From: Adineta vaga | Lineage: Eukaryota > Animalia > Rotifera | NCBI GenBank assembly: GCA_021613535.1 | Contig: CP075497.1 | Coordinates: forward strand, 13,702,001 to 13,766,000 | Direction: 5' to 3' | DNA length: 64,000 nt | The notes under the pieces: generated by a model | Database searches by the model: none | Told to the model about the DNA's origin: nothing | Seen by the model: the letters and a program-made list of their open reading frames with translations, nothing else | Program-made: the position numbers and the translations under genes | Shown here: in pieces, positions 1 through 64,000 of the stretch | Layout of the letters: every line of letters begins with the position of its first letter | Position numbering within the stretch: position 1 is the stretch's first letter

Positions 1-1275
1 TCATGATTGTTCCAGTGTGTTCAGCTGCGTTCAAATCAGGTGAAATTCCGGACCAAATATTGTTACCCCAAAAATTGATATTGTTGTCTTGTAACAAGTG
101 TTGAGTCACATTTGCTTTCATGTACGGTGCTTTATCATGAACAAATACGACTTCATTCACGTCAATCACATTTTTGCTATTTTTCAAGAACGAAAATATT
201 GACCGGTTCAGGATTCGCCTTTGTCTTTCACTATCCCTTTCAGGGCAGGTGGTACAGCATAGGTACCACTAGTAGTGAATTGATCGAAAATCTTAGGTAT
301 GTATTTTTTTAATTTGTGTTGGCATCCGATATCAAGCTAATTGTTGAGACGAGTAACGTGCGTATATGTGCTATCTACCTCGAAAAAGTTTAAATGATAG
401 ATGAAAATTTGAAGTCCATTAATATGCACTAATTTCACACCGCATCATTCTATTCTGAAATCTCAATCCCGTCACGAAAGGGCTATGCAATGTAATTTTT
501 TGGCGGTCAGTATGACAGAAACGCCAATGTATGCTTGATCCTTTTCAATATCTTCAACACAGCTGACCCCAACTCTACCGTTTTGATAATTCGGCTTGCG
601 TACTGACCAAACGAAAAACTCATCAGCTGGTGCCAGATAGAAAAAATCCTCTTAAGTCCAGTCTTTTAACCAATTGCAAAGCCATAAACGATTGGAAATG
701 TGAGTTTCTGTTTTCAGAGGCTTTTGTGTAACATAAAAAGGCTTTAGTCCTGCTCTGTGACGATAATTATCGGTCGTGCTTCGATGAACATACTCCTTCT
801 GTTTCTTGGCTATTTTTTTGTTTGCCGCTCGCATTGAGAATGATGTTTTGGCTCTCTTGCGATAACTTAAGGTTACGACCACACGCTGAGTAGTCTGCAA
901 AACATTCATCATAGGACTTTTCCAACCACTGAGAAACAAACCGTACTGAACGATGAACTTTTTCGGCAACCCATTGTCGGGTTATGGATGCAGCACTAGC
1001 ACCACGAGCCTCACGAAAAGCAATACATTTTACTCGGTCGATGGTTCTCTGTTCCTCGTTGTCATAAATTTCAGCCATTATGCGCGCTAAATCAGTGAAT
1101 TTCGAATAAAGAAGGTTTATAAATGACGAATGAACGCTTGCGAGATGTTAACAGAATTTTACAGCAGAAAAAGGAATAAGCATGCGGAGTTATATATATA
1201 TATATATTAGTGAGAGTGCAAAAGGAGAAGCTGCCCGAACATTCCTTAGACAGAATTGCATCCGAACACACTAGT
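1..1275 (-). mobile_element. Decayed Tc1/IS630-like DNA transposon (transposase pseudogene), truncated by the window edge
   Basis: Minus-strand fragments: N-terminus MAEIYDNEEQRTIDRVKCIAFREARG (1078-767); WLKDWT*EDFFYLAPADEFFVW with the first catalytic D (~690-600); FVHDKAPYMKAN...IWSGISPDLNAAEH (~150-15), matching the DNAPxH and SPDLNxIE motifs. Frameshifts and stops are present, with unrelated sequence at ~200-550. The outer end near 1275 is tentative. Confidence 0.75.
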
Positions 1276-1933
1276 TAGAAGAAGAGAGAATACATATATT
1301 TTATACACAACAGTCAGCAGAACGCAAGAAAAGAGAGGTATATATGTGTCCAGTAGTGCTCACGGTAATACTGTGTTGATAACAACGTTTGAGGCGAAAG
1401 AAAACCGTTATGACCTTAATAAAAGAAAATATCATAACGGTCGAAAAAATGCTTTATTCGAAGTTTTCGAGATTCACTTTGTTCTATGTAGGTGACAATA
1501 ATCTATCGGATCACTAACTGTACCTGTTAACTCCGTTTTTCACGAACTTTCATTTGGTATAAATTCAATATTGATATCATTTGCCACTGGAGTTGTACCC
1601 CCTGAGCAAAACATTTTTTTTAACTCTGTAAAAGAGGCTAGAATGGTGAGAAATGCATATCCTTAAGAGGGTGCGAGAAATAACCTACCTTCTTCAGGAA
1701 ATAGTTCATCTTCCGCAGAATATGTGTCTTCCATATCTCTAAGACCATCTCCAGCATTTCTGACCTGCTAGATATGCGCTAACGAAAAGTTTTTACGTTA
1801 GCTGAAAGTTTCAATTGGAACTACCTTGATTTTCAAAATAGACTGAAATCAGAGGAAGACGTTTCCGTTCTTTATTATAACGTGAAATACTACCTATTTA
1901 GTAAATGTTTTTTAAAGTGCAAACCAGGTGGGA

Positions 1934-2810
1934 TTATTTTTTAAAAGCATATATGAGAAGAAATCCGTCGGCATCTGCGTGATTATCACGTGGCTTTGCC
2001 ACACCCTTGACATGAATGTCTATAAAATTTGCTTCTTCCATTGCTTCCACGAGCGTTCTGTTCGTTGACTGGGAGAGCAAAAAAACATTTATCGATAACA
2101 GTGTAAAACGATTGATTTCGACCATGTGTCAGCAATATAAAACCGCCGTGTTTAAGAAGAGCATATAATCGCTTAACAGTTGCTTTATATACATCCTGCG
2201 TAAGACAAGCATCTTCCAAACACAATGAGCTCAGTATAATATCGTATTGATCAATGTTAGTCTTTTCATCAAGAATAGGGCAATTGTGAGCGTTTACGTC
2301 ACCACAAATTAAAAGACCACCCTTTTTCAGAGCATCACGCAATCGCTCTTCCCATTTAGATAATTCAGCTGTCCTATCTCCAGACTAGAAAGGTGAATGA
2401 AAAACTTTGCTGATTAAACAACAACAATAACAACAACAGAATTCCAGTATACTTGCCTGCTGTTTATATTCTTGCAAAATAGTTTCAAAAAGCTCACTCC
2501 AATCATGAGCATCTTCTTCACGACTGATCCATTGTTCTACCGCTTTTAAATTACTCGGTGTGTAGTCAGTGAAATGAATCGAATCCACATATTGTGCAAG
2601 TAAAAATGATGAGTACAGCGCTGGACCGCCGCCAAACTCCAGAGCATGTGAATGACCTAAACGCTCTTTGTTCTGAACAAAAATACTTATCATCTCTTTA
2701 AGAAGAATATCGAACGATGGAATCATTTCGAAAAACATGTAGGAACTAAGGTAACCTTCTGTATTGAAATTTGTATGATAATCTTTTGTGTGCAATCGTT
2801 GACTATCCAT
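1934..2810 (-). CDS. NNMT/PNMT/INMT-family SAM-dependent small-molecule N-methyltransferase, 2 exons, 1-nt frameshift near 2056 (pseudogene or sequence error)
   Basis: Motifs DYHTNFNTEGYLSSY, LEFGGGP (motif I), FTDYTPSNL, HDWS, SSLCLEDAC, LLKHGGFILL and SFYTV. Intron 2456-2385 (CAG|GCAAGT...TTCTAG|TCT, phase 0). The spliced length is 805 nt = 268 codons + 1 extra base, which matches the frame switch VNEQ->TLVEAMEEANF. Confidence 0.85.
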
Positions 2811-5535
2811 AGCAGAACTACAATGATAATGAGATAATTCACTCAACAATTGTCCAATAGAGAAGACAAACAACGCGTTTGAACTGGATACTATAAGTAG
2901 TAAAAGATATAAATGAATGCATTAGACGATGCTCGATGAGAGCACGATATACAATCGCGTGTTCGTCACACTTCAGTAATTTCACTTGTTCGTAGGTATA
3001 ATTTTACATCAGTTCGTATATACAGTGAGCATCAAAATCGATCAATCAGCATACGTATCTTTTTTTTCGTCTGTATCTCTATATCAAAGCGACACTGAGT
3101 CACTCAGTTTTTACTTTTCATAGCCTATGACTTCTAGTCTATGTACAAAAAATTCAACCCGAAACTTTTATTTGTTCGTTGTTCACTAAAATAAATGCGG
3201 AAACTACGGATTTTATTCGAGAGTTATGCATACTACAAAAAGTAAATGAGAAAACATAGGAAAATATCAGTATTTCTGCGCTAAATGAAAGATGGTTTGT
3301 CCAGGCATACTCATATTCGAACTAGACTAAAATATCGATGTGATAATACTCTGTAGAACATTTCATGATAGTCGGATTATCCTTTTAGAGGTTATTGTGT
3401 AAACGGACGAGCTGATAATAGTTACAGTAGTAAACTCATTTTTTGAGTACACAACAAAAGTCTTCGGAACTAACTCTTCACTAAGTCCTACGGGACAAAA
3501 ACAGCGCATTTGCAGGGCCTGTGCGGTACTTCTTTAGAGTCCTCAAGGATGAATTTTCTTGAATATCTTGATATAAAACTTAAACGTAATTATAGACAGG
3601 TTGATAGTTTACATGAATTTATAAATAGGAAAAAAGCTTTAAGAACTAGAAAAATAATCAGGTTTTATAAGGAGATTACTACTCAACAACACAACTAAAG
3701 AAAAATGGACTTTTCATGATTTCTCAAAAGTTTGGCACAAAGGAATTTTTAAACAAAGCCTATCGTATTCAGATTTATCGTCAATATTGTACATGACTAA
3801 ACCCACGAACATTCAAAGCGTCTTGTTAAGTTTGATATTCTCAATAATATCAACATGACTGAAGTTGAATTCACCCAGATGTACTTCCCTACTGAACCTT
3901 TGCAGTAGTTTCAACCGCATGCTAAGCTTTTTCCAGATTCAAACAACCAGAATAGAAAGTTGGTTGACAGTAGCTATTACGACGAACATACTTTTCATTA
4001 TATTAATAGAATATATGAAAATCGTTTCTATAAATCAGCCATGATACAACCGATTAAACTTATCCTCAACCTCGACCAAAATATCGATGAGACTCAACTG
4101 TGTAAAAAAACTCACCTCAGTCTGACTCTTCTTTCAAAAATTAGCTTGTAAATGGCTGATAGGACAGAAGACTGGACATACTGATCGATTATAGTAGTGT
4201 ATTCACTTTGGAATACACAGGAAGAACAAGAATACATCATTTTTCATCGTACCAAAATTGTTCAGCTAGAAAAGAGAGGGATAAATTAACACTTCCATAC
4301 GTGAATGAAGAGGGCACTAATTGTATAATTGAATCGCGAGTAGAAAGATACTAATAATTTAGGTCCTACTCGGTCAGTTTTGATGAATTGTTTCTTGTTT
4401 ACAGCTGTAAAAGCATCCATGCACTTCTGCAAATAAATAGTCCGATCGAGAGATTCAGTAGTACTATGGATTCCAAAACTGTTCACTATCTAACCTTCTC
4501 TCGTTATGACTGGGAAGATTTATTATTATATGTTATCTCCAGTCAGAACACCAGTTTTCATTCTACAAACAACATAATTTCATTTAAATTCATGCACATG
4601 GTGTGTTCGAATAGTTAGCGGACTGGTTTTAGTTAAAGACAATAGAATTACGACCGGAGTAAATAGCGAATATAGTTGACATTTTCAATACATGTTTCAA
4701 ACAATTCGCTCGATCAATTACATATAGCTAAGATCAGTTCATACGAACGCCGTGCTCTCTAACATAAAATTAACAGCATATCAAATTTATCTAGAGCTAC
4801 CATTCATTACTAACTATATACGTAAATATCTTTAAATATTGAGTTGGAATTAGTCTTTTGCAACATACAAGTTCGCCTAAGTTTTTGGTTTTCGAATAGT
4901 GTCTGAAGAGTGATCTAAAATATATCTTTATATTTTCACATATTATTCAGCAAACTTATGATTTCTATAGATAGAAGACAGCATGAACTATACACAGATA
5001 ATTATAGAAATTCAATAGCACTTCTTGTTGTTTTTAACTAGAATCTAACTATATCATTATCGAATCTCGTGTCAAACGATTCCTCAATTGTTGGTGTACA
5101 ACTATGACGATGGTCTTCAGCAATCTCATATTATCCATCGTAGTGTAATTAACTGAATGTGTATTATAAGATTTTTCAGCATTATCAGTTTTGAGTTTGT
5201 ATCACTATTTGCCTTTATCCCCGTTATTTCTACTGTTGTATTCGCGATCATGTCCAATAAGCTCATTCATGAACACTCAATACAGAACAACATTCTGGAT
5301 TATTCCACCTAGATCCTCTCTTACCATCGTTGATATCGTTGCTCGGAAGGTGATCGACATCGAGGAACCGAATATGAAGTCAGCTTTACAAAGTTATATA
5401 AATGAATAGCTTGGTGATAGTTATCAATATGACCTCTACGAGAAAGAGTTGAGTAACCCCTCGAACAAGCATTGCTTTTTATTGTAAACAATAAAATACT
5501 AATTAAGTATAAGTAGGAAAAATTAGTTCTGAATG

Positions 5536-6610
5536 TTAATCATATTGTTGAGAATCCATCTTCTGAAAAATAATTCGACAGTATTCCGCTGTTTCATCAT
5601 TATGATCATTTTTGTCAGATTGAACACAATCCTTGGAATAAGAAAGATTTTGAGTATGAGTTTCACAAAGCATGCTTTTCGTAAAATAACTTTTTTGTTT
5701 AATAATGAATTGATTATTTTTCATCATATTATCTATTGTTAAATATTTATTTTTATTTGATCCACACCAAAGAAAATATCCATTTGGGTGAAGTATACGA
5801 GAAATTTCGTAGGTCAATTCTTTCATTTTTTCTTCTTGAAAAAAGTTTTGATTTAAATCAATCCAAATGATAATATCAATCGATTGATTTTCAAATGGTA
5901 AATGTTGGTTATTTATATCAACAAATTGAAAAGATAATTGTGAAATATCTGAATATAATTTTCGACATAATTCAATAAAATCCAAAGAAAAGCTGATTCC
6001 AACATAAGAATAAGGTTTATAAGTTTTCACACACCAGTCAGCACCAACACCACGATCACAATTGATTTCAATAATATGTTGATTTCGAAGTGACAGATTG
6101 GAAATAACCTTAAAAAAATAAAAATCGATATTCAACTATAAGGGATGCAATAAATAACAGCCATTTTTTCGTTTTGACACGGATTTTTATTATCAAATGG
6201 ATGATTTTCGCATATATTGTATGGTATAAAAAAACAATGTAAAGAGAATGATCTCATTTAAATTTTCAAATAGAATTTTTTTGAAAATTCCATTGAATAT
6301 TTCAGTAACTGTGATTAACTACAAGTCACTGTGCTACTTTTAGTTATCTTAGCCTTGTATATGGTTACAAAATCTCTTCATTTTCTACTTACTTGTTCAT
6401 AGAGTCTTTTCAAATAACTATCATTATTCTCATCATCGAGATCTTCAGAACTAAAATTTAAAGAAAATATTGAATTGTTTAATTTCTTTAATTGAAAACT
6501 TCTTTTATACCGAGTAGACAATTTATTTGTAATCTTTGATTGAATTCTATGATCAATCGTATCATTATTAGCTAATACCGATTGAGTTGATATTGTTGTG
6601 ATAAAAGATT
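5536..6610 (-). CDS. Terminal two exons of the NRPS: linker plus class I SAM-dependent methyltransferase-like domain (degenerate)
   Basis: Spliced sequence EDLDDENNDSYLKRLYEQ|VISNLSLRNQHIIEINCDRGVGADW...YVGISFS...HLPFENQSIDII...EISRILHPNGYF resembles the Methyltransf_11 pattern (LEVGCGxGxG, LPFxDxSFD, RVLxPGG). It has no upstream start of its own and is joined by phase-compatible introns 6759-6611 and 6392-6109. Confidence 0.7.
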
Positions 6611-9600
6611 CTGAAAGAAAACTCTGATTCAACTCATTGGAAATAATAATCATTTTGGAATAATAACTGGGATTATTTTTCAAATGTTATTTTTTAAGGA
6701 ACTTTTGATAAAATATTCACTTTCGTGTTTCGAAATGTACAAATAAAAAAGAAACTTACTTGCAGGAATTCCTTTCCAATGAGTATTCAATGATAATTGA
6801 TCATTTTTCATTATCAATGTTAATGGATATAGACGATTATTACCCATTAATTTCGAACCAGGCATGACTATTGAACCACACATTAAAATACAATTATCAT
6901 TAACAATAACAGGAGATAATTTAAAAATACGTTGTTCAAAAGTATGACACTGAAAATGATTAGGAAAGAAAAGTCATTTTTTATTTGAAAAATTGGAATA
7001 AGAATCTTACAACAATAGCTGAATTCATTTGAAGTCGAACATTATCTCCAATTGTTAGAAAATCATAATCAAAAAGCGAATTTATTTCTGGTATAATAAC
7101 GTTTTTACCAATTCGAGCTCCAAATACTCTAAATAAACGGATCAACCATTGTGTATTACCAAGAAATGAACAAAGAAAATCGAAATGAATACGTGTACAT
7201 TTGTACATAATTTGATTTAATAAAATAAGTTGTCGAATTTTCAGTTTAAATTGATATAAAATCAAGACAATTATTGTATGAAGTATTGATCCAATGATAA
7301 AACCATTTGACGAATAAATTAATAATAAAAAATATTTAGTGATAAAATCAGATAAAAATATCGACCAAAATGGATTATTTTTAATTTGACCTTGTTCTTT
7401 AGATACGATTGGCATTTTAAATGGCATTGCTTGACCTGGTACTCCAATGAAAATATCATTTGAATTTGTTTTTGTATGACGAGAAATTCTTGTTAAATTT
7501 CCCACAATTGAATAAGATTTTAAATGACTACCGGGTAATATTGAACATTTATTACCTAGATTTGTAAAAGAATCGAATTGAATTTTATCAACACGATGTT
7601 CTCCTTGATTTGTTATTTCAGTTGGAATTAATAAAATATAATCAAATGTTGCTAAACCTTCGTATAATTCTAATAAGTTCGCTGGATAAGATAAAAATGG
7701 AATAATTTCACCAATTTGAACATCATTTTCAACATATGCACCTAAGAAACGAAGGATAATTGGATAAAATGGATCAAAACTAGTTGTTAATGACCAACAA
7801 TAACGAAAAGTTGTTACAATCAATTGACGAAACCATAGTTTATTTAAATAAGACCATGATCCAACTGAATAAATTTCACCAACATTACAAACTCCAACAA
7901 AATATTTAAGTAAAATTAATGAAATACAACAACCAAATAAAGACCATAAAAACCAGGAAAAAGCTAAAGAAATAAAGAAGGAGAAAGAAGAACTTAATAT
8001 TGAATGAATTTGATAAACAATCATCAATAATAATAAATGAATAAATATTAATAAAATCAATAAAATGATTTGATAGATATTTTGATAAATTGAAAATATT
8101 CTTTCGTTACTTGTGTTTGAAATATTAACTGAAGAGTTTTCGCCATCGATAATTGTATTTGACAAAATAAAACCAGTCACAGTTGACATTGGTTGAATAA
8201 TAATATTGTTTTCCAAAGAAGCTTTTCGAAATAATATTGATCTTGAACCAATTGAACAATTTGCCCCAATTTTTATTTGAAATAATTCAAATGTATTATT
8301 ATCATTATAATGTAAACAATTAAGAATTGTTTCTTTATCAATCCAAGTCCCACAATCAATCTCTAATAACCATGGTGCATCGATTGTTGTTGTATAAATA
8401 TGAGCATCACGATGAACTTTGGCACCACATGAGCAAAGATAATAATTATACAATGATGTTCCAAGAATATGTTGTAACCAAAAACTATTATTTGTCCATA
8501 AACGATCTAAGAAACACCATTGATAATACTTTAATGAGAAAACCTCATAAATGTGATTTTCTTTCAGTGAAAATAAATTTGAACAAATACAATAAAATAA
8601 AAGATGAATAAATGGTAAGAACGGTAAAAACAACCAATAACAATTCCGAATAATGAATAATATTGGTAATAACCATTGAAAAATTAAAAGTATGATACCA
8701 ATTGATTCGATTAGAAATGATGGGGAAAGATTAACTTTTATTGTATCATCATTCAGAGGCAAAGTAACTATCTTCTGTGATTTGGTAGAATTCAAGAGAG
8801 GTTCAATAACATTTGCTAATTGTCGAACTGAAGGATTATTAAATATAATATTTATATCGATTCTTTCAGAAATTCTTTCGCGAATCAATGTCACCAAATG
8901 AACTGCATGCAAAGATGTTCCACCAAATTCCATGAAAGGTATTCTTATAGATGGAGACTCAACATGAAAAACTTCTTCATAAATCTTTTGTAACTTATGT
9001 TCTAAACTTCCTAATGGAATATCATACTCAACTTCTATCCTAGATGAGACAACTTGGGGTGGTGGAAGACTTTTTCGATCAATTTTGCCGTTCGCATTCA
9101 ATGGAAATCTGTCAAGAATAATGAATATCGACGGAATCATATGTGGTGGAAGATGTGATTGACAATGATCACGAAGTTGTTGTTCATTCACAGATGAACT
9201 TTGGACATATGCAATCAGATAATCATCGTGCCATTTCATCACAACACAAGCTGAGATCGACGAAATGAAGAAAAGACATTGTTCGATTTCACCCAGTTCA
9301 ATACGTTGACCATGCACTTTCACTTGATGATCTTTTCGTCCTCGGTAATGAAGAAGACCATTGCCATCCATATGAACAAGATCTCCTGTTCGATAGAACA
9401 ACTCATCATTTACATAAATCAGTGCTTTTGCACTCAGGTCATCACGATGAAGATAGCCAGCGAAGACACCAGCACCACCAACGAACAATTCACCTTCTTC
9501 ATTCACAATGACTGATTGATGGAATTCATCGAATACCAAACATTGATATTGAGGAAGTGGTGAACCAATGGGAACACTTCTGTAGTCGTTCATCAGATTT

Positions 9601-11755
9601 AAAGAATATGTTGTACAACCGATCGTTGCTTCTGCTGGACCATAAAGATTTAATATACGGATGTCGAACATGTACACTTTTCTTAGGACATTCAGCAACT
9701 TTATGGAAAATGGTTCTCCTACGAAACAAGGATATGATTAGCTGTGCAGAGCAACAGGCGACTTTTTTCTCACTTACCACTGCTGCAAAGTGAACGTAGA
9801 TGGAATGAAACAACTGTATTGTTGCATTGTTTCATGTAATTGAAAAAACTAAATATCAAACTTGGTACCGAATGCATGTAGGTGATTTGTTTTTCTTGCA
9901 AGATTGTCCTTAAGTAATCAAAATCGAGTGTACCATGTGGATGAAGCATGACTAACGTTCCTCCAATCATCAGAATGCCAAGAATTTCTTGAACATGAAT
10001 ATCAAATGAGCACCGCGCCATTTGAACAGCAACATCCACGCTATTAAATGAATCAGTATTGGCTAAAGATTGAATACAATTAGCAAAGTTCTTTTGACGA
10101 ACTTGAACCTAAATACCAAATAATCATACTACCATACTCATAAAAACAAAGAAAAATAACCAACCGCTTTAGGTATTCCAGTTGATCCACTTGTAAAGAT
10201 GATGTAGGCGATGTTCTCTGATGAGATCGTCACATTCGATAGTTTGTGAACACCAATATCATCTTTGCTGGAATAGTCATTCATCAAGATCTCATCAATA
10301 TTCACAGACAGTTCACCACTCTCGATGCCAACAAACTTGTCTGATGTCAGCCAATGAACAAGAACAAGTCGACTGTGTGTTTGTTTAACAAGTGATTGCA
10401 AACGATGCTGAGGATCTCGAGGTGACAACGGACAGTATACACCGCCTACCATTTCGATCGCCATCATACCAATCACCTACAAATCAATCACATCCTTTTT
10501 CTTCGATCCACTCTCCGATATCACAATCACTCACCATTGTCATACTTCTTTCCACACATTGACAAATAATATCACCCACCACAATACACTTCTCTTCAAC
10601 AAAATGTAATGACACCATCTGAACAGAATGCAACAACTCTGCATATGTCAACGATTGTTCATCGAGTTCAACTGCCACTTTCTGTGGATGTGTCATGACT
10701 CGTTCGATGAATGCATGAGGAATACACTGATCACTAAGAGCAAGAGGAGCATCGGAGAATGGTGTCAGTTGTGTGTTGTTCTGTGCTTGCAGAAGAAGTC
10801 GATCATGAGGTAAAGACAGTGATAATTGAGGGATGGATATGTCTAGTAGATGAGTGCCATTGGAAGATGAAAACAGCCGATGTAACATGAGATGGAATCG
10901 TTGAGCTATTGTTTGAATCGTTTCACAAGTGAAGAGGTCAAGAGATGCATTGAGGGTGCAAGAAAAGTGATTTGTCGTTGGATCATGCATGAAACTAGCG
11001 ATGAAATCAAATTTACTCATAATTTCATTTTCAGTAATACGAATTGAGAATGGTATATAGGAGAGTCGACTATCTCCAATCGCTGTTTCATGCTGATCCG
11101 TTGCATCGACGAGAGAAGTGATGAACTCAAATGAGGTGTCGAGGAATGAAGGGTGTGAAAGATGAGGATGTTGATTGAGAATGTGTTGAAGTGGATAATA
11201 GGAGTATTTCAATGAGTTTGTTGCTCTTTCACATACGTGATGGATAAGTTGAGTCAATGACCAATGAACATCTAGTTGACATCGAAGTGGAATGGCATTG
11301 GCGAACATTCCAATGATTGAATTGAGTTCTGGTCGATATCGACCATGGACATTCGTTCCAATGCAAAGATCGTGTTGTCCATTGGTGATTTTGAAGAGGA
11401 AAAGAAAATAGAATGAAAGAATGAGATGTTCAAGCGAGATTTGATTTGTTGATGCATAGATGAGAAGTTGATGGGAGAGATGTGAGTCGAAATCAAAAGT
11501 GAGAGATGTTCCACGACCACTTCGATGTTCATTGGAAAGGCGATGTCGATCGTAGGGCAACGCCAGTGGTTGATGAAGTTGACAATGATGAAGTGTGTCA
11601 AGCCAGAAAAGACGTGCACCGGTCATTGACATTTGCTGTTCGATGACGGCATCTAGGAAGGAGAAATGTGGGGAAAGAAAATGAGCAAAGGAATAGAAGA
11701 GAGTGATATTTACAATCGAGATAACGAAGAGTAGTAGTAGTAGTAGTATCATCAT

Positions 11756-11786
<31 letters not shown>

Positions 11787-14700
11787 AGCATGTGAAGAGA
11801 GTTGACCTGTGACATATGCTTGATTGAGATCGTGTAGAAAGATGTCCATTGATGGAAAGTCAAACATTGCATGATGGAAGTTGAAGATAAGCAGATCTTT
11901 GTCCGACAAGAGACCATCAGATGAGATGTGATTGTGATAAACCAGATGACATCGAAAAACAAGTCCTTGAGCTAGATCAAACAGGTGAGGATTTCTCTTT
12001 TCTTCGAAGAGAATCTGTTGAAGTTGTTGATCGGTGTGATAGGTGCTGTTGCAGAAAGAGAAGTGTGGAGTGGGTGTTTTGAGTTGTTGCATGAGTTGCT
12101 GTGTGTGAGTGTCGAAGATGAGTGCTGTATGAAGGGATGGGTGTTTGTTGATGATGAGTTGGAGTGCAAGCGAAAGTTTGCTGGTTGAGAGAGAATGTTG
12201 AGGATGTAGACGATAGATGAATGGCATGTTGTAGATCGCCACTTGTGGATTGTCAGGATCGAAACGTACTTTTTCATCAAGCCAAATCCGTGCTTGCGCA
12301 TATGATGCTGGTGCTATAAGTTAGAAACTTGTGATCAACGGTAACTGATACGAAAGCGGATGGAGCTTATTTGAAAATTTGTTTATTGTTGGTCGGAGAT
12401 AAAGTGCAAGGGTTTGCGGTAGAGGAAAAGCGTATGTTTCAGACGGTTTAACGTAATTATGAAATTGGGAGAAGATGAGATGGAATGAATAGGACGCTCT
12501 GGATGCGGATAAGTTGGTATAAGAATTAAAAATCGCGAAAAATAATTATTGACTACTATTTTTTGAGAGTTTTTTGGGAACGACGAAGATAGAGTGTTAA
12601 AAAGTTGCAAATGATAAAAAGCGACGGGGAATTTTGAAAAATGATTAGAGCCAAGTGAAGTAGACTTGAGATCATAATCAAAAGGTTAAATTTTAATAAA
12701 AATGAGGCATTGGTTTCGATCAGTCTGTTTGTTCTTTCATGACTATGTTCAATTTGGATAGCTATGCAGAGTTTTTACCAAGTTGTGGATGTAGTTGTTT
12801 TGTCGGATTTTGATGTTTCATAGAGAGGTAGATGACAATATGCACGAACAACATTTATCGGGATCAATTCATTTGACACTCGACTGAATTAGTAATCTTT
12901 AGATGTCAAGATGAAAAATTGCTTGTTGTTTTCTAGGCATTCAGTCCCTGTAATAGCCACTAAGGTCAAACAATACGGACCGTGGTGTTAGTCCTGGGTA
13001 AGATCACCAAACTGTTCATAACACTTCCATATATACAGAGGAGGGTAGAGAACAGTTTGGTGGCTCCAAGGGGAGTGAAGGACAGAAGGTGACTGAGATT
13101 TAACTTAACTTCGATTAGGTTTTGTAGCGGGTAACTCCGCTAGTAGAAGATAGAATAATATTGAAGCGTGTCTTTCATAGAAAAACAAGAAACCTGTGTC
13201 CAAAAATCTTTCTTCAAGAATTATCTACACTTGTTTTCAGTCTAACGAAAACGAATTCGAAGAGCTTTGACTATAGTTCTTATTTATCGAGTGCTCCACG
13301 ATCGAAATCGCTGTCTGAATGGAATGCTAGACTACAAAGAACAGCTGTCGTCATATTTTCATGCTTACACATGTCTGTTTTTTCTCGACACAAGAATGAA
13401 TACCATGGAGTACACATAAGAGTATCTCCGAAACTGAACTTAAACCTGGTGGGCCTTTTACCTTTCAGTGCTATATGAAGAAACATACAAACGAACACGC
13501 AAATCACGTTTCTCATAAAACTCTCTTGTCAGTCGAGAGAATAAGTAAGAATAACTTTAATATCGATTATCGTTCAGCAGTGAGACTGTTTTTTCACATG
13601 CGTTTTTCGTTTATTTTCTGTTATACGTACTCTTTTTGATTTTTCTATGTATTACCGATCTTAAGTAAAAATTATACTAGAAAACAGCATACAGTAAAAG
13701 TAGGATTCTAAAAAACTCTACGCCATTCATTAGCATTTTATCAGATTCTAGAACTTCAGGAACTCGTTCTTTTCTCTCTGATATTAGTTCTAAAGAAAAT
13801 ATAGTAATGGATTCAGAGAGAAAAGATTTGTGGATACTAACTAATGAACCAGAGATGCGTAAATACAAATACAAACTGTACTGGACTTGATGTATATATT
13901 ATTTGTAAATGTGTACTCAGAAATCTATCCTATAGCTATTATTCATGTACTGTCATGCACTGATCCCACTTTGGATCTAAATCGTAGAATCGGTTGACTT
14001 GTACGCTCATGTATTGTTTCTACTTTACATCTGAAATCTAAAAATAGTTACCTTGTTCTAAAATGTTCAGTTAAAAATCAGGCCTGAATCAAAAAAAATC
14101 TATAAATATTGGTTCTCGTCTTCTGTTAAATATGGTGATCTACTTCGATGCTCCATCGTTCCATAAACTCAATCTGACATGAAATTCAAAATTCATAATT
14201 AACATTCTAACTAGAAATCGTTAGCGTGTATTGTAAAAAAACACCCAACTATCCTAGCGACTATCAAGAATTATCAAAATGTTTATTACATATCATCTTG
14301 CTCGATCCTGGTCGAGATGCTGTTCATCAGGTCTTCAAAGTATTTTTATTTTTTGCCATCTTGTTCGACTTGGACACAAACGCATCTATCAGTCAGTCTT
14401 TTCTCATCATATACCTAAGCTAGAGCCAGTACATGAGAATACATAAGATTACCTGGACGTACAAGCTAAACGATTCTAAGATATATACTCAAAGTATGGT
14501 CAGTACATAAGAAAATAGGCGAGTGCAGAGTGAACGAATCTGATATGGTTAAGTAAAAATAGTGTTGCACTATGTAGTATTTCTGGTATAAGAGTGACAC
14601 GTAAAGTACAGTGAAAGTTGTCCTCATATTTGCGCAGCCCTCTAATAAACTGACACTAGGACAATATAGCAGTCGACATTTATTATACGAACTGATTATT

Positions 14701-17700
14701 TATCGGACACTGCCTATACGGGAGTGGTAAAAGTAAGCATAGCTCTAAACGCAACCACATTTTTGTCTCTATATTTCTCATCTATATGAACCACGAGGAA
14801 TACCGATCAAGGCACGATAGTTGTAAATGATGATGCACGGAGAAATACAATAGTATCGTTTGCCGGTGCTGTATGCTAAGAAACTCACTGGAAAAAACCA
14901 AAAATATACGGTTTGGAATGCGGCAAATAAAGATATATACACAATCTTTATTTGTCGATCTGAACACAATTGCATAGACAAATCCTACGACTCTTAACTA
15001 CTGTATTTCATACTGATATTCCTCCTGCATTTAGCATTTGCATCATTTTCCTATGACCTCAATAGCTCTTCCACATGTACACTGTAAAAATATTGGTGTT
15101 TTACCGAGCTCATTAGGTTTCCTATACTTCCACCAATCGATTTTGATTTTAGTGAGATCGAGAAGGTTCGGCAGTGTTCAAAAAGTTCAGAATATTTTGA
15201 ATTGAACCACACATGGTTCGGTATGATCACTGAAGGTTTAGTGCAGTTTATTCGGAACGAATAATAAGTTGACAAATCCTTAAAAGCTTGACGAAATTTG
15301 TGCGAAACTCGTCGAGGTTTCGTATGTCAATTGGAGGTTCAGTCAATTCGATACCGATCGGCTTGCACTCTCGTAAAATTTGCACGAATCTTTAAAGGCT
15401 TCCAAAGTTCATAAAAATTTTAGCAACTTTATTACTAAAGTTGTGGTGGTTCTGTATATTATTTACTGGACCGTTGACAGCCCAATTACGTGTCTGAAGG
15501 TTCAACAACCTTCATGCGAAACCTTTTATCATCCGACTATTCATATGAAGGTTCTATTTATCTTCATATAACGAGTTTTGGTTTCGTACACTTCAACGTA
15601 GTTCGAAATAGCCTTTACGGAACCATCGATGGTTTCGTATTGTGGCTTAGGGTTCGGCGGATTTCATGCGAAACGACCGAAGAGTCTCGTTAATTCACTC
15701 ATGGTTTAGAAGAATTTATTCGAAACTGTCATGGGATTCGAACAGCGAGTAAAGGTTTGGTTCAGTTTTTCCGAAATTAACTATGGTTTCATATACTCAC
15801 CCATGGTCTAGCGAAACTATCAACGGTTTCTTCTCATCGCGCAAGGATTGGTACAGTTTCAGTCGAACTGTCTCTGCCTTTGGATATTGGTCGAAGATTT
15901 AAGAGAATTTAGGCTAAACTATCATGAGTTCTGTACGCTTACAAGTGGTTCAGTATAACTTTTTCGAAACGACTATCAACCTCGCAGAATGAGTGGAGGG
16001 TAGGCAAAACTTTTACTAAACCATTGACATCTGACACTAGTCCAGTTAACAAATGAGGAGGGCTCAGTGAAATATATGACTATTCATATGAGCGGATGTC
16101 CGCCATTCAATAGTCTGGCGAGCAGTTAGGTAAGTGATGGTTTGTCATAAATTACATCTTTTCTTCTTGACTGTTTAGAATCAATGTCAATAGGTTTTTG
16201 GATTGGTCAACGTCTACCCATGCCCTTAACAGTATTTGTCAGATTTGCAGGCGCCTTCGAAAAAAATCTTTGAAGAATGAATTATAAAGTGGCTGAATAC
16301 GGAGCCTCTAATATAATCATCAGAAAAGAGTATTCCACCAGACGAAAAGAAAGATCAATGCAGTGAAGGTTTCGCAGCTACAGGGTAGCACGAAACCTTT
16401 TTTGAGATAGATTCAGCGGGTTTTGTACGGCACCACTGGTGCGGAACCTTTGCTACGGAATCTCTGTTCTGAATTTTTCTGCTAAGGTTCTATCCGAAGC
16501 CTTCATTCGATCAAAACGAAAAACGATTTTTCCGTGTATCTGAGGGAAAATTCTTTTCTTTTTACAGTGTATATATTCCTTTTTTTTTCTTTAGTTGATT
16601 ACTTCTACTGATCCAAATTATTACCTTCGTTTATCACCTCACATTGTCGACTAAATAAAACATCATCAACTTCCCTTCTTTCTTCTGGTAAAACAATCTC
16701 AAATGCTGATATTGGAATCTCATATCCATTCTGCACCATCACTATGTCTTCTTCCGAAGAAAACACTTGTTCGAAGACATACTGAAATCGCACACCTATC
16801 TCTCGAACTGTGCTCTCATTAAATAAGTCAGAGACTGCAGTCAATGCACACGAAAGTTGACCATCTTTCGATGTTGTTGGATCATAGATGAAACGGAGTG
16901 AAAAGTCAAATTTAGCCACTTCAAATGAGTCATCTAGTGAGACATTCACCAGTCGTGCTTCGTCCAGGTTCAGTTCATTGACAGCAGATGAATCAGTGAG
17001 AAGAAAATCAAGCATTGTTTCAACAAGTGAAATATTAGAGTGATTGACATGACGAAGATCAGCGAGAAGATGCTGAAGTGGATAATGAGAATGCGGAAAA
17101 ATTGATAGACATTTGCATCGAACTTGTTGAGCAAGTTCATGAAATGACCAATGTGGATCAAGTTGAAGACGACAAGGTAATGTCGACACAAACATACCAA
17201 TCATCTGCTGTAATTCGGACCTATACCGATTCGCATTGATCGTAGCAATATACAGATCTGTTTCAAGATGAGATAATCGAAAAAGAAATAGATAGAATGT
17301 CGCTAAGGCAAGTTGAAAGAGTGTAAGATGATGATTGGATGCATAGTTGACAAATGCTGAACATGATTGCTGATCAAATGTAAGTGAAACAAACGATGCT
17401 GAGCCAGATCGTTGATTAATAGTTGATGATGCACGCTGTCTATCAGCAACTAAAAGCAGAGGATGAACTTGATGAAAAGTCAATCCATGTAGTTGTGAAC
17501 ACCAGAATCTCTGAGATAGAGTCATGTCGATGAGATGCTCATGAACTGAATAATCAATATATTGAAATGTTTCATCATCACCATCATCATTCAAGGTCAA
17601 AGAAGAAGTGTTGCTTTTTGAATAAGCGAGCGATAGATCACGAATGAAGATTGATGTTGAAGTGCCATCAAAGAATGCATGATGAATAGTGAACAAGATG

Positions 17701-20700
17701 AAATCGTTGACATTCAATAGATCATCATTATCAAAAGTGTCTGTTGATGAACGAGAACGGAGAACATGACAATTAATCACATGTCCATCGGATAAGTCAA
17801 ATAAGTTCGGTTGACTGATAATCTTCTTGATACTTTCATTTTCTCCACCATGAAGATCGATCATCGACAATCTACATGATTTCATATGGGAATAGTTCTG
17901 CACTAGAATTCCGTTCGTATTGAGATGAAGTGCAGTTCGAAGAATATGATGTTTTGCAATGACGTGTTGGAATGCATGATGTAATCGAGAGAACGATATG
18001 GGATGATTGAGAGATGAAATACGATATAAGAGTGGAATAGCATACATATTGTGATTGTTTGTTGGTGATGAGAAATGGATGTGATCATCCAAGAAAATAC
18101 GTTCTTGTGCATAGGATGCCTTTGCTAGAAAAAAGAGAAGAGTTATTTGTCGATAGTGTCTTAGGGTATGAAGTTTCTTACCTTCCGTCAGATGAAGTGA
18201 AAACCAAGTGGAATCATCTGTTGTGTGTGACATGTCGAGATTCTGTTGAATGGCCTGAGCATGATGAAAAATAGTTGGGTTTTGAAAAAGATCGGTGATA
18301 GAAAGTGATGAAGTTGAATGAAAATGAAATTCGGTTTTATATCGATGAAAGAGTTGTATCATCAGAAGAGAATGAGCACCGACTGAGAACAGATTGGTAT
18401 GGAGGGAGATGTTTTCCTGGTGAAACAAATCACAACAGATGCGATGAATGGCGATCTCAGTGCTAGTAGTCGGTAATTGTAGTTCACTATCACTATGAAT
18501 TTGTATAGGAGAAAGATGAGAAGAAGGAAGACTTTTTCGATCAATTTTGCCGTTCGCATTCAATGGAAATCTGTCAAGAATAATGAATATCGACGGAATC
18601 ATATGTGGTGGAAGATGTGATTGACAATGATCACGAAGTTGTTGTTCATTCACAGATGAACTTTGGACATATGCAATCAGATAATCATCGTGCCATTTCA
18701 TCACAACACAAGCTGAGATCGACGAAATGAAGAAAAGACATTGTTCGATTTCACCCAGTTCAATACGTTGACCATGCACTTTCACTTGATGATCTTTTCG
18801 TCCTCGGTAATGAAGAAGACCATTGCCATCCATATGAACGAGATCTCCTGTTCGGTAGAACAACTCATCATCCACATAAATCAGTGCTTTTGCACTCAGA
18901 TCATCACGATGAAGATAGCCAGCGAAGACACCAGCACCACCAACGAACAATTCACCTTCTTCATTCACAATGACTGATTGATGGAATTCATCGAATACCA
19001 AACATTGATATTGAGGAAGTGGTGAACCAATGGGAACAGTAGTGTAGTCTGTCATTGTGTTCAAAGAATATATCGTACTACCAATGGTTACCTCGGCTGG
19101 ACCGTAGAGATTACATACGTCATGGTTCGATTTTTCGAATTTTCTTAGGATGTCCACTAGTTTCACAACAAAAGGTTCACCTATGAAATAAGGATACGGT
19201 CGCGTATGCAAAAAACCAATACAGATTTTCTCACTTACCGCCACTCCATAGTGAGCGTAGATGGAATGAAACGTCGTTTCTTTTGACGTACTCATCAACA
19301 TACTTGAAGAAATCAAACAGTAAACTTGGTACCGAATGCATGTAGGTGATTTGTTTTTCTTGCAAGATTTTCGCTAAGTAATCAAAATCGAGTGCACCAT
19401 GTGGATGAAGCATGACTAACGTTCCTCCAATCATCAGAATGCCAAGAATTTCTTGAACATGAATATCAAATGAGCACCGTGCCATCTGCAAAACAATATC
19501 AATGTTATTGAATGAAATGATGCTAGTCAGCGATTGAATATAGTTAACGAAATTCCGTTGACGAACTTGAGCCTAAATACCAAATAATCATACTAACATA
19601 CTCATAAAAACAAAGAAAAATAACCAACCGCTTTAGGTATTCCAGTTGATCCACTTGTAAAGATGATGTAGGCGATGTTCTCTGATGAGATCGTCACATT
19701 CGATAGTTTGTGAACACCAATATCATCTTTGCTGGAATAGTCATTCATCAAGATCTCATCAATATTCACAGACAGTTCACCACTCTCGATGCCAACAAAC
19801 TTGTCTGATGTCAGCCAATGAACAAGAACAAGTCGACTGTGTGTTTGTTTAACAAGTGATTGCAAACGATGCTGAGGATCTCGAGGTGACAACGGACAGT
19901 ATACACCGCCTACCATTTCGATCGCCATCATACCAATCACCTACAAATCAATCACATCCTTTTTCTTCGATCCACTCTCCGATATCACAATCACTCACCA
20001 TTGTCATACTTCTTTCCACACATTGACAAATAATATCACCCACCACAATACACTTCTCTTCAACAAAATGTAATGACACCATCTGAACAGAATGCAACAA
20101 CTCTGCATATGTCAACGATTGTTCATCGAGTTCAACTGCCACTTTCTGTGGATGTGTCATGACTCGTTCGATGAATGCATGAGGAATACACTGATCACTA
20201 AGAGCAAGAGGAGCATCGGAGAATGGTGTCAGTTGTGTGTTGTTCTGTGCTTGCAGAAGAAGTCGATCATGAGGTAAAGACAGTGATAATTGAGGGATGG
20301 ATATGTCTAGTAGAGATGAGTGCCATTGGAAGATGAAAACAGCCGATGTAACATGAGATGGAATCGTTGAGCTATTGTTTGAATCGTTTCACAAGTGAAG
20401 AGGTCAAGAGATGCATTGAGGGTGCAAGAAAAGTGATTTGTCGTTGGATCATGCATGAAACTAGCTGTGAAATCAGCTTCACTTGTACACATATCGAGTG
20501 ACGGAGATATCAGCAAAAGTCGACTATTTCCAATCGCTGTTTCATGCTGATCCGTTGCATCAACGAGAGAAGTGATGAACTCAAATGAGGTGTCGAGGAA
20601 TGAAGGGTGTGAAAGATGAGGATGTTGATTGAGAATGTGTTGAAGTGGATAATAGGAGTATTTCAATGAGTTTGTTGCTCTTTCACATACGTGATGGATA

Positions 20701-21206
20701 AGTTGAGTCAATGACCAATGAACATCTAGTTGACATCGAAGTGGAATGGCATTGGCGAACATTCCAATGATTGAATTGAGTTCTGGTCGATATCGACCAT
20801 GGACATTCGTTCCAATGCAAAGATCGTGTTGTCCATTGGTGATTTTGAAGAGGAAAAGAAAATAGAATGAAAGAATGAGATGTTCAAGCGAGATTTGATT
20901 TGTTGATGCATAGATGAGAAGTTGATAGGAGAGATGTGAGTCGAAATCAAAAGTGAGAGATGTTCCACGACCACTTCGATGTTCATTGGAAAGGCGATGT
21001 CGATCGTAGGGCAACGCCAGTGGTTGATGAAGTTGACAATGATGAAGTGTGTCAAGCCAGAAAAGACGTGCACCGGTCATTGACATTTGCTGTTCGATGA
21101 CGGCATCTAGGAAGGAGAAATGTGGGGAAAGAAAATGAGCAAAGGAATAGAAGAGAGTGATATTTACAATCGAGATAACGAAGAGTAGTAGTAGTAGTAG
21201 TATCAT

Positions 21207-21247
<41 letters not shown>

Positions 21248-24200
21248 TGTGAAGAGAGTTGACCTGTGACATATGCTTGATTGAGATCGTGTAGAAAGAT
21301 GTCCATTGATGGAAAGTCAAACATTGCATGATGGAAGTTGAAGATAAGCAGATCTTTGTCCGACAAGAGACCATCAGATGAGATGTGATTGTGATAAACC
21401 AGATGACATCGAAAAACAAGTCCTTGAGCTAGATCAAACAGGTGAGGATTTCTCTTTTCTTCGAAGAGAATCTGTTGAAGTTGTTGATCGGTGTGATAGG
21501 TGCTGTTGCAGAAAGAGAAGTGTGGAGTGGGTGTTTTGAGTTGTTGCATGAGTTGCTGTGTGTGAGTGTCGAAGATGAGTGCTGTATGAAGGGATGGGTG
21601 TTTGTTGATGATGAGTTGGAGTGCAAGCGAAAGTTTGCTGGTTGAGAGAGAATGTTGAGGATGTAGACGATAGATGAATGGCATGTTGTAGATCGCCACT
21701 TGTGGATTGTCAGGATCGAAACGTACTTTTTCATCAAGCCAAATCCGTGCTTGCGCATATGATGCTGGTGCTATTTCGAAAGGGAGAGCTATCATAGTAA
21801 TGGAATGTGTTGCACTACTTTCGATGTAGATAAGGAAGGGCATCCACACTTTAACATTCTAATTAGTTAAAAGTATGTGTAGCAGTTTTTGTGTCATGTT
21901 TGTCTATGAGGTTAACTTTCATACTTTTGTAATGGAATCATTCTGGTTGCATAAGTAGCCATTTTGTAGAAAAGTTAATACCGAACAATTTTATCAATGC
22001 AGATGTTGCAGAATTTTCGGTGAAGAGATAGGTATAGGAGAGAGATATACCTATATCCCTATATTTATGTACCTCGATACTAGAACATGCATGTTGCTCT
22101 TGAAAAGCATCTCTTCAAATAATTCAAAAGTTACTTTAGGAATAAAGATGCAGACAAATTTGAATCTTACAAAGTTTAATTGTTGATGAGCTCAATTATT
22201 AAATATATTTTTTTATATTTTTGTGGACGCGAAACATTTACAATTTTGTTCAATTAATGCTGTATTTATTAGCAGTTTCAGCAGTAAATACTTCAAGGTA
22301 TCAATGTAAAAATATTTTTCAAAAATCTCCGATACTTGAATCTAGTATAAAAACGTTCATATAAGTGTTACTTTCACTGACATAGATATGGGGAGGTCTG
22401 AGGGTTACTATAATTGACAAACATTTGATATCTTCATCGCCATTCGACAGAATAAAATATTCTTTTTCGAAAAGTGAGGGTATATTCATACTCTCGATTT
22501 GTACGAACGAAATTATTAAAAATGTTTCCTAAGTATCACTATTGGCTGACACAAAAAAGTTTTGTTACTTCGATAGAAGAAGAGAAGCAACCTATTTGTC
22601 TATATTCTATACTATACCGGCCAAATCAGTTTAATAGAGACGTAACACTGTACAATTTCAATATATATATATATACTAGCGGGCGCTCCCGATGGTGGTC
22701 CAGAACCCTCGTAACTGAAAATGTCATATCTAAGAAAATCACAGTAAATGCAGGAAGGATTGTGCTTAAATTTTCCATCTGTCACGACTGCGTATCCCGC
22801 CACGTATTTCTGAGATAGAACAACTTATATTATATAGTATCCCAATATATTGTCTTCCCTACAGTTCTCGATGCAAAATCTCTTCTTTTTGTAACTGTTC
22901 ACACTAAAAAACCGTTTTTTAACTACTCCTGCTTCAAAATGCATTTTTCTTACAGATTATTCTGCCACTCTCTCAACTTCACTTTACACCTAAAAATCTT
23001 AGACTTACGACTAAAACTTCATCTATCGTGAACGCACATATGTTCACAATAAAGCTCGATAATCCAACGAATATTGTGTCGGGACGAGTGTCTTATTCCG
23101 GACTCACTCTTGCTTCCGTGTAACAGAATCAGATCAGTGCAAAAATGTAGTTACAGATGGACACTATAAAGATTGATCTAACGATTTTTTTTAAATTGTG
23201 TTAAAGTTCACCCACCTTCCATCTTCCATTATCTCTCAACTTTTTCCTATACACACGAAAGTGTCATAGACAGTTTGATCGCCTTAACTATGACATAACC
23301 ATCTGAGTGAAATTTCATCCAAACACTCCTCTTTTGATCCCTCTCTCTTGCCGTCCGTTGAGAATGTTAACCTTCGCTGAATTTATGAAAGTACCTATAA
23401 AAATTTAGTGACGGCACCTGTAATGGGAACCAAATTAATCGTATCAGAGGATGTGGGTGAAATTTTACCTACATCCCCTATATCCTCATCCACGGTAATT
23501 GTAGCTATTAGAGAGACTGAACGCATAGCAAACAAACAAACAAACAAAGTTTCTTCTTTATATATATTTATAGATCTGTAACAAACTTACTAAAATCCTG
23601 TCCTGAGAAGCTGTTGTTAAAATATTATCGTAAGTGGCGTGATAGTGGCAGCGTCAAGTAGAGGCTGAGAGACCTGAACCCTCATCCTCCGAAAATTGTT
23701 TGAAATCCTTCAGATTGTTAAGTCTTTGGTGAAATCTGATGACAAGGTTAAAAACACGATCTTACGACTGGGTCCCCCTCCCAGAATTTTTTGAAAGGGC
23801 CTGGTATCTCTCTAGGATGAGAATCCTAGCACCGCTTCTACTCACAGCTATATTTATTTACCTTCTATACCTACTGGTGTTTTATTTCTGTCAAATACTC
23901 ATTAATTATTTTTCTTAAGAAACTATTGAACCATAAGCAGAAAACAGAGTTACATACCATTTTCGATGATGTTCGTTAAATGAACAAATTTGATATTGTT
24001 TATTTCTTCAGATTCTTCAGAAAGAATCAATGATAACTCTCTGATAGGCTTCGTAAATGAATTCGCTTGCATCCTATTTGAATTTGTCGAAAATAATTGT
24101 GACGAAAAGTATTGAAATCGACGAGTCATTATTTGAACCGTTTCTTCATCACATTGATCATGGCAACAAAGAAAAAAACACGATAATCGGTTGTCATCAG

Positions 24201-27200
24201 ATGACGGGTTGTAAACAAATGTTACTAATAAGTCAAACTTATTTGCATCCTTTGATTGGTTTATAGTTTTTCGTTCCAAATTAATGTCACCCAATGTAAA
24301 ATGGTCTACTTCCGAAGATATTGTAAGAAAATTAAATATTACCCGAAGAAATAGAGCATTGGATTGATTCAAATGGAAATCAGTTAGAACATGTTGAAGC
24401 GGATAATGAGAATGTTCAAATATTGATACACACTTCTCCTGTACATGTTTAACAAACTCATCAAATGACAAATAAGGATTGATTTGCACACGATAGGGTA
24501 ATGTCGATACAAACATACCAATAAGATCCTGTAACTCATTTCGATATCGATTCGCATTAATACAGGAAATACACAAATCGTTTTGGCCAGATGTTAACTT
24601 GAATAAAAAAGTATAAAAAATAGTTAATCCAAGTTGAAATGGTGTGAGATGATTTGATGAAGCATATTTAAAAAAGTTCGTCAAGATCTCATCATCGAAA
24701 GATATACAGGTGGCAGAGGTAGTAGTATATCGTTGATCAGTTAATAGACAATGTCTGTCTTTTGGTAACGATAATGGACAATTTAAATCATAGTTTTCCA
24801 GCTGTTTCATCCAGAAATTCCGTGACGATGTCATATTCATTTGACGTTCATAGATAGAATAGTCAATATAGTGTAATCTATTTTCATTTTCAGGCAATAA
24901 AGAATTATTATTGTAAGCAATAGAAAGATCACGAATAAATATTGGTATTGATGTTCCATCAAATGCGGAATGATGAATACTAAATATTATTACATCATCT
25001 TTAGATAAAAAATCATCATTCGGAAGCGAAGAATGTCTAAGGTAAAAATGACGAAGAATATGACAATTAATAACATGTCCTTTTGATAAGTCAAATAAAT
25101 CCGGTTGACTGAATATATCATGTATCGTTTCATTCAGATCATAATCATCGACAACATTTATTACTGAAAAATTATGTGTTTTTGTTTCATCATTAATCAT
25201 ATTTGAATTCAAGCAATGTTGTATAATATCTCCACTACTATCGAGATAAAGCGAGGTGCGAAGAATGCTATGTTTCATAATAACCAAGCGAAATGCACGA
25301 TGTAATCGATTTATAGATAGACGATTGTTAACAGATGATATACGATAAAGTAATGGAATTAAATAAACATTGTTATTATTTATTGATGAAAAAGGAATTT
25401 GTTCATCTAAAAAGATTCGTTCTTGCGCAAATGATGCTCGAGCTATAGCAAAGAATGCAAATATGATATTTTACAATAGATTTTTGCTAATTTGATTTTA
25501 CCTTGAAGAAGATGTAATGGATGCCAAATATCTTCTACATATGGTTTCATATCAGTACTATCATAAATAAATTGTGAATGCCCAATAATTGTTGGATGTT
25601 GGAATATGGTACTCATTGGAACAGATTTGCTTTTTATATTAAATATTTTCCTATACTGACGATAAAGTTGCATAAGTATAAGTGAATGTCCACCCATGCT
25701 AAATATGTTTGTATCAATTGAAATTTCATCTTTTTCTAAAACATTGCACCATATCTTATGAATAGTCTTTTCAATTTCATTTCTGGGTGATAATATTTTT
25801 ACTTCATTTTGATGATGTGCAGTTGAAAGATGAGAAAAATCAGGTTGAGGAAGAAGGTTGCGATCTATTTTTCCATTTACATTCAAAGGTAATCTATCAA
25901 GAATAATAAATAATGATGGAATCATGTGCGGTGGTAAATTAACTTGACAATGTTTACGCAATTGACTTTCAGTCAAATTTGAACTTTGAACATACGCAAG
26001 TAAATGATCATCCTTCCATTTCACAACAACACACGCAGATATTGTTGTATTCAATAAACACCGTTCTATTTCTCCCAGCTCAATTCTTTGTCCACGTAAT
26101 TTGATTTGAAAATCTTTTCTTCCTTGATAATGAAGTAAACCGTTTTGATCAATTCGAACAAGATCACCTGTTCGATAAAATAATTCATTGTTAATGTAAA
26201 ATAATGCTTTTGCTGTTAAATCATCACGTTTAAAGTAACCAGTGAATACACCAACTCCTCCTATGTATAATTCACCCTCTTGTCCAATTATAACTGATTG
26301 TAAATATTCGTCCAAAATTAAACGTTCATAATTAGAAAAAGGTCTACCAATCGGAATACTACTTGAATCAGAAACTATATCAGTTAAATAAAATGTACTG
26401 CCAACTGCTACTTCAGCTGGACCATAAAAATTCCAGATATGGCATGTTTTTTCTACATGTGATCGCAATGACTTGATTAGTACTGATGGAACAGGTTCAC
26501 CTATGGTTTTGAAACAGAAATACTATTTTCGTTTTTGTTCGCTTGTCCATAGCACTTACCAACACAACAAATATTTCGCATTGCTGCCCAAGGAGAATAG
26601 CTGTTTTTCTTAACATGCGTAATTAAAGAATTAAGAAAAGAAGGAACTGTTTGCAGAAATGTAATTTGTTTATCTTGTAAAACATAGTCGAAGTATGTTA
26701 AATCCATATTACCATCAGGATGTAACATAATAATCGTAGATCCGCAAATTAGAGCAGATAGAATTTCACATAAATGAGCATCAAACGTTGAGTTAGAAAG
26801 TTGGACAATAGTATCATTTGTGTTCAATGCGCTAATCTCGACTAACGAATACACATAGTTCACAAAACTTTCATGTTTCACTTGAATCTAAAAAAGAAAA
26901 TATAAAATTTCAAACATGAATGAAAAAACAATTCGCAAGATACCGCTTTAGAAGTGCCAGTCGAGCCACTTGTAAATATGATATAAGCTATACTATCACA
27001 GGTACTTAATATATTAGATAATTGATTAATATTCGTAGGATTGATTTTCTCTTTATTAATCAATGTGGTATCAATATCTAACGTAATAATATCATTATGA
27101 AATATGTTCTTAGTTGAATGGTCAGTAAGAACCAAACGACTTTGAGCTTGTAGTACAAGTGTTGATAAACGGTGCTTTGGATCTCGAATCGATAATGGAC

Positions 27201-30200
27201 AATAAATACAGCCGACCATTTCGATTGCTATAATACCAATTATCTAAATATTATTTATATTTTCATTATACAAAAATTTTCGTCTGCCTATCGATACTAC
27301 TACGTGAAATAAGCTTACCATTGATATACTCCTTTCGAGGCATTGACTAATCACTTCACTTGAAGAGATATGATATTCATTGAGAAATGTCACTGCTAAT
27401 GACTGAGCACAATCTAATAATTCTGAATATGTTGAAGATTGTTCATCTAATTCAACAGCCAGTTTCTGTGGATTTATCATCGCTTGAAAAACAAATGTAT
27501 GATGAATACAATTCATTGGAGAATATGATATTTGTGTGTTATTCATAGATTGTGTCAGCAATTGTTCATCTGGTAATGTAAAGGATATTTCATTAATTGG
27601 CTTATTGATATGAGTATCGTTAGATGTAAACAATTGATTCAATATGGAATAGAATTGTTGTGCAATCTTATCCACTGTGTCCGCATCAAACAAATCAGTA
27701 GATGCACCGATCGTGCATGAAAGTTCATTTTGATGGACATCATACTCAACGCTAAGAATGAAATCAGATCGACTCATTAGTTCGTGTTCAGTAGCGTTTA
27801 TTGAGTGGGGCATCAACAGGAGTTCACCGTCACCAATGATTACTTTCTTCACTTTATCTCTTGCCATAAGTGATGTAAATGCAAATGACGTCTCGAGAAA
27901 TGCAGGGATTAATATATCAGGATGTTGAGCAAGAATATATTGAAAAGGAAAATAGGAATATTTTGTACTATTGATCATCATATCTTGAATGCGTTCAATA
28001 AATTTAGAGAAAAATGAATGAGGATCAATTCTACATCGTAAAGGAATAACATTGCCAAACATACCAATTATTAATTTCAATTCATCTCTATATCGTCCAT
28101 GCGTGTTCATTCCAATACACAAATCAGTTTCCCCATTCGTTAATTTGAATAAAAAAAGGGAATAAATGGCAAGTGTAAAGTTTTTGACTGACATATTAGT
28201 CAATGACGCATATGTCAGAAAGTGATGGGAGAGATATTGTCCAAAATTAAAAGAAACAGATTTTTCGCTGCCACTTCGGTATTCATTTGAAAGGCGCCGT
28301 CGATCGTATGGTAGCGATAATGATTGATTAAGTTTGTAATTAGAAAGCATGTCAAGCCAAAACATACTTGCACCAGCCATTGGCATTTGTTTTTCTATGA
28401 CAGTGTCTAAATGATGTCGAAAAAAAAGAGTACATGATGAGCGGAAAGTGTAACGAATATATATATTTACAATCAAGATAACGTAGAATAGTATCATCAT
28501 CGTTAGGCAGATGACCTGTTGTATATGCTTGATTAAGATCATTAAGGAATATTTTCATTGATGGAAAATCGAATAAAGCATGATGAAAGTTAAAGATGAT
28601 TACATCCTGATGAGAAAGAATACCATCAGAAGAAATTTGTTTGTAATAAATCAAGTGGCACCGAAAGACAAGGCCTTGCGCAAGGTCAAATAGTTGACTA
28701 TCATGTTTTTCCTTAGTTATTATTTCGTTGAATTGTTCATCGTTCTCGTAAATACTCTGAAGAAATGTAAATAACTGTTTTTTGTTGCCATTGAAATCAA
28801 TAACTCGTTGAATGACTTGATTAGTTTGTTTGTTAAATACCAGTGATGTTCGAAGTGTCTGATGTTTGATAATAATTTGATTGAGAGCATATTCAAGTTG
28901 TTTAGTTGATAATGTATGATTGCATGAAAGTTGATAAATGAATGGTAAATTATTGATCGCTGTATAGTTTTCATCATGATTGAAACGCAATCGTTCATCG
29001 AGCCATATGCGAGATTGACTGCAAGATGCCGGAGCTATAATCGTTAGAAATGAGTTAGCCAGAACTGTATAGAAATATGGTAAGCAAGTTGCGTGAAGAT
29101 AAAAAAACAATGGACTTCACCTAAACTTCTTATAGTTTTGTCCACTGTCGTTTTTTAGTAGTCAGTGTGTTCTTTGTCAAAAATATCAATTCTAACTAAC
29201 GAATTTCGACTGACGAATTCTACGGATACGCCGAAAATCGGACCAAATCTATACCGAATTAAGTCTATTGATTTGGATTGTTTGATCTGAGACAGTTGAC
29301 GAAATCATTGCACAAACTAGGAAAGTTCAATGAGATTTTCATTGAATGGCTCCACATACCGTTACCTCCTTCAGTGATGATCTCTTATTGATTGAAGAAT
29401 TTCTCAGCTTTTGCATTATTCAGTTTAGTTATAAAATAGTATTTTTATATTTGGATTTATGTCATTTCAGCATCGGAAAAAGTTAGTACCTTCAAACACA
29501 CGGATATGCTCAATGGTTCTGGACTCGAAATTTCATTCTTTCAGATCATCAATCGAAAGATATGGTTCATAATAATGGACTCAAAAATGCGGATGGTCAT
29601 CCCATTAAAATGCTTAGGGCGTACCAAAAGCACGAGCAGTGTCAGTCCAATACCGTGTATTAAGCTTTAAGAAACCTTCTTTATATACAATCTGACAGAG
29701 AAAAGAATGCTCTATCTTACACGTATGCGTCACGGTTGTACGAGTGGTAATGAGTATTTTCTGAATGACTTTTGATAAAAACAAGATAAAAATCCATCAA
29801 GTCATATATCCCGCGTTTTTTTCGCCTCGTTTCTTTGAAGTTTTCTGTTTATCGTTTTTAGAATAGACATAGTTGATAAGTTATGTACACTAAATTTTTG
29901 ATTATCAAATATAAAATCGAACTACTAACTGAGAACCTGTGAATTGCGGAAGACCGTCGTGGTTGATACGTAGGGATGTACCGAGACTGTCGGCCCAAGT
30001 GAGGTCGATCTGAAAAAGTGTCAGTTGGGTTCAAAATCAATTTTGGCAACTTTGAGTCATGATCAGTAAAACTTGGATGGACGAGGGCCTTGATACATCC
30101 TAATGATATGTATTTTAATTGGATCTCTGACAGAATTTTTTCGAAAAAGCTGTGAAGATGTTCATTTTATGTTTTTTTCTCTGTTGTAAAAAACCCCTTC

Positions 30201-33200
30201 TCCATTCATTTGAAAATTGAAGAAAAGTAGTTAAAAAATCAATAGTGTGAAAAGCCACCATATATCCCAGGTCAATGAATATGACCTGCATACATGATCG
30301 CACACGACCGTTTACAGCGACGTGTACGATGTTTATTATTTAAGATCGTTTTTTTCATATAAAAGAACATATTCAATAGCAAGTTTGATGTAGAGGTTGA
30401 CCGAAGGGTGATTTGGGTCGAGGAAAATGAATCTCGTGCTAGCTTTTAAGTTTTAGTAATGAACTCGTTGGCTGCGATATCACAAATATACGCGACTGCC
30501 GTTTTACTCTGTAAACGGTCATTTGCGACGGAAGATATTTGACCTGAGATGATTCGATGCATCTTCATTTCCTTTTTCTAAGGCTGAAAACCGCAGTTAC
30601 TTACCTTGTTTTATCAAAAGTTATTCAGAAAATACTCACTACCATTCGTACAACCATGACGCATAAGTATAAGATCGATCTCTTGAAATCTGCTTATTCA
30701 GATATTAGAAGTATGATCAAATAGCATAGAAAGATAGAGCATTCTTTTCTCTATCATATTGTATATAAAGAAGGTTTTTTAAAGCTTAATACACAATACT
30801 GAACTGTTACTGCCCGTGCTTTGGGGATGGTCGAAGAGATAGGCTCTGAAAAAGTTGAGTGTATCGGGCGATGCAGACTGAAAAGCTTTACAAACTACAC
30901 TATAAAGCACAGTGTAATGAAATCGAAAAGGTAAAAATCTATATAAGACTAATGTATAGAAATTCGACGTTTCATCGAATACACTCGTATTGTTTTTCCA
31001 AACAGAGTAGAGTACAAATAAGACAATCTGTCTTATTTAAATTAAAGAGCTTTTCATGACATATCTGACAGCATACTTTGATTTCAACTGGACTCATTAG
31101 ATATCATAATACAATCTACAAAGTGTGATTATTTTATACTATAGTACACAATAGTGCAAAAAATTAGTCTAGTCTTGCTTTGTAACTTCAAAATTTTTCG
31201 TACTAAAGGCAAAGAAAATAAATTCGAAATAATCTATTTCAATATAGTAGTCGATGCTACACTTTTGTACAGAAAACTAATATAAATAACGTCATCGACC
31301 TGAACGAAAAAAGTTCTCTCACATCCTGATAAGGAATAAGACTATCGCTTTTCCAACTGTTTCTAAACCTTACATATTTTTGATGCTATGGTCGTTCACT
31401 AGTTAATAGTCAGTTGATAGTCAGTCGATCAGAAATAGTTCAAATATAATCATACAAGTAGCGCTCGTCACGAGACTCGCTGATCTCTTTCTTGTAGAGA
31501 TTGTGTTTGCAAAATCGACTTATCGTTTGTTCTTCAACCCCGATTATCTTGCGACCAACTTTTATAAAAAAAAGTATTTTTGTTAGAAAATGGTCTTGTG
31601 TCTAAAAATAAACTAACATCAGAATCGCATTGCTCGACTCCTATTATCCTTTAGTTAGACTCTATGTACAGACATTCTTTTTATTTCCATATTTTACTAC
31701 GATTAGTCAGAGAATGCGGACAAATAAGACAGCACGTCAACAGACAATATATGTTTGCTAGACTCTTCTTCACGTGAGAGAGTGTAACAAATTTTCTATT
31801 TTATCATGTAATGCAATCCAGATATAATATTTCTTCAAAACTGAATACTGTAGCTATGAGTGCTAGGTATTATCAGTAGAAATGACCTTACCTTCATGCA
31901 TAACATCTGCTTGTCGACAAAATGTTATTTTCTCGATTTCTTCAGCTTCTTCGGGTAAAATAATAGTAAGTTTGGTAAGAGATAAATTGTTTAAATCAAT
32001 ACCATTGACACTCGAACGGGATGAAAAAATTTGTTCAAAAAGATATTGAAATCTTTGAGAAAGTTTCGTAGCAGTTGTTTCGTAAAACAGATCGTGTGAG
32101 CAGATTAAACGACATGATAGCTTACCATCACTTAATTCTGGATCATAAATAAATTGCAACATAAAGTCAAATTTAGCTACAATTGATGATTTTTGTACTG
32201 GTACTATTCTCAAGCTTGCTTCATTGAAATCTAACTCACTCATTTTCGACAAAATAGTAACGAAGTCAAATGGGGTTTCAAGAAAATGAACTTTTGATTC
32301 GTTTGTATGAAAATCAGTTAGAATACGTTGAAGCGGATAATGAGAATGTTCAAATATTGATACACACTTCTCCTGTACATGTTTAACAAACTCATCAAAT
32401 GACCAATAAGGATTGATTTGCACACGATAGGGTAATGTCGATACAAACATACCAATAAGTTCTTGTAATTCATTTCGATATCGATTCGCATTAATACAGG
32501 AAATACACAAATCGCTTTGATCAGAAGTTAACTTGAACAAAAACGTATAAAAAATAGTTAACCCGAGTTGGTATGGTGTGAGACGATTTGATGAAGCATA
32601 TTCAATAAATGATGTTGAAATATCATTCTGGAAAGAAATTTTAGATAACACTGATAAGCCTGATCGTTGATCATTTGATAAGCGATGTTTATCTATTGGT
32701 AACGATAGTGAACATCCTAGATTATATCCTCGTAACTCTATTTGCCAAAACTTTTGAGACAATGTCATATCCATTACACGTTCATGAATAGAATAGTCTA
32801 TATATTGAAAGGACTTTTCACCATCCAACCACGTTATGTTATTGTTATAAGCAAAGACTAAATCGTTATAAAATATTCGAGAAGACCATCCATCAATAAC
32901 TGCATGATGAATGCCAATGACGAGTACGTCAGAGGTTGTAATCGATGAGTTGTCTTTATTTAAACTAGCAGGATTTTGTTGTCGAAGTATTTGACAATAA
33001 AATACACGTCCACTTGCCAAATCGAAAAGATTCGAATCGAAACTTAGTTTAGAAATGATATCATTAAGTTTAATCTCATTTTCAAAAATCAACTCAGTTT
33101 CCACTGCAAATGCTGAATACTTCTGATTAATAAACTGTGTTAGTACACCATCTTCTCTGTTAAATATTAACGACGTACGCAAAATATTATGTTTGTTTAA

Positions 33201-36200
33201 AACAAATTGAATAGCATTCGATAGACGACTTTTTGATAAAGATCCTGTATATACTTTAAAGATATTTAATTCATTGTAGATAGCTACTTTATTTGAAAAG
33301 CGAACCGGTTCATCAAGAAAGATGCGTTCATGAGCGAATGATGCAATACCTGAAATTTTGAGATAAAATGTTACCACTACCGGTTAAACATTGATGGTAA
33401 AACAACATTACCTGCTATAACATGTAATGTTTGCCATTCTATTGACTTTCTATTATCCATAATAACTTTTTCAAGTAATAATGAATGCTGAGATATAGTG
33501 GGCTCGTCAAGAAAAAGTCCTATCGAGAGTTTTTGTCCATCAAAGCCAAATAATGATTGATAACGATGAAATAGTTGAACAAATAGAAGTGAATGACCGC
33601 CGATACTAAAAAAATTTGTCATTCTTGAAAGTTGCACTTTATCGCAACAGAGAATTTCACACCAGACATTAAGCAGATGTTCTTCCAACTGATTTATCGG
33701 GTTATTCAATTCATTGGACGACGATAATATCAATGATGACCAAATTGGTTTAGGTAAACTTTTCCGATCAATTTTGCCGTTCGCATTCAATGGAAATCTG
33801 TCAAGAATAATGAATATCGACGGAATCATATGTGGTGGAAGATGTGATTGACAATGATCACGAAGTTGTTGTTCATTCACAGATGAACTTTGGACATATG
33901 CAATCAGATAATCATCGTGCCATTTCATCACAACACAAGCTGAGATCGACGAAATGAAGAAAAGACATTGTTCGATTTCACCCAGTTCAATACGTTGACC
34001 ATGCACTTTCACTTGATGATCTTTTCGTCCTCGGTAATGAAGAAGACCATTGCCATCCATATGAACGAGATCTCCTGTTCGATAGAACAACTCATCATCC
34101 ACATAAATCAGTGCTTTTGCACTCAGATCATCACGATGAAGATAGCCAGCGAAGACACCAGCACCACCAACGAACAATTCACCTTCTTCATTCACAATGA
34201 CTGATTGATGGAATTCATCGAATACCAAACATTGATATTGAGGAAGTGGTGAACCAATGGGAACAGTAGTGTAGTCTGTTATTATGCTCACGGTAAACCA
34301 TGTGCATGTGATAGTTGTTTCTGCTGGACCATACGGGTTGTATATGTCATGGACTTGCTTTTCGAATTTTCTTAGAATGTCAATTAGTTTAATAGAAAAG
34401 GCTTCACCTACGAAAAGAAAATATGATCAGATATGCAAAACAGTCGTTCAGGTATCTTCACTTACCACCACTCAACAATGAGCGTAGATGAAATGAAACG
34501 TCGTTTCTTTTGGCGTACTCATCAACATACTTGAAGAAATCAAACAGTAAACTTGGCACTGAGTTCATAAAAGTGATTTGTTTTTCTTGCAAGATTGTCC
34601 TTAAGTAATCAAAATCGAGTGCACCATGTGGATGAAGCATGGCCAACATTCCTCCAATCATGAGAATGCCAAGAATTTCTTGAACATGAGTGTCGAACGA
34701 ACACCGTGCCATTTGTATAACAATATCATTCCCATTCAATAAATAGGTGCTAGTCAGCGATTGAATATAGTTAACGAAATTCCGTTGACGAACTTGAGCC
34801 TAAATACCAAATAATCATACTACCATACTCATAAAAACAAAGAAAAATAACCAACCGCTTTAGGTATTCCAGTTGATCCACTTGTAAAGATGATGTAGGC
34901 GATGTTCTCTGATGAGATCGTCACATTCGATAGTTTGTGAACACCAATATCATCTTTGCTGGAATAGTCATTCGTCAAGATCTCATCAATATTCACAGAC
35001 AGTTCACCACTCTCGATGTCAACAAACTTGTCTGATGTCAGCCAATGAACAAGAACAAGTCGACTGTGTGTTTGTTTAACAAGTGATTGCAAACGATGCT
35101 GAGGATCTCGAGGTGACAACGGACAGTATACACCGCCTACCATTTCGATCGCCATCATACCAATCACCTACAAATCAATCACATCCTTTTTCTTCGATCC
35201 ACTCTCCGATATCACAATCACTCACCATTGTCATACTTCTTTCCACACATTGACAAATAATATCACCCACCACAATACACTTCTCTTCAACAAAATGTAA
35301 TGACACCATCTGAACAGAATGCAACAACTCTGCATATGTCAACGATTGTTCATCGAGTTCAACTGCCACTTTCTGTGGATGTGTCATGACTCGTTCGATG
35401 AATGCATGAGGAATACACTGATCACTAAGAGCAAGAGGAGCATCGGAGAATGGTGTCAGTTGTGTGTTGTTCTGTGCTTGCAGAAGAAGTCGATCATGAG
35501 GTAAAGACAGTGATAATTGAGGGATGGATATGTCTAGTAGATGAGTGCCATTGGAAGATGAAAACAGCCGATGTAACATGAGATGGAATCGTTGAGCTAT
35601 TGTTTGAATCGTTTCACAAGTGAAGAGGTCAAGAGATGCATTGAGGGTACAAGAAAAGTGATTTGTCGTTGGATCATGCATGAAACTAGCTGTGAAATCA
35701 GCTTCACTTGTACACATCTCGAGTGACGAAGATATCAGCAAAAGTCGACTATTTCCAATCGCTGTTTCATGCTGATCCGTTGCATCGACGAGAGAAGTGA
35801 TGAACTCAAATGAGGTGTCGAGGAATGAAGGGTGTGAAAGATGAGGATGTTGATTGAGAATGTGTTGAAGTGGATAATAGGAGTATTTCAATGAGTTTGT
35901 TGCTCTTTCACATACGTGATGGATAAGTTGAGTCAATGACCAATGAACATCTAGTTGACATCGAAGTGGAATGGCATTGGCGAACATTCCAATGATTGAA
36001 TTGAGTTCTGGTCGATATCGACCATGGACATTCGTTCCAATGCAAAGATCGTGTTGTCCATTGGTGATTTTGAAGAGGAAAAGAAAATAGAATGAAAGAA
36101 TGAGATGTTCAAGCGAGATTTGATTTGTTGATGCATAGATGAGAAGTTGATGGGAGAGATGTGAGTCGAAATCAAAAGTGAGAGATGTTCCACGACCACT

Positions 36201-36431
36201 TCGATGTTCATTGGAAAGGCGATGTCGATCGTAGGGCAACGCCAGTGGTTGATGAAGTTGACAATGATGAAGTGTGTCAAGCCAGAAAAGACGTGCACCG
36301 GTCATTGACATTTGCTGTTCGATGACGGCATCTAGGAAGGAGAAATGTGGGGAAAGAAAATGAGCAAAGGAATAGAAGAGAGTGATATTTACAATCGAGA
36401 TAACGAAGAGTAGTAGTAGTAGTAGTATCAT

Positions 36432-36472
<41 letters not shown>

Positions 36473-39400
36473 TGTGAAGAGAGTTGACCTGTGACATATG
36501 CTTGATTGAGATCGTGTAGAAAGATGTCCATTGATGGAAAGTCAAACATTGCATGATGGAAGTTGAAGATAAGCAGATCTTTGTCCGACAAGAGACCATC
36601 AGATGAGATGTGATTGTGATAAACCAGATGACATCGAAAAACAAGTCCTTGAGCTAGATCAAACAGGTGAGGATTTCTCTTTTCTTCGAAGAGAATCTGT
36701 TGAAGTTGTTGATCGGTGTGATAGGTGCTGTTGCAGAAAGAGAAGTGTGGAGTGGGTGTTTTGAGTTGTTGCATGAGTTGCTGTGTGTGAGTGTCGAAGA
36801 TGAGTGCTGTATGAAGGGATGGGTGTTTGTTGATGATGAGTTGGAGTGCAAGCGAAAGTTTGCTGGTTGAGAGAGAATGTTGAGGATGTAGACGATAGAT
36901 GAATGGCATGTTGTAGATCGCCACTTGTGGATTGTCAGGATCGAAACGTACTTTTTCATCAAGCCAAATCCGTGCTTGCGCATATGATGCTGGTGCTATA
37001 GTTGAAAGAAAAGGAATAAGAACAATTCAATGTGATGTTTTTGGTGAGATGATGTTGCGGAATAAACTCATATAAGCATGTACATTAGACATGTAGAAGT
37101 TTTATCGATATTTGCTTGATGTATTAGTTACGATAGATGTTATCAGTCGTTAAAAGCTCCTCATTGTGCAGTTAAGTTGGGGATGATCCAATAAATAAAA
37201 GAAAATTACTCATAGGTAAGTTGAACATTGCATATCGTCGACTTTTGCTCTGAGTATTTTTAAGTATACCATATTTTTTTCACAGAATTGTACATGACTA
37301 TAGTCGTTCTTGTCAGTGGAAGAAACAGTTGAAGTATTCATGGTGAAAAGAACATTGTTTCTCATATTCCTAATAGTCATATATGAGATATTGAGAGTTC
37401 AATTTGAGTATTCAACTGTACTTTTAAGCCACTTAAACATTTGGTTATGTCCATTTCGAAGGAACATGATGATATAAAGCTCAATACGAATGGTGTGCGA
37501 AGAACTCTGTATAGATATATATCGGAATGGTTTTTCACTGTTAGAGAATGTGCTGCTATGCAAAACGTAAGGCTTTCAAGGTTCAAAAATAATTCACACC
37601 AAATTGGAAGTCGTAGGAAGAGCATCTTTTTCCAAAAAGAATGTCATAAAAGTCGATAGAAATTAAAATCAGAATTACTAGTTAGAGAAGGACAAGATTT
37701 TCTCATATTTTCCATCACTTACGGATCGAAACACCTCTGAATTCTCTGGCATAAAAGTACACCAATGGAAAAAAAATATCGAAGTTTGCATGATCTGAGT
37801 ATGATAACATGGAATCTAGCTCATTCGATCGCATTAAACAAGCGTTCGAAATTTCTACAATGTGAGCAGCTAGCCGAAGTAGGATAGAGTAGGATACGTA
37901 CAGTTGATTAACTAAACTCAACTTTTTAGCAATACTGCTATCTGTACCACATTTCCACGGTTGTGACTGGAAAATTTATACTTGAGAGGTACAAAGCTTG
38001 TATCCTATTCAGACTGTTCCTCATTGCATAAGATTAAAACCAATAAATGTATTGCCTATAGTTCAAATCCTTTTTTGCACAGAGATAGAAAAAAACAATT
38101 ATATTGATTGATTTATTATCAATATATGATGTCGTTATTCTTAACATTTGTGTTTTCCTACCTTTTGCACAATATTTCCCAGAATTCATTAAATCTGCTA
38201 AAATCAAGCAAAAGGCTGTTCGCGTGGAAGAATATGTGTTAGCTGATGCAAACAGTAAAGATTTACGTTATATGAAAACTAGATCAGATATCTAATGATG
38301 ATTGACAAACTTTCAGACCGAAAATTTCATACCGTAGGAGATGACGAGAGATGGAGGAATGTATGTGCTTGAAACTTTTCATATATTACTACGACATATT
38401 CTGCCATACATATATGATACAAGACAACTCAGGCTGTGTAGAACTACAAATCCATCTCTTTTCGTACAGATTCCGCTTCAAACCTTTTCCTTTCTAGCGA
38501 GCTGGACTATAAAATCTATCTTTTTTCTTACTGATTGAGATATAAAACTAATATTTTCTCTCAGAGATCCCCTTCTAACTTTATCTTCAGTTCAGTTCGA
38601 AACTGTCTAATCTTAAACACCGATGTCAAATTGCTCATCTCTCGCAAATACACGTACGTTCAGAATAGAGTATGACAGTCTAGCAAAGATCGTATAAAGG
38701 TGAGTGTCTTACTTTCGTGTAAGATATGTATATCTGCGTCAAAACGTAGTAGTCGGTAAATAGTTTAAAACTCGATACTAGGAATTTAATCGAAATTGGG
38801 AAGAAGTTCATCCACCTTCCATTTCTTGCTCGTGCCAACCCTCTTTCAACTATACTTTGCATTTGTGAGAGCGCCTGGGAAAGTATGATGATATTAAATG
38901 ATAGTGAACCATCTGAATAACATTTCAATCAAGTGCTTCCTCTATCTTTGCGAATAGTGTGTACCCTTTCTAAAAACCCTTCCGGGTCCAGGAAAGCATT
39001 ATGGGCCGTTTGGTGAGGTTGGGTGGCACAAACCTCTCTCTGCAGATGTAGAGAAGTACCATAGAACGTCGGTGATCGTAGTTACTATGGGAGCTGAATG
39101 CATAACGAACAAGTAAACAGACAAACAAACGTTCTTCTTTATATATAAAGATTTTTATTCCTGTTTCTATCGATGTGTGTGTGTGTCGAAAGCAAAGATG
39201 TATTTGTAAAACATTTGTTTCCAGATGACAACAAGAATTCAAACACTATCTAGCTAACAGACAAAAAATCTGAACATAATCTTTGTACGCTAAAATGACT
39301 TGTCAAAAGCCACTTCTCACTAACACTAGTTATTACTCAGAAAATAAGATATTAGGTTGGCAACAAAGTTTTTGCGTTTTTTTCAAAAATTTTATTTTTA

Positions 39401-42400
39401 TTTTTTAACTTCAACAGTACAACTAAGTTTCAGTTATATTTGTACCATTAATATCTATGACTTGTCGCCAACGTTCTGGTAAAGACAGGATCCCTCGTTC
39501 GTAGAAGTCCTTTGATTTTTGAACAGAGAAGTCGGCGATATCCATTTTCAGGTCGTTCTCGTCGTCGAATTTTTTCTCACGCAAATGATGAGAAAGAGAA
39601 CGAAACAAATGGTAGTCGGTTGGAGCAATGTCAGGAGAATAAAGTGGATGAGGAAAGGTAATCCATTCGAGATCCATTAATTTTTCACACGTCGATTTAG
39701 CAACATGGGGTCTGGCATTATCATGTAAATAATAAATTCGATCCTGGTTTCCCTTGAGTTTTTTGGCAACCCGGTCCAATTGTTGACAGTAGAGATCAAC
39801 CGTGATTGTACGATCATTTGGAAGAACTTCCCAATGAATAACTCTATTGACACCCCACCAAACGCTCAGCATCACCTTTTTGGGGTGTAGATCAGCCTTA
39901 GGCGTTGCTACATCTGTTTGACCAGGACTTAGCCACTGGCGTCTGTGCGTATGGTTAACATACTACACCCACTTCTCATCACCAGTGATAAGATTGCATA
40001 GCCATTGATAGTTGCGGTAAGATGTCATTAAATCCATACAAGCATCGACCCGGCATTGAAGCTGACGTGCTGATAATTCGTGGGGTATCCAAACTCCATA
40101 TTTCAATGTCTTGCCTAATTCTTTCAAATGTTTTTCCACAGCAGTATGAGAGCACCCAAGCTGCTCTGTTAAACACCGTGAAGTCAATCGAGGATCTTGT
40201 TCGATAAGCTGATTTAAAAGATTCACATCCACTTCCATTGGTCTACCAGATCGAGGTAAATCGTCGAGTTCTAAGTTACCATTCATGAACCGATTGAACC
40301 AATGTTGTGCCGTACGAATAGAGAGTACATCCTTGCCGATCGTGCTGCATACGTTGTTGGCTGCTTCCATTGCTTTATGACCCAGGCGAAATTCATGAAG
40401 TAAAAGCACTCGAATCTCTCTACGAGAAAGATTCATTTTCAGTTCGAGATCAGTGTCCATATCGATGACTTTATTATTATTCGAGAGATAGTCGCACTCC
40501 CTTTATATATCTCTAGTATGGAAACTTCTAGAACTTTCTTGAATGTTTTAGAAAATTTTCAAAAAAACGCAAGAACTTTGTTGCCAACCGAACAGTATCT
40601 CAATGATATCCTATTTCGGAATTCTTCTATCCCGTTTTAAATATAAACAGATGGTAATCCTGCTTTCCACTCTAAGATTATTGGATGACTTTCCTCCTGT
40701 ACTTTCTGACTAAAATGAATCAGAATCATTACCTTCGTTGATCACATTCGATTGACGATTAAACACCGCATCGTTGATTTCATTTCTTTCCTCTGGTAGA
40801 ATAATCTCATATGTCGATATTCGAACATCAGATTCATTCTGCATCTTTGTTCTCTCTTCGGCACCAAACAACTGTTCAAATACATATTGAAATCGTACAC
40901 TCATTTCTCTAACTGTTCTCTCATCAAATAGATCAGATGACGCAATGAATGCACACGATAACTCAACATTGTTCGATGTTGTTGTTGAGTTATAAAGGAA
41001 ATGCAGTGAGAAATCAAACTTAGCCACTTGATCTGATCGTTCCAATGACACTTCTTCCAGTCGTGCTTCGTCCAAACGCAGTTCGTTGTGATCAGATGAA
41101 ACAGTGATAAAATCAAACATTGTCTCAACAAGTGAAACATTCGACTGATTGAGATGATGAAGATCAACAAGCAGATGCTGAAGTGGATAATGAGAATGTG
41201 GCAGAATCGATAGACATTTCTGCTGAACATAGTGAACAAGTTCATCGAAGGAACAGCGAGGATCAAGTTGCAGACGATGAGGTAGCGTCGAAACAAACAT
41301 ACCAATCAAATGTTGTAGTTCAGATCGATATCGATTTGCATTGATTGTTGCAACACACAGATCTGTTTCAAAAGGAGACAATCGAAATAGAAAAAGGTAG
41401 AATGTAGCTAAAGCAAGCTGAAAGAGTGTGAGATGATGTTTGGATGCATAGTTGACAAATGCTGTGCATAGTTGTGGATCAAATTTCATCGACATACATG
41501 CTGCTGAGCCAGATCGCTCACTTATGCTTGATGATGAACGTTGTCGATCGACAGATAACAACAGAGGATGATGATGATGAAAAGTGAAATCTTGCAATTG
41601 CGATAACCAGAACTGTTGAGATGCAGTCAAATCGATGAGACGTTCGTGAACTGAATAATCAATGTATTGAAATGCTTCATTATCATCACTGAGAGGTGGT
41701 GGAGAAGAACTGATTGTTGAATAAGCAAGAGAGAGATCACGAATGAACGGTGATGTCGAGGCGCCATCAAAGAATGCATGATGAACAGTGAACAAAACCA
41801 GATCGCCATTGCTAAAAGTGCTAGTTGATGGACGAGAACGAAGAACATGACAGTTAATCACATGTCCATTCGACAAATCAAACAGATTCAGTTGATTGAT
41901 GATTTTCTTAACAGTTTCGCTTGTTGAACAATCATTATCTTTTAGATCAATGATAGAAAATGTAGATGGTTTGATATTGGAACAATCTTGTAGAAGAACT
42001 CCGTGAATATCGAGATAAAGTGCAGTTCGAAGAATATGATGTTTTGCAATGACACGTTGAAATGCTTGTTGAAGTCGTGAGAATGATGCGTGATGCTGAT
42101 GATTGAGCGATGCGAAACGATACAACAGAGGAACAACATACATATTGTGATTGTTTGTTGGTGATGAAAAACGGATGTGATCATCCAAGAAGATGCGTTC
42201 TTGTGCAAAGGATGCTCGAGCTAGAAGAAAAGCGAACATGTGTTGATAGACTATGTGAGAGGCTCGTGTGTGTCTTACCTTGTGTCAGATGAAGTGAAAA
42301 CCAAGTGGAATCATCTGTTGTGTGTGACATGTCGAGATTCTGTTGAATGACCTGAGCATGATGAAAAATAGTTGGGTTTTGAAAAAGATCGGTGATAGAA

Positions 42401-45400
42401 AATGATGAAGTTGAATGAAAATGAAATTCGGTTTTATATCGATGAAAGAGTTGTATCATCAGAAGAGAATGAGCACCGACTGAGAACAGATTGGTATGGA
42501 GGGAGATGTTTTCCTGGTGAAACAAATCACAACAGATGCGATGAATGGCGATCTCAGTGCTAGTAGTCGGTAATTGTAGTTCACTATCACTATGAATTTG
42601 TATAGGAGAAAGATGAGAAGAAGGAAGACTTTTTCGATCAATTTTGCCGTTCGCATTCAATGGAAATCTGTCAAGAATAATGAATATCGACGGAATCATA
42701 TGTGGTGGAAGATGTGATTGACAATGATCACGAAGTTGTTGTTCATTCACAGATGAACTTTGGACATATGCAATCAGATAATCATCGTGCCATTTCATCA
42801 CAACACAAGCTGAGATCGACGAAATGAAGAAAAGACATTGTTCGATTTCACCCAGTTCAATACGTTGACCATGCACTTTCACTTGATGATCTTTTCGTCC
42901 TCGGTAATGAAGAAGACCATTGCCATCCATATGAACGAGATCTCCTGTTCGATAGAACAACTCATCATCCACATAAATCAGTGCTTTTGCACTCAGATCA
43001 TCACGATGAAGATAGCCAGCGAAGACACCAGCACCACCAACGAACAATTCACCTTCTTCATTCACAATGACTGATTGATGGAATTCATCGAATACCAAAC
43101 ATTGATATTGAGGAAGTGGTGAACCAATGGGAACAGTAGTGTAGTCTGTTATTATGCTCACGGTAAACCATGTGCATGTGATAGTTGTTTCTGCTGGACC
43201 ATACGGGTTGTATATGTCATGGACTTGCTTTTCGAATTTTCTTAGAATGTCAATTAGTTTAATAGAAAAGGCTTCACCTACGAAAAGAAAATATGATCAC
43301 ATATGCAAAACAGTCGTTCAGGTATCTTCACTTACCACCACTCAACAATGAGCGTAGATGAAATGAAACGTCGTTTCTTTTGGCGTACTCATCAACATAC
43401 TTGAAGAAATCAAACAGTAAACTTGGCACTGAGTTCATAAAAGTGATTTGTTTTTCTTGCAAGATTGTCCTTAAGTAATCAAAATCGAGTGCACCATGTG
43501 GATGAAGCATGGCCAACATTCCTCCAATCATGAGAATGCCAAGAATTTCTTGAACATGAGTGTCGAACGAACACCGTGCCATTTGTATAACAATATCATT
43601 CCCATTCAATAAATAGGTGCTAGTCAGCGATTGAATATAGTTAACGAAATTCCGTTGACGAACTTGAGCCTAAATACCAAATAATCATACTACCATACTC
43701 ATAAAAACAAAGAAAAATAACCAACCGCTTTAGGTATTCCAGTTGATCCACTTGTAAAGATGATGTAGGCGATGTTCTCTGATGAGATCGTCACATTCGA
43801 TAGTTTGTGAACACCAATATCATCTTTGCTGGAATAGTCATTCGTCAAGATCTCATCAATATTCACAGACAGTTCACCACTCTCGATGTCAACAAACTTG
43901 TCTGATGTCAGCCAATGAACAAGAACAAGTCGACTGTGTGTTTGTTTAACAAGTGATTGCAAACGATGCTGAGGATCTCGAGGTGACAACGGACAGTATA
44001 CACCGCCTACCATTTCGATCGCCATCATACCAATCACCTACAAATCAATCACATCCTTTTTCTTCGATCCACTCTCCGATATCACAATCACTCACCATTG
44101 TCATACTTCTTTCCACACATTGACAAATAATATCACCCACCACAATACACTTCTCTTCAACAAAATGTAATGACACCATCTGAACAGAATGCAACAACTC
44201 TGCATATGTCAACGATTGTTCATCGAGTTCAACTGCCACTTTCTGTGGATGTGTCATGACTCGTTCGATGAATGCATGAGGAATGCATTGATGAGTGGGG
44301 AAGCTATCGACGACATCGTAAGGTGTTGTTGTTGTTATTGTTGAAGTTTGTGTGTTGTTGAGTGAATGAAAAAGTAGCTGTTCGTGAGGCATAATCAACG
44401 ATGATTGAGAAATGGATATGTCTGCTAGGTGATGATCATCGGAAGATGACGACAACAACAATTGATCTAACATGAAGTGAAATCGTTGTGACATGGTTTG
44501 AATCGTTTCACAAGTGAATAAGTCAAGTGATGCATTGATTGTACACGAGAGTTGATCTGTCAATGGATCATGCATGAAACTAGCTGTGAAATCGACTTCA
44601 TTTTCGCCCAGTCCAAGTGAAGAAGATCTTAACAAAAGTCGACTATCACCAATCATTGCATCGTCTCGATAGTTCTTTTCGATGGATGAAGTGATAAACT
44701 CAAATGAGGTGTCGAGAAACGAAGGATGTGAAAGATGAGGATGTTGATTGAGAATGTGTTGAAGTGGATAATAGGAGTATTTCAATGAGTTTGTTGCTCT
44801 TTCACATACGTGATGGATAAGTTGAGTCAATGACCAATGAACATCTAGTTGACATCGAAGTGGAATAGCATTGGCGAACAGTCCGATGGTCGAATCGAAT
44901 TCATGTCGATATCGACCATGAATATTCATTCCAATGCAGAGATCGTGTTGTCCATTGGTGATTTTGAAGAGGAAAAGAAAATAGAATGAAAGAATGAGAT
45001 GTTCAAGCGAGATTTGATTTGTTGATGCATAGATGAGAAGTTGATGGGAGAGATGTGAGTCGAAATCAAAAGTGAGAGATGTTCCACGACCACTTCGATG
45101 TTCATTGGAAAGGCGATGTCGATCGTAGGGCAATGCCAGTGGTTGATGAAGTTGACAATGATGAAGTGTGTCAAGCCAAAAGAGACTTGCTGCATCGATT
45201 AGTATTTGTTGTTCTATGTTAGATAAGTGATGTAAAGTGTTAGGTTTTGATGTGAGAGAATTTGCACTCTCGTAATGGAATCTTTCAATAAACTTCTCTT
45301 CTTCTGGAAGCATAAGAGAAAGGTTTTCTATAAAATTATTTGTATTTGCAAATAATTGGAACAGAATGTGCTGAAATCGTTGAGTGAGTAAATCAATACT

Positions 45401-46774
45401 TGCTTGATTTGAAGCAATATCTGCTGAACAATTGAAAAAACATTCCAGATATTTTTTATGATGATCATGAATGATAGTAAGATTAATATCATATAATGAA
45501 ATTTGAGTGTCATGAATTCTGTCTTTATCTAAATAAGTACTTGCAATGCAATCTTCACCAATTGCAATTTCTGTGGCATTTTTTGATGTTATCGATGATA
45601 ATAATGATTCAAAGTGAAATCCAATTGAAGGTAACATATGAGATTGATTTTTAGTTTGTGATTTAATAATTTCTTGATATGGTAATGATGAATATTGGAG
45701 AATATCATTATTTAATTGATGAACTTGTTGTACAATATCATCAAATGATTGTTTCGGTTTAATTTTGATCCGATATGGTAAAGTATTAACGAACATTCCC
45801 ATAATCTGATCCATTTGTTGGTCGAATCGATTAGCAACATCAATTGCGATACAAAAATCGTTTTGATTAGGATTTAGTTGAAATAGAAATATATAATAAC
45901 AAGCAAGAATTAATGAAAACATGGTTATACTATTTGTTGATGAACAGAACATTATTTGATCTACAATATTTTGATCTAGAATTAGTTTTGATGAATAACC
46001 ATGACCAGATCGAAGTTGCTTATTTCGAAAAGATCCCATTTGTAATGTTTGATTCCAGTTATATTCGTTCAATAGATTTGACCAAAACCTTCGTGCTTGA
46101 TTCATTGGAGAATTTGGATTTTGATCTCCTAATAATTGTTGTTCATATAATGCTATATCGATATATTGTATTGAAGATAATATTGACTTTTCCAAATGAT
46201 TTGACCAACATATTTGTTCAAATCTTTCCATAAATAGTTTGATTGAACTCAGATCACCTGCAATATGATGAAAAACAAAAACAATGAGGTCATTTTCTTC
46301 TAAGAACTCTGTATGTTTTCGTTGGATTAGATGATATCGAAAGACGCGACCTTTTTCAACATCAAAATGTTTTTCCATTGATTCCTTGGTTAATATTTGG
46401 TCGATCTGATCTAATGTGGAAATGTTATAGGAATGTTGAAACGAATAGATTTCATTTGTCAATGGTTCAATTCTCTGCTCAATCGCATTTGTTCTTGAAT
46501 TAAAACGAACAGAAGTTCGAAGTATTGGAGTTTGTTCAAGCAGTAAAAGAATTGATGAATGAAGACATTCAATTCTCACTGATCCATATTGGATTTCTAG
46601 TGGAAATAACATATTGTAAATCGAGACATCCGAATTATGAAAGTAAAGAGATTCATGCATATAAATCCGTTGTTGAGCGTATGATGCGATACTTTCAGTA
46701 AGACCTGAGGGTACGATTTGTTGTTTTGGATTATTATTAGCTGATTCAAGTTTTTGTTTTAACACTGACGACAT
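5536..46774 (-). CDS. Giant five-module nonribosomal peptide synthetase (about 8760 aa, 31 exons): C-halfC-A-T-(C-C-A-T)x4-Pls-like terminal domain-methyltransferase
   Basis: 30 GT-AG introns with compatible phases were traced by eye: 44095-44038, 43725-43670, 43335-43278, 42278-42221, 40732-36996, 36392-36332, 35225-35168, 34855-34800, 34465-34408, 33411-33350, 31891-29035, 28470-28407, 27318-27244, 26943-26888, 26559-26501, 25501-25443, 23957-21771, 21167-21107, 19998-19941, 19628-19573, 19238-19181, 18181-18125, 16624-12314, 11713-11653, 10534-10477, 10164-10109, 9777-9719, 7010-6950, 6759-6611, 6392-6109. The exon sum is 26291 nt = 8763 codons + 2 nt, matching the 2-bp insertion at ~20314. 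A-domain motifs (YIIFTSGSTG, YGPAE, YRTGDL, QRIELGEIE, NGKIDR) occur five times. Confidence 0.85.
6760..8720 (-). other. Pls/PosA-type (epsilon-poly-L-lysine synthetase-like) NRPS terminal domain: transmembrane pairs alternating with three hexapeptide-repeat (LbH-like) subdomains
   Basis: Three repeats of hydrophobic TM segments, each followed by YLCSCGAKVHRDAHI / ILRFLGAYVENDVQIG / LFRVFGARIGKNVII. It ends CHTFEQRIFKL...LYPLTLIMKNDQLSLNTHWKGIPA, the typical C-terminal signature of this family. Confidence 0.8.
8790..12313 (-). other. NRPS module 5 (C-A-T)
   Basis: C motif HHAMFDF; A motifs YIIFTSGSTGIPKA, SFDIHVQE, NLYGPAE, YRTGDL, NGKIDRK; T motif FMEFGGTSL. Confidence 0.9.
11730..11789. 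repeat. Compound trinucleotide microsatellite (AGT)6(ATC)9(AGC)5 encoding A5-D9-T6 in the C domain
   Basis: Read directly from the sequence. Confidence 0.9.
15080..16569. mobile_element. Non-autonomous CACTG-terminated (CMC/EnSpm-like) DNA transposon inside an NRPS intron
   Basis: Perfect 11-bp TIR CACTGTAAAAA (15080) / TTTTTACAGTG (16569), flanked by TA on both sides. The interior has many GAAAC/GGTTTC/GGTTC motifs and no convincing ORF. Confidence 0.7.
16625..21770 (-). other. NRPS module 4 (C-A-T) plus the following C domain; contains the 2-bp frameshift
   Basis: C HHAMFDF; A SFDIHVQE, LWSG|GEP, NLYGPAEVTIG; T NLFSVGAHSLL; downstream C HHAFFDG. Confidence 0.9.
21184..21246. repeat. Compound microsatellite (AGT)6(ATC)8(AGC)7 encoding A7-D8-T6
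   Basis: Read directly from the sequence. Confidence 0.9.
22676..23574 (-). mobile_element. Non-autonomous Helitron-like element in an NRPS intron
   Basis: On the minus strand it begins A|TCTATAAATATATATAAAGAAGAAAC(TTTG)n and ends in a GC-rich palindrome CGGGAGCGCCCG-CTAG|T. This gives 5'-TC and 3'-CTAG inserted in an AT dinucleotide with no TSD. Confidence 0.6.
23958..29034 (-). other. NRPS module 3 (diverged C-A-T) plus the following C domain
   Basis: C HHALFDF; A YIIFTSGSTGTSKA, TFDAHLCE, NFYGPAEVAVG, NGKIDRN; T NIFSMGGHSLI; downstream C HHSAFDG. Intron positions match the other modules. Confidence 0.9.
29624..30825. mobile_element. Foldback/MITE-like element with long imperfect TIRs, enclosing a second smaller inverted-repeat element (30266-30548)
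   Basis: 29624-29790 (CCAAAAGCACGAGCAG...AAGCTTTAAGAAACCTTCTTTATATACAAT...GAAAAGAATGCTCTATCTT...) is the reverse complement of ~30600-30825, allowing one insertion. The inner pair is CCCAGGTCAA...GACCGTTTACAG / CTGTAAACGGTC...TTGACCTGAG. Confidence 0.7.
31892..36995 (-). other. NRPS module 2 (C-A-T) plus the following C domain
   Basis: C HHAMFDF; A SFDTHVQE, LLSG|GEA, NPYGPAETTIT; T NFFSIGGHSLL; downstream C HHAVIDG. Confidence 0.9.
36409..36471. repeat. Compound microsatellite (AGT)6(ATC)8(AGC)7 encoding A7-D8-T6
   Basis: Read directly from the sequence. Confidence 0.9.
38970..39150 (-). mobile_element. 5'-end fragment of a Helitron-like element related to 22676-23574
   Basis: CGGTGATCGTAGTT...CTGAATGCATAACGAACAAGTAAACAGACAAACAAACGTTCTTCTTTATATATAAAGAT aligns by eye with 23492-23575. 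Confidence 0.5.
39352..40592 (-). mobile_element. Mariner (DD34D) transposon, full length, inside NRPS intron 5
   Basis: TIRs TTAGGTTGGCAACAAAGTTTTTGCGTTTTTTT / AAAAAAACGCAAGAACTTTGTTGCCAACCGAA, with a TA on the left flank; about 1240 bp. Confidence 0.92.
39423..40460 (-). pseudogene. Mariner transposase with one in-frame stop (39963-39965)
   Basis: Motifs PRSGRP, WIPHEL, TGDEKW, HDNARPH and YSPDIAPTDY. The two ORF-track pieces are in the same frame, 87 nt apart. Confidence 0.9.
40733..46774 (-). other. NRPS starter C domain, half C domain, module 1 A-T and the following C domain
   Basis: Starter C ASYAQQR...HHIAGD...GMFVNTLPYR; a second C lacking the HHxxxD half; A essentially identical to module 2; T NLFSVGAHSLL; downstream C HHAFFDG. 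Confidence 0.9.
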
Positions 46775-47037
46775 TTTGTAAACGTGAACGAATCGAATAG
46801 AATGGAAATGAAACTGATTACAATCTAGAAATTAAAGAAAACTAAAAGGCAGATTATTTGAATGGAATGATAATGATTAATCTGTTCTACAGTTCATTGT
46901 TAAGTGGTATAGAAATGAATTAGAAGAAGTTTATTTGAAATATTCAATCAATGAAATCAATAATCGTACAAATATTTATGAATCAAGTTGAGCATAACAA
47001 GACAAAAGTTTGATTATTTTCATTTGATAATTCCAAA

Positions 47038-50000
47038 CTAATGAACATATTCAATGCTATTAATCATTGAACAATGACGTAATTCTTCAATAATTGCACG
47101 TGCAATTAGTTCCTCTTGCGGATGATGACTTGTTACAAATCGATAAGTTCCTCTTGGTTGAATTCGACGAATTTGTAAAATGATTTCTTGAATAGAAGTT
47201 GAACTGATTTGAATTGAGAATGTTAGAGGTATTTGTATCATATAAATAGCAATTGATTCAAGATCATTATGTTTTGTTGATAATCTATTCATTAATAAAT
47301 CGGTAGAATGGAATTGTTTTGTAATATAAAAATAAATTAAACTATTACAATCGATTGGATGTTGGAGACAAAGAATATCTTCGATTCCTGTATACTTTGA
47401 ATTATCGAACGACTGCGTTTGATTCTCTTCATTGAAATCATTCTTATTTTTGATATTTTCTTCTTTTATTATAGATGAAACAGTTTCTTGTTGTTGTTCA
47501 TGAAGTTTATTAAGAATTGTATTCGCAATAGTTTCTATAGAGAATCCTTGGAGAAGATGAATCAACGGAATATAAACTCCAGTTTCATGTCCTAACCAAT
47601 TGTATAATGAAAGTGCAGCTAAGGAATCCATGCCTTGACTAATTAACGATTGATCAATTAAGATTCGATTGATATTCGATGCGCCTAAGATTTTAGCAGC
47701 ATTGATTTGTATTTGTTCAATCATTGTTTCTCTATTATTGAAATTCGATTGCTTAGGAATGTTCTCGGTTGATTCATTGGTGAAATTCATTGATCTATAT
47801 TGTTCTTTAACTAAGTTTTGCAAAGCAAATGTTGATAACTGATCCAGTCGATCATATAAAATTTCCCAATTGACAGGAAAAATAATTGGACATGGACAGT
47901 GATTTTGATTGGTACAAAATTGTTCAATTAATTCAAACACAATATCTGGTGGAAGGAATTCCAAACCTTGTGTAGTTTGTAAAGTTTTTAATGAATCTTT
48001 TTGCCGATGAAACATTCCAGCGCCATTGATAGCTGGTAAACTAATTGAAAGTGCAGGTAGATTTAGTTGTTGAACACGATAAGTAGCAAGACAATCAAGA
48101 AATTGATTGCCAGCATTATAACCTGCTGAACCAATTTCTAGAAGGTGATTACGAATTGATGAGAAAAGTATAAAGAAATGCAGAGAACAATGGGTCATTT
48201 GGGTGATTTGATGAAGATTCCAAGCACCATGAATTTTAGCTGAAAAGATATTTGACAAATGTTCTGGAGTTATATTCATTAATAAACGATCATCAGCCAT
48301 TCCAGCACTATGAATAATACCACGCACAGGATTTGGTGTTTGATTGATTTTGTCAATAAGATTATAAACTTGATCAAAATTTGCGACATCAACTTGAACA
48401 ACATCAACATCAGCTTGATATTGATCGCTTACTTGTTTTAATTTTACCCAATCATCATATTGTGGATTGGAAATCTGTTCCAAGTCATTTAATGTTCGAC
48501 GACTCATCAATACTAGACGTTTCACATTTCGTTTTTCAATCATCCAACGAGACATTCGTAATCCAACACCACCGAATCCACCTGAGATAATAATTGTTCC
48601 TTTTTCAAAAACATTTTCCGGAAACATGATCTTTGCATCTAAAAGAAATATAAGGAGAAAGACTTCAATATTCTATAACAATATCTTTTAGGAATTTAAA
48701 CGTAGAGATACGCATCTGTTATTATTTATTGGCGTCTCAGTTACTTATCTGTTAATAAAGATCACTTTTTCCTCCTAAATATCTGTTATTGTTTCAAAAT
48801 AGAGGAAGAAACATTTAAATATCCGAGTGAGAAAAAAAGAACATATTTGAAACGACAAGAGATAAAATGATGGATGAATATCTTTGAAAGCAAATCATGA
48901 TCTTACCTTCTAAGAGATTCTTAGTTGATAAATTGGTTAAGTATAATGGTTGATCAGAATTCGCTAATCGAACCACCGTTTTCCCCATTGTTTGATGATT
49001 ATTACATCGAGTAAATGCATCTACTACTTCAGATGGTTCATAAACAACAATCGGTTCAATGGCTTTGAATTTTCTATCCAGAATTAAATTCATCATATCA
49101 TTTAACATAGTTTGACAAAGATTTTGTTGATTTTCCCAAAGTAAATTTAAATCAATGACATGAAAACTACAATCACATCTGAAATCAAACATTGAGACAT
49201 GAGTTTTCTTGAAAATATCACGTTTTCCCCATTCAATAAAATGACCATGTGACGAAAGTAATTTCACTGATTCTTGAAGAAGATTTCCTGATAAACAATT
49301 AATAATCACATCAACACCATTTGGGAAAAGTCTTTTCACATGATTAATAAATGAATTGTCTCGACTGTTGAAAACATGTTCAATTCCATAATATTCACGA
49401 AGAAATTGACGTTTTTGTTCTGTTCCAGCTGTTGTGAGAATACGTGCACCAATATATTGACAATATTGTATTGCAATTTGTCCAGCACCACCCGTTGCTG
49501 CATGAATAAGAACTGTTTGATTCGATTGTAAATGAACACGATATTTGAGAGAATAAAGAACCGTTAGAGAAACCACAGGCATTACTGATAATTGAATATC
49601 TGAAAGTGGACATTGTTTGGGAATCAATATAAGTTGCGATGCATGAACAACAAGATGTGAATGAAAAACACCATGAATAGATATTCCTAGAACATGATCG
49701 CCAATTTCGTAGTTCTGAACATTAGAAGATTTCCGAACAATAGTTCCAACAAAATCCGAACCGGGTTCATCGTTTGGATTGACTAACGGTTGTTCATTAG
49801 CTGATTGTCCTGCAGGAGATGTATATGGATAAAGAGCACGTACTTTGAGAACATCACGAAAATTAATTCCAACATAATCAATACGAATTTCTATTAGATT
49901 TTCCGCTAAATCTTTCTTTATTCGTTTTTCTCTAGTCCATGTTAAATCAGCGAGAAAAGTCGATGATGGAACATGAAGACGAAATGGTTGATGATCAGAA

Positions 50001-53000
50001 TCTTGTTTTGGAATAATTGAAACAGGTTTTGTTTCTTCTTTCTTCTCTTTTTCTTCTCCTAACATTTCATATTCATAGGTCAAATATTTCATTTGATCTT
50101 GATTTTCATCAAAAGAAAGAATGATTTCATCCATTGTATTTCGATAGTAGCAATCAGAAATGAATTGGAAAAGAGATTGGATCACTCTCGTTGATAATGA
50201 TGTTTGAATATCAATCAATTTCAACCGATGTTGTTTATATTCACTAAATAAACTTCGTACAAGACCAACTAATGATGAGCCTAACAGATTAGAAGTGGAA
50301 GAAATATTCCATTGGGATTGACGTGTTATTACAAATAGAAATGGATGAGAATTCGATGAAATATTCTGAATGATTTGAAGAATTTGAATAAATGTTCCAC
50401 AAATCACTTCTTCATACGATTTCATTGATGAAAGAAATTGTGAATCATCTTCGAGATCAATCTGTTCATATGGCCAAGCATAGATGATATTCAATTGGTG
50501 ATATTTTTTCATCATCATTTGAATGGTTGAGCGAATAAATGGAATTTTACATTTAGAAATATCAAAATATCGAACATTCAATGTCGATGGTAATAATGAA
50601 GAGAAAATCGAACCAAAACTATTTTCGGAATCATTTTTTGAGAAAATTAACCAAGCTGATTGATTTTGTTCGTCACGAAAAGATTGGACTTTTTTCAAAA
50701 GAATTAGTGAGTTTTCACATGAGTTGGATACTGTATGAAGAAGTTCGAAACCATTGATTTCATTCAACGTATTGATGAATTGATCAATATGAGAAAGACG
50801 ATGAACATAGTTTGATGATAAATTATTCAATTGATTATAAAAATCAAATAAAAATTGTAAATAAAATGGAATATTAAAAAATTCTGAGAATATAAGAAAA
50901 CCATTGGGACGAAGTAAAGAACGAAAATCAATTAAAATTTTGTTTAAATGTTCATCTTTTTGTAATTGATTGGAAATAAACATCAGATCAAATGATTCGG
51001 AGTGAAAATTCTGACGATTAAATGTTGAATCAAAATGAATTGTTAAATATGGATTGGCATTTTTCTCAAAGATTTGTTTTATTTCATTCAATTGTTTGAC
51101 ATTTTCATTGATATAAGAGAAATCTATGGAGAAATGAAATTCATCAGAGAAATGAGATAAATATTCCAATAATGATAGAATATTTGATGAATTATTCGTA
51201 TCGAAATAAAAGATTTGGAAATGAAAATCATCTGGTTTGATTGGAAAATGTTGTAAAATTGAAGAGAAGATTTGTTCAATTGAATTCTGATGGAGAATCT
51301 TTTGTATTTCTTCAAATAATTTCTCAGTTGTATTCGTTTCTTCAAGAGATTGTTTGTTTAAATTGAAACCAGCTATATTTAATAAATGAAGAATGGACTT
51401 GAACTTTGGATATTCTTTATAAAGAGTTTTGAAGTAAAGATTTGTGGAATAAATTGTTATTTCTACTTCTTCTGATGAATATTTATCAAATAAATCTTTA
51501 TATTTTTCATCAATCAATTTGGAAAATAGTCTCAAATAATAATAAACTAGTTTATTCAATTTCTCTTTTGAATTGATGAAATCTTCGTTAATATTTGAGA
51601 TGAATTCAAAGATGAATGAGGAACTCTCATCAAATAAACTTCGTTTGAAGAAGATTTCCACCCATTTTTGTTTTATTGAATAATTTTTTAATAAAATATT
51701 GAGAAAATTTCCACGATAGATATCCGACAGATTCATTGAGGAATTGAATTGTTTAAAGATTGTATTTTCTTTCTTGTTGGATTGAATATCGTGAATGGGT
51801 TGTAAAACAACACCTTGAAGTTGAAATCTTGAGAGATTTTCATTGGAAGAAATGGAACAATCAAATGTTAATGTTTCTTCATGATTTAAACCGAAAATCG
51901 AATCACGTTGTTTTCCATAAACAGAAAGTTCCTTGGTTTCCAATTGATTTGTTTTGAAAATGAATTTTTCGATGGAAATCGGAAGAAATGTTTGAGTATT
52001 TCCAGGAATTAAAGTTAACAATGGTTGTAAACAACAATCGAAGAAAGTTGGATGAAGAATATAATCCGATGAATTCAATTCAGATGAAATTTCACATAAA
52101 ACTTTCGATTTAGTACCTTTTAATGATTTCATCTTTTGAAATGAGGGTCCATAATGATAACCACGTGTTGATAAATAATTATAAACATTTTTCATATCAT
52201 TTGTTGACCATGTAAACAATTCTTCATTTATGTCAAAGAGATTTTGTTCATTTTGATCGTTCTGATAATCTCCACAAACATGAAGAGTAAATTCATTGAA
52301 ATTTTCTAATTTTTCAAACGAATGGAGAAAATCTTGACACGACATTCCTGATGAATGCATGAGATGTGAACCAGAGGATGACCAGGGTCGACTATAGATA
52401 AAAAATTGACGTGTTGGAACGACGATCTGTGTAAAGATTTCAATTAATTGATCTTTGGAAAGAATCAAGGGTTTGAATATTTTAATCTTTTCTATAATAA
52501 TCGTTAAATCTTCATTATGAAATAAAGATGATTGATAATAAGCAACCAGAGCTAATTCAATAAATGCTACGATTGGAAAGAGAATTGTGTTTTGAATTTG
52601 ATGATCAATTAAATAAGAATATTTCGAAAGATTGAGATTAATCAAAGATTTCCAGGTGATATTTGTTTGGTCAATTAACTGACGAATACCAAGTAAGGGA
52701 TGAATGGGATGGAGATTATGATTGAATAGACGTTTCAATATCGAATCGTTGGATTCGTACCAACATGAAGTCAGATCAAATGAATAGAATGGAAAACGAT
52801 CAAAGAAATGTTCATGAATTTCTATTGATTGGATTTCACGAGTGAAGAAATAGTTTGAAAAATCTTCAGAGCAAGTGATTAATTCACTTAAAGTTGTTAA
52901 TAAGGTCATTTGTTCATCTTCTTTTCGTTTTAGTGTGGACAGTATGGCAGGTTTTTGCTCATTATTATTCATCAAGTCATAACATTGACGAATTGAGGTG

Positions 53001-55685
53001 GAAAGAACTGGATGTGGAGAGATTTCTAAATAAACATTTGCTGAATTATCACGTATTATTGCTGAAATAGCATCGGAAAATCGAACACATTCTCTGACAT
53101 TCGACCACCAATATTGCGAATTAAGTGGAATAGTCTCACTCAATTCATCACCAATCACACTGGAATAAAAACGAGCTTTGGAACATTGACGATTAAACAT
53201 TTGTTTGGAATCATTGAGAGGTAATCCTGGAATATCTTTCAAAAATGAAATCATATCATTTTGAATATTAAAACGTTCCATTTGATCAGAATGAAATGCA
53301 TTTTCAATACGAAGAAATGTTTTAAATACATTTGGATAAAATACTGAAAGAATTTCATTAATTTCCTTCAGAATATTTTCATCGCCACTCAATGTTAACG
53401 AACGTGGACTATTAACCACAGCAATTGAAACACGATCTTCAATACCTTTCAGTATTTTTTCTTCAATTTCTTCTTTACTCATGGCAATGGCTAACATTTT
53501 CCCACCTTTCCTTGTATTTCGATTTTGAAGAGTGGATCGATAATAAACAATCCGAATCGCTTCTTCTAATGTCACACGACCAGATACAAAAGCAGCTGCT
53601 TGTTCACCAGCACTATGTGCAACAATACATGATGGATAAATATTCCACGAATTGAATAAAGCAGTTAAAGCAACTTGAATTGCAAACAGACTTGGTTGCG
53701 CAATATTTGTATCATTGATTCGCGAGTCATTTTCATTTGCTTTCCAAATCAGTTCTTCGATCAGACAATATTCATTATTATTCACTTTTTTCAATTCTTC
53801 ATTAATCAATTCAATCCAATAACGAAATAATGGTTCACTTTCATATAATTGTCGGCCCATTGCCCACCATTGTGGACCTTGTCCACTATAAACAAAACAT
53901 ATTTTAGATGATGATGTTGATGGACGTGTTGTTATGCAAAGTCCTGGTGCTGTTTGTCCATGAAGAAATGATTGAATTTGTTCTTCAAGTTGTTTCAGAT
54001 TCGCAAATACAAAAATTGCTAAATGTTTGTAACTAATTGTTCGTTGAAGAAGAAGTTGTTTTGATATTCGTTGCAGAAATCCATTGGGATTTTCTTCGTT
54101 GATTTTCAGTAAACTGTTTTCTAACCATTGGTGAAATTGAACAATTTGATTACGAAGAGATTTGTTATTTTTCGCTTAAAAGAAAATAATTTTAATAATG
54201 AATAGATGAATTGAGATTTTGAAAACTTACTTGAAAAAACAAAAAGAAAAGATTGCTTAGTTTTAATAAGATTATTTTCATCAGACATTGTCTGTGTAGA
54301 AGAACGTGGTTGATATTCTTCGACAATTGCATGAACATTATTTCCACCAATACCAAAGGAGTTAATTCCAATCGCTATTGGATTTTTATGATCGTACGAA
54401 GGAAATAAAACAGCAGTTTGAAGAACATGAAGATTATATTTTTGTGCTTCTATTTTTGGATTCAATGAAGTAAAATGCATATTTGGTGGGATCATTCGAT
54501 AACGCATACACATGGCAATTTTAATCAGTCCAGCAACACCAGCAGCACCTTCTGTATGTCCTAAATTACTTTTAATTGAACCAATTAATAATGGTGGATC
54601 GGACTTCGATCGATGGAAAAATTCTCCTAAACAATTTGCTTCGATTGGATCACCAACAATTGTTCCTGTTCCATGCGCTTCAATATAAAATATTTGTTGT
54701 AAATCAAAATTAGTTCTCGAGTATATTTCTGTTAATAAACGTTTTTGTCCAATGGGTGATGGAACATTGAGATTGATTTTATTTTCATTTCCATCATGAT
54801 TGCTAAGAACATCATGAATAATACAATAAATTCTATCACCATCACGTTCAGCATCATTTAATCGCTTTAATAACAAAAGACCAAGACCATCAGCTAAACA
54901 AGATTTCAATGTGATTATTTCAAAATTTCTTTACTTTTACCTTTGGCATAACCATTTGCATCTGCACTAAATGATCGACTTCGTCCATCCGGTGATTGTG
55001 CACCAATAATTGACCCATAATAGAAATTCTCTGGTGCAAACAAACCATTCACACCACCACATACAGCCATATCAGCTTCATTTGTTCGAAGAGTTTGCAC
55101 CGCTAAATGTAAAGCTTCTAATGATGATGAACAAGCAGCATCGAATGAAATATTTGGAGCCTGTAAATTAAAATGATAAGAAAGGCGTGCTGATGCATTG
55201 TATAGTAAACTATTAGGACCATGATATCTTGTCCGATATTCTGGTTTCATATTAAATGAATTAATGGAATGATCTGTTGAAAATTGTCCAATATGTACGG
55301 AAGTTTTTGAACCATTCATTTTTTCCATTGCATAACCAGCATCTTCAATTAAATGAATAAATTTCATCATCAGTAATCGATGACATGGATCAATACTGCT
55401 TGCTTCACCATCAGAAAGATCAAAGAAACTTGCATCAAATGTATCCCATTGTTGATTGGATAGGAAATATCCACGACGAAGAAGTTTCTGTTCAAGTTCA
55501 TTATTATTATCTTCATTTAACATATGTGTACAATACGATTGAAGATTAAAACGATCTTCAGGTATTGAACTACCAACATCTCGACTGTCTTTTAATACAT
55601 TCCATAAATCTTCTGCTGAGTGAATATCACCTGCAAATTCACAAGCAATACCTATTAATGCTATTGGTTCATGATCTATGTTCAT
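47038..55685 (-). CDS. Reducing type I polyketide synthase (KS-AT-DH-pseudoMT-ER-KR-ACP-vestigial TE), 4 exons, about 2758 aa
   Basis: KS: EPIALIG, DAACSSS, EAHGTGT, KSNLGHTE, NSFGIGG. AT: GQGPQW, AHSAGE, NAFHS. DH: HPLLG, DHQIQNTILFP, HPTFFD. ER: HAATGGAG. KR: SGGFGGVG, HSAGMADD, YNAGN. ACP: GMDSL. Introns 54940-54894, 54230-54175 and 48906-48639; the exon sum is 8277 nt = 2759 codons, in frame. Confidence 0.93.
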
Positions 55686-56245
55686 TTTAAGTCTTTGTCG
55701 CCCAAGTAATGGATTGCAATAAACTATATATCTAAAATTATGTAATCATTATGAGGTTTATATCAAATTATTCAGCGTATAATCAACGCAAACGTTCGAC
55801 AAAAAAACAAGTTTTCCAACAAAATTTTCTTTTAGTGATCAGCGGATTCGCCGTGCAAAGTTGATGATAAAACCGTTGAAAAAAATTGTTTCATTAAAAG
55901 TCACCTTATACTCAAAATTTGGCTCACTTCCTATGACCTCGAACAGCTTCTAAAAAGTGTGCTCGTGGACTTGATTCTAACAGCACTACTTCAAAGCCGC
56001 TTTTTCGCACCTATGAGTAGTTTTTGTTTGGTTTTTTTGATAAAGATCTTCAGTTCATTTTCGGACAAAAATTGACCATGGGAGTTTGTAAGGGATATGC
56101 CAAAAAACGAATGTCGTGAGAGCGACTGACTGACTTTTCATTTCCGATCTTGCATTGCTATATCGACACCTTGCGAATACAAGATATGATTCACATATTT
56201 TATATTAAATTCCGATGACATTTATGTTTAGGCATACTGCTATGG

Positions 56246-56315
56246 AACTTCAACACGGAGACCGCTGTTCGGTGAGCTCCGTGCCGATCACAAGACCGGA
56301 TAAAGGAGGAGTGTT
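56246..56315 (+). ncRNA. Degenerate twister ribozyme (3' cleavage product) at the 5' end of the RTE element
   Basis: AACTTCAAC-[ACGGAG...CTCCGT stem]-GCCGATCACAAGACCGGATAAAGGAGGAGTG follows the twister pattern U^AAC-P2-GCC...GCCGGUCCCAAGCCCGGAUAAA-P2'-GAGGG. P2 CUUC/GGAG, P3, three of four P4 pairs and pseudoknot T1 (AC/GU) can form; T2 is broken. Confidence 0.7.
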
Positions 56316-59160
56316 AGACGGAAAGGGTGCAGATACCACCGTCTGTAAAAAGAACGAGACGAAAGAAACCAATCATGAACGATATCAGCGATAATTCATG
56401 CCGGCTCGGACGACGCCCAGTAAAACAAGGTCCGCGTCCTCTGTCGAGTGGCCAGGGCGGAGTCGAAAAATTGGCGACTGGAAAGAATTCATATACGACG
56501 AAAAATACTCTGACAGTAGGAACATGGAATGTGCAGACACTATGGGCTGCAGGCAAGCTAGAACTACTAAGAAACGAAATGAAACGATTTAGATTTGATA
56601 TAATTGGTATTTTATAAGTCTATTGGACAGGAAAAGATGAAATACCGAAAGGAGATTTTATCTGGTCAGGAGAAGCGTCCTCATATACGACGGGTGTGGA
56701 GTTCTTACTAAGCATTCGAGCGAAAAAGGCGTTAATAGGATACAATCCAATTAACTCACGAATAATTTCGGCACGATTCGATGCAGCACCATTTAAAATT
56801 TCAGTAATACACGTATACCCACCAACTTCCGCATCTTCAGAAGAAGTTATCGATGCAATCAACAACGATATCGAGGAAACATTATCAAGGACAGAAAAAA
56901 GAGACATAATTATCTTGACAGGAGATTGGAATGCCAAAATTGGTAATGATAATACAGATTGGAAATCCATAATGGGAAAATATGGTTATGACGATAGAAA
57001 CGAACGCAGAGAACGCCTTCTGGAATTTGCTACAGTGCACAATCTCTGCATATGTAATACAAGATTTGAACCTAAAATAAATCGAAAGTGAACTTGGGTA
57101 TCACCAGATGGCATTCACAAGAATATGATTGACTTGATACTCATCCAGCGAAGATGGAAGATCTCGGTCATCAACTGTCGAACGTTTCAGAGTGCAGATA
57201 TAAGCTCAGATCACTCGTTAGTGTTGTGTAATATTAACTTGAAACTTAAGAGCCAGCACAACAAATCACAAAAGGGCTGCAGAGTTTATGTGAACCGATT
57301 AAGAGATGAGAAAATAAAGCAATCATACAGCACCGTTCTAGTGAAACAGCCTAATGAGATGGAGCCAACGTACAGTCTGGAAGAACATGCTACAAAGATA
57401 GAGCATACTAAAACTAGCTGAAGAAAAACGTAAATTAAAACAGCTAAGATATATTTCTTTGGAATACGAACAACAATATAAAGGTCTATGTAAGAAAGTC
57501 AAAAGATCAGCAAGACAGGACGAAGAACATTGGGTATAGGGCCAATGTGAGCAAGCTGAAAAAGTTCGAAGCATTGGAAATACAAAAGAAGCATACGGCC
57601 TCATAAAAATGCTAAGCAAAGAATTTGTACCTCGGTTAAATGTCATTCGAAGTCAAGAGGGGACAATGTTACAGTCAAATGACGAAATTAAACAAAGGTG
57701 GGCACAGTATTGTAGCAGTCTGTATAAAGATCCTGGAGGTGGGGACGGGATGGTGAAAGAACTTGAAGACATTGCACCTCCTGAAAACGAAGGTCCTCAG
57801 GATATCTTGTACTCAGAAGTACAAGCAGCGATAAGTTCATTAAAAAGAAATAAGAGTCAAGGAGCAGACGGCATAACAGCGGAAATGCTACAAGCTGGGG
57901 GCGAACTGCTATCACGTGAAATTCATAAACTTTGTAACAAAGCATGGCATGAAGATACAATTCCAGAAGAATGGGGCAAATCTATATTGGTCCCTATCCC
58001 AAAAAAAGGAGATGCCAGCAACTGCTCAAACTACCGAACGATCTCTCTTATTAATCATACAGGAAGAGTACTACTAATAGTATTACTGAACAGATTGAAA
58101 AATCAACTGGATCCATACTTATCTGAAGAACAGGCAAGGTTCAGAAAAGACAGGAGTACTATACATCACATACTAACGCTTAGATTATTGGCTGAAAAAG
58201 CAAAACGACAGGGCAAGAAAATGTACATCTGCTTTATAGATTTTCAAAAGGCATTCGATACGACCAAGCATAAAATCCTATGGTATTGACGCAAAGATGG
58301 TCAGTTCGCTGCAAAATATCTACGAAAAGTCACAGCCAGCTGTTCGTATTGGTATAGATTATGGAGAGTGGTTTCGAACAGATGTAGGAACTAGACAAGG
58401 CCACCCTCTGTCACCACTCCTCTTCATCGCATATCTCGAGAGAATAATGGATCAGATGAGACAGAACACCTGCGGAATCAAGACTAGCGGAACAGTAATA
58501 AACAACCTAAGATTCGCCGATGATATTGACCTTATAGATGAAGACGTTAGTTCACTTCAACGTCAAATAGAGCTAACTAAAACAGCTGCTAAACGGGCTG
58601 GACTGATCTTGAATATAAATAAAACCAAAACCATGGCATTTGGAGACAGGAATATCGATAACAATATACAGGTAGCTGGAAACACCATAGAAAATGTAGA
58701 AAATTTTGAATATTTAGGTAGCTTGCTAACATGGAACAATAACTGTTCAGAGGAAATAAAAAGGAGAATAGGAATTAAGCTTAGAATCCTAAGCACATGT
58801 GTGTTCAGCGTCCTATTATACGCATCAGAAACATGAACTCTAAAAGAAGCAGACAGGAAAGAACTATTGGTTTTTGAAATGAAATGCTACCGACCAGTTT
58901 TGAGAATAAATTAGCAAGATATGATACGAAACGAAGATATTCGGAAAAGAATATCAAGAGAAGAGACTATAGTAGACACTATCAAGACGAGAAAGTTAAG
59001 GTTATTTGACCACATCTGCAGAATGGACGACAGTAGACTACTGAAACACCTAGTATTTGGTAAAATGGAGGGCAAACCTAGACGAGGGCGTCCATGCAGA
59101 GAATGGTTGGCCCCAACGGGCGACAAGCCTATGGGACATGATGATGATGATGATGATGAT
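56246..59160 (+). mobile_element. RTE-clade non-LTR retrotransposon (APE endonuclease plus reverse transcriptase), decayed, with both ends intact
   Basis: APE motifs GTWNVQTL, TGDWNA, IDLIL, SDHSLV; RT motifs NYRTISL, FIDFQKAFD, GTRQGHPLSP, RFADDI, FEYLGS; C-terminal GKPRRGRP; (GAT)n 3' tail; TSD ATACTGCTATGG at 56234-56245 and 59159-59170. Multiple stops and frameshifts. Confidence 0.92.
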
Positions 59161-60470
59161 ACTGCTATGGGAGATCCCTTGGTCAATTTTTGCCCGAAAA
59201 TGAACTGAAGATCTTTATACAAAATATCAAGCAAAAACTAGTTACAAGTGCCGAAAAGGAGATTTGAAATAGAGTGCAGTCAGAATCAGATCCACGAGCA
59301 CAATTTTTAGAAGCCGTTCGACTACATAGTTTTTGTAGCACTTGAAAAGCTCTATCAAGTGAGAAGCATGACGCTACACTCGCTGTACAGCACAAAGAAA
59401 ACAATTGTACTTGCCGTAGTTAAAACAGAACAGTATTTGAACTAACACTTTTTCATATGAAAATCAAGCCTGAACAAAGACCTACCAGGAGGGTTATAAG
59501 TTACTGTGTATTTTGATTCTTTTTCTTATAAAATGACACTAACAATATCAATCGGGCACAGTTACTGTTCTAGGCACTTGTGATATGATGAAGATAGACG
59601 TCGAGTGCATCTATAAACCGTTAAAAGTACCTCGAGTTTAGCGTAAAAATTATCAGAAAGTTGAGATCTTTCAATCTATCAAGTACTGCATTTGATTTCA
59701 ACTTGAAAAATAAAAGAGGCGAAAACAGAAATTTATACGCACTTCGTTTTATCTCCCGTACATTTTATTTTATCATGTGTAGTGATATCTCATACGACTC
59801 ATCCGATAAGAAATAGTGATACAAACCAATCAACCGTTTCTTTTCAAAGAAAAGATATTTCTTCTTTCCTACCACTGTATGTATGTACGAATGCATCAAG
59901 TGCACTTGCATATCTCAATATATACACGTTTTTTAGACGCAGCCAAAAGAAAGACAATGATATAGAAAAAATGAAGGTTGTACAAAATAAACGTACACAT
60001 ATATCATGAAAAGGTAAAACAGTGCATTTAATACGTTAATCCTTCTCAGTATTTGTACAGGTGAAGCATGCAATAGTAAAGACACAGCAAAACTATATAC
60101 TTGTATCTTTTATTTACAGTCCTTTGGTCTCAAATTCAGATTGAAATTTTGATTTTTTTCACTTTTGACATTTTTTAATCTTTTCTATTTTTCATATGCA
60201 ATAAAAGATATTTATTATATATTATGACTATTGTCGTATATAGGCGGTGACGCGCTACAATTAACGCTATTTTAAAAAGCAACTGCTCCTAGCATATATA
60301 AATAGTGACACATTTTATGCATAAGTGACACTTATAATGTTTTGATTTTTTTATATCACTGTTACGTGTTTTTGATCTTTTTCTTGATTGAATATTTACT
60401 TATACACAGTAGCTATCATTTGTCAATAGCGATTTAATTCATTATTGTTAATTGCTTAATTATAATAAAA

Positions 60471-62225
60471 ATGGACATTGACCTCGACAATCATGGTGAT
60501 GATTCTGATCATGGTGGTGACTCTCGTCGTGGTGGCTTTCGTCCTGGTGCTGGCCGTAAAAGAAAAACATTATCATCATCAATTCAGATGATGGCAAATG
60601 AAAGAAAACAACGAGCTGCACGTCGACATGAAATATCGAGATATAAAGCTCAATTAAGAGAATGGATAAATGATATAAAATGGTCACATCAAGGTGTTCC
60701 ATCAACTTTTCATGATAATGCAACTGCTTTATTACTTATATTTAATCGCATGTTAGAAAATGTTGATTTAACACAAACAGAAGCTGTTACTAAAGCTGCT
60801 CTGTATTTGGGTCGTGGTCCTTCTGCATTACGTGCATTGGTTGCACATTGGAATAAATATGAAGAGATATATGTTGAACCAGGTACAAGAGGTGGTTCAT
60901 TAAGACAACAATCAACGGAATTATTTATATCTTTACCTCATTTCATTATAACTACTATTATGGATCGTTATGCTGAAGGTAAAACTACTTCAGTTAAAGA
61001 TATACAACAAGCTATCGTTGATATACATGATAAACATATAAGTTATTGGCCAATATATTATATCATGCATGATAAAATGAAATTATCATATGGCTTGCTA
61101 AAAGGTTCAATGAAGTTAACACAAGATGCTAATCGAATCAAACGTATTGGTCAATTTCTAGTCAAATACAGCTCTGCTCTCAATTTGGAGAAGAATAAAG
61201 AAGCAATAGTCTGTTATATGGATGAATCATATGTGAATACAGGTCACCATGTTCATTATGGATGGTACACAGACAGTACAAACAGAAATATTCTTAGTGA
61301 TACTGGAGCTGGTAAAAGACTTATAATAGTGCATGCTATTACTAGTGATGGTCTTCTCTACAACGTTGATTCATTAACAAATAAAATTATTTCTGCTGAA
61401 TTGTTTTATGAAGCTAAAAATCCTTTCGGTGATTATCATTGTAACATGAATGGTCACAATTTTCGTTTATGGGTGAACCAATATTTATTTCCTGCATTTG
61501 AAGCTAAATATGGTTGTGATAAGAGAATGATTCTCGTATTGGATAATGCTCCGTATCATAAAGAACAAGGTGAAGGTTATGTCAATCTAAAATCTATGTC
61601 AAAGATCGATATGATTGATATTCTTCTTTCCAAAAAAGTACGCAATATAGTAGTCATTCGAAATGGACAACCAAAAACTTTCAACCAGAATGAATGGAAA
61701 ATGAATGGTCCATCAGGTCCTTATAAAAAACAATTACAAGTATTTATGGAAAGTTGGATCAAACAATATCCTGATCTTCAGAAAACGTTATTGGAGAAAT
61801 TATTCGAACATAAATCATTAGCTGCAAAAACCGGTGTACCTGACTTTCATTATTTGATATTTACTCCACCATATAGTCCTCAACTTCAACCTATCGAATT
61901 AGTGTGGGCTTATGTTAAAGGTTATGTTGCTAAACAATTTACATCTTCTAGAACTGTTCAACAATTAATTGAACAAACGAAGAAAGGGTTCTACGGCGAT
62001 GGAGGTGATCATGAAGCAATATCAGCAGAAATGGTCAGAAAAATGATTGTACATGCTCATAAATATTGTGATATGCTTATTAACGACAATCCTCTGTTAA
62101 AAGGATCTATAAATAACATAAAGAATGTAAAAGATTACGAAGAAGTCGAAGAAGTCGACGAAAAAGAAGAAGATGAAGATGAGGATGATGATATCAATAT
62201 AGAAGCCGATGATATTATTGAATAA
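60471..62225 (+). CDS. Intact IS630/Tc1/mariner-group DDE transposase with a long D-E spacer (DD117E; Sailor-like)
   Basis: YMDESYV, GAGKRLIIVHA, GDYHCNMN, LDNAPYH, TPPYSPQLQPIELVW; N-terminal GGFRPGAGRKRK; acidic tail; 584-aa uninterrupted intronless ORF. Confidence 0.85.
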   Translation: MDIDLDNHGDDSDHGGDSRRGGFRPGAGRKRKTLSSSIQMMANERKQRAARRHEISRYKAQLREWINDIKWSHQGVPSTFHDNATALLLIFNRMLENVDLTQTEAVTKAALYLGRGPSALRALVAHWNKYEEIYVEPGTRGGSLRQQSTELFISLPHFIITTIMDRYAEGKTTSVKDIQQAIVDIHDKHISYWPIYYIMHDKMKLSYGLLKGSMKLTQDANRIKRIGQFLVKYSSALNLEKNKEAIVCYMDESYVNTGHHVHYGWYTDSTNRNILSDTGAGKRLIIVHAITSDGLLYNVDSLTNKIISAELFYEAKNPFGDYHCNMNGHNFRLWVNQYLFPAFEAKYGCDKRMILVLDNAPYHKEQGEGYVNLKSMSKIDMIDILLSKKVRNIVVIRNGQPKTFNQNEWKMNGPSGPYKKQLQVFMESWIKQYPDLQKTLLEKLFEHKSLAAKTGVPDFHYLIFTPPYSPQLQPIELVWAYVKGYVAKQFTSSRTVQQLIEQTKKGFYGDGGDHEAISAEMVRKMIVHAHKYCDMLINDNPLLKGSINNIKNVKDYEEVEEVDEKEEDEDEDDDINIEADDIIE

Positions 62226-63063
62226 CTTTCATTAAAAAGTATTATCGTGCACAGCACTTCTGGACTTGATGGTTAGAATGCTTGATCGACATTAAAAATG
62301 TTATTTTTCTGTATAAATCAGTTGTCATTTAAGGTGCGCGCAATTCAAAAGTCGAGCACTATCTCAGTTTTTGATCGAAACCTACATGTTCAGATACTCC
62401 TCGGTGTGCTGAGTCCGAATATCACCTTTTTTTCTCGAGTTCGATTAAATTTTTTGGGAAAATTTTTCAAAATACTAGAGGTATAAAAAAATCAAAAAAA
62501 AATCATCATTCGAAAAAAATTTGAAATTTTGCCCTTTTCGTTTACTGCAATTTTTTGAATTCGATATATTCGGATTCCCCATGAAAAACTGAGTATAATC
62601 ATATGACTTTGAGCCACAAAAAATAAAATTTCCGTTCTAAAAAATTTCGACAAGAGTAAGTACTCAACACAATGAGTCATCACTCTTGTAAACCTATCTT
62701 CTCCCTCATTTTGAAACTTTTCTCCGATCGTAATACGCCATTCGAACCATAATTTAAAGAGGAACAAAAGTACGCATCGCGTTTTCAAAAAAGTATTGAT
62801 TCTTCATTGAGAAAAATTTATGTTAATGGAAAGAAAGATAAACAAAAAAAACTTTTTTTTTTCAAAATTGCATATTTTTATTTTTTTGGTTTGCGCATGA
62901 GTATATAGTTTAGAAACAATGTAGAAAACGATTTGATACTCATTGATGATACAGAAAGTATCATATAGATCTTCAAAAACTCAAAATGAAAAAACAAATA
63001 ATAATCACAATTTTCTTTTTATGGAAAAGTTGTTAATGGGAAATAGAAGAAAATCCAGGGCAG

Positions 63064-64000
63064 TTATGAATTCATATTAGTGTTCGTGATTCTTCTATGC
63101 GAAACAACATCACCCACGCAGAAATTACTGAAGAACAGCTTGAGAACCTCGCTATATGATTGGCCTTGGTTGTAGGCTTGCAGTGTTCGCCAGAAGCGCC
63201 GAAACAATTTGAGCTGAAGGTCCTTCTCTTGGAAGTCCACACGAGACTTCGGGATGAGGGTAAGCATAGTAGAAAATGTCTGATCATTTCGCTGGCGAAC
63301 GTAGCGTTTCATTGCGCACCAAAGTCCCTCAATAGGATTAAGTTCGCAGTGATATTTCGGCCCAAAAATGACCTTGACGTGATATTTCGAAGCCAATTTT
63401 TCTAGTCGACTCACATTCTGGAACGCCAAATGTGCCGTCAACAAGTTTCGCAGGTCGCCGAGCTTGATTCTATCCGGCACCGCTAGCTTCAACTCTTTGG
63501 CCAACACTAGTAGACCTTTCGATTTTCCCTTGTTTTGACCATCAGTGAAGAAGCAGGAAATCGATTGCATTTGGCCACGTTCGTCGAGAAATTCGAGCTC
63601 ATCCACTGTGCACTTAGTACCGATATTCTTGCCGAAGTCGTTCACACTGTAGTCTTTGGCCGAATGAGTTCTCGCATTGTCGACGACTACCTCAACATCA
63701 TGTCCGGCAAATTCGCTCTTGAACGGTAATAGCTGGAAAAGCCGTTCGAATTGTTTGAGCACTGTTTCATTATCGAAATAGTTGTCCTGACCTACGTTAA
63801 TACCAGCTGTAGCAGAATATCCGACATATCTATCATAGTCATCAACCAGGAGGTTCGGATACTTTCTCGCTGCCTCTTGAAACTCTGAATAGATGAGAGC
63901 GAAGAATGGCCCGGACGGATGTGACACCAGGAAATCGGACACCATGTGGCTTCGGCCTCGTCCTTTACTGAAGAAAGGCGTCTTCTCATTAATTGTCCAA
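63064..64000 (-). CDS. IS630/Tc1/mariner-like DDE transposase, C-terminal part (runs off the window)
   Basis: KGRGRSHMVSDFL, VDNARTH and PKYHCELNPIEGLW. The frame stays open to the window end, and the sequence is more GC-rich than its flanks. Confidence 0.8.
   Translation of the reverse strand, partial: WTINEKTPFFSKGRGRSHMVSDFLVSHPSGPFFALIYSEFQEAARKYPNLLVDDYDRYVGYSATAGINVGQDNYFDNETVLKQFERLFQLLPFKSEFAGHDVEVVVDNARTHSAKDYSVNDFGKNIGTKCTVDELEFLDERGQMQSISCFFTDGQNKGKSKGLLVLAKELKLAVPDRIKLGDLRNLLTAHLAFQNVSRLEKLASKYHVKVIFGPKYHCELNPIEGLWCAMKRYVRQRNDQTFSTMLTLIPKSRVDFQEKDLQLKLFRRFWRTLQAYNQGQSYSEVLKLFFSNFCVGDVVSHRRITNTNMNS

Follow-up and report, generated by a model that had tools for sequence, protein, structure and literature searches.

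The 64-kb stretch of Adineta vaga chromosome 6 analyzed here (hereafter the window) contains a PKS gene followed by a five-module NRPS, and this locus is Cluster 6.7 of the published A. vaga inventory. We read it, with a probability of roughly 0.6, as a horizontally derived, intron-bearing PKS-then-NRPS cluster of a bdelloid family of paralogues, predicted to act as an acyl-pentapeptide assembly line and to carry its NRPS as one gene.

Identity and genomic setting of the locus

When 13,702,000 is added to the ORF coordinates of the window, the published rows for Av20 Chrom_6 (CP075497.1, 13,893,210 bp) are reproduced exactly, and chromosome, strand, coordinates and domain list all match those of Cluster 6.7 (Nowell et al. 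2024, Nat Commun 15:5787, Suppl. Data 9). The corresponding table row reads "region6.7, intact, 11,508 aa, NRPS_term; AdoMet," and the annotation lists PKS_KS/AT/KR, Condensation, PCP, NRPS_term, and AdoMet with the total put at an estimated 11,508 aa (PMC11258130). The cluster was therefore already known; it is catalogued, hence not new, and represents no new kind of system. Bdelloids carry NRPS-PKS hybrids (PMC10531068), and Suring et al. 2023 had also surveyed NRPS-PKS clusters of rotifers. The novelty asserted in an earlier note on this DNA consequently does not stand. Its suggestion of a unique architecture also falls, since the convergent neighbor Cluster 6.6 has the same plan, as do no fewer than five further loci. 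The A. vaga genome holds at least seven paralogous PKS-then-NRPS loci, Cluster 6.7 among them, and the paralogues are located on four chromosomes. About 40 horizontally acquired biosynthetic clusters, subtelomeric in position, have been described in A. vaga (PMC11258130); Cluster 6.7 lies approximately 130 to 190 kb from the end of chromosome 6.

The note had also described three co-oriented genes on the minus strand, and these are found where it placed them (the PKS; the NRPS, 46774-5536; and an NNMT-like methyltransferase gene; Table 1). Our searches and folds were queried with single open frames rather than spliced, joined proteins, the NRPS likewise frame by frame. Among the genes between Clusters 6.7 and 6.6 and beyond the PKS, we saw neither a transporter nor a P450 or PPTase; apart from an NHL-repeat fragment, the neighbors are ORFs that match no Pfam family.

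Table 1. Features of the window and the evidence used to assign them
Feature	Positions	Strand	Evidence or remark
Highly reducing type I PKS gene	47038..55685	-	NCBI model I4U23_031556, 2758 aa; Pfam; active-site motifs
PKS exons (n = 4, approximate)	55685-54936, 54893-54215, 54176-48880, 48645-47038	-	I4U23_031556 tiling
KS N; KS C	54915-55685; 54121-54909	-	KS N: Pfam, E 4e-52
AT, DH, ER; KR, ACP	within 48815-53860; within 47038-48627	-	Pfam
Vestigial thioesterase (149-aa PKS tail)	47041..47487	-	Profile of 7 paralogous tails
Spacer, PKS stop to NRPS ATG	46775..47037	-	263 bp
NRPS module 1: C0, C remnant, A, T, C2	40733..46774	-
Module 1 C0	46774-45287	-	HHIAGDL
Module 1 C remnant	45217-44462	-	C-terminal lobe only
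Module 1 C2 (second full C domain)	42199-40733	-	HHAFFDG
Inter-module intron 1	36996..40732	-	3737 nt, phase 1
Mariner element, inside intron 1	39350-40592		1243 bp, ~40-bp terminal inverted repeats; HTH_48 and Transposase_1 matches
NRPS module 2: C (two exons), A, T, C2	31892..36995	-	C motif HHAMFDF
Variable patch (A4-A5 pocket)	34868-34300
Inter-module intron 2	29035..31891	-	2857 nt, phase 1
NRPS module 3: C-A-T-C2	23958..29034	-	Divergent, ~45-65% identical to other modules
Inter-module intron 3	21771..23957	-	2187 nt, phase 1
NRPS module 4: C-A-T-C2	16625..21770	-
Inter-module intron 4	12314..16624	-	4311 nt, phase 1, with dispersed-repeat fragments
NRPS module 5: C-A-T	8709..12313	-
Pls/PosA-type terminal membrane domain	6695..8708	-	TIGR02353, Hexapep, hydropathy
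Linker and C-terminal class I methyltransferase domain of NRPS	5536..6683 (MT 5536-6135)	-	Pfam, NCBIfam E 1e-19
NNMT/PNMT/TEMT-like methyltransferase gene, 2 exons	1934..2810	-	Pfam
NNMT_PNMT_TEMT matches	2385-2873; 1986-2342		E 3e-16 and 5e-11; model positions 2-117 and 141-223

The inclusion of the third gene in the cluster is only suggestive. It is NNMT-like, on the minus strand, and downstream of the NRPS, as had been proposed, but its membership is weakened by the absence of such a gene downstream of the homologous NRPS ends at two A. steineri loci and by a frameshift. Compared with a paralogue, the gene has an extra G (+1) near 2048 that shifts the frame of the final ~44 codons, and no full-length open frame spans the Pfam model. 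The genome contains only three NNMT-like genes, and this one falls outside the region that Nowell et al. assigned to Cluster 6.7.

Domain anatomy of the PKS and the NRPS

The PKS has the order KS-AT-DH-degenerate CMeT-ER-KR-ACP-truncated TE. As expected of a highly reducing type I enzyme, KS, AT, DH, ER, KR, and ACP are all present with their catalytic motifs (DAACSS, EAHGTG, NLGHTE, AHSAGE, GGFGGVG, and GMDSL are intact). The C-terminal tail corresponds to the N-terminal third of a thioesterase only: GxSxG is replaced, and the part bearing the Asp and His is missing. The tail gave no Pfam match to PF00975 and no match in a single-sequence phmmer search of the PDB; only a profile built from the seven paralogous tails in the genome succeeded, matching an NRPS TE (7crn, E 8e-5) and an FAS TE (E 2e-4) and, in both cases, with the match stopping at the nucleophile elbow. 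All seven tails have GxSxG replaced, whereas related rotifer PKSs retain a full PF00975. Foldseek with a model of the tail returned nothing at E <= 0.001; its matches, alpha/beta hydrolases including FAS TE among unrelated alpha/beta folds, are weakly consistent with a TE. On this profile evidence, the tail is a truncated thioesterase devoid of its nucleophile.

The PKS stop at 47038 is followed by an ATG at 46774 that opens a full C domain (E 1e-76), C0, with an HHxxxD motif. A separate PKS stop and NRPS start are also found in the 41 to 49% identical paralogue Cluster 6.6, where the gap is 2.5 kb. This stop and ATG are kept in Cluster 6.6, and NCBI models the PKS as a gene by itself; on these grounds, the two enzymes have separate reading frames and do not form a one-polypeptide hybrid. 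None of the read-derived contigs (reads placed on 43600-49599) crosses the spacer. The separate frames differ from the published account, in which the PKS and NRPS were assumed to be cotranslated. C0 occupies the position of a starter domain, being the first domain of the NRPS. Among solved structures, it comes closest to ordinary C domains (4zxh and 5u89); entries 8f7f and 8f7h, which we take to be the starter C domain of surfactin, are not among its PDB matches, though they are among those of C2.

The NRPS comprises five A-T units spaced 8.9, 7.9, 7.3, and 9.5 kb apart. The catalytic motifs are intact in all C domains and A cores. Two full C domains are found at each module junction, for which a simple assembly line gives no explanation. 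We rejected the assignment of C2 as an E domain: it begins with the C1-type motif SFAQERIFL, carries HHAxxDG, and matches only C domains in the PDB. C0 is followed by half a C domain, an arrangement that recurs in Cluster 6.6.

Blocks of 100% identity run across four modules, and the variable patch coincides with the A4-A5 pocket. The A domains of modules 1 and 2 are identical and share the same pocket; the pockets of modules 4 and 5 are similar, and that of module 3 is distinct. The A-domain codes, which we placed by the PheA numbering, matched no familiar code. The four modules are mosaics, most likely homogenized by gene conversion everywhere but in the substrate pocket.

The line closes with a terminal domain in which six hydrophobic segments, arranged in three pairs, alternate with hexapeptide-repeat (left-handed beta-helix) segments. 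Its match to TIGR02353 (E 2e-26) scores 92.4 bits, below the curated cut-off of 423.1 bits, with one exon scored. Its counterpart closing Cluster 6.6 is 32% identical. Fused to this terminus is a methyltransferase (MT) domain, a relative of the mycobacterial O-methyltransferases for lipids and fatty acids. In motif I it reads CDRGVG, versus CGRGAG in nearly all of 24 homologues, and an upstream NWGY-type motif, otherwise near-invariant among them, is lost, so that the MT domain looks degenerate. Fused A-T-Term-MT models exist in A. steineri, and homologous fused models occur by the dozens. This integrated MT domain, the doubled C domains, and the two frame defects described below were absent from the earlier note.

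Gene structure, reading frames, and alternative readings

Each C2 exon ends in a G followed by GTAAT, GTAAG, or GTATG, shortly 5' of a stop, and each next C exon follows a CTAAC...TATAG acceptor and lacks a start codon; all four junctions are in phase 1. The frames of modules 1, 2, 3, and 5 chain across short introns only, according to an exon-chaining script that shows chainable open frames and whose splice sites are heuristic except at the directly read junctions. In A. steineri, the C2-then-C order is kept, with gaps of 330 and 660 nt within one annotated gene. Since the splice sites are phase-matched, the frames chain, and the A. steineri order lies within one gene, a single NRPS gene of ~8,750 codons, with long phase-1 introns between its modules, is most likely. 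We did not use NCBI model I4U23_031552 as a guide, as it skips conserved domains and is plainly chimeric. The mariner element in the first of the long introns is 97% identical to a copy on chromosome 1, and no fewer than 20 further copies show ~83% identity.

The module blocks could instead be separate C-A-T-C genes, with promoters within the 2- to 4-kb gaps, whose products assemble in trans like split bacterial NRPSs. The automated NCBI annotation indeed gives several models, one of which (I4U23_031552) begins in the 4.3-kb gap, and these gaps far exceed the other introns inferred in the genes (40 to 240 nt). However, that model is the chimeric one, every block runs from an upstream stop to the C1 motif without a start codon, and the phase-matched consensus donors and acceptors at all four junctions, together with the short A. 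steineri gaps in a single gene model, make such a split very improbable. It is somewhat less improbable, yet still unlikely, that the PKS and NRPS are mere neighbors acting independently, the PKS product being offloaded in trans and the NRPS starting from a different acyl donor or without one. Their reading frames are separate, C0 shows no particular resemblance to solved starter C domains, and a complex prediction of the ACP-vestigial TE region against C0 supports neither side; set against this, a PKS with a vestigial TE followed by a C0-led NRPS recurs at no fewer than seven loci, including the convergent paralogue, and the loss of TE is confined to exactly this PKS subfamily, while its relatives retain it.

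Contamination by a fungal, protist, or bacterial contig is so improbable as to be negligible. Bacterial sequences are the nearest PKS relatives outside rotifers, and an amoebozoan also has multi-module NRPSs with such a terminus, but the locus is embedded in a 13.9-Mb chromosome-scale contig, has rotifer transposable elements in its introns and flanks, and has paralogues on four chromosomes of the same genome; 98 to 100% of its sampled words are present in 2013 DNA runs labeled as the same species. The animal-type genome recognized in the earlier note is thus upheld by spliceosomal GT-AG introns, by the mariner, a fragment of a LINE-type RT/endonuclease, and pieces of DDE_3 transposase, and by the published Av20 Chrom_6 coordinates. 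Decay is a more serious concern. Module 4 bears a 2-bp TC insertion at 20315-20316, compared with the otherwise identical modules 2 and 5, which creates a TAG at 20307-20309; if real, it would terminate the enzyme after module 3. Both this insertion and the 1-bp insertion of the NNMT gene may be real or assembly errors, and we flag them as two possible frame defects in a cluster listed as intact. That Cluster 6.7 is a decaying or dead copy, giving no product from this haplotype, is also suggested by the loss of MT motifs, by the mariner and repeat fragments swelling the introns, by RNA words near zero, and by the lack of a close PKS orthologue in other Adineta species (best, 49%). We nevertheless hold it doubtful, if clearly worth considering: the remaining exons are open across more than 30 kb, KS, ACP, the A cores, and every C domain keep their catalytic motifs, and the blocks of full identity imply recent gene conversion, which is also a repair of copies. 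Moreover, the authors of the catalogue call the cluster intact and caution that assembly errors may account for the apparent frameshifts of other clusters that are expressed (PMC11258130).

The expression data draw on same-species runs of guessed or uncertain type, with reads placed over the 6 kb around the PKS-NRPS junction. The cluster's words are almost absent from the runs guessed to be RNA. Identical contigs are of read length only, at a depth of 2 to 6, and come from two runs of uncertain type; one of them crosses an exon-intron edge unspliced and is therefore probably DNA. Pieces from other runs are less than 90% alike and represent paralogues. Among the runs searched, no transcript evidence was found for the cluster, the runs that contain its sequence being DNA-like only. 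Fungal (Rotiferophthora) induction in A. vaga concerns only the NRP/PKS models g48151 and g23567 (PMC11258130), the latter an intronless, GC-elevated gene. Cluster 6.7 is unlike this pair: its KS, like that of Cluster 6.6, differs from g48151 at the N terminus, and it has introns, in contrast to g23567.

Proposed assembly line and comparison with known systems

In our preferred reading of an acyl-pentapeptide line, the single-module reducing PKS would build a reduced acyl chain on its ACP. Having no working TE, it would be unable to release this chain itself, and C0 would transfer the chain onto the first amino acid. The five modules would then elongate it, and the membrane-embedded terminal domain may free the acyl-pentapeptide at the membrane by forming an amide with a free amine, or by hydrolysis, in analogy with Pls/PosA; such release is a reasonable inference. 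This is largely the lipo-pentapeptide scheme of the earlier note, whose components we recover: the vestigial TE, with profile matches ending at the elbow and relatives keeping the full domain; the 263-bp gap; an NRPS that begins with a C domain; five A and five T domains; and a membrane-domain end seen in hydropathy, hexapeptide repeats, and TIGR02353. The novelty and uniqueness attached to that scheme are lost.

Introns at all NRPS domain boundaries are in phase 1, whether between T and C2, between C2 and the next C N-lobe (the long introns), or between N-lobe and C-lobe. A C2 exon, an N-lobe exon, or an entire module is therefore a frame-neutral cassette. We give little credence to the further idea that the animal varies its assembly line through alternative splicing (skipping of C domains or modules) and intron-mediated module shuffling with pocket-sparing gene conversion; if true, several related lipopeptides could arise from one locus.

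Bdelloid rotifers are the main known animal case with dozens of microbial-type assembly-line clusters, which have been proposed to serve chemical defense in a lineage without observed sex. The present anatomy supplies concrete details for this family: a PKS whose release domain has been lost, two C domains at each module junction, module cassettes bounded by phase-1 introns, gene conversion that spares the pocket, and a multi-module line ending in a membrane domain of the poly-lysine-synthetase type. Where Nowell et al. give a single table row and an intact cluster, we resolve its intron and module logic and report the module-4 insertion.

Within A. vaga, both Cluster 6.6 and the g48151 cluster resemble Cluster 6.7 in having a reducing PKS with a short tail followed by a C-led NRPS. 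Cluster 6.6 additionally shares C0 with its half-C and the Pls-type terminus (identity of 75% for KS and 49% for C0), but it lacks the MT domain and the NNMT gene and lies in convergent orientation. The g48151 PKS-NRPS cluster, fungus-induced and predicted to make a cyclic heptadepsipeptide, is a distinct paralogue, and of these clusters induction is reported for g48151 only.

The end of the NRPS has the layout seen in Pls/PosA enzymes, in which an A-T unit is followed, on its C-terminal side, by a domain of ~700 residues where three pairs of membrane helices, six in all, separate three beta-helix segments (the PosA architecture is described in PMC10522769). In these enzymes, product release occurs through the terminal domain, which joins the product to a free amine by an amide bond. 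They are, however, single-module (~1300 aa), iterative, and homopolymer-making, whereas here five modules precede the terminal domain and a methyltransferase follows it, and the identity to presumed bacterial Pls/PosA members is 21 to 27%. Multi-module lines with such a terminus occur elsewhere in Mastigamoeba and a metagenome.

Bacterial lipopeptide synthetases likewise have a C domain heading the NRPS and accepting a carrier-bound acyl chain, as C0 would. Fungal PKS-NRPS hybrids share the reducing PKS order KS-AT-DH-(CMeT)-ER-KR-ACP but are a single polypeptide, while Cluster 6.7 specifies two. It departs from both bacterial and fungal lines in its two C domains per junction and in a release that would proceed without a TE, R, or terminal C domain. 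Among animals, a parallel in kind is PKS-1/NRPS-1 of Caenorhabditis elegans, an animal-encoded hybrid polyketide-peptide pathway leading to the nemamides. The nematode genes are unlinked, in contrast to the clustered PKS and NRPS genes of the rotifer. Nowell et al. report no significant matches between the rotifer sequences and the NRPS/PKS of other metazoans, and most C domains of bdelloids group in a separate clade (PMC11258130).

Identity of the cluster and its PKS-NRPS junction

The cluster in the window is real and was correctly described by the earlier note: Pfam domains place a PKS gene, an NRPS gene with five adenylation-thiolation units between 46774 and 5536, and an NNMT-like methyltransferase gene in that order on the minus strand. 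The window lies at G000:C6:13702001-13766000 in a genome of 100.8 Mb and six contigs. In Supplementary Data 9 of Nowell et al. 2024 (PMC11258130), A. vaga Av20 (GCA_021613535.1) Chrom_6 is CP075497.1, whose 13,893,210 bp equal the length of the contig that contains the window, and one row reads region6.7:13707536..13757685, minus strand, intact, aa_length_est 11508, addl_domains NRPS_term; AdoMet, in_3_domain_set YES, Av13_model_hits 3. Adding 13,702,000 to the window ORFs gives its ORF rows (window 44045-46774, for instance, becomes 13746045-13748774, and window 54915-55685 becomes 13756915-13757685), and the window cluster is therefore the published Cluster 6.7. Because its family is known and the cluster has already been catalogued, finding it does not amount to a discovery; the details added here are incremental. 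Cluster 6.7 lies ~130 to 190 kb from the end of chromosome 6. A. vaga carries roughly 40 biosynthetic clusters, enriched in subtelomeres (PMC11258130), and an independent count gave 69 NRPS and 5 NRPS-PKS clusters (Suring et al. 2023, PMC10531068).

Features of the cluster and its surroundings (window positions unless a contig is given)
Feature	Position	Strand	Description
PKS	55685-47038	minus	Pfam KS, AT, DH, ER, KR, ACP
NRPS module 1			C0 (HHIAGDL), C-terminal-lobe-only C remnant, A, T, C2 (HHAFFDG)
NRPS modules 2-4			C (HHAMFDF, split by a short intron), A, T, C2
NRPS module 5			C, A, T
Mariner element, 1243 bp	39350-40592		In first inter-module intron; HTH_48 and partial transposase, ~40-bp inverted ends
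Low-complexity runs	36400-36330; 21170-21100; 11710-11640		Poly-Ala, poly-Asp, poly-Thr; N-lobe exons of modules 2, 4 and 5
Class I methyltransferase domain	5536-6135		Downstream of terminal domain; relatives are mycobacterial lipid O-methyltransferases, E 1e-19
NNMT/PNMT/TEMT-like gene	2810-1934	minus	
LINE-type element	56696-58836		RT and endonuclease fragments
DDE_3 transposase fragments	60471-62225; 63064-63945		
Cluster 6.6 (L001-L012)	G000:C6:13590957-13688100	opposite to window cluster	Diverged paralogue
Region 6.5 locus (L016)	G000:C6:13226001-13236000 (619-2106, 2333-3489, 5063-5928)		P450 C-terminal part and cyclodipeptide synthase in one open frame, then arginase-family gene and co-oriented NNMT-like methyltransferase

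The PKS catalytic motifs are intact, with a weak methyltransferase remnant between DH and ER. NCBI model I4U23_031556 (2758 aa, 100% identical) describes a stand-alone PKS of four exons. Among other Adineta species, the best PKS match reaches only 49% identity, no nearer than the paralogue in this genome, and the nearest relatives outside rotifers are bacterial type I PKSs (26 to 33%). The 149 residues past the ACP found no match in Pfam or in a single-sequence PDB search. The same tail ends seven paralogous PKS genes of this genome, and a profile of the seven matches thioesterase domains (NRPS TE 7crn, E 8e-5; animal FAS TE, E 2e-4) only as far as the nucleophile elbow. At the elbow other residues take the place of GxSxG, after which the frame ends. 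Related rotifer PKSs (P0099, P0100, P0101, P0106, and P0108) keep a full PF00975. The TE is thus vestigial, as had been claimed, and conservation of the tail suggests that it may retain a structural or docking role.

The PKS stop at 47038 and an ATG at 46774 that opens a complete C domain (Pfam) are separated by the 263 bp noted earlier. Cluster 6.6 shares this plan at identities of 75% (KS), 41% (tail), 49% (C0), and 32% (terminal domain); there too a stop follows the tail and an ATG opens C0 at the corresponding place, the two being 2.5 kb apart. As it is a paralogue on the opposite strand, the two PKS-then-NRPS lines converge tail to tail, and the NNMT-like gene lies in the ~20-kb interval between them. 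The length estimate in PMC11258130 took the PKS-NRPS as a cotranslated hybrid. Conservation of stop and start across the divergence to Cluster 6.6 argues that PKS and NRPS would rather be two polypeptides. The mechanistic reading proposed earlier, in which the PKS feeds a five-module NRPS, is reasonable.

Structure of the NRPS gene and mosaicism of its modules

The five NRPS blocks, all searched exon by exon, leave between them gaps of 3737, 2857, 2187, and 4311 nt, which contain no domain remnants. Each block closes, a few codons ahead of a stop, with a donor that fits the consensus (…G|GTAAT, GTAAG, or GTATG). The next block, in which no start codon is possible, opens directly behind a CTAAC that resembles a branch point and a TATAG acceptor, and the four junctions are all in phase 1. 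The mariner element in the first gap is 97% identical to a copy at C1:816769-818011 (chromosome 1) and about 83% identical to at least 20 more, and the fourth gap holds fragments of dispersed repeats. The equivalent gaps in A. steineri span only 330 and 660 nt, inside one annotated gene. Because of the phase 1 donors and acceptors, the missing start codons, and these short gaps, we conclude that the NRPS is most probably one gene, whose inter-module introns would have been enlarged by transposon insertions. Its size would be about 8,750 codons, the published estimate minus the PKS.

Given the module order, two complete C-type domains stand at every junction. An epimerase role for C2 was ruled out, since it has a C1-type motif at its N terminus and its relatives of solved structure are C domains. 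The short introns between T and C2 and between N-lobe and C-lobe are likewise phase 1, which makes frame-neutral cassettes of the C2 and N-lobe exons. Module 1 and its Cluster 6.6 counterpart resemble a C domain joined directly to a C-lobe, and the doubled arrangement is also kept in A. steineri. The low-complexity runs sit between HHxxxD and the next C-domain motif, differ slightly in length among modules, and are absent from module 3.

Across the greater part of C and the beginning of A, introns included, modules 2, 4, and 5 show 100% identity; for the remainder of A, modules 1 and 2 match at 100%. Within a patch at 34868-34300 (module 2 coordinates), which contains the A4-A5 pocket, identity among modules 2, 4, and 5 falls to 61 to 93%. 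With pocket positions set by PheA numbering, modules 1 and 2 would have one code in common, the codes of modules 4 and 5 would diverge at two positions, and module 3 would stand apart. This mosaic fits gene conversion that would have spared the specificity region.

Indels, expression, and the NNMT-like gene

PMC11258130 lists Cluster 6.7 as intact. Compared with modules 2 and 5, to which it is otherwise 100% identical, module 4 carries a 2-bp TC insertion (20315-20316) that creates an immediate TAG at 20307, and splicing around it would remove conserved sequence. The same study cautions that what look like frameshifts in other clusters, which are expressed, may stem from the assembly. In the NNMT-like gene, one extra G at ~2048 relative to the chromosome 6 paralogue moves the final ~44 codons into another frame; as the shifted frame still resembles the paralogue, this G would be recent or an assembly error. 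Either indel may be a true mutation or a fault of the assembly. Only two A. vaga NRP/PKS models were induced (PMC11258130); one, the PKS-NRPS model g48151, has an N terminus unlike the window KS. Past the PKS start, 56300-64000 holds transposon remains only.

The genome has three NNMT-like genes. The second lies 3 kb downstream of a P450-cyclodipeptide synthase fusion and an arginase-family gene in published region 6.5, and the third adjoins cadherin genes on chromosome 1. That two of the three stand beside biosynthetic genes is suggestive of cluster membership, although these two are not independent, both being in the same subtelomere. Two A. steineri loci (L014, 6687-8324, and L015) have homologous NRPS ends, with many near-copies, one of which has a flavin monooxygenase gene ahead of it; neither locus has an NNMT-like gene after the terminus.

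Terminal membrane domain and its known counterparts

Dozens of A. steineri models repeat the fusion of the terminus to a methyltransferase. Two motifs that hardly vary among 24 homologues, the glycine-rich motif I and another one upstream, have changed in the window copy, whose methyltransferase domain may therefore be inactive. Past T5, six hydrophobic segments form three pairs, together with hexapeptide repeats. This domain matches TIGR02353 (Pls/PosA; E 2e-26), with a score well under the curated cutoff. Only 254 relatives reached E <= 0.001 among 1.84 billion representatives searched; distant ones are mostly single-module proteins of ~1300 aa, and a few are multi-module, one of these from Mastigamoeba. 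The NRPS terminus agrees in architecture with published descriptions of PosA and epsilon-poly-lysine synthetase, whose terminal domain couples a carrier-bound residue to a free amine (PMC10522769).

What the first reader, a model, noticed from the sequence alone, without database searches (positions are those of the whole stretch)
6760..9010. Multimodular NRPS terminates in an epsilon-poly-L-lysine-synthetase-like membrane domain instead of TE/R
Seen: after T5 (GGTSL) come about 630 aa with three TM-plus-hexapeptide-repeat units ending in the HTFEQR...WKGIPA signature, and there is no TE or reductase domain. Known: this domain (Pls/PosA type, NRPS terminal domain TIGR02353) is characterised in single-module A-T-TM bacterial enzymes that polymerise amino acids through isopeptide bonds. 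Inference: here it may ligate or oligomerise the assembled acyl-peptide onto an amine acceptor at the membrane, a hybrid of templated and polymerising NRPS chemistry.
Basis: partly seen in the sequence, partly recalled or inferred. Interest (0 to 1): 0.88.

Follow-up and report, generated by a model that had tools for sequence, protein, structure and literature searches.

The report
Rotifer peptide synthetase with membrane tail
A bdelloid rotifer's five-module peptide assembly line ends in a membrane domain of the type bacterial poly-lysine synthetases use, followed by a methyltransferase, instead of a normal release domain; a 2024 supplement lists this locus and both domains, but no paper I found explains or tests how such a line releases its product.

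Summary
Real, with one correction. The window is Adineta vaga chr6. A PKS (55685-47038) precedes a 31-exon NRPS (46774-5536, 8,781 aa, five A-T modules, no TE/R). After T5 comes a ~646-aa Pls/PosA-type domain: TIGR02353 E 4e-27 (95 bits, cut-off 423); AlphaFold gives three TM hairpins plus three beta-helices; the 56%-identical A. steineri homologue matches Pls/PosA models at TM 0.86-0.90. It is not the end: two more exons add a SAM methyltransferase, eroded here, with an intact SAM motif in one A. steineri homologue. A module-4 frameshift is most likely an assembly error. No RNA junctions were seen. It is not a homopolymer synthetase: multi-module, A5 resembles the upstream modules, pocket lacks the diamino-acid Glu. 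Most likely (55%, inferred) the tail releases the finished chain in one acyl transfer at a membrane via a conserved His. At least nine multi-module A. vaga loci end this way, and so does the infection-induced g48151 cluster; so do a bacterial and some protist-like NRPSs. Nowell 2024 Suppl. Data 9 lists this locus ('NRPS_term; AdoMet') without discussion. The scan already noted the same tail at other loci of this genome. New variant; chemistry untested.

The parts
47038..55685 (-). PKS gene, 4 exons, 2,758 aa: KS-AT-DH-(long linker)-ER-KR-ACP-degenerate TE-like tail without GxSxG; stop TAG at 47040-47038; probably a separate gene that supplies an acyl starter
   Evidence: Pfam; splice search; open model with intact KS/AT/KR/ACP motifs; junction
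42279..46774 (-). NRPS start and module 1: ATG 46774, starter C (HHxxxD), partial second C, A1, T1
33412..42220 (-). Module 2: C-C-A2-T2, with a 3.7-kb phase-1 intron (40732-36996) between the two C domains that holds a broken mariner element
25502..33349 (-). Module 3: C-C-A3-T3 (the divergent module, A3 55% identical to A5); 2.9-kb intron at the same C|C position
18300..25442 (-). Module 4: C-C-A4-T4; 2.2-kb intron at C|C; 2-nt insertion near 20312 that shifts the frame in this assembly only
   Evidence: short-read contig at about three-copy depth lacks the 2 letters; no contig shows them
9050..18300 (-). Module 5: C (HHxxxDG) - 4.3-kb phase-1 intron 16624-12314 - C (HHxxxDF) - A5
8808..8996 (-). 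T5 carrier domain, GGTSL (Ser for phosphopantetheine)
   Evidence: Pfam PP-binding; four-helix bundle in model
7011..8740 (-). Pls/PosA-type domain, main exon: TM1-2 (about 8705-8573), beta-helix 1, TM3-4 (about 8102-7907), beta-helix 2, shortened TM5-6 (about 7380-7244), start of beta-helix 3
   Evidence: TIGR02353; hydropathy; AlphaFold
6760..6949 (-). Pls/PosA-type domain, second exon: CHTFEQR (conserved His, Glu, Arg, Lys) to WKGIPA
6393..6610 (-).
   Evidence: donor/acceptor; homologous exon in A. steineri; public model P0001
5536..6108 (-). Last exon: class I SAM methyltransferase, SAM motif eroded (CDRGVG), stop at 5538-5536
   Evidence: NF045823 E 1e-19, NF045825 E 8e-19 (below cut-offs); Pfam Methyltransf_11 E 9e-10

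Best explanation
One intron-bearing NRPS (starter C, five A-T modules) builds a pentapeptide, probably N-acylated with the chain from the adjacent PKS (inferred). The finished chain on T5 is handed to the Pls-type domain, a single-chain pseudo-trimer of left-handed beta-helices held at a membrane by three TM hairpins. This domain works like LpxA/LpxD-type acyltransferases, which take a pantetheine thioester: the conserved His of repeat 3 would activate an amine or hydroxyl acceptor (a small or lipid amine/alcohol, or a group on the chain itself), and the chain is released in one acyl transfer. The domain thus replaces TE/R. The C-terminal methyltransferase would be a tailoring add-on on the cytosolic side and looks to be decaying in this copy. 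Shown: gene structure, domain identity, predicted fold, conserved residues, spread of the layout. Inferred: catalysis by the His, single turnover, the acceptor, the PKS link, the product.
For: Open 8,781-aa model with GT-AG introns; the four long introns sit at one homologous phase-1 site. No TE/R after T5. Fold: T + 3x(TM hairpin + beta-helix), TM 0.86-0.90 over 738 aa to Pls/PosA clusters (A. steineri homologue), PDB neighbours are beta-helix acyltransferases such as QdtC, LpxA, LpxD. H-x-x-E-x-R-x-x-K is kept in 20-22 of 22 canonical-type tails and in all six bdelloid tails aligned; the His is also kept in non-rotifer multi-module tails inspected. At least nine multi-C loci of A. vaga end in this tail. 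An A. steineri gene model of 6,162 aa has four modules + tail + methyltransferase, collinear at 49%. An intronless bacterial A-T-C-A-T-tail lies next to a PPTase gene. In Pls the tail forms the peptide bond from the T-bound unit (PMC4668381, PMC10522769).
Against: No biochemistry, no product, no solved structure of any such tail. The His role is inferred from conservation, and I could not inspect model coordinates. The Gln two residues before the His, conserved in canonical tails, is Val here (also Val in P0163). The TM5-6 hairpin is much shorter than in Pls. RNA contigs gave only scraps at depth 2-6 and no splice joints. The public annotation splits the last part off as its own gene (P0001).
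Confidence: 0.55

Rival explanations
1. The tail hydrolyses the thioester (water as acceptor) and the fused methyltransferase caps the free carboxylate as a methyl ester.
For: Best NCBIfam neighbours of the methyltransferase are O-methyltransferases of fatty acids and phthiotriol lipids. The tail-MT fusion is conserved in A. steineri, with an intact SAM motif in P0163. A second, unrelated SAM-fold domain follows the tail in P0017.
Against: Most tails have no methyltransferase. Scores are far below cut-offs. Characterised Pls-type tails make amide bonds. The MT here is eroded (34-36% identity against 56-58% for the tail).
Confidence: 0.15
2. One reading: the tail oligomerises the assembled units (or the last amino acid) iteratively through isopeptide bonds, a templated-plus-polymerising hybrid.
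For: Same fold and conserved motif as Pls/PosA; membrane hairpins kept.
Against: Pockets read D-T-Q, D-T-Q, D-A-C, D-I-Q, D-I-Q at positions 235/236/239; none has the Glu needed for diamino acids in homopolymer synthetases. A starter C and adjacent PKS suggest a capped N-terminus, so no free amine for the next round. Bdelloid tails form their own clade apart from canonical tails, which A. vaga also has in two copies.
Confidence: 0.12
3. The tail is now only a membrane anchor or export aid (release by a trans-acting enzyme), or this particular copy is decaying.
For: Only 95 + 52 bits against a 423-bit cut-off; longest end branch in its subclade (0.56); Gln-to-Val change; eroded MT; transposon in an intron; very little RNA.
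Against: His, Glu, Arg, Lys and the terminal W-x-G-x-P-A are kept across bdelloid tails that are only 30-56% identical; 8,781 codons are open; Nowell et al. report such genes barely expressed until induced.
Confidence: 0.1
4. Module 5 plus tail is a separate C-A-T-tail-MT gene, as the public model P0001 has it.
For: 4.3-kb gap at 16624-12314; P0001 starts with a short separate first exon; single-module C-A-T-tail models exist (P0005, P0007); no RNA joint seen.
Against: The upstream C exon ends in a phase-1 donor that fits the acceptor at 12313, as at three other modules. Without the splice the upstream gene would end on a bare C domain. P0001 also skips A5-T5, so it is a poor ab initio model. 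P0163 and P0016 are single multi-module models ending in the tail. Nowell's curators call the cluster intact.
Confidence: 0.08

Closest known systems
Pls / PosA / PDAP synthetase (cationic homo-poly-amino-acid synthetases; TIGR02353 terminal domain; PMC10522769, PMC4668381)
   Same: T domain followed by three TM pairs and three beta-helix domains; conserved HxFExR..K and W-x-G-x-P-A in repeat 3; no TE.
   Different: Five modules with C domains instead of a lone A-T; A domains of the bdelloid multi-module type without the diamino-acid Glu; tail only about 20% identical, below the HMM cut-off, third hairpin shortened; followed by a methyltransferase; intron-bearing animal gene.
Bdelloid NRP/PKS clusters of Nowell et al. 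2024 (PMC11258130), cluster 6.7 = this locus; g48151 = paralogue
   Same: The same locus: region6.7, 13707536..13757685, 'intact', 11,508 aa, extra domains 'NRPS_term; AdoMet'. The infection-induced g48151 model contains a paralogous tail.
   Different: The main text has no hit for thioesterase, transmembrane, polylysine, termination or release; its product prediction for g48151 (cyclic heptadepsipeptide) does not mention the tail. They generally assume PKS and NRPS are co-translated; here a stop and weak donors suggest two genes.
Left-handed beta-helix acyltransferases (LpxA, LpxD, QdtC, maltose O-acetyltransferase)
   Same: Beta-helix fold (Z up to 14.9); they transfer acyl groups from CoA or ACP thioesters to OH or NH2 acceptors (established knowledge).
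   Different: They are soluble homotrimers with three sites; here one chain, membrane hairpins, and the His motif only in repeat 3.
Ebony / Sm-NRPS C-terminal domain and terminal C domains (from memory, not tested)
   Same: Animal A-T enzymes whose last domain releases the T-bound unit onto a free amine.
   Different: Different fold, soluble, single module.

Membership tests
Pls/PosA terminal domain (TIGR02353) | Score above the curated cut-off (423 bits) | tested here: not met
   94.7 and 52.4 bits for the two exons, E 4e-27 and 3e-14; two other A. vaga loci pass at 513 and 508 bits
Pls/PosA terminal domain (TIGR02353) | Six TM helices in three pairs | tested here: met
   Five clear hydrophobic segments by hydropathy; three helical hairpins in both models; TM5 is weak
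Pls/PosA terminal domain (TIGR02353) | Three tandem beta-helix domains (C1-C3) | tested here: met
   Models; Atlas TM 0.86-0.90 over the full length for the A. steineri homologue; all predicted models
Pls/PosA terminal domain (TIGR02353) | Conserved repeat-3 motif QxHxFExR..K and terminal W-x-G-x-P-A | tested here: met
   His, Glu, Arg, Lys, Trp, Gly, Pro, Ala kept; Gln replaced by Val
Homo-poly-amino-acid synthetases (Pls, PosA, PDAPs) as enzymes | Single module A-T-tail, no C domain | tested here: not met
   Five modules, nine C active-site motifs plus one partial C
Homo-poly-amino-acid synthetases (Pls, PosA, PDAPs) as enzymes | A-domain pocket with Asp and Glu at code positions 1 and 3 | tested here: not met
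   A5 reads D-I-Q; no module has Glu there (criterion from PMC10522769)
Homo-poly-amino-acid synthetases (Pls, PosA, PDAPs) as enzymes | Makes an isopeptide homopolymer | not testable with these tools
   needs enzyme assay
Canonical multimodular NRPS | Repeated C-A-T modules with intact core motifs | tested here: met
   (two C domains per module)
Canonical multimodular NRPS | Terminal TE, reductase or C domain | tested here: not met
   no such hit after T5
Canonical multimodular NRPS | Modules and terminus on one transcript | tested here: inconclusive
   open spliced model and homologous single models, but no RNA joints
Left-handed beta-helix acyltransferases | Catalytic His at the interface of adjacent beta-helices | not testable with these tools
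   His conserved; model coordinates not available for inspection
Class I SAM methyltransferase | Profile match | tested here: met
   Pfam Methyltransf_11 39.6 bits, above cut-off
Class I SAM methyltransferase | Glycine-rich SAM motif I | tested here: not met
   EINCDRGVG here against EVGCGRGAG in A. steineri P0163

The most novel reading that the evidence does not exclude
The Pls-type domain is an unrecognised class of NRPS chain-release domain: a membrane-embedded beta-helix acyltransferase that off-loads templated lipopeptides onto a membrane lipid or amine acceptor (or oligomerises them), used by many bdelloid assembly lines including the one induced by fungal infection, so their products are not the macrocycles predicted by standard tools.
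Probability: 0.35. Interest if true: 0.82.

Novelty: new variant of a known kind. Interest (0 to 1): 0.57.

Why it matters
In the papers I could read, every characterised Pls-type tail sits on a lone A-T and makes a homopolymer. Its use as the end of templated, multi-module lines implies a release chemistry that I found described nowhere. It also bears on a published hypothesis: the infection-induced rotifer PKS-NRPS g48151 carries this tail, so its predicted cyclic product was drawn without mention of the domain that probably decides the product's C-terminus. The T5-tail unit (about 740 aa), or the intronless bacterial two-module version P0075, is a tractable test. The locus itself is already catalogued, and this copy adds mainly the tail-methyltransferase fusion.

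Tried and rejected
PDB sequence search with the tail: no hit; fold searches found no full-length solved relative. Paper searches for TIGR02353 and RxLGxxIG: none; searches for a multi-module Pls tail or rotifer Pls: nothing on point. Hamano 2014 not held, so the free-acceptor mechanism of Pls is from memory. Short peptides of this locus are not in the g48151/g23567 files, so it is neither gene. Pseudogene by the module-4 frameshift: rejected as most likely an assembly error. Collapsed or inflated repeats: rejected, short-read depth fits 3-4 real copies. End at WKGIPA(IP*): rejected, stronger acceptor and conserved introns. PKS-NRPS fusion: only atypical donors found; left open, two genes favoured. 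The hhalign comparison is partly circular and not relied on. More genome DNA around paralogues could not be fetched, so module counts there rest on C-domain positions (lower bounds). P0163's contig could not be looked up. A long-protein search with P0081's tail found only itself, so frequency outside rotifers is not measured. The joined spliced model was built only in local scripts; remote searches were made exon by exon by reference, and the full tail was folded from the A. steineri homologue.

Full report
Identity. The window is G000:C6:13,702,001-13,766,000 of a 100.8-Mb, six-contig genome. A protein from this locus is UJR38884.1 of Adineta vaga, and the contig length equals Chrom_6 in Nowell et al. 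2024. The locus lies 135-185 kb from the chromosome end.

Gene structure. All relevant frames are on the minus strand. A four-exon PKS (KS-AT-DH-ER-KR-ACP, 2,758 aa, 55685-47038) ends in a degenerate TE-like stretch and a TAG. Only atypical donors precede that stop, and the next ATG (46774) sits about 30 residues before the first C motif, as in the NRPS model P0016. I favour two genes (about 70%, inference); in A. steineri a KS 74% identical lies just downstream of the tail-bearing gene instead. The NRPS has 31 exons with GT-AG introns, mostly 56-75 nt. Four long introns (2.2-4.3 kb) all fall in phase 1 between the two C domains of a module. The spliced model is open for 8,781 codons: C-C'-A1-T1-(C-C-A-T)x4-tail-MT. 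It needs one correction: module 4 has a 2-nt insertion near 20312 that modules 2 and 5 lack. In a short-read run of the same species label, the only contig there, at about three times single-copy depth (232 against about 85), lacks the two letters. Contigs can drop variants, but this points to an assembly error. Depths also fit three to four true copies of the near-identical module blocks. RNA-like runs gave only short pieces at depth 2-6 and no splice joints, so transcript contiguity is not shown.

The observation. T5 (GGTSL at 8924) is followed by about 646 aa that match TIGR02353 (94.7 bits for the main exon, 52.4 for the next; cut-off 423), with no TE or reductase. AlphaFold on the window's exon gives a carrier domain and three units of helical hairpin plus beta-helix (pLDDT 91.8). 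The complete T-tail of the A. steineri homologue (tail 56% identical) folds the same way (pLDDT 92.7, pTM 0.91) and matches Pls/PosA clusters at TM 0.86-0.90 over 738 residues. This is the layout modelled for PosA by Patel et al. 2023 (PMC10522769). In the PDB only parts match: beta-helix acyltransferases and carrier domains.

The correction. WKGIPA is not the end. A consensus donor follows at 6759, and two further exons (6610-6393, 6108-5536) add 263 aa with a class I SAM methyltransferase. The public model also runs from the tail into the methyltransferase. A. steineri homologues have the fusion with the same three intron positions, and one 6,162-aa model has four modules, tail and an intact MT, collinear with this protein at 49% over 6,396 columns. 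The window's MT has lost its glycine motif and is 34-36% identical to those homologues, against 56-58% for the tail. It is the only clear copy of this MT in the genome; a remnant follows the tail at C3:234.6 kb.

How common. A. vaga has about 17 loci with this domain. Two pass the cut-off and group with canonical tails; the assembly-line tails form a separate, fully supported bdelloid clade (quick tree). At least nine have several C domains directly upstream on the same strand. One (L004) is inside gene model g48151, the PKS-NRPS induced by fungal infection. Outside rotifers, a representative search found multi-module proteins with the tail in a Pseudomonadota MAG (A-T-C-A-T-tail, intronless, beside a PPTase), Mastigamoeba (two A domains) and two eukaryote-like contigs. 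Their tree positions are long branches and give no donor.

Mechanism. Across 22 canonical-type and six bdelloid tails, repeat 3 keeps H-x-x-E-x-R-x-x-K and W-x-G-x-P-A; the preceding Gln is Val here. The His persists in the non-rotifer tails inspected. Beta-helix acyltransferases move acyl groups from pantetheine thioesters to amines or hydroxyls, often through a His (established knowledge), and in Pls the tail makes the amide bond from the T-bound unit. A5 is 83-85% identical to A1, A2 and A4 and 31-34% to A domains of single-module Pls-type proteins. No pocket has the Glu that Patel et al. find in all homopolymer synthetases. With a starter C and an adjacent PKS, the chain probably has a capped N-terminus (inference). 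The simplest reading is one-step release of the finished chain onto an acceptor at a membrane (55%). Hydrolysis plus carboxyl methylation (15%), oligomerisation (12%), anchor-only or decay (10%) and a separate last gene (8%) remain. None of these is tested; the acceptor and product are unknown.

What is known. Supplementary Data 9 of Nowell et al. 2024 lists this exact locus as region6.7, 13707536..13757685, 'intact', 11,508 aa, with 'NRPS_term; AdoMet'; my PKS plus NRPS total 11,539 aa. The main text does not discuss the tail. Patel et al. noted metazoan homologues but limited their network to 1,100-1,800 aa. Suring et al. 2023 do not mention it. I found no paper on a multi-module line with this end; subscription journals are mostly not covered. 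The scan has 13 earlier notes with these words, those shown being other loci of this genome.

Verdict. A real, apparently intact, already catalogued locus. It works like a Pls-type acyl-transfer domain but is not a member of the homopolymer synthetase family. New variant of a known kind, interest 0.57: the release chemistry is open and testable, while this copy is one of many and adds mainly the methyltransferase fusion. The joined model was not sent to any remote search; exons were searched by reference.

Noticed in passing
G000:C5:699904-701703 (L004): The paralogous tail lies inside gene model AVAG|g48151, the fungal-infection-induced PKS-NRPS of Nowell 2024, whose product was predicted as a cyclic heptadepsipeptide with no mention of the tail; a P450-like ORF follows.
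   Followed up: partly
window 20310-20313: 2-nt insertion that frameshifts module 4 in the assembly; absent from the short-read contig there, so probably an assembly error.
   Followed up: yes
window 46774-9050, every module: Each module has two C-like domains in tandem (first HHxxxDG, second HHxxxDF), with the long introns between them; the role of the second is unexplained.
   Followed up: no
window 9064-12317, 18525-21774, 33752-36999, 42622-45190: 2.6-3.3-kb module blocks 88-97% identical including introns: recent duplication or gene conversion; A1 and A2 are identical proteins.
   Followed up: partly
window 1986-2873 (-): NNMT/PNMT/TEMT-family amine methyltransferase gene fragment about 2.7 kb downstream on the same strand (Pfam E 3e-16); possible tailoring gene.
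   Followed up: no
window 39426-40502 (-): Mariner transposase (HTH_48 + Transposase_1) interrupted by a stop, inside the 3.7-kb NRPS intron.
   Followed up: partly
window 56696-58836 (+), 60471-62225 (+), 63064-63945 (-): Broken endonuclease/reverse-transcriptase element and two DDE_3 transposase ORFs upstream of the PKS.
   Followed up: no
window 47041-47500 (-): PKS ends in a TE-like remnant without the catalytic motif (no Pfam hit); the ACP-plus-remnant stretch has about ten paralogues in the genome.
   Followed up: partly
L001, L002 (G000:C1:11.88 Mb and 0.88 Mb): Two canonical-type Pls-like genes that pass the TIGR02353 cut-off; candidates for a real animal homopolymer synthetase.
   Followed up: partly
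G000:C6:13.59-13.69 Mb (L005, L021): A second PKS-NRPS with the same kind of tail converges on this one, tail to tail, about 20 kb away.
   Followed up: partly
P0075 / L029; P0044 / L028; P0081 / L030; P0017: Other uses of the tail: bacterial A-T-C-A-T-tail next to a PPTase; formyltransferase-A-T-C-A-T-tail; ACBP-led two-module tail; tail followed by a spermine-synthase-like SAM domain.
   Followed up: partly
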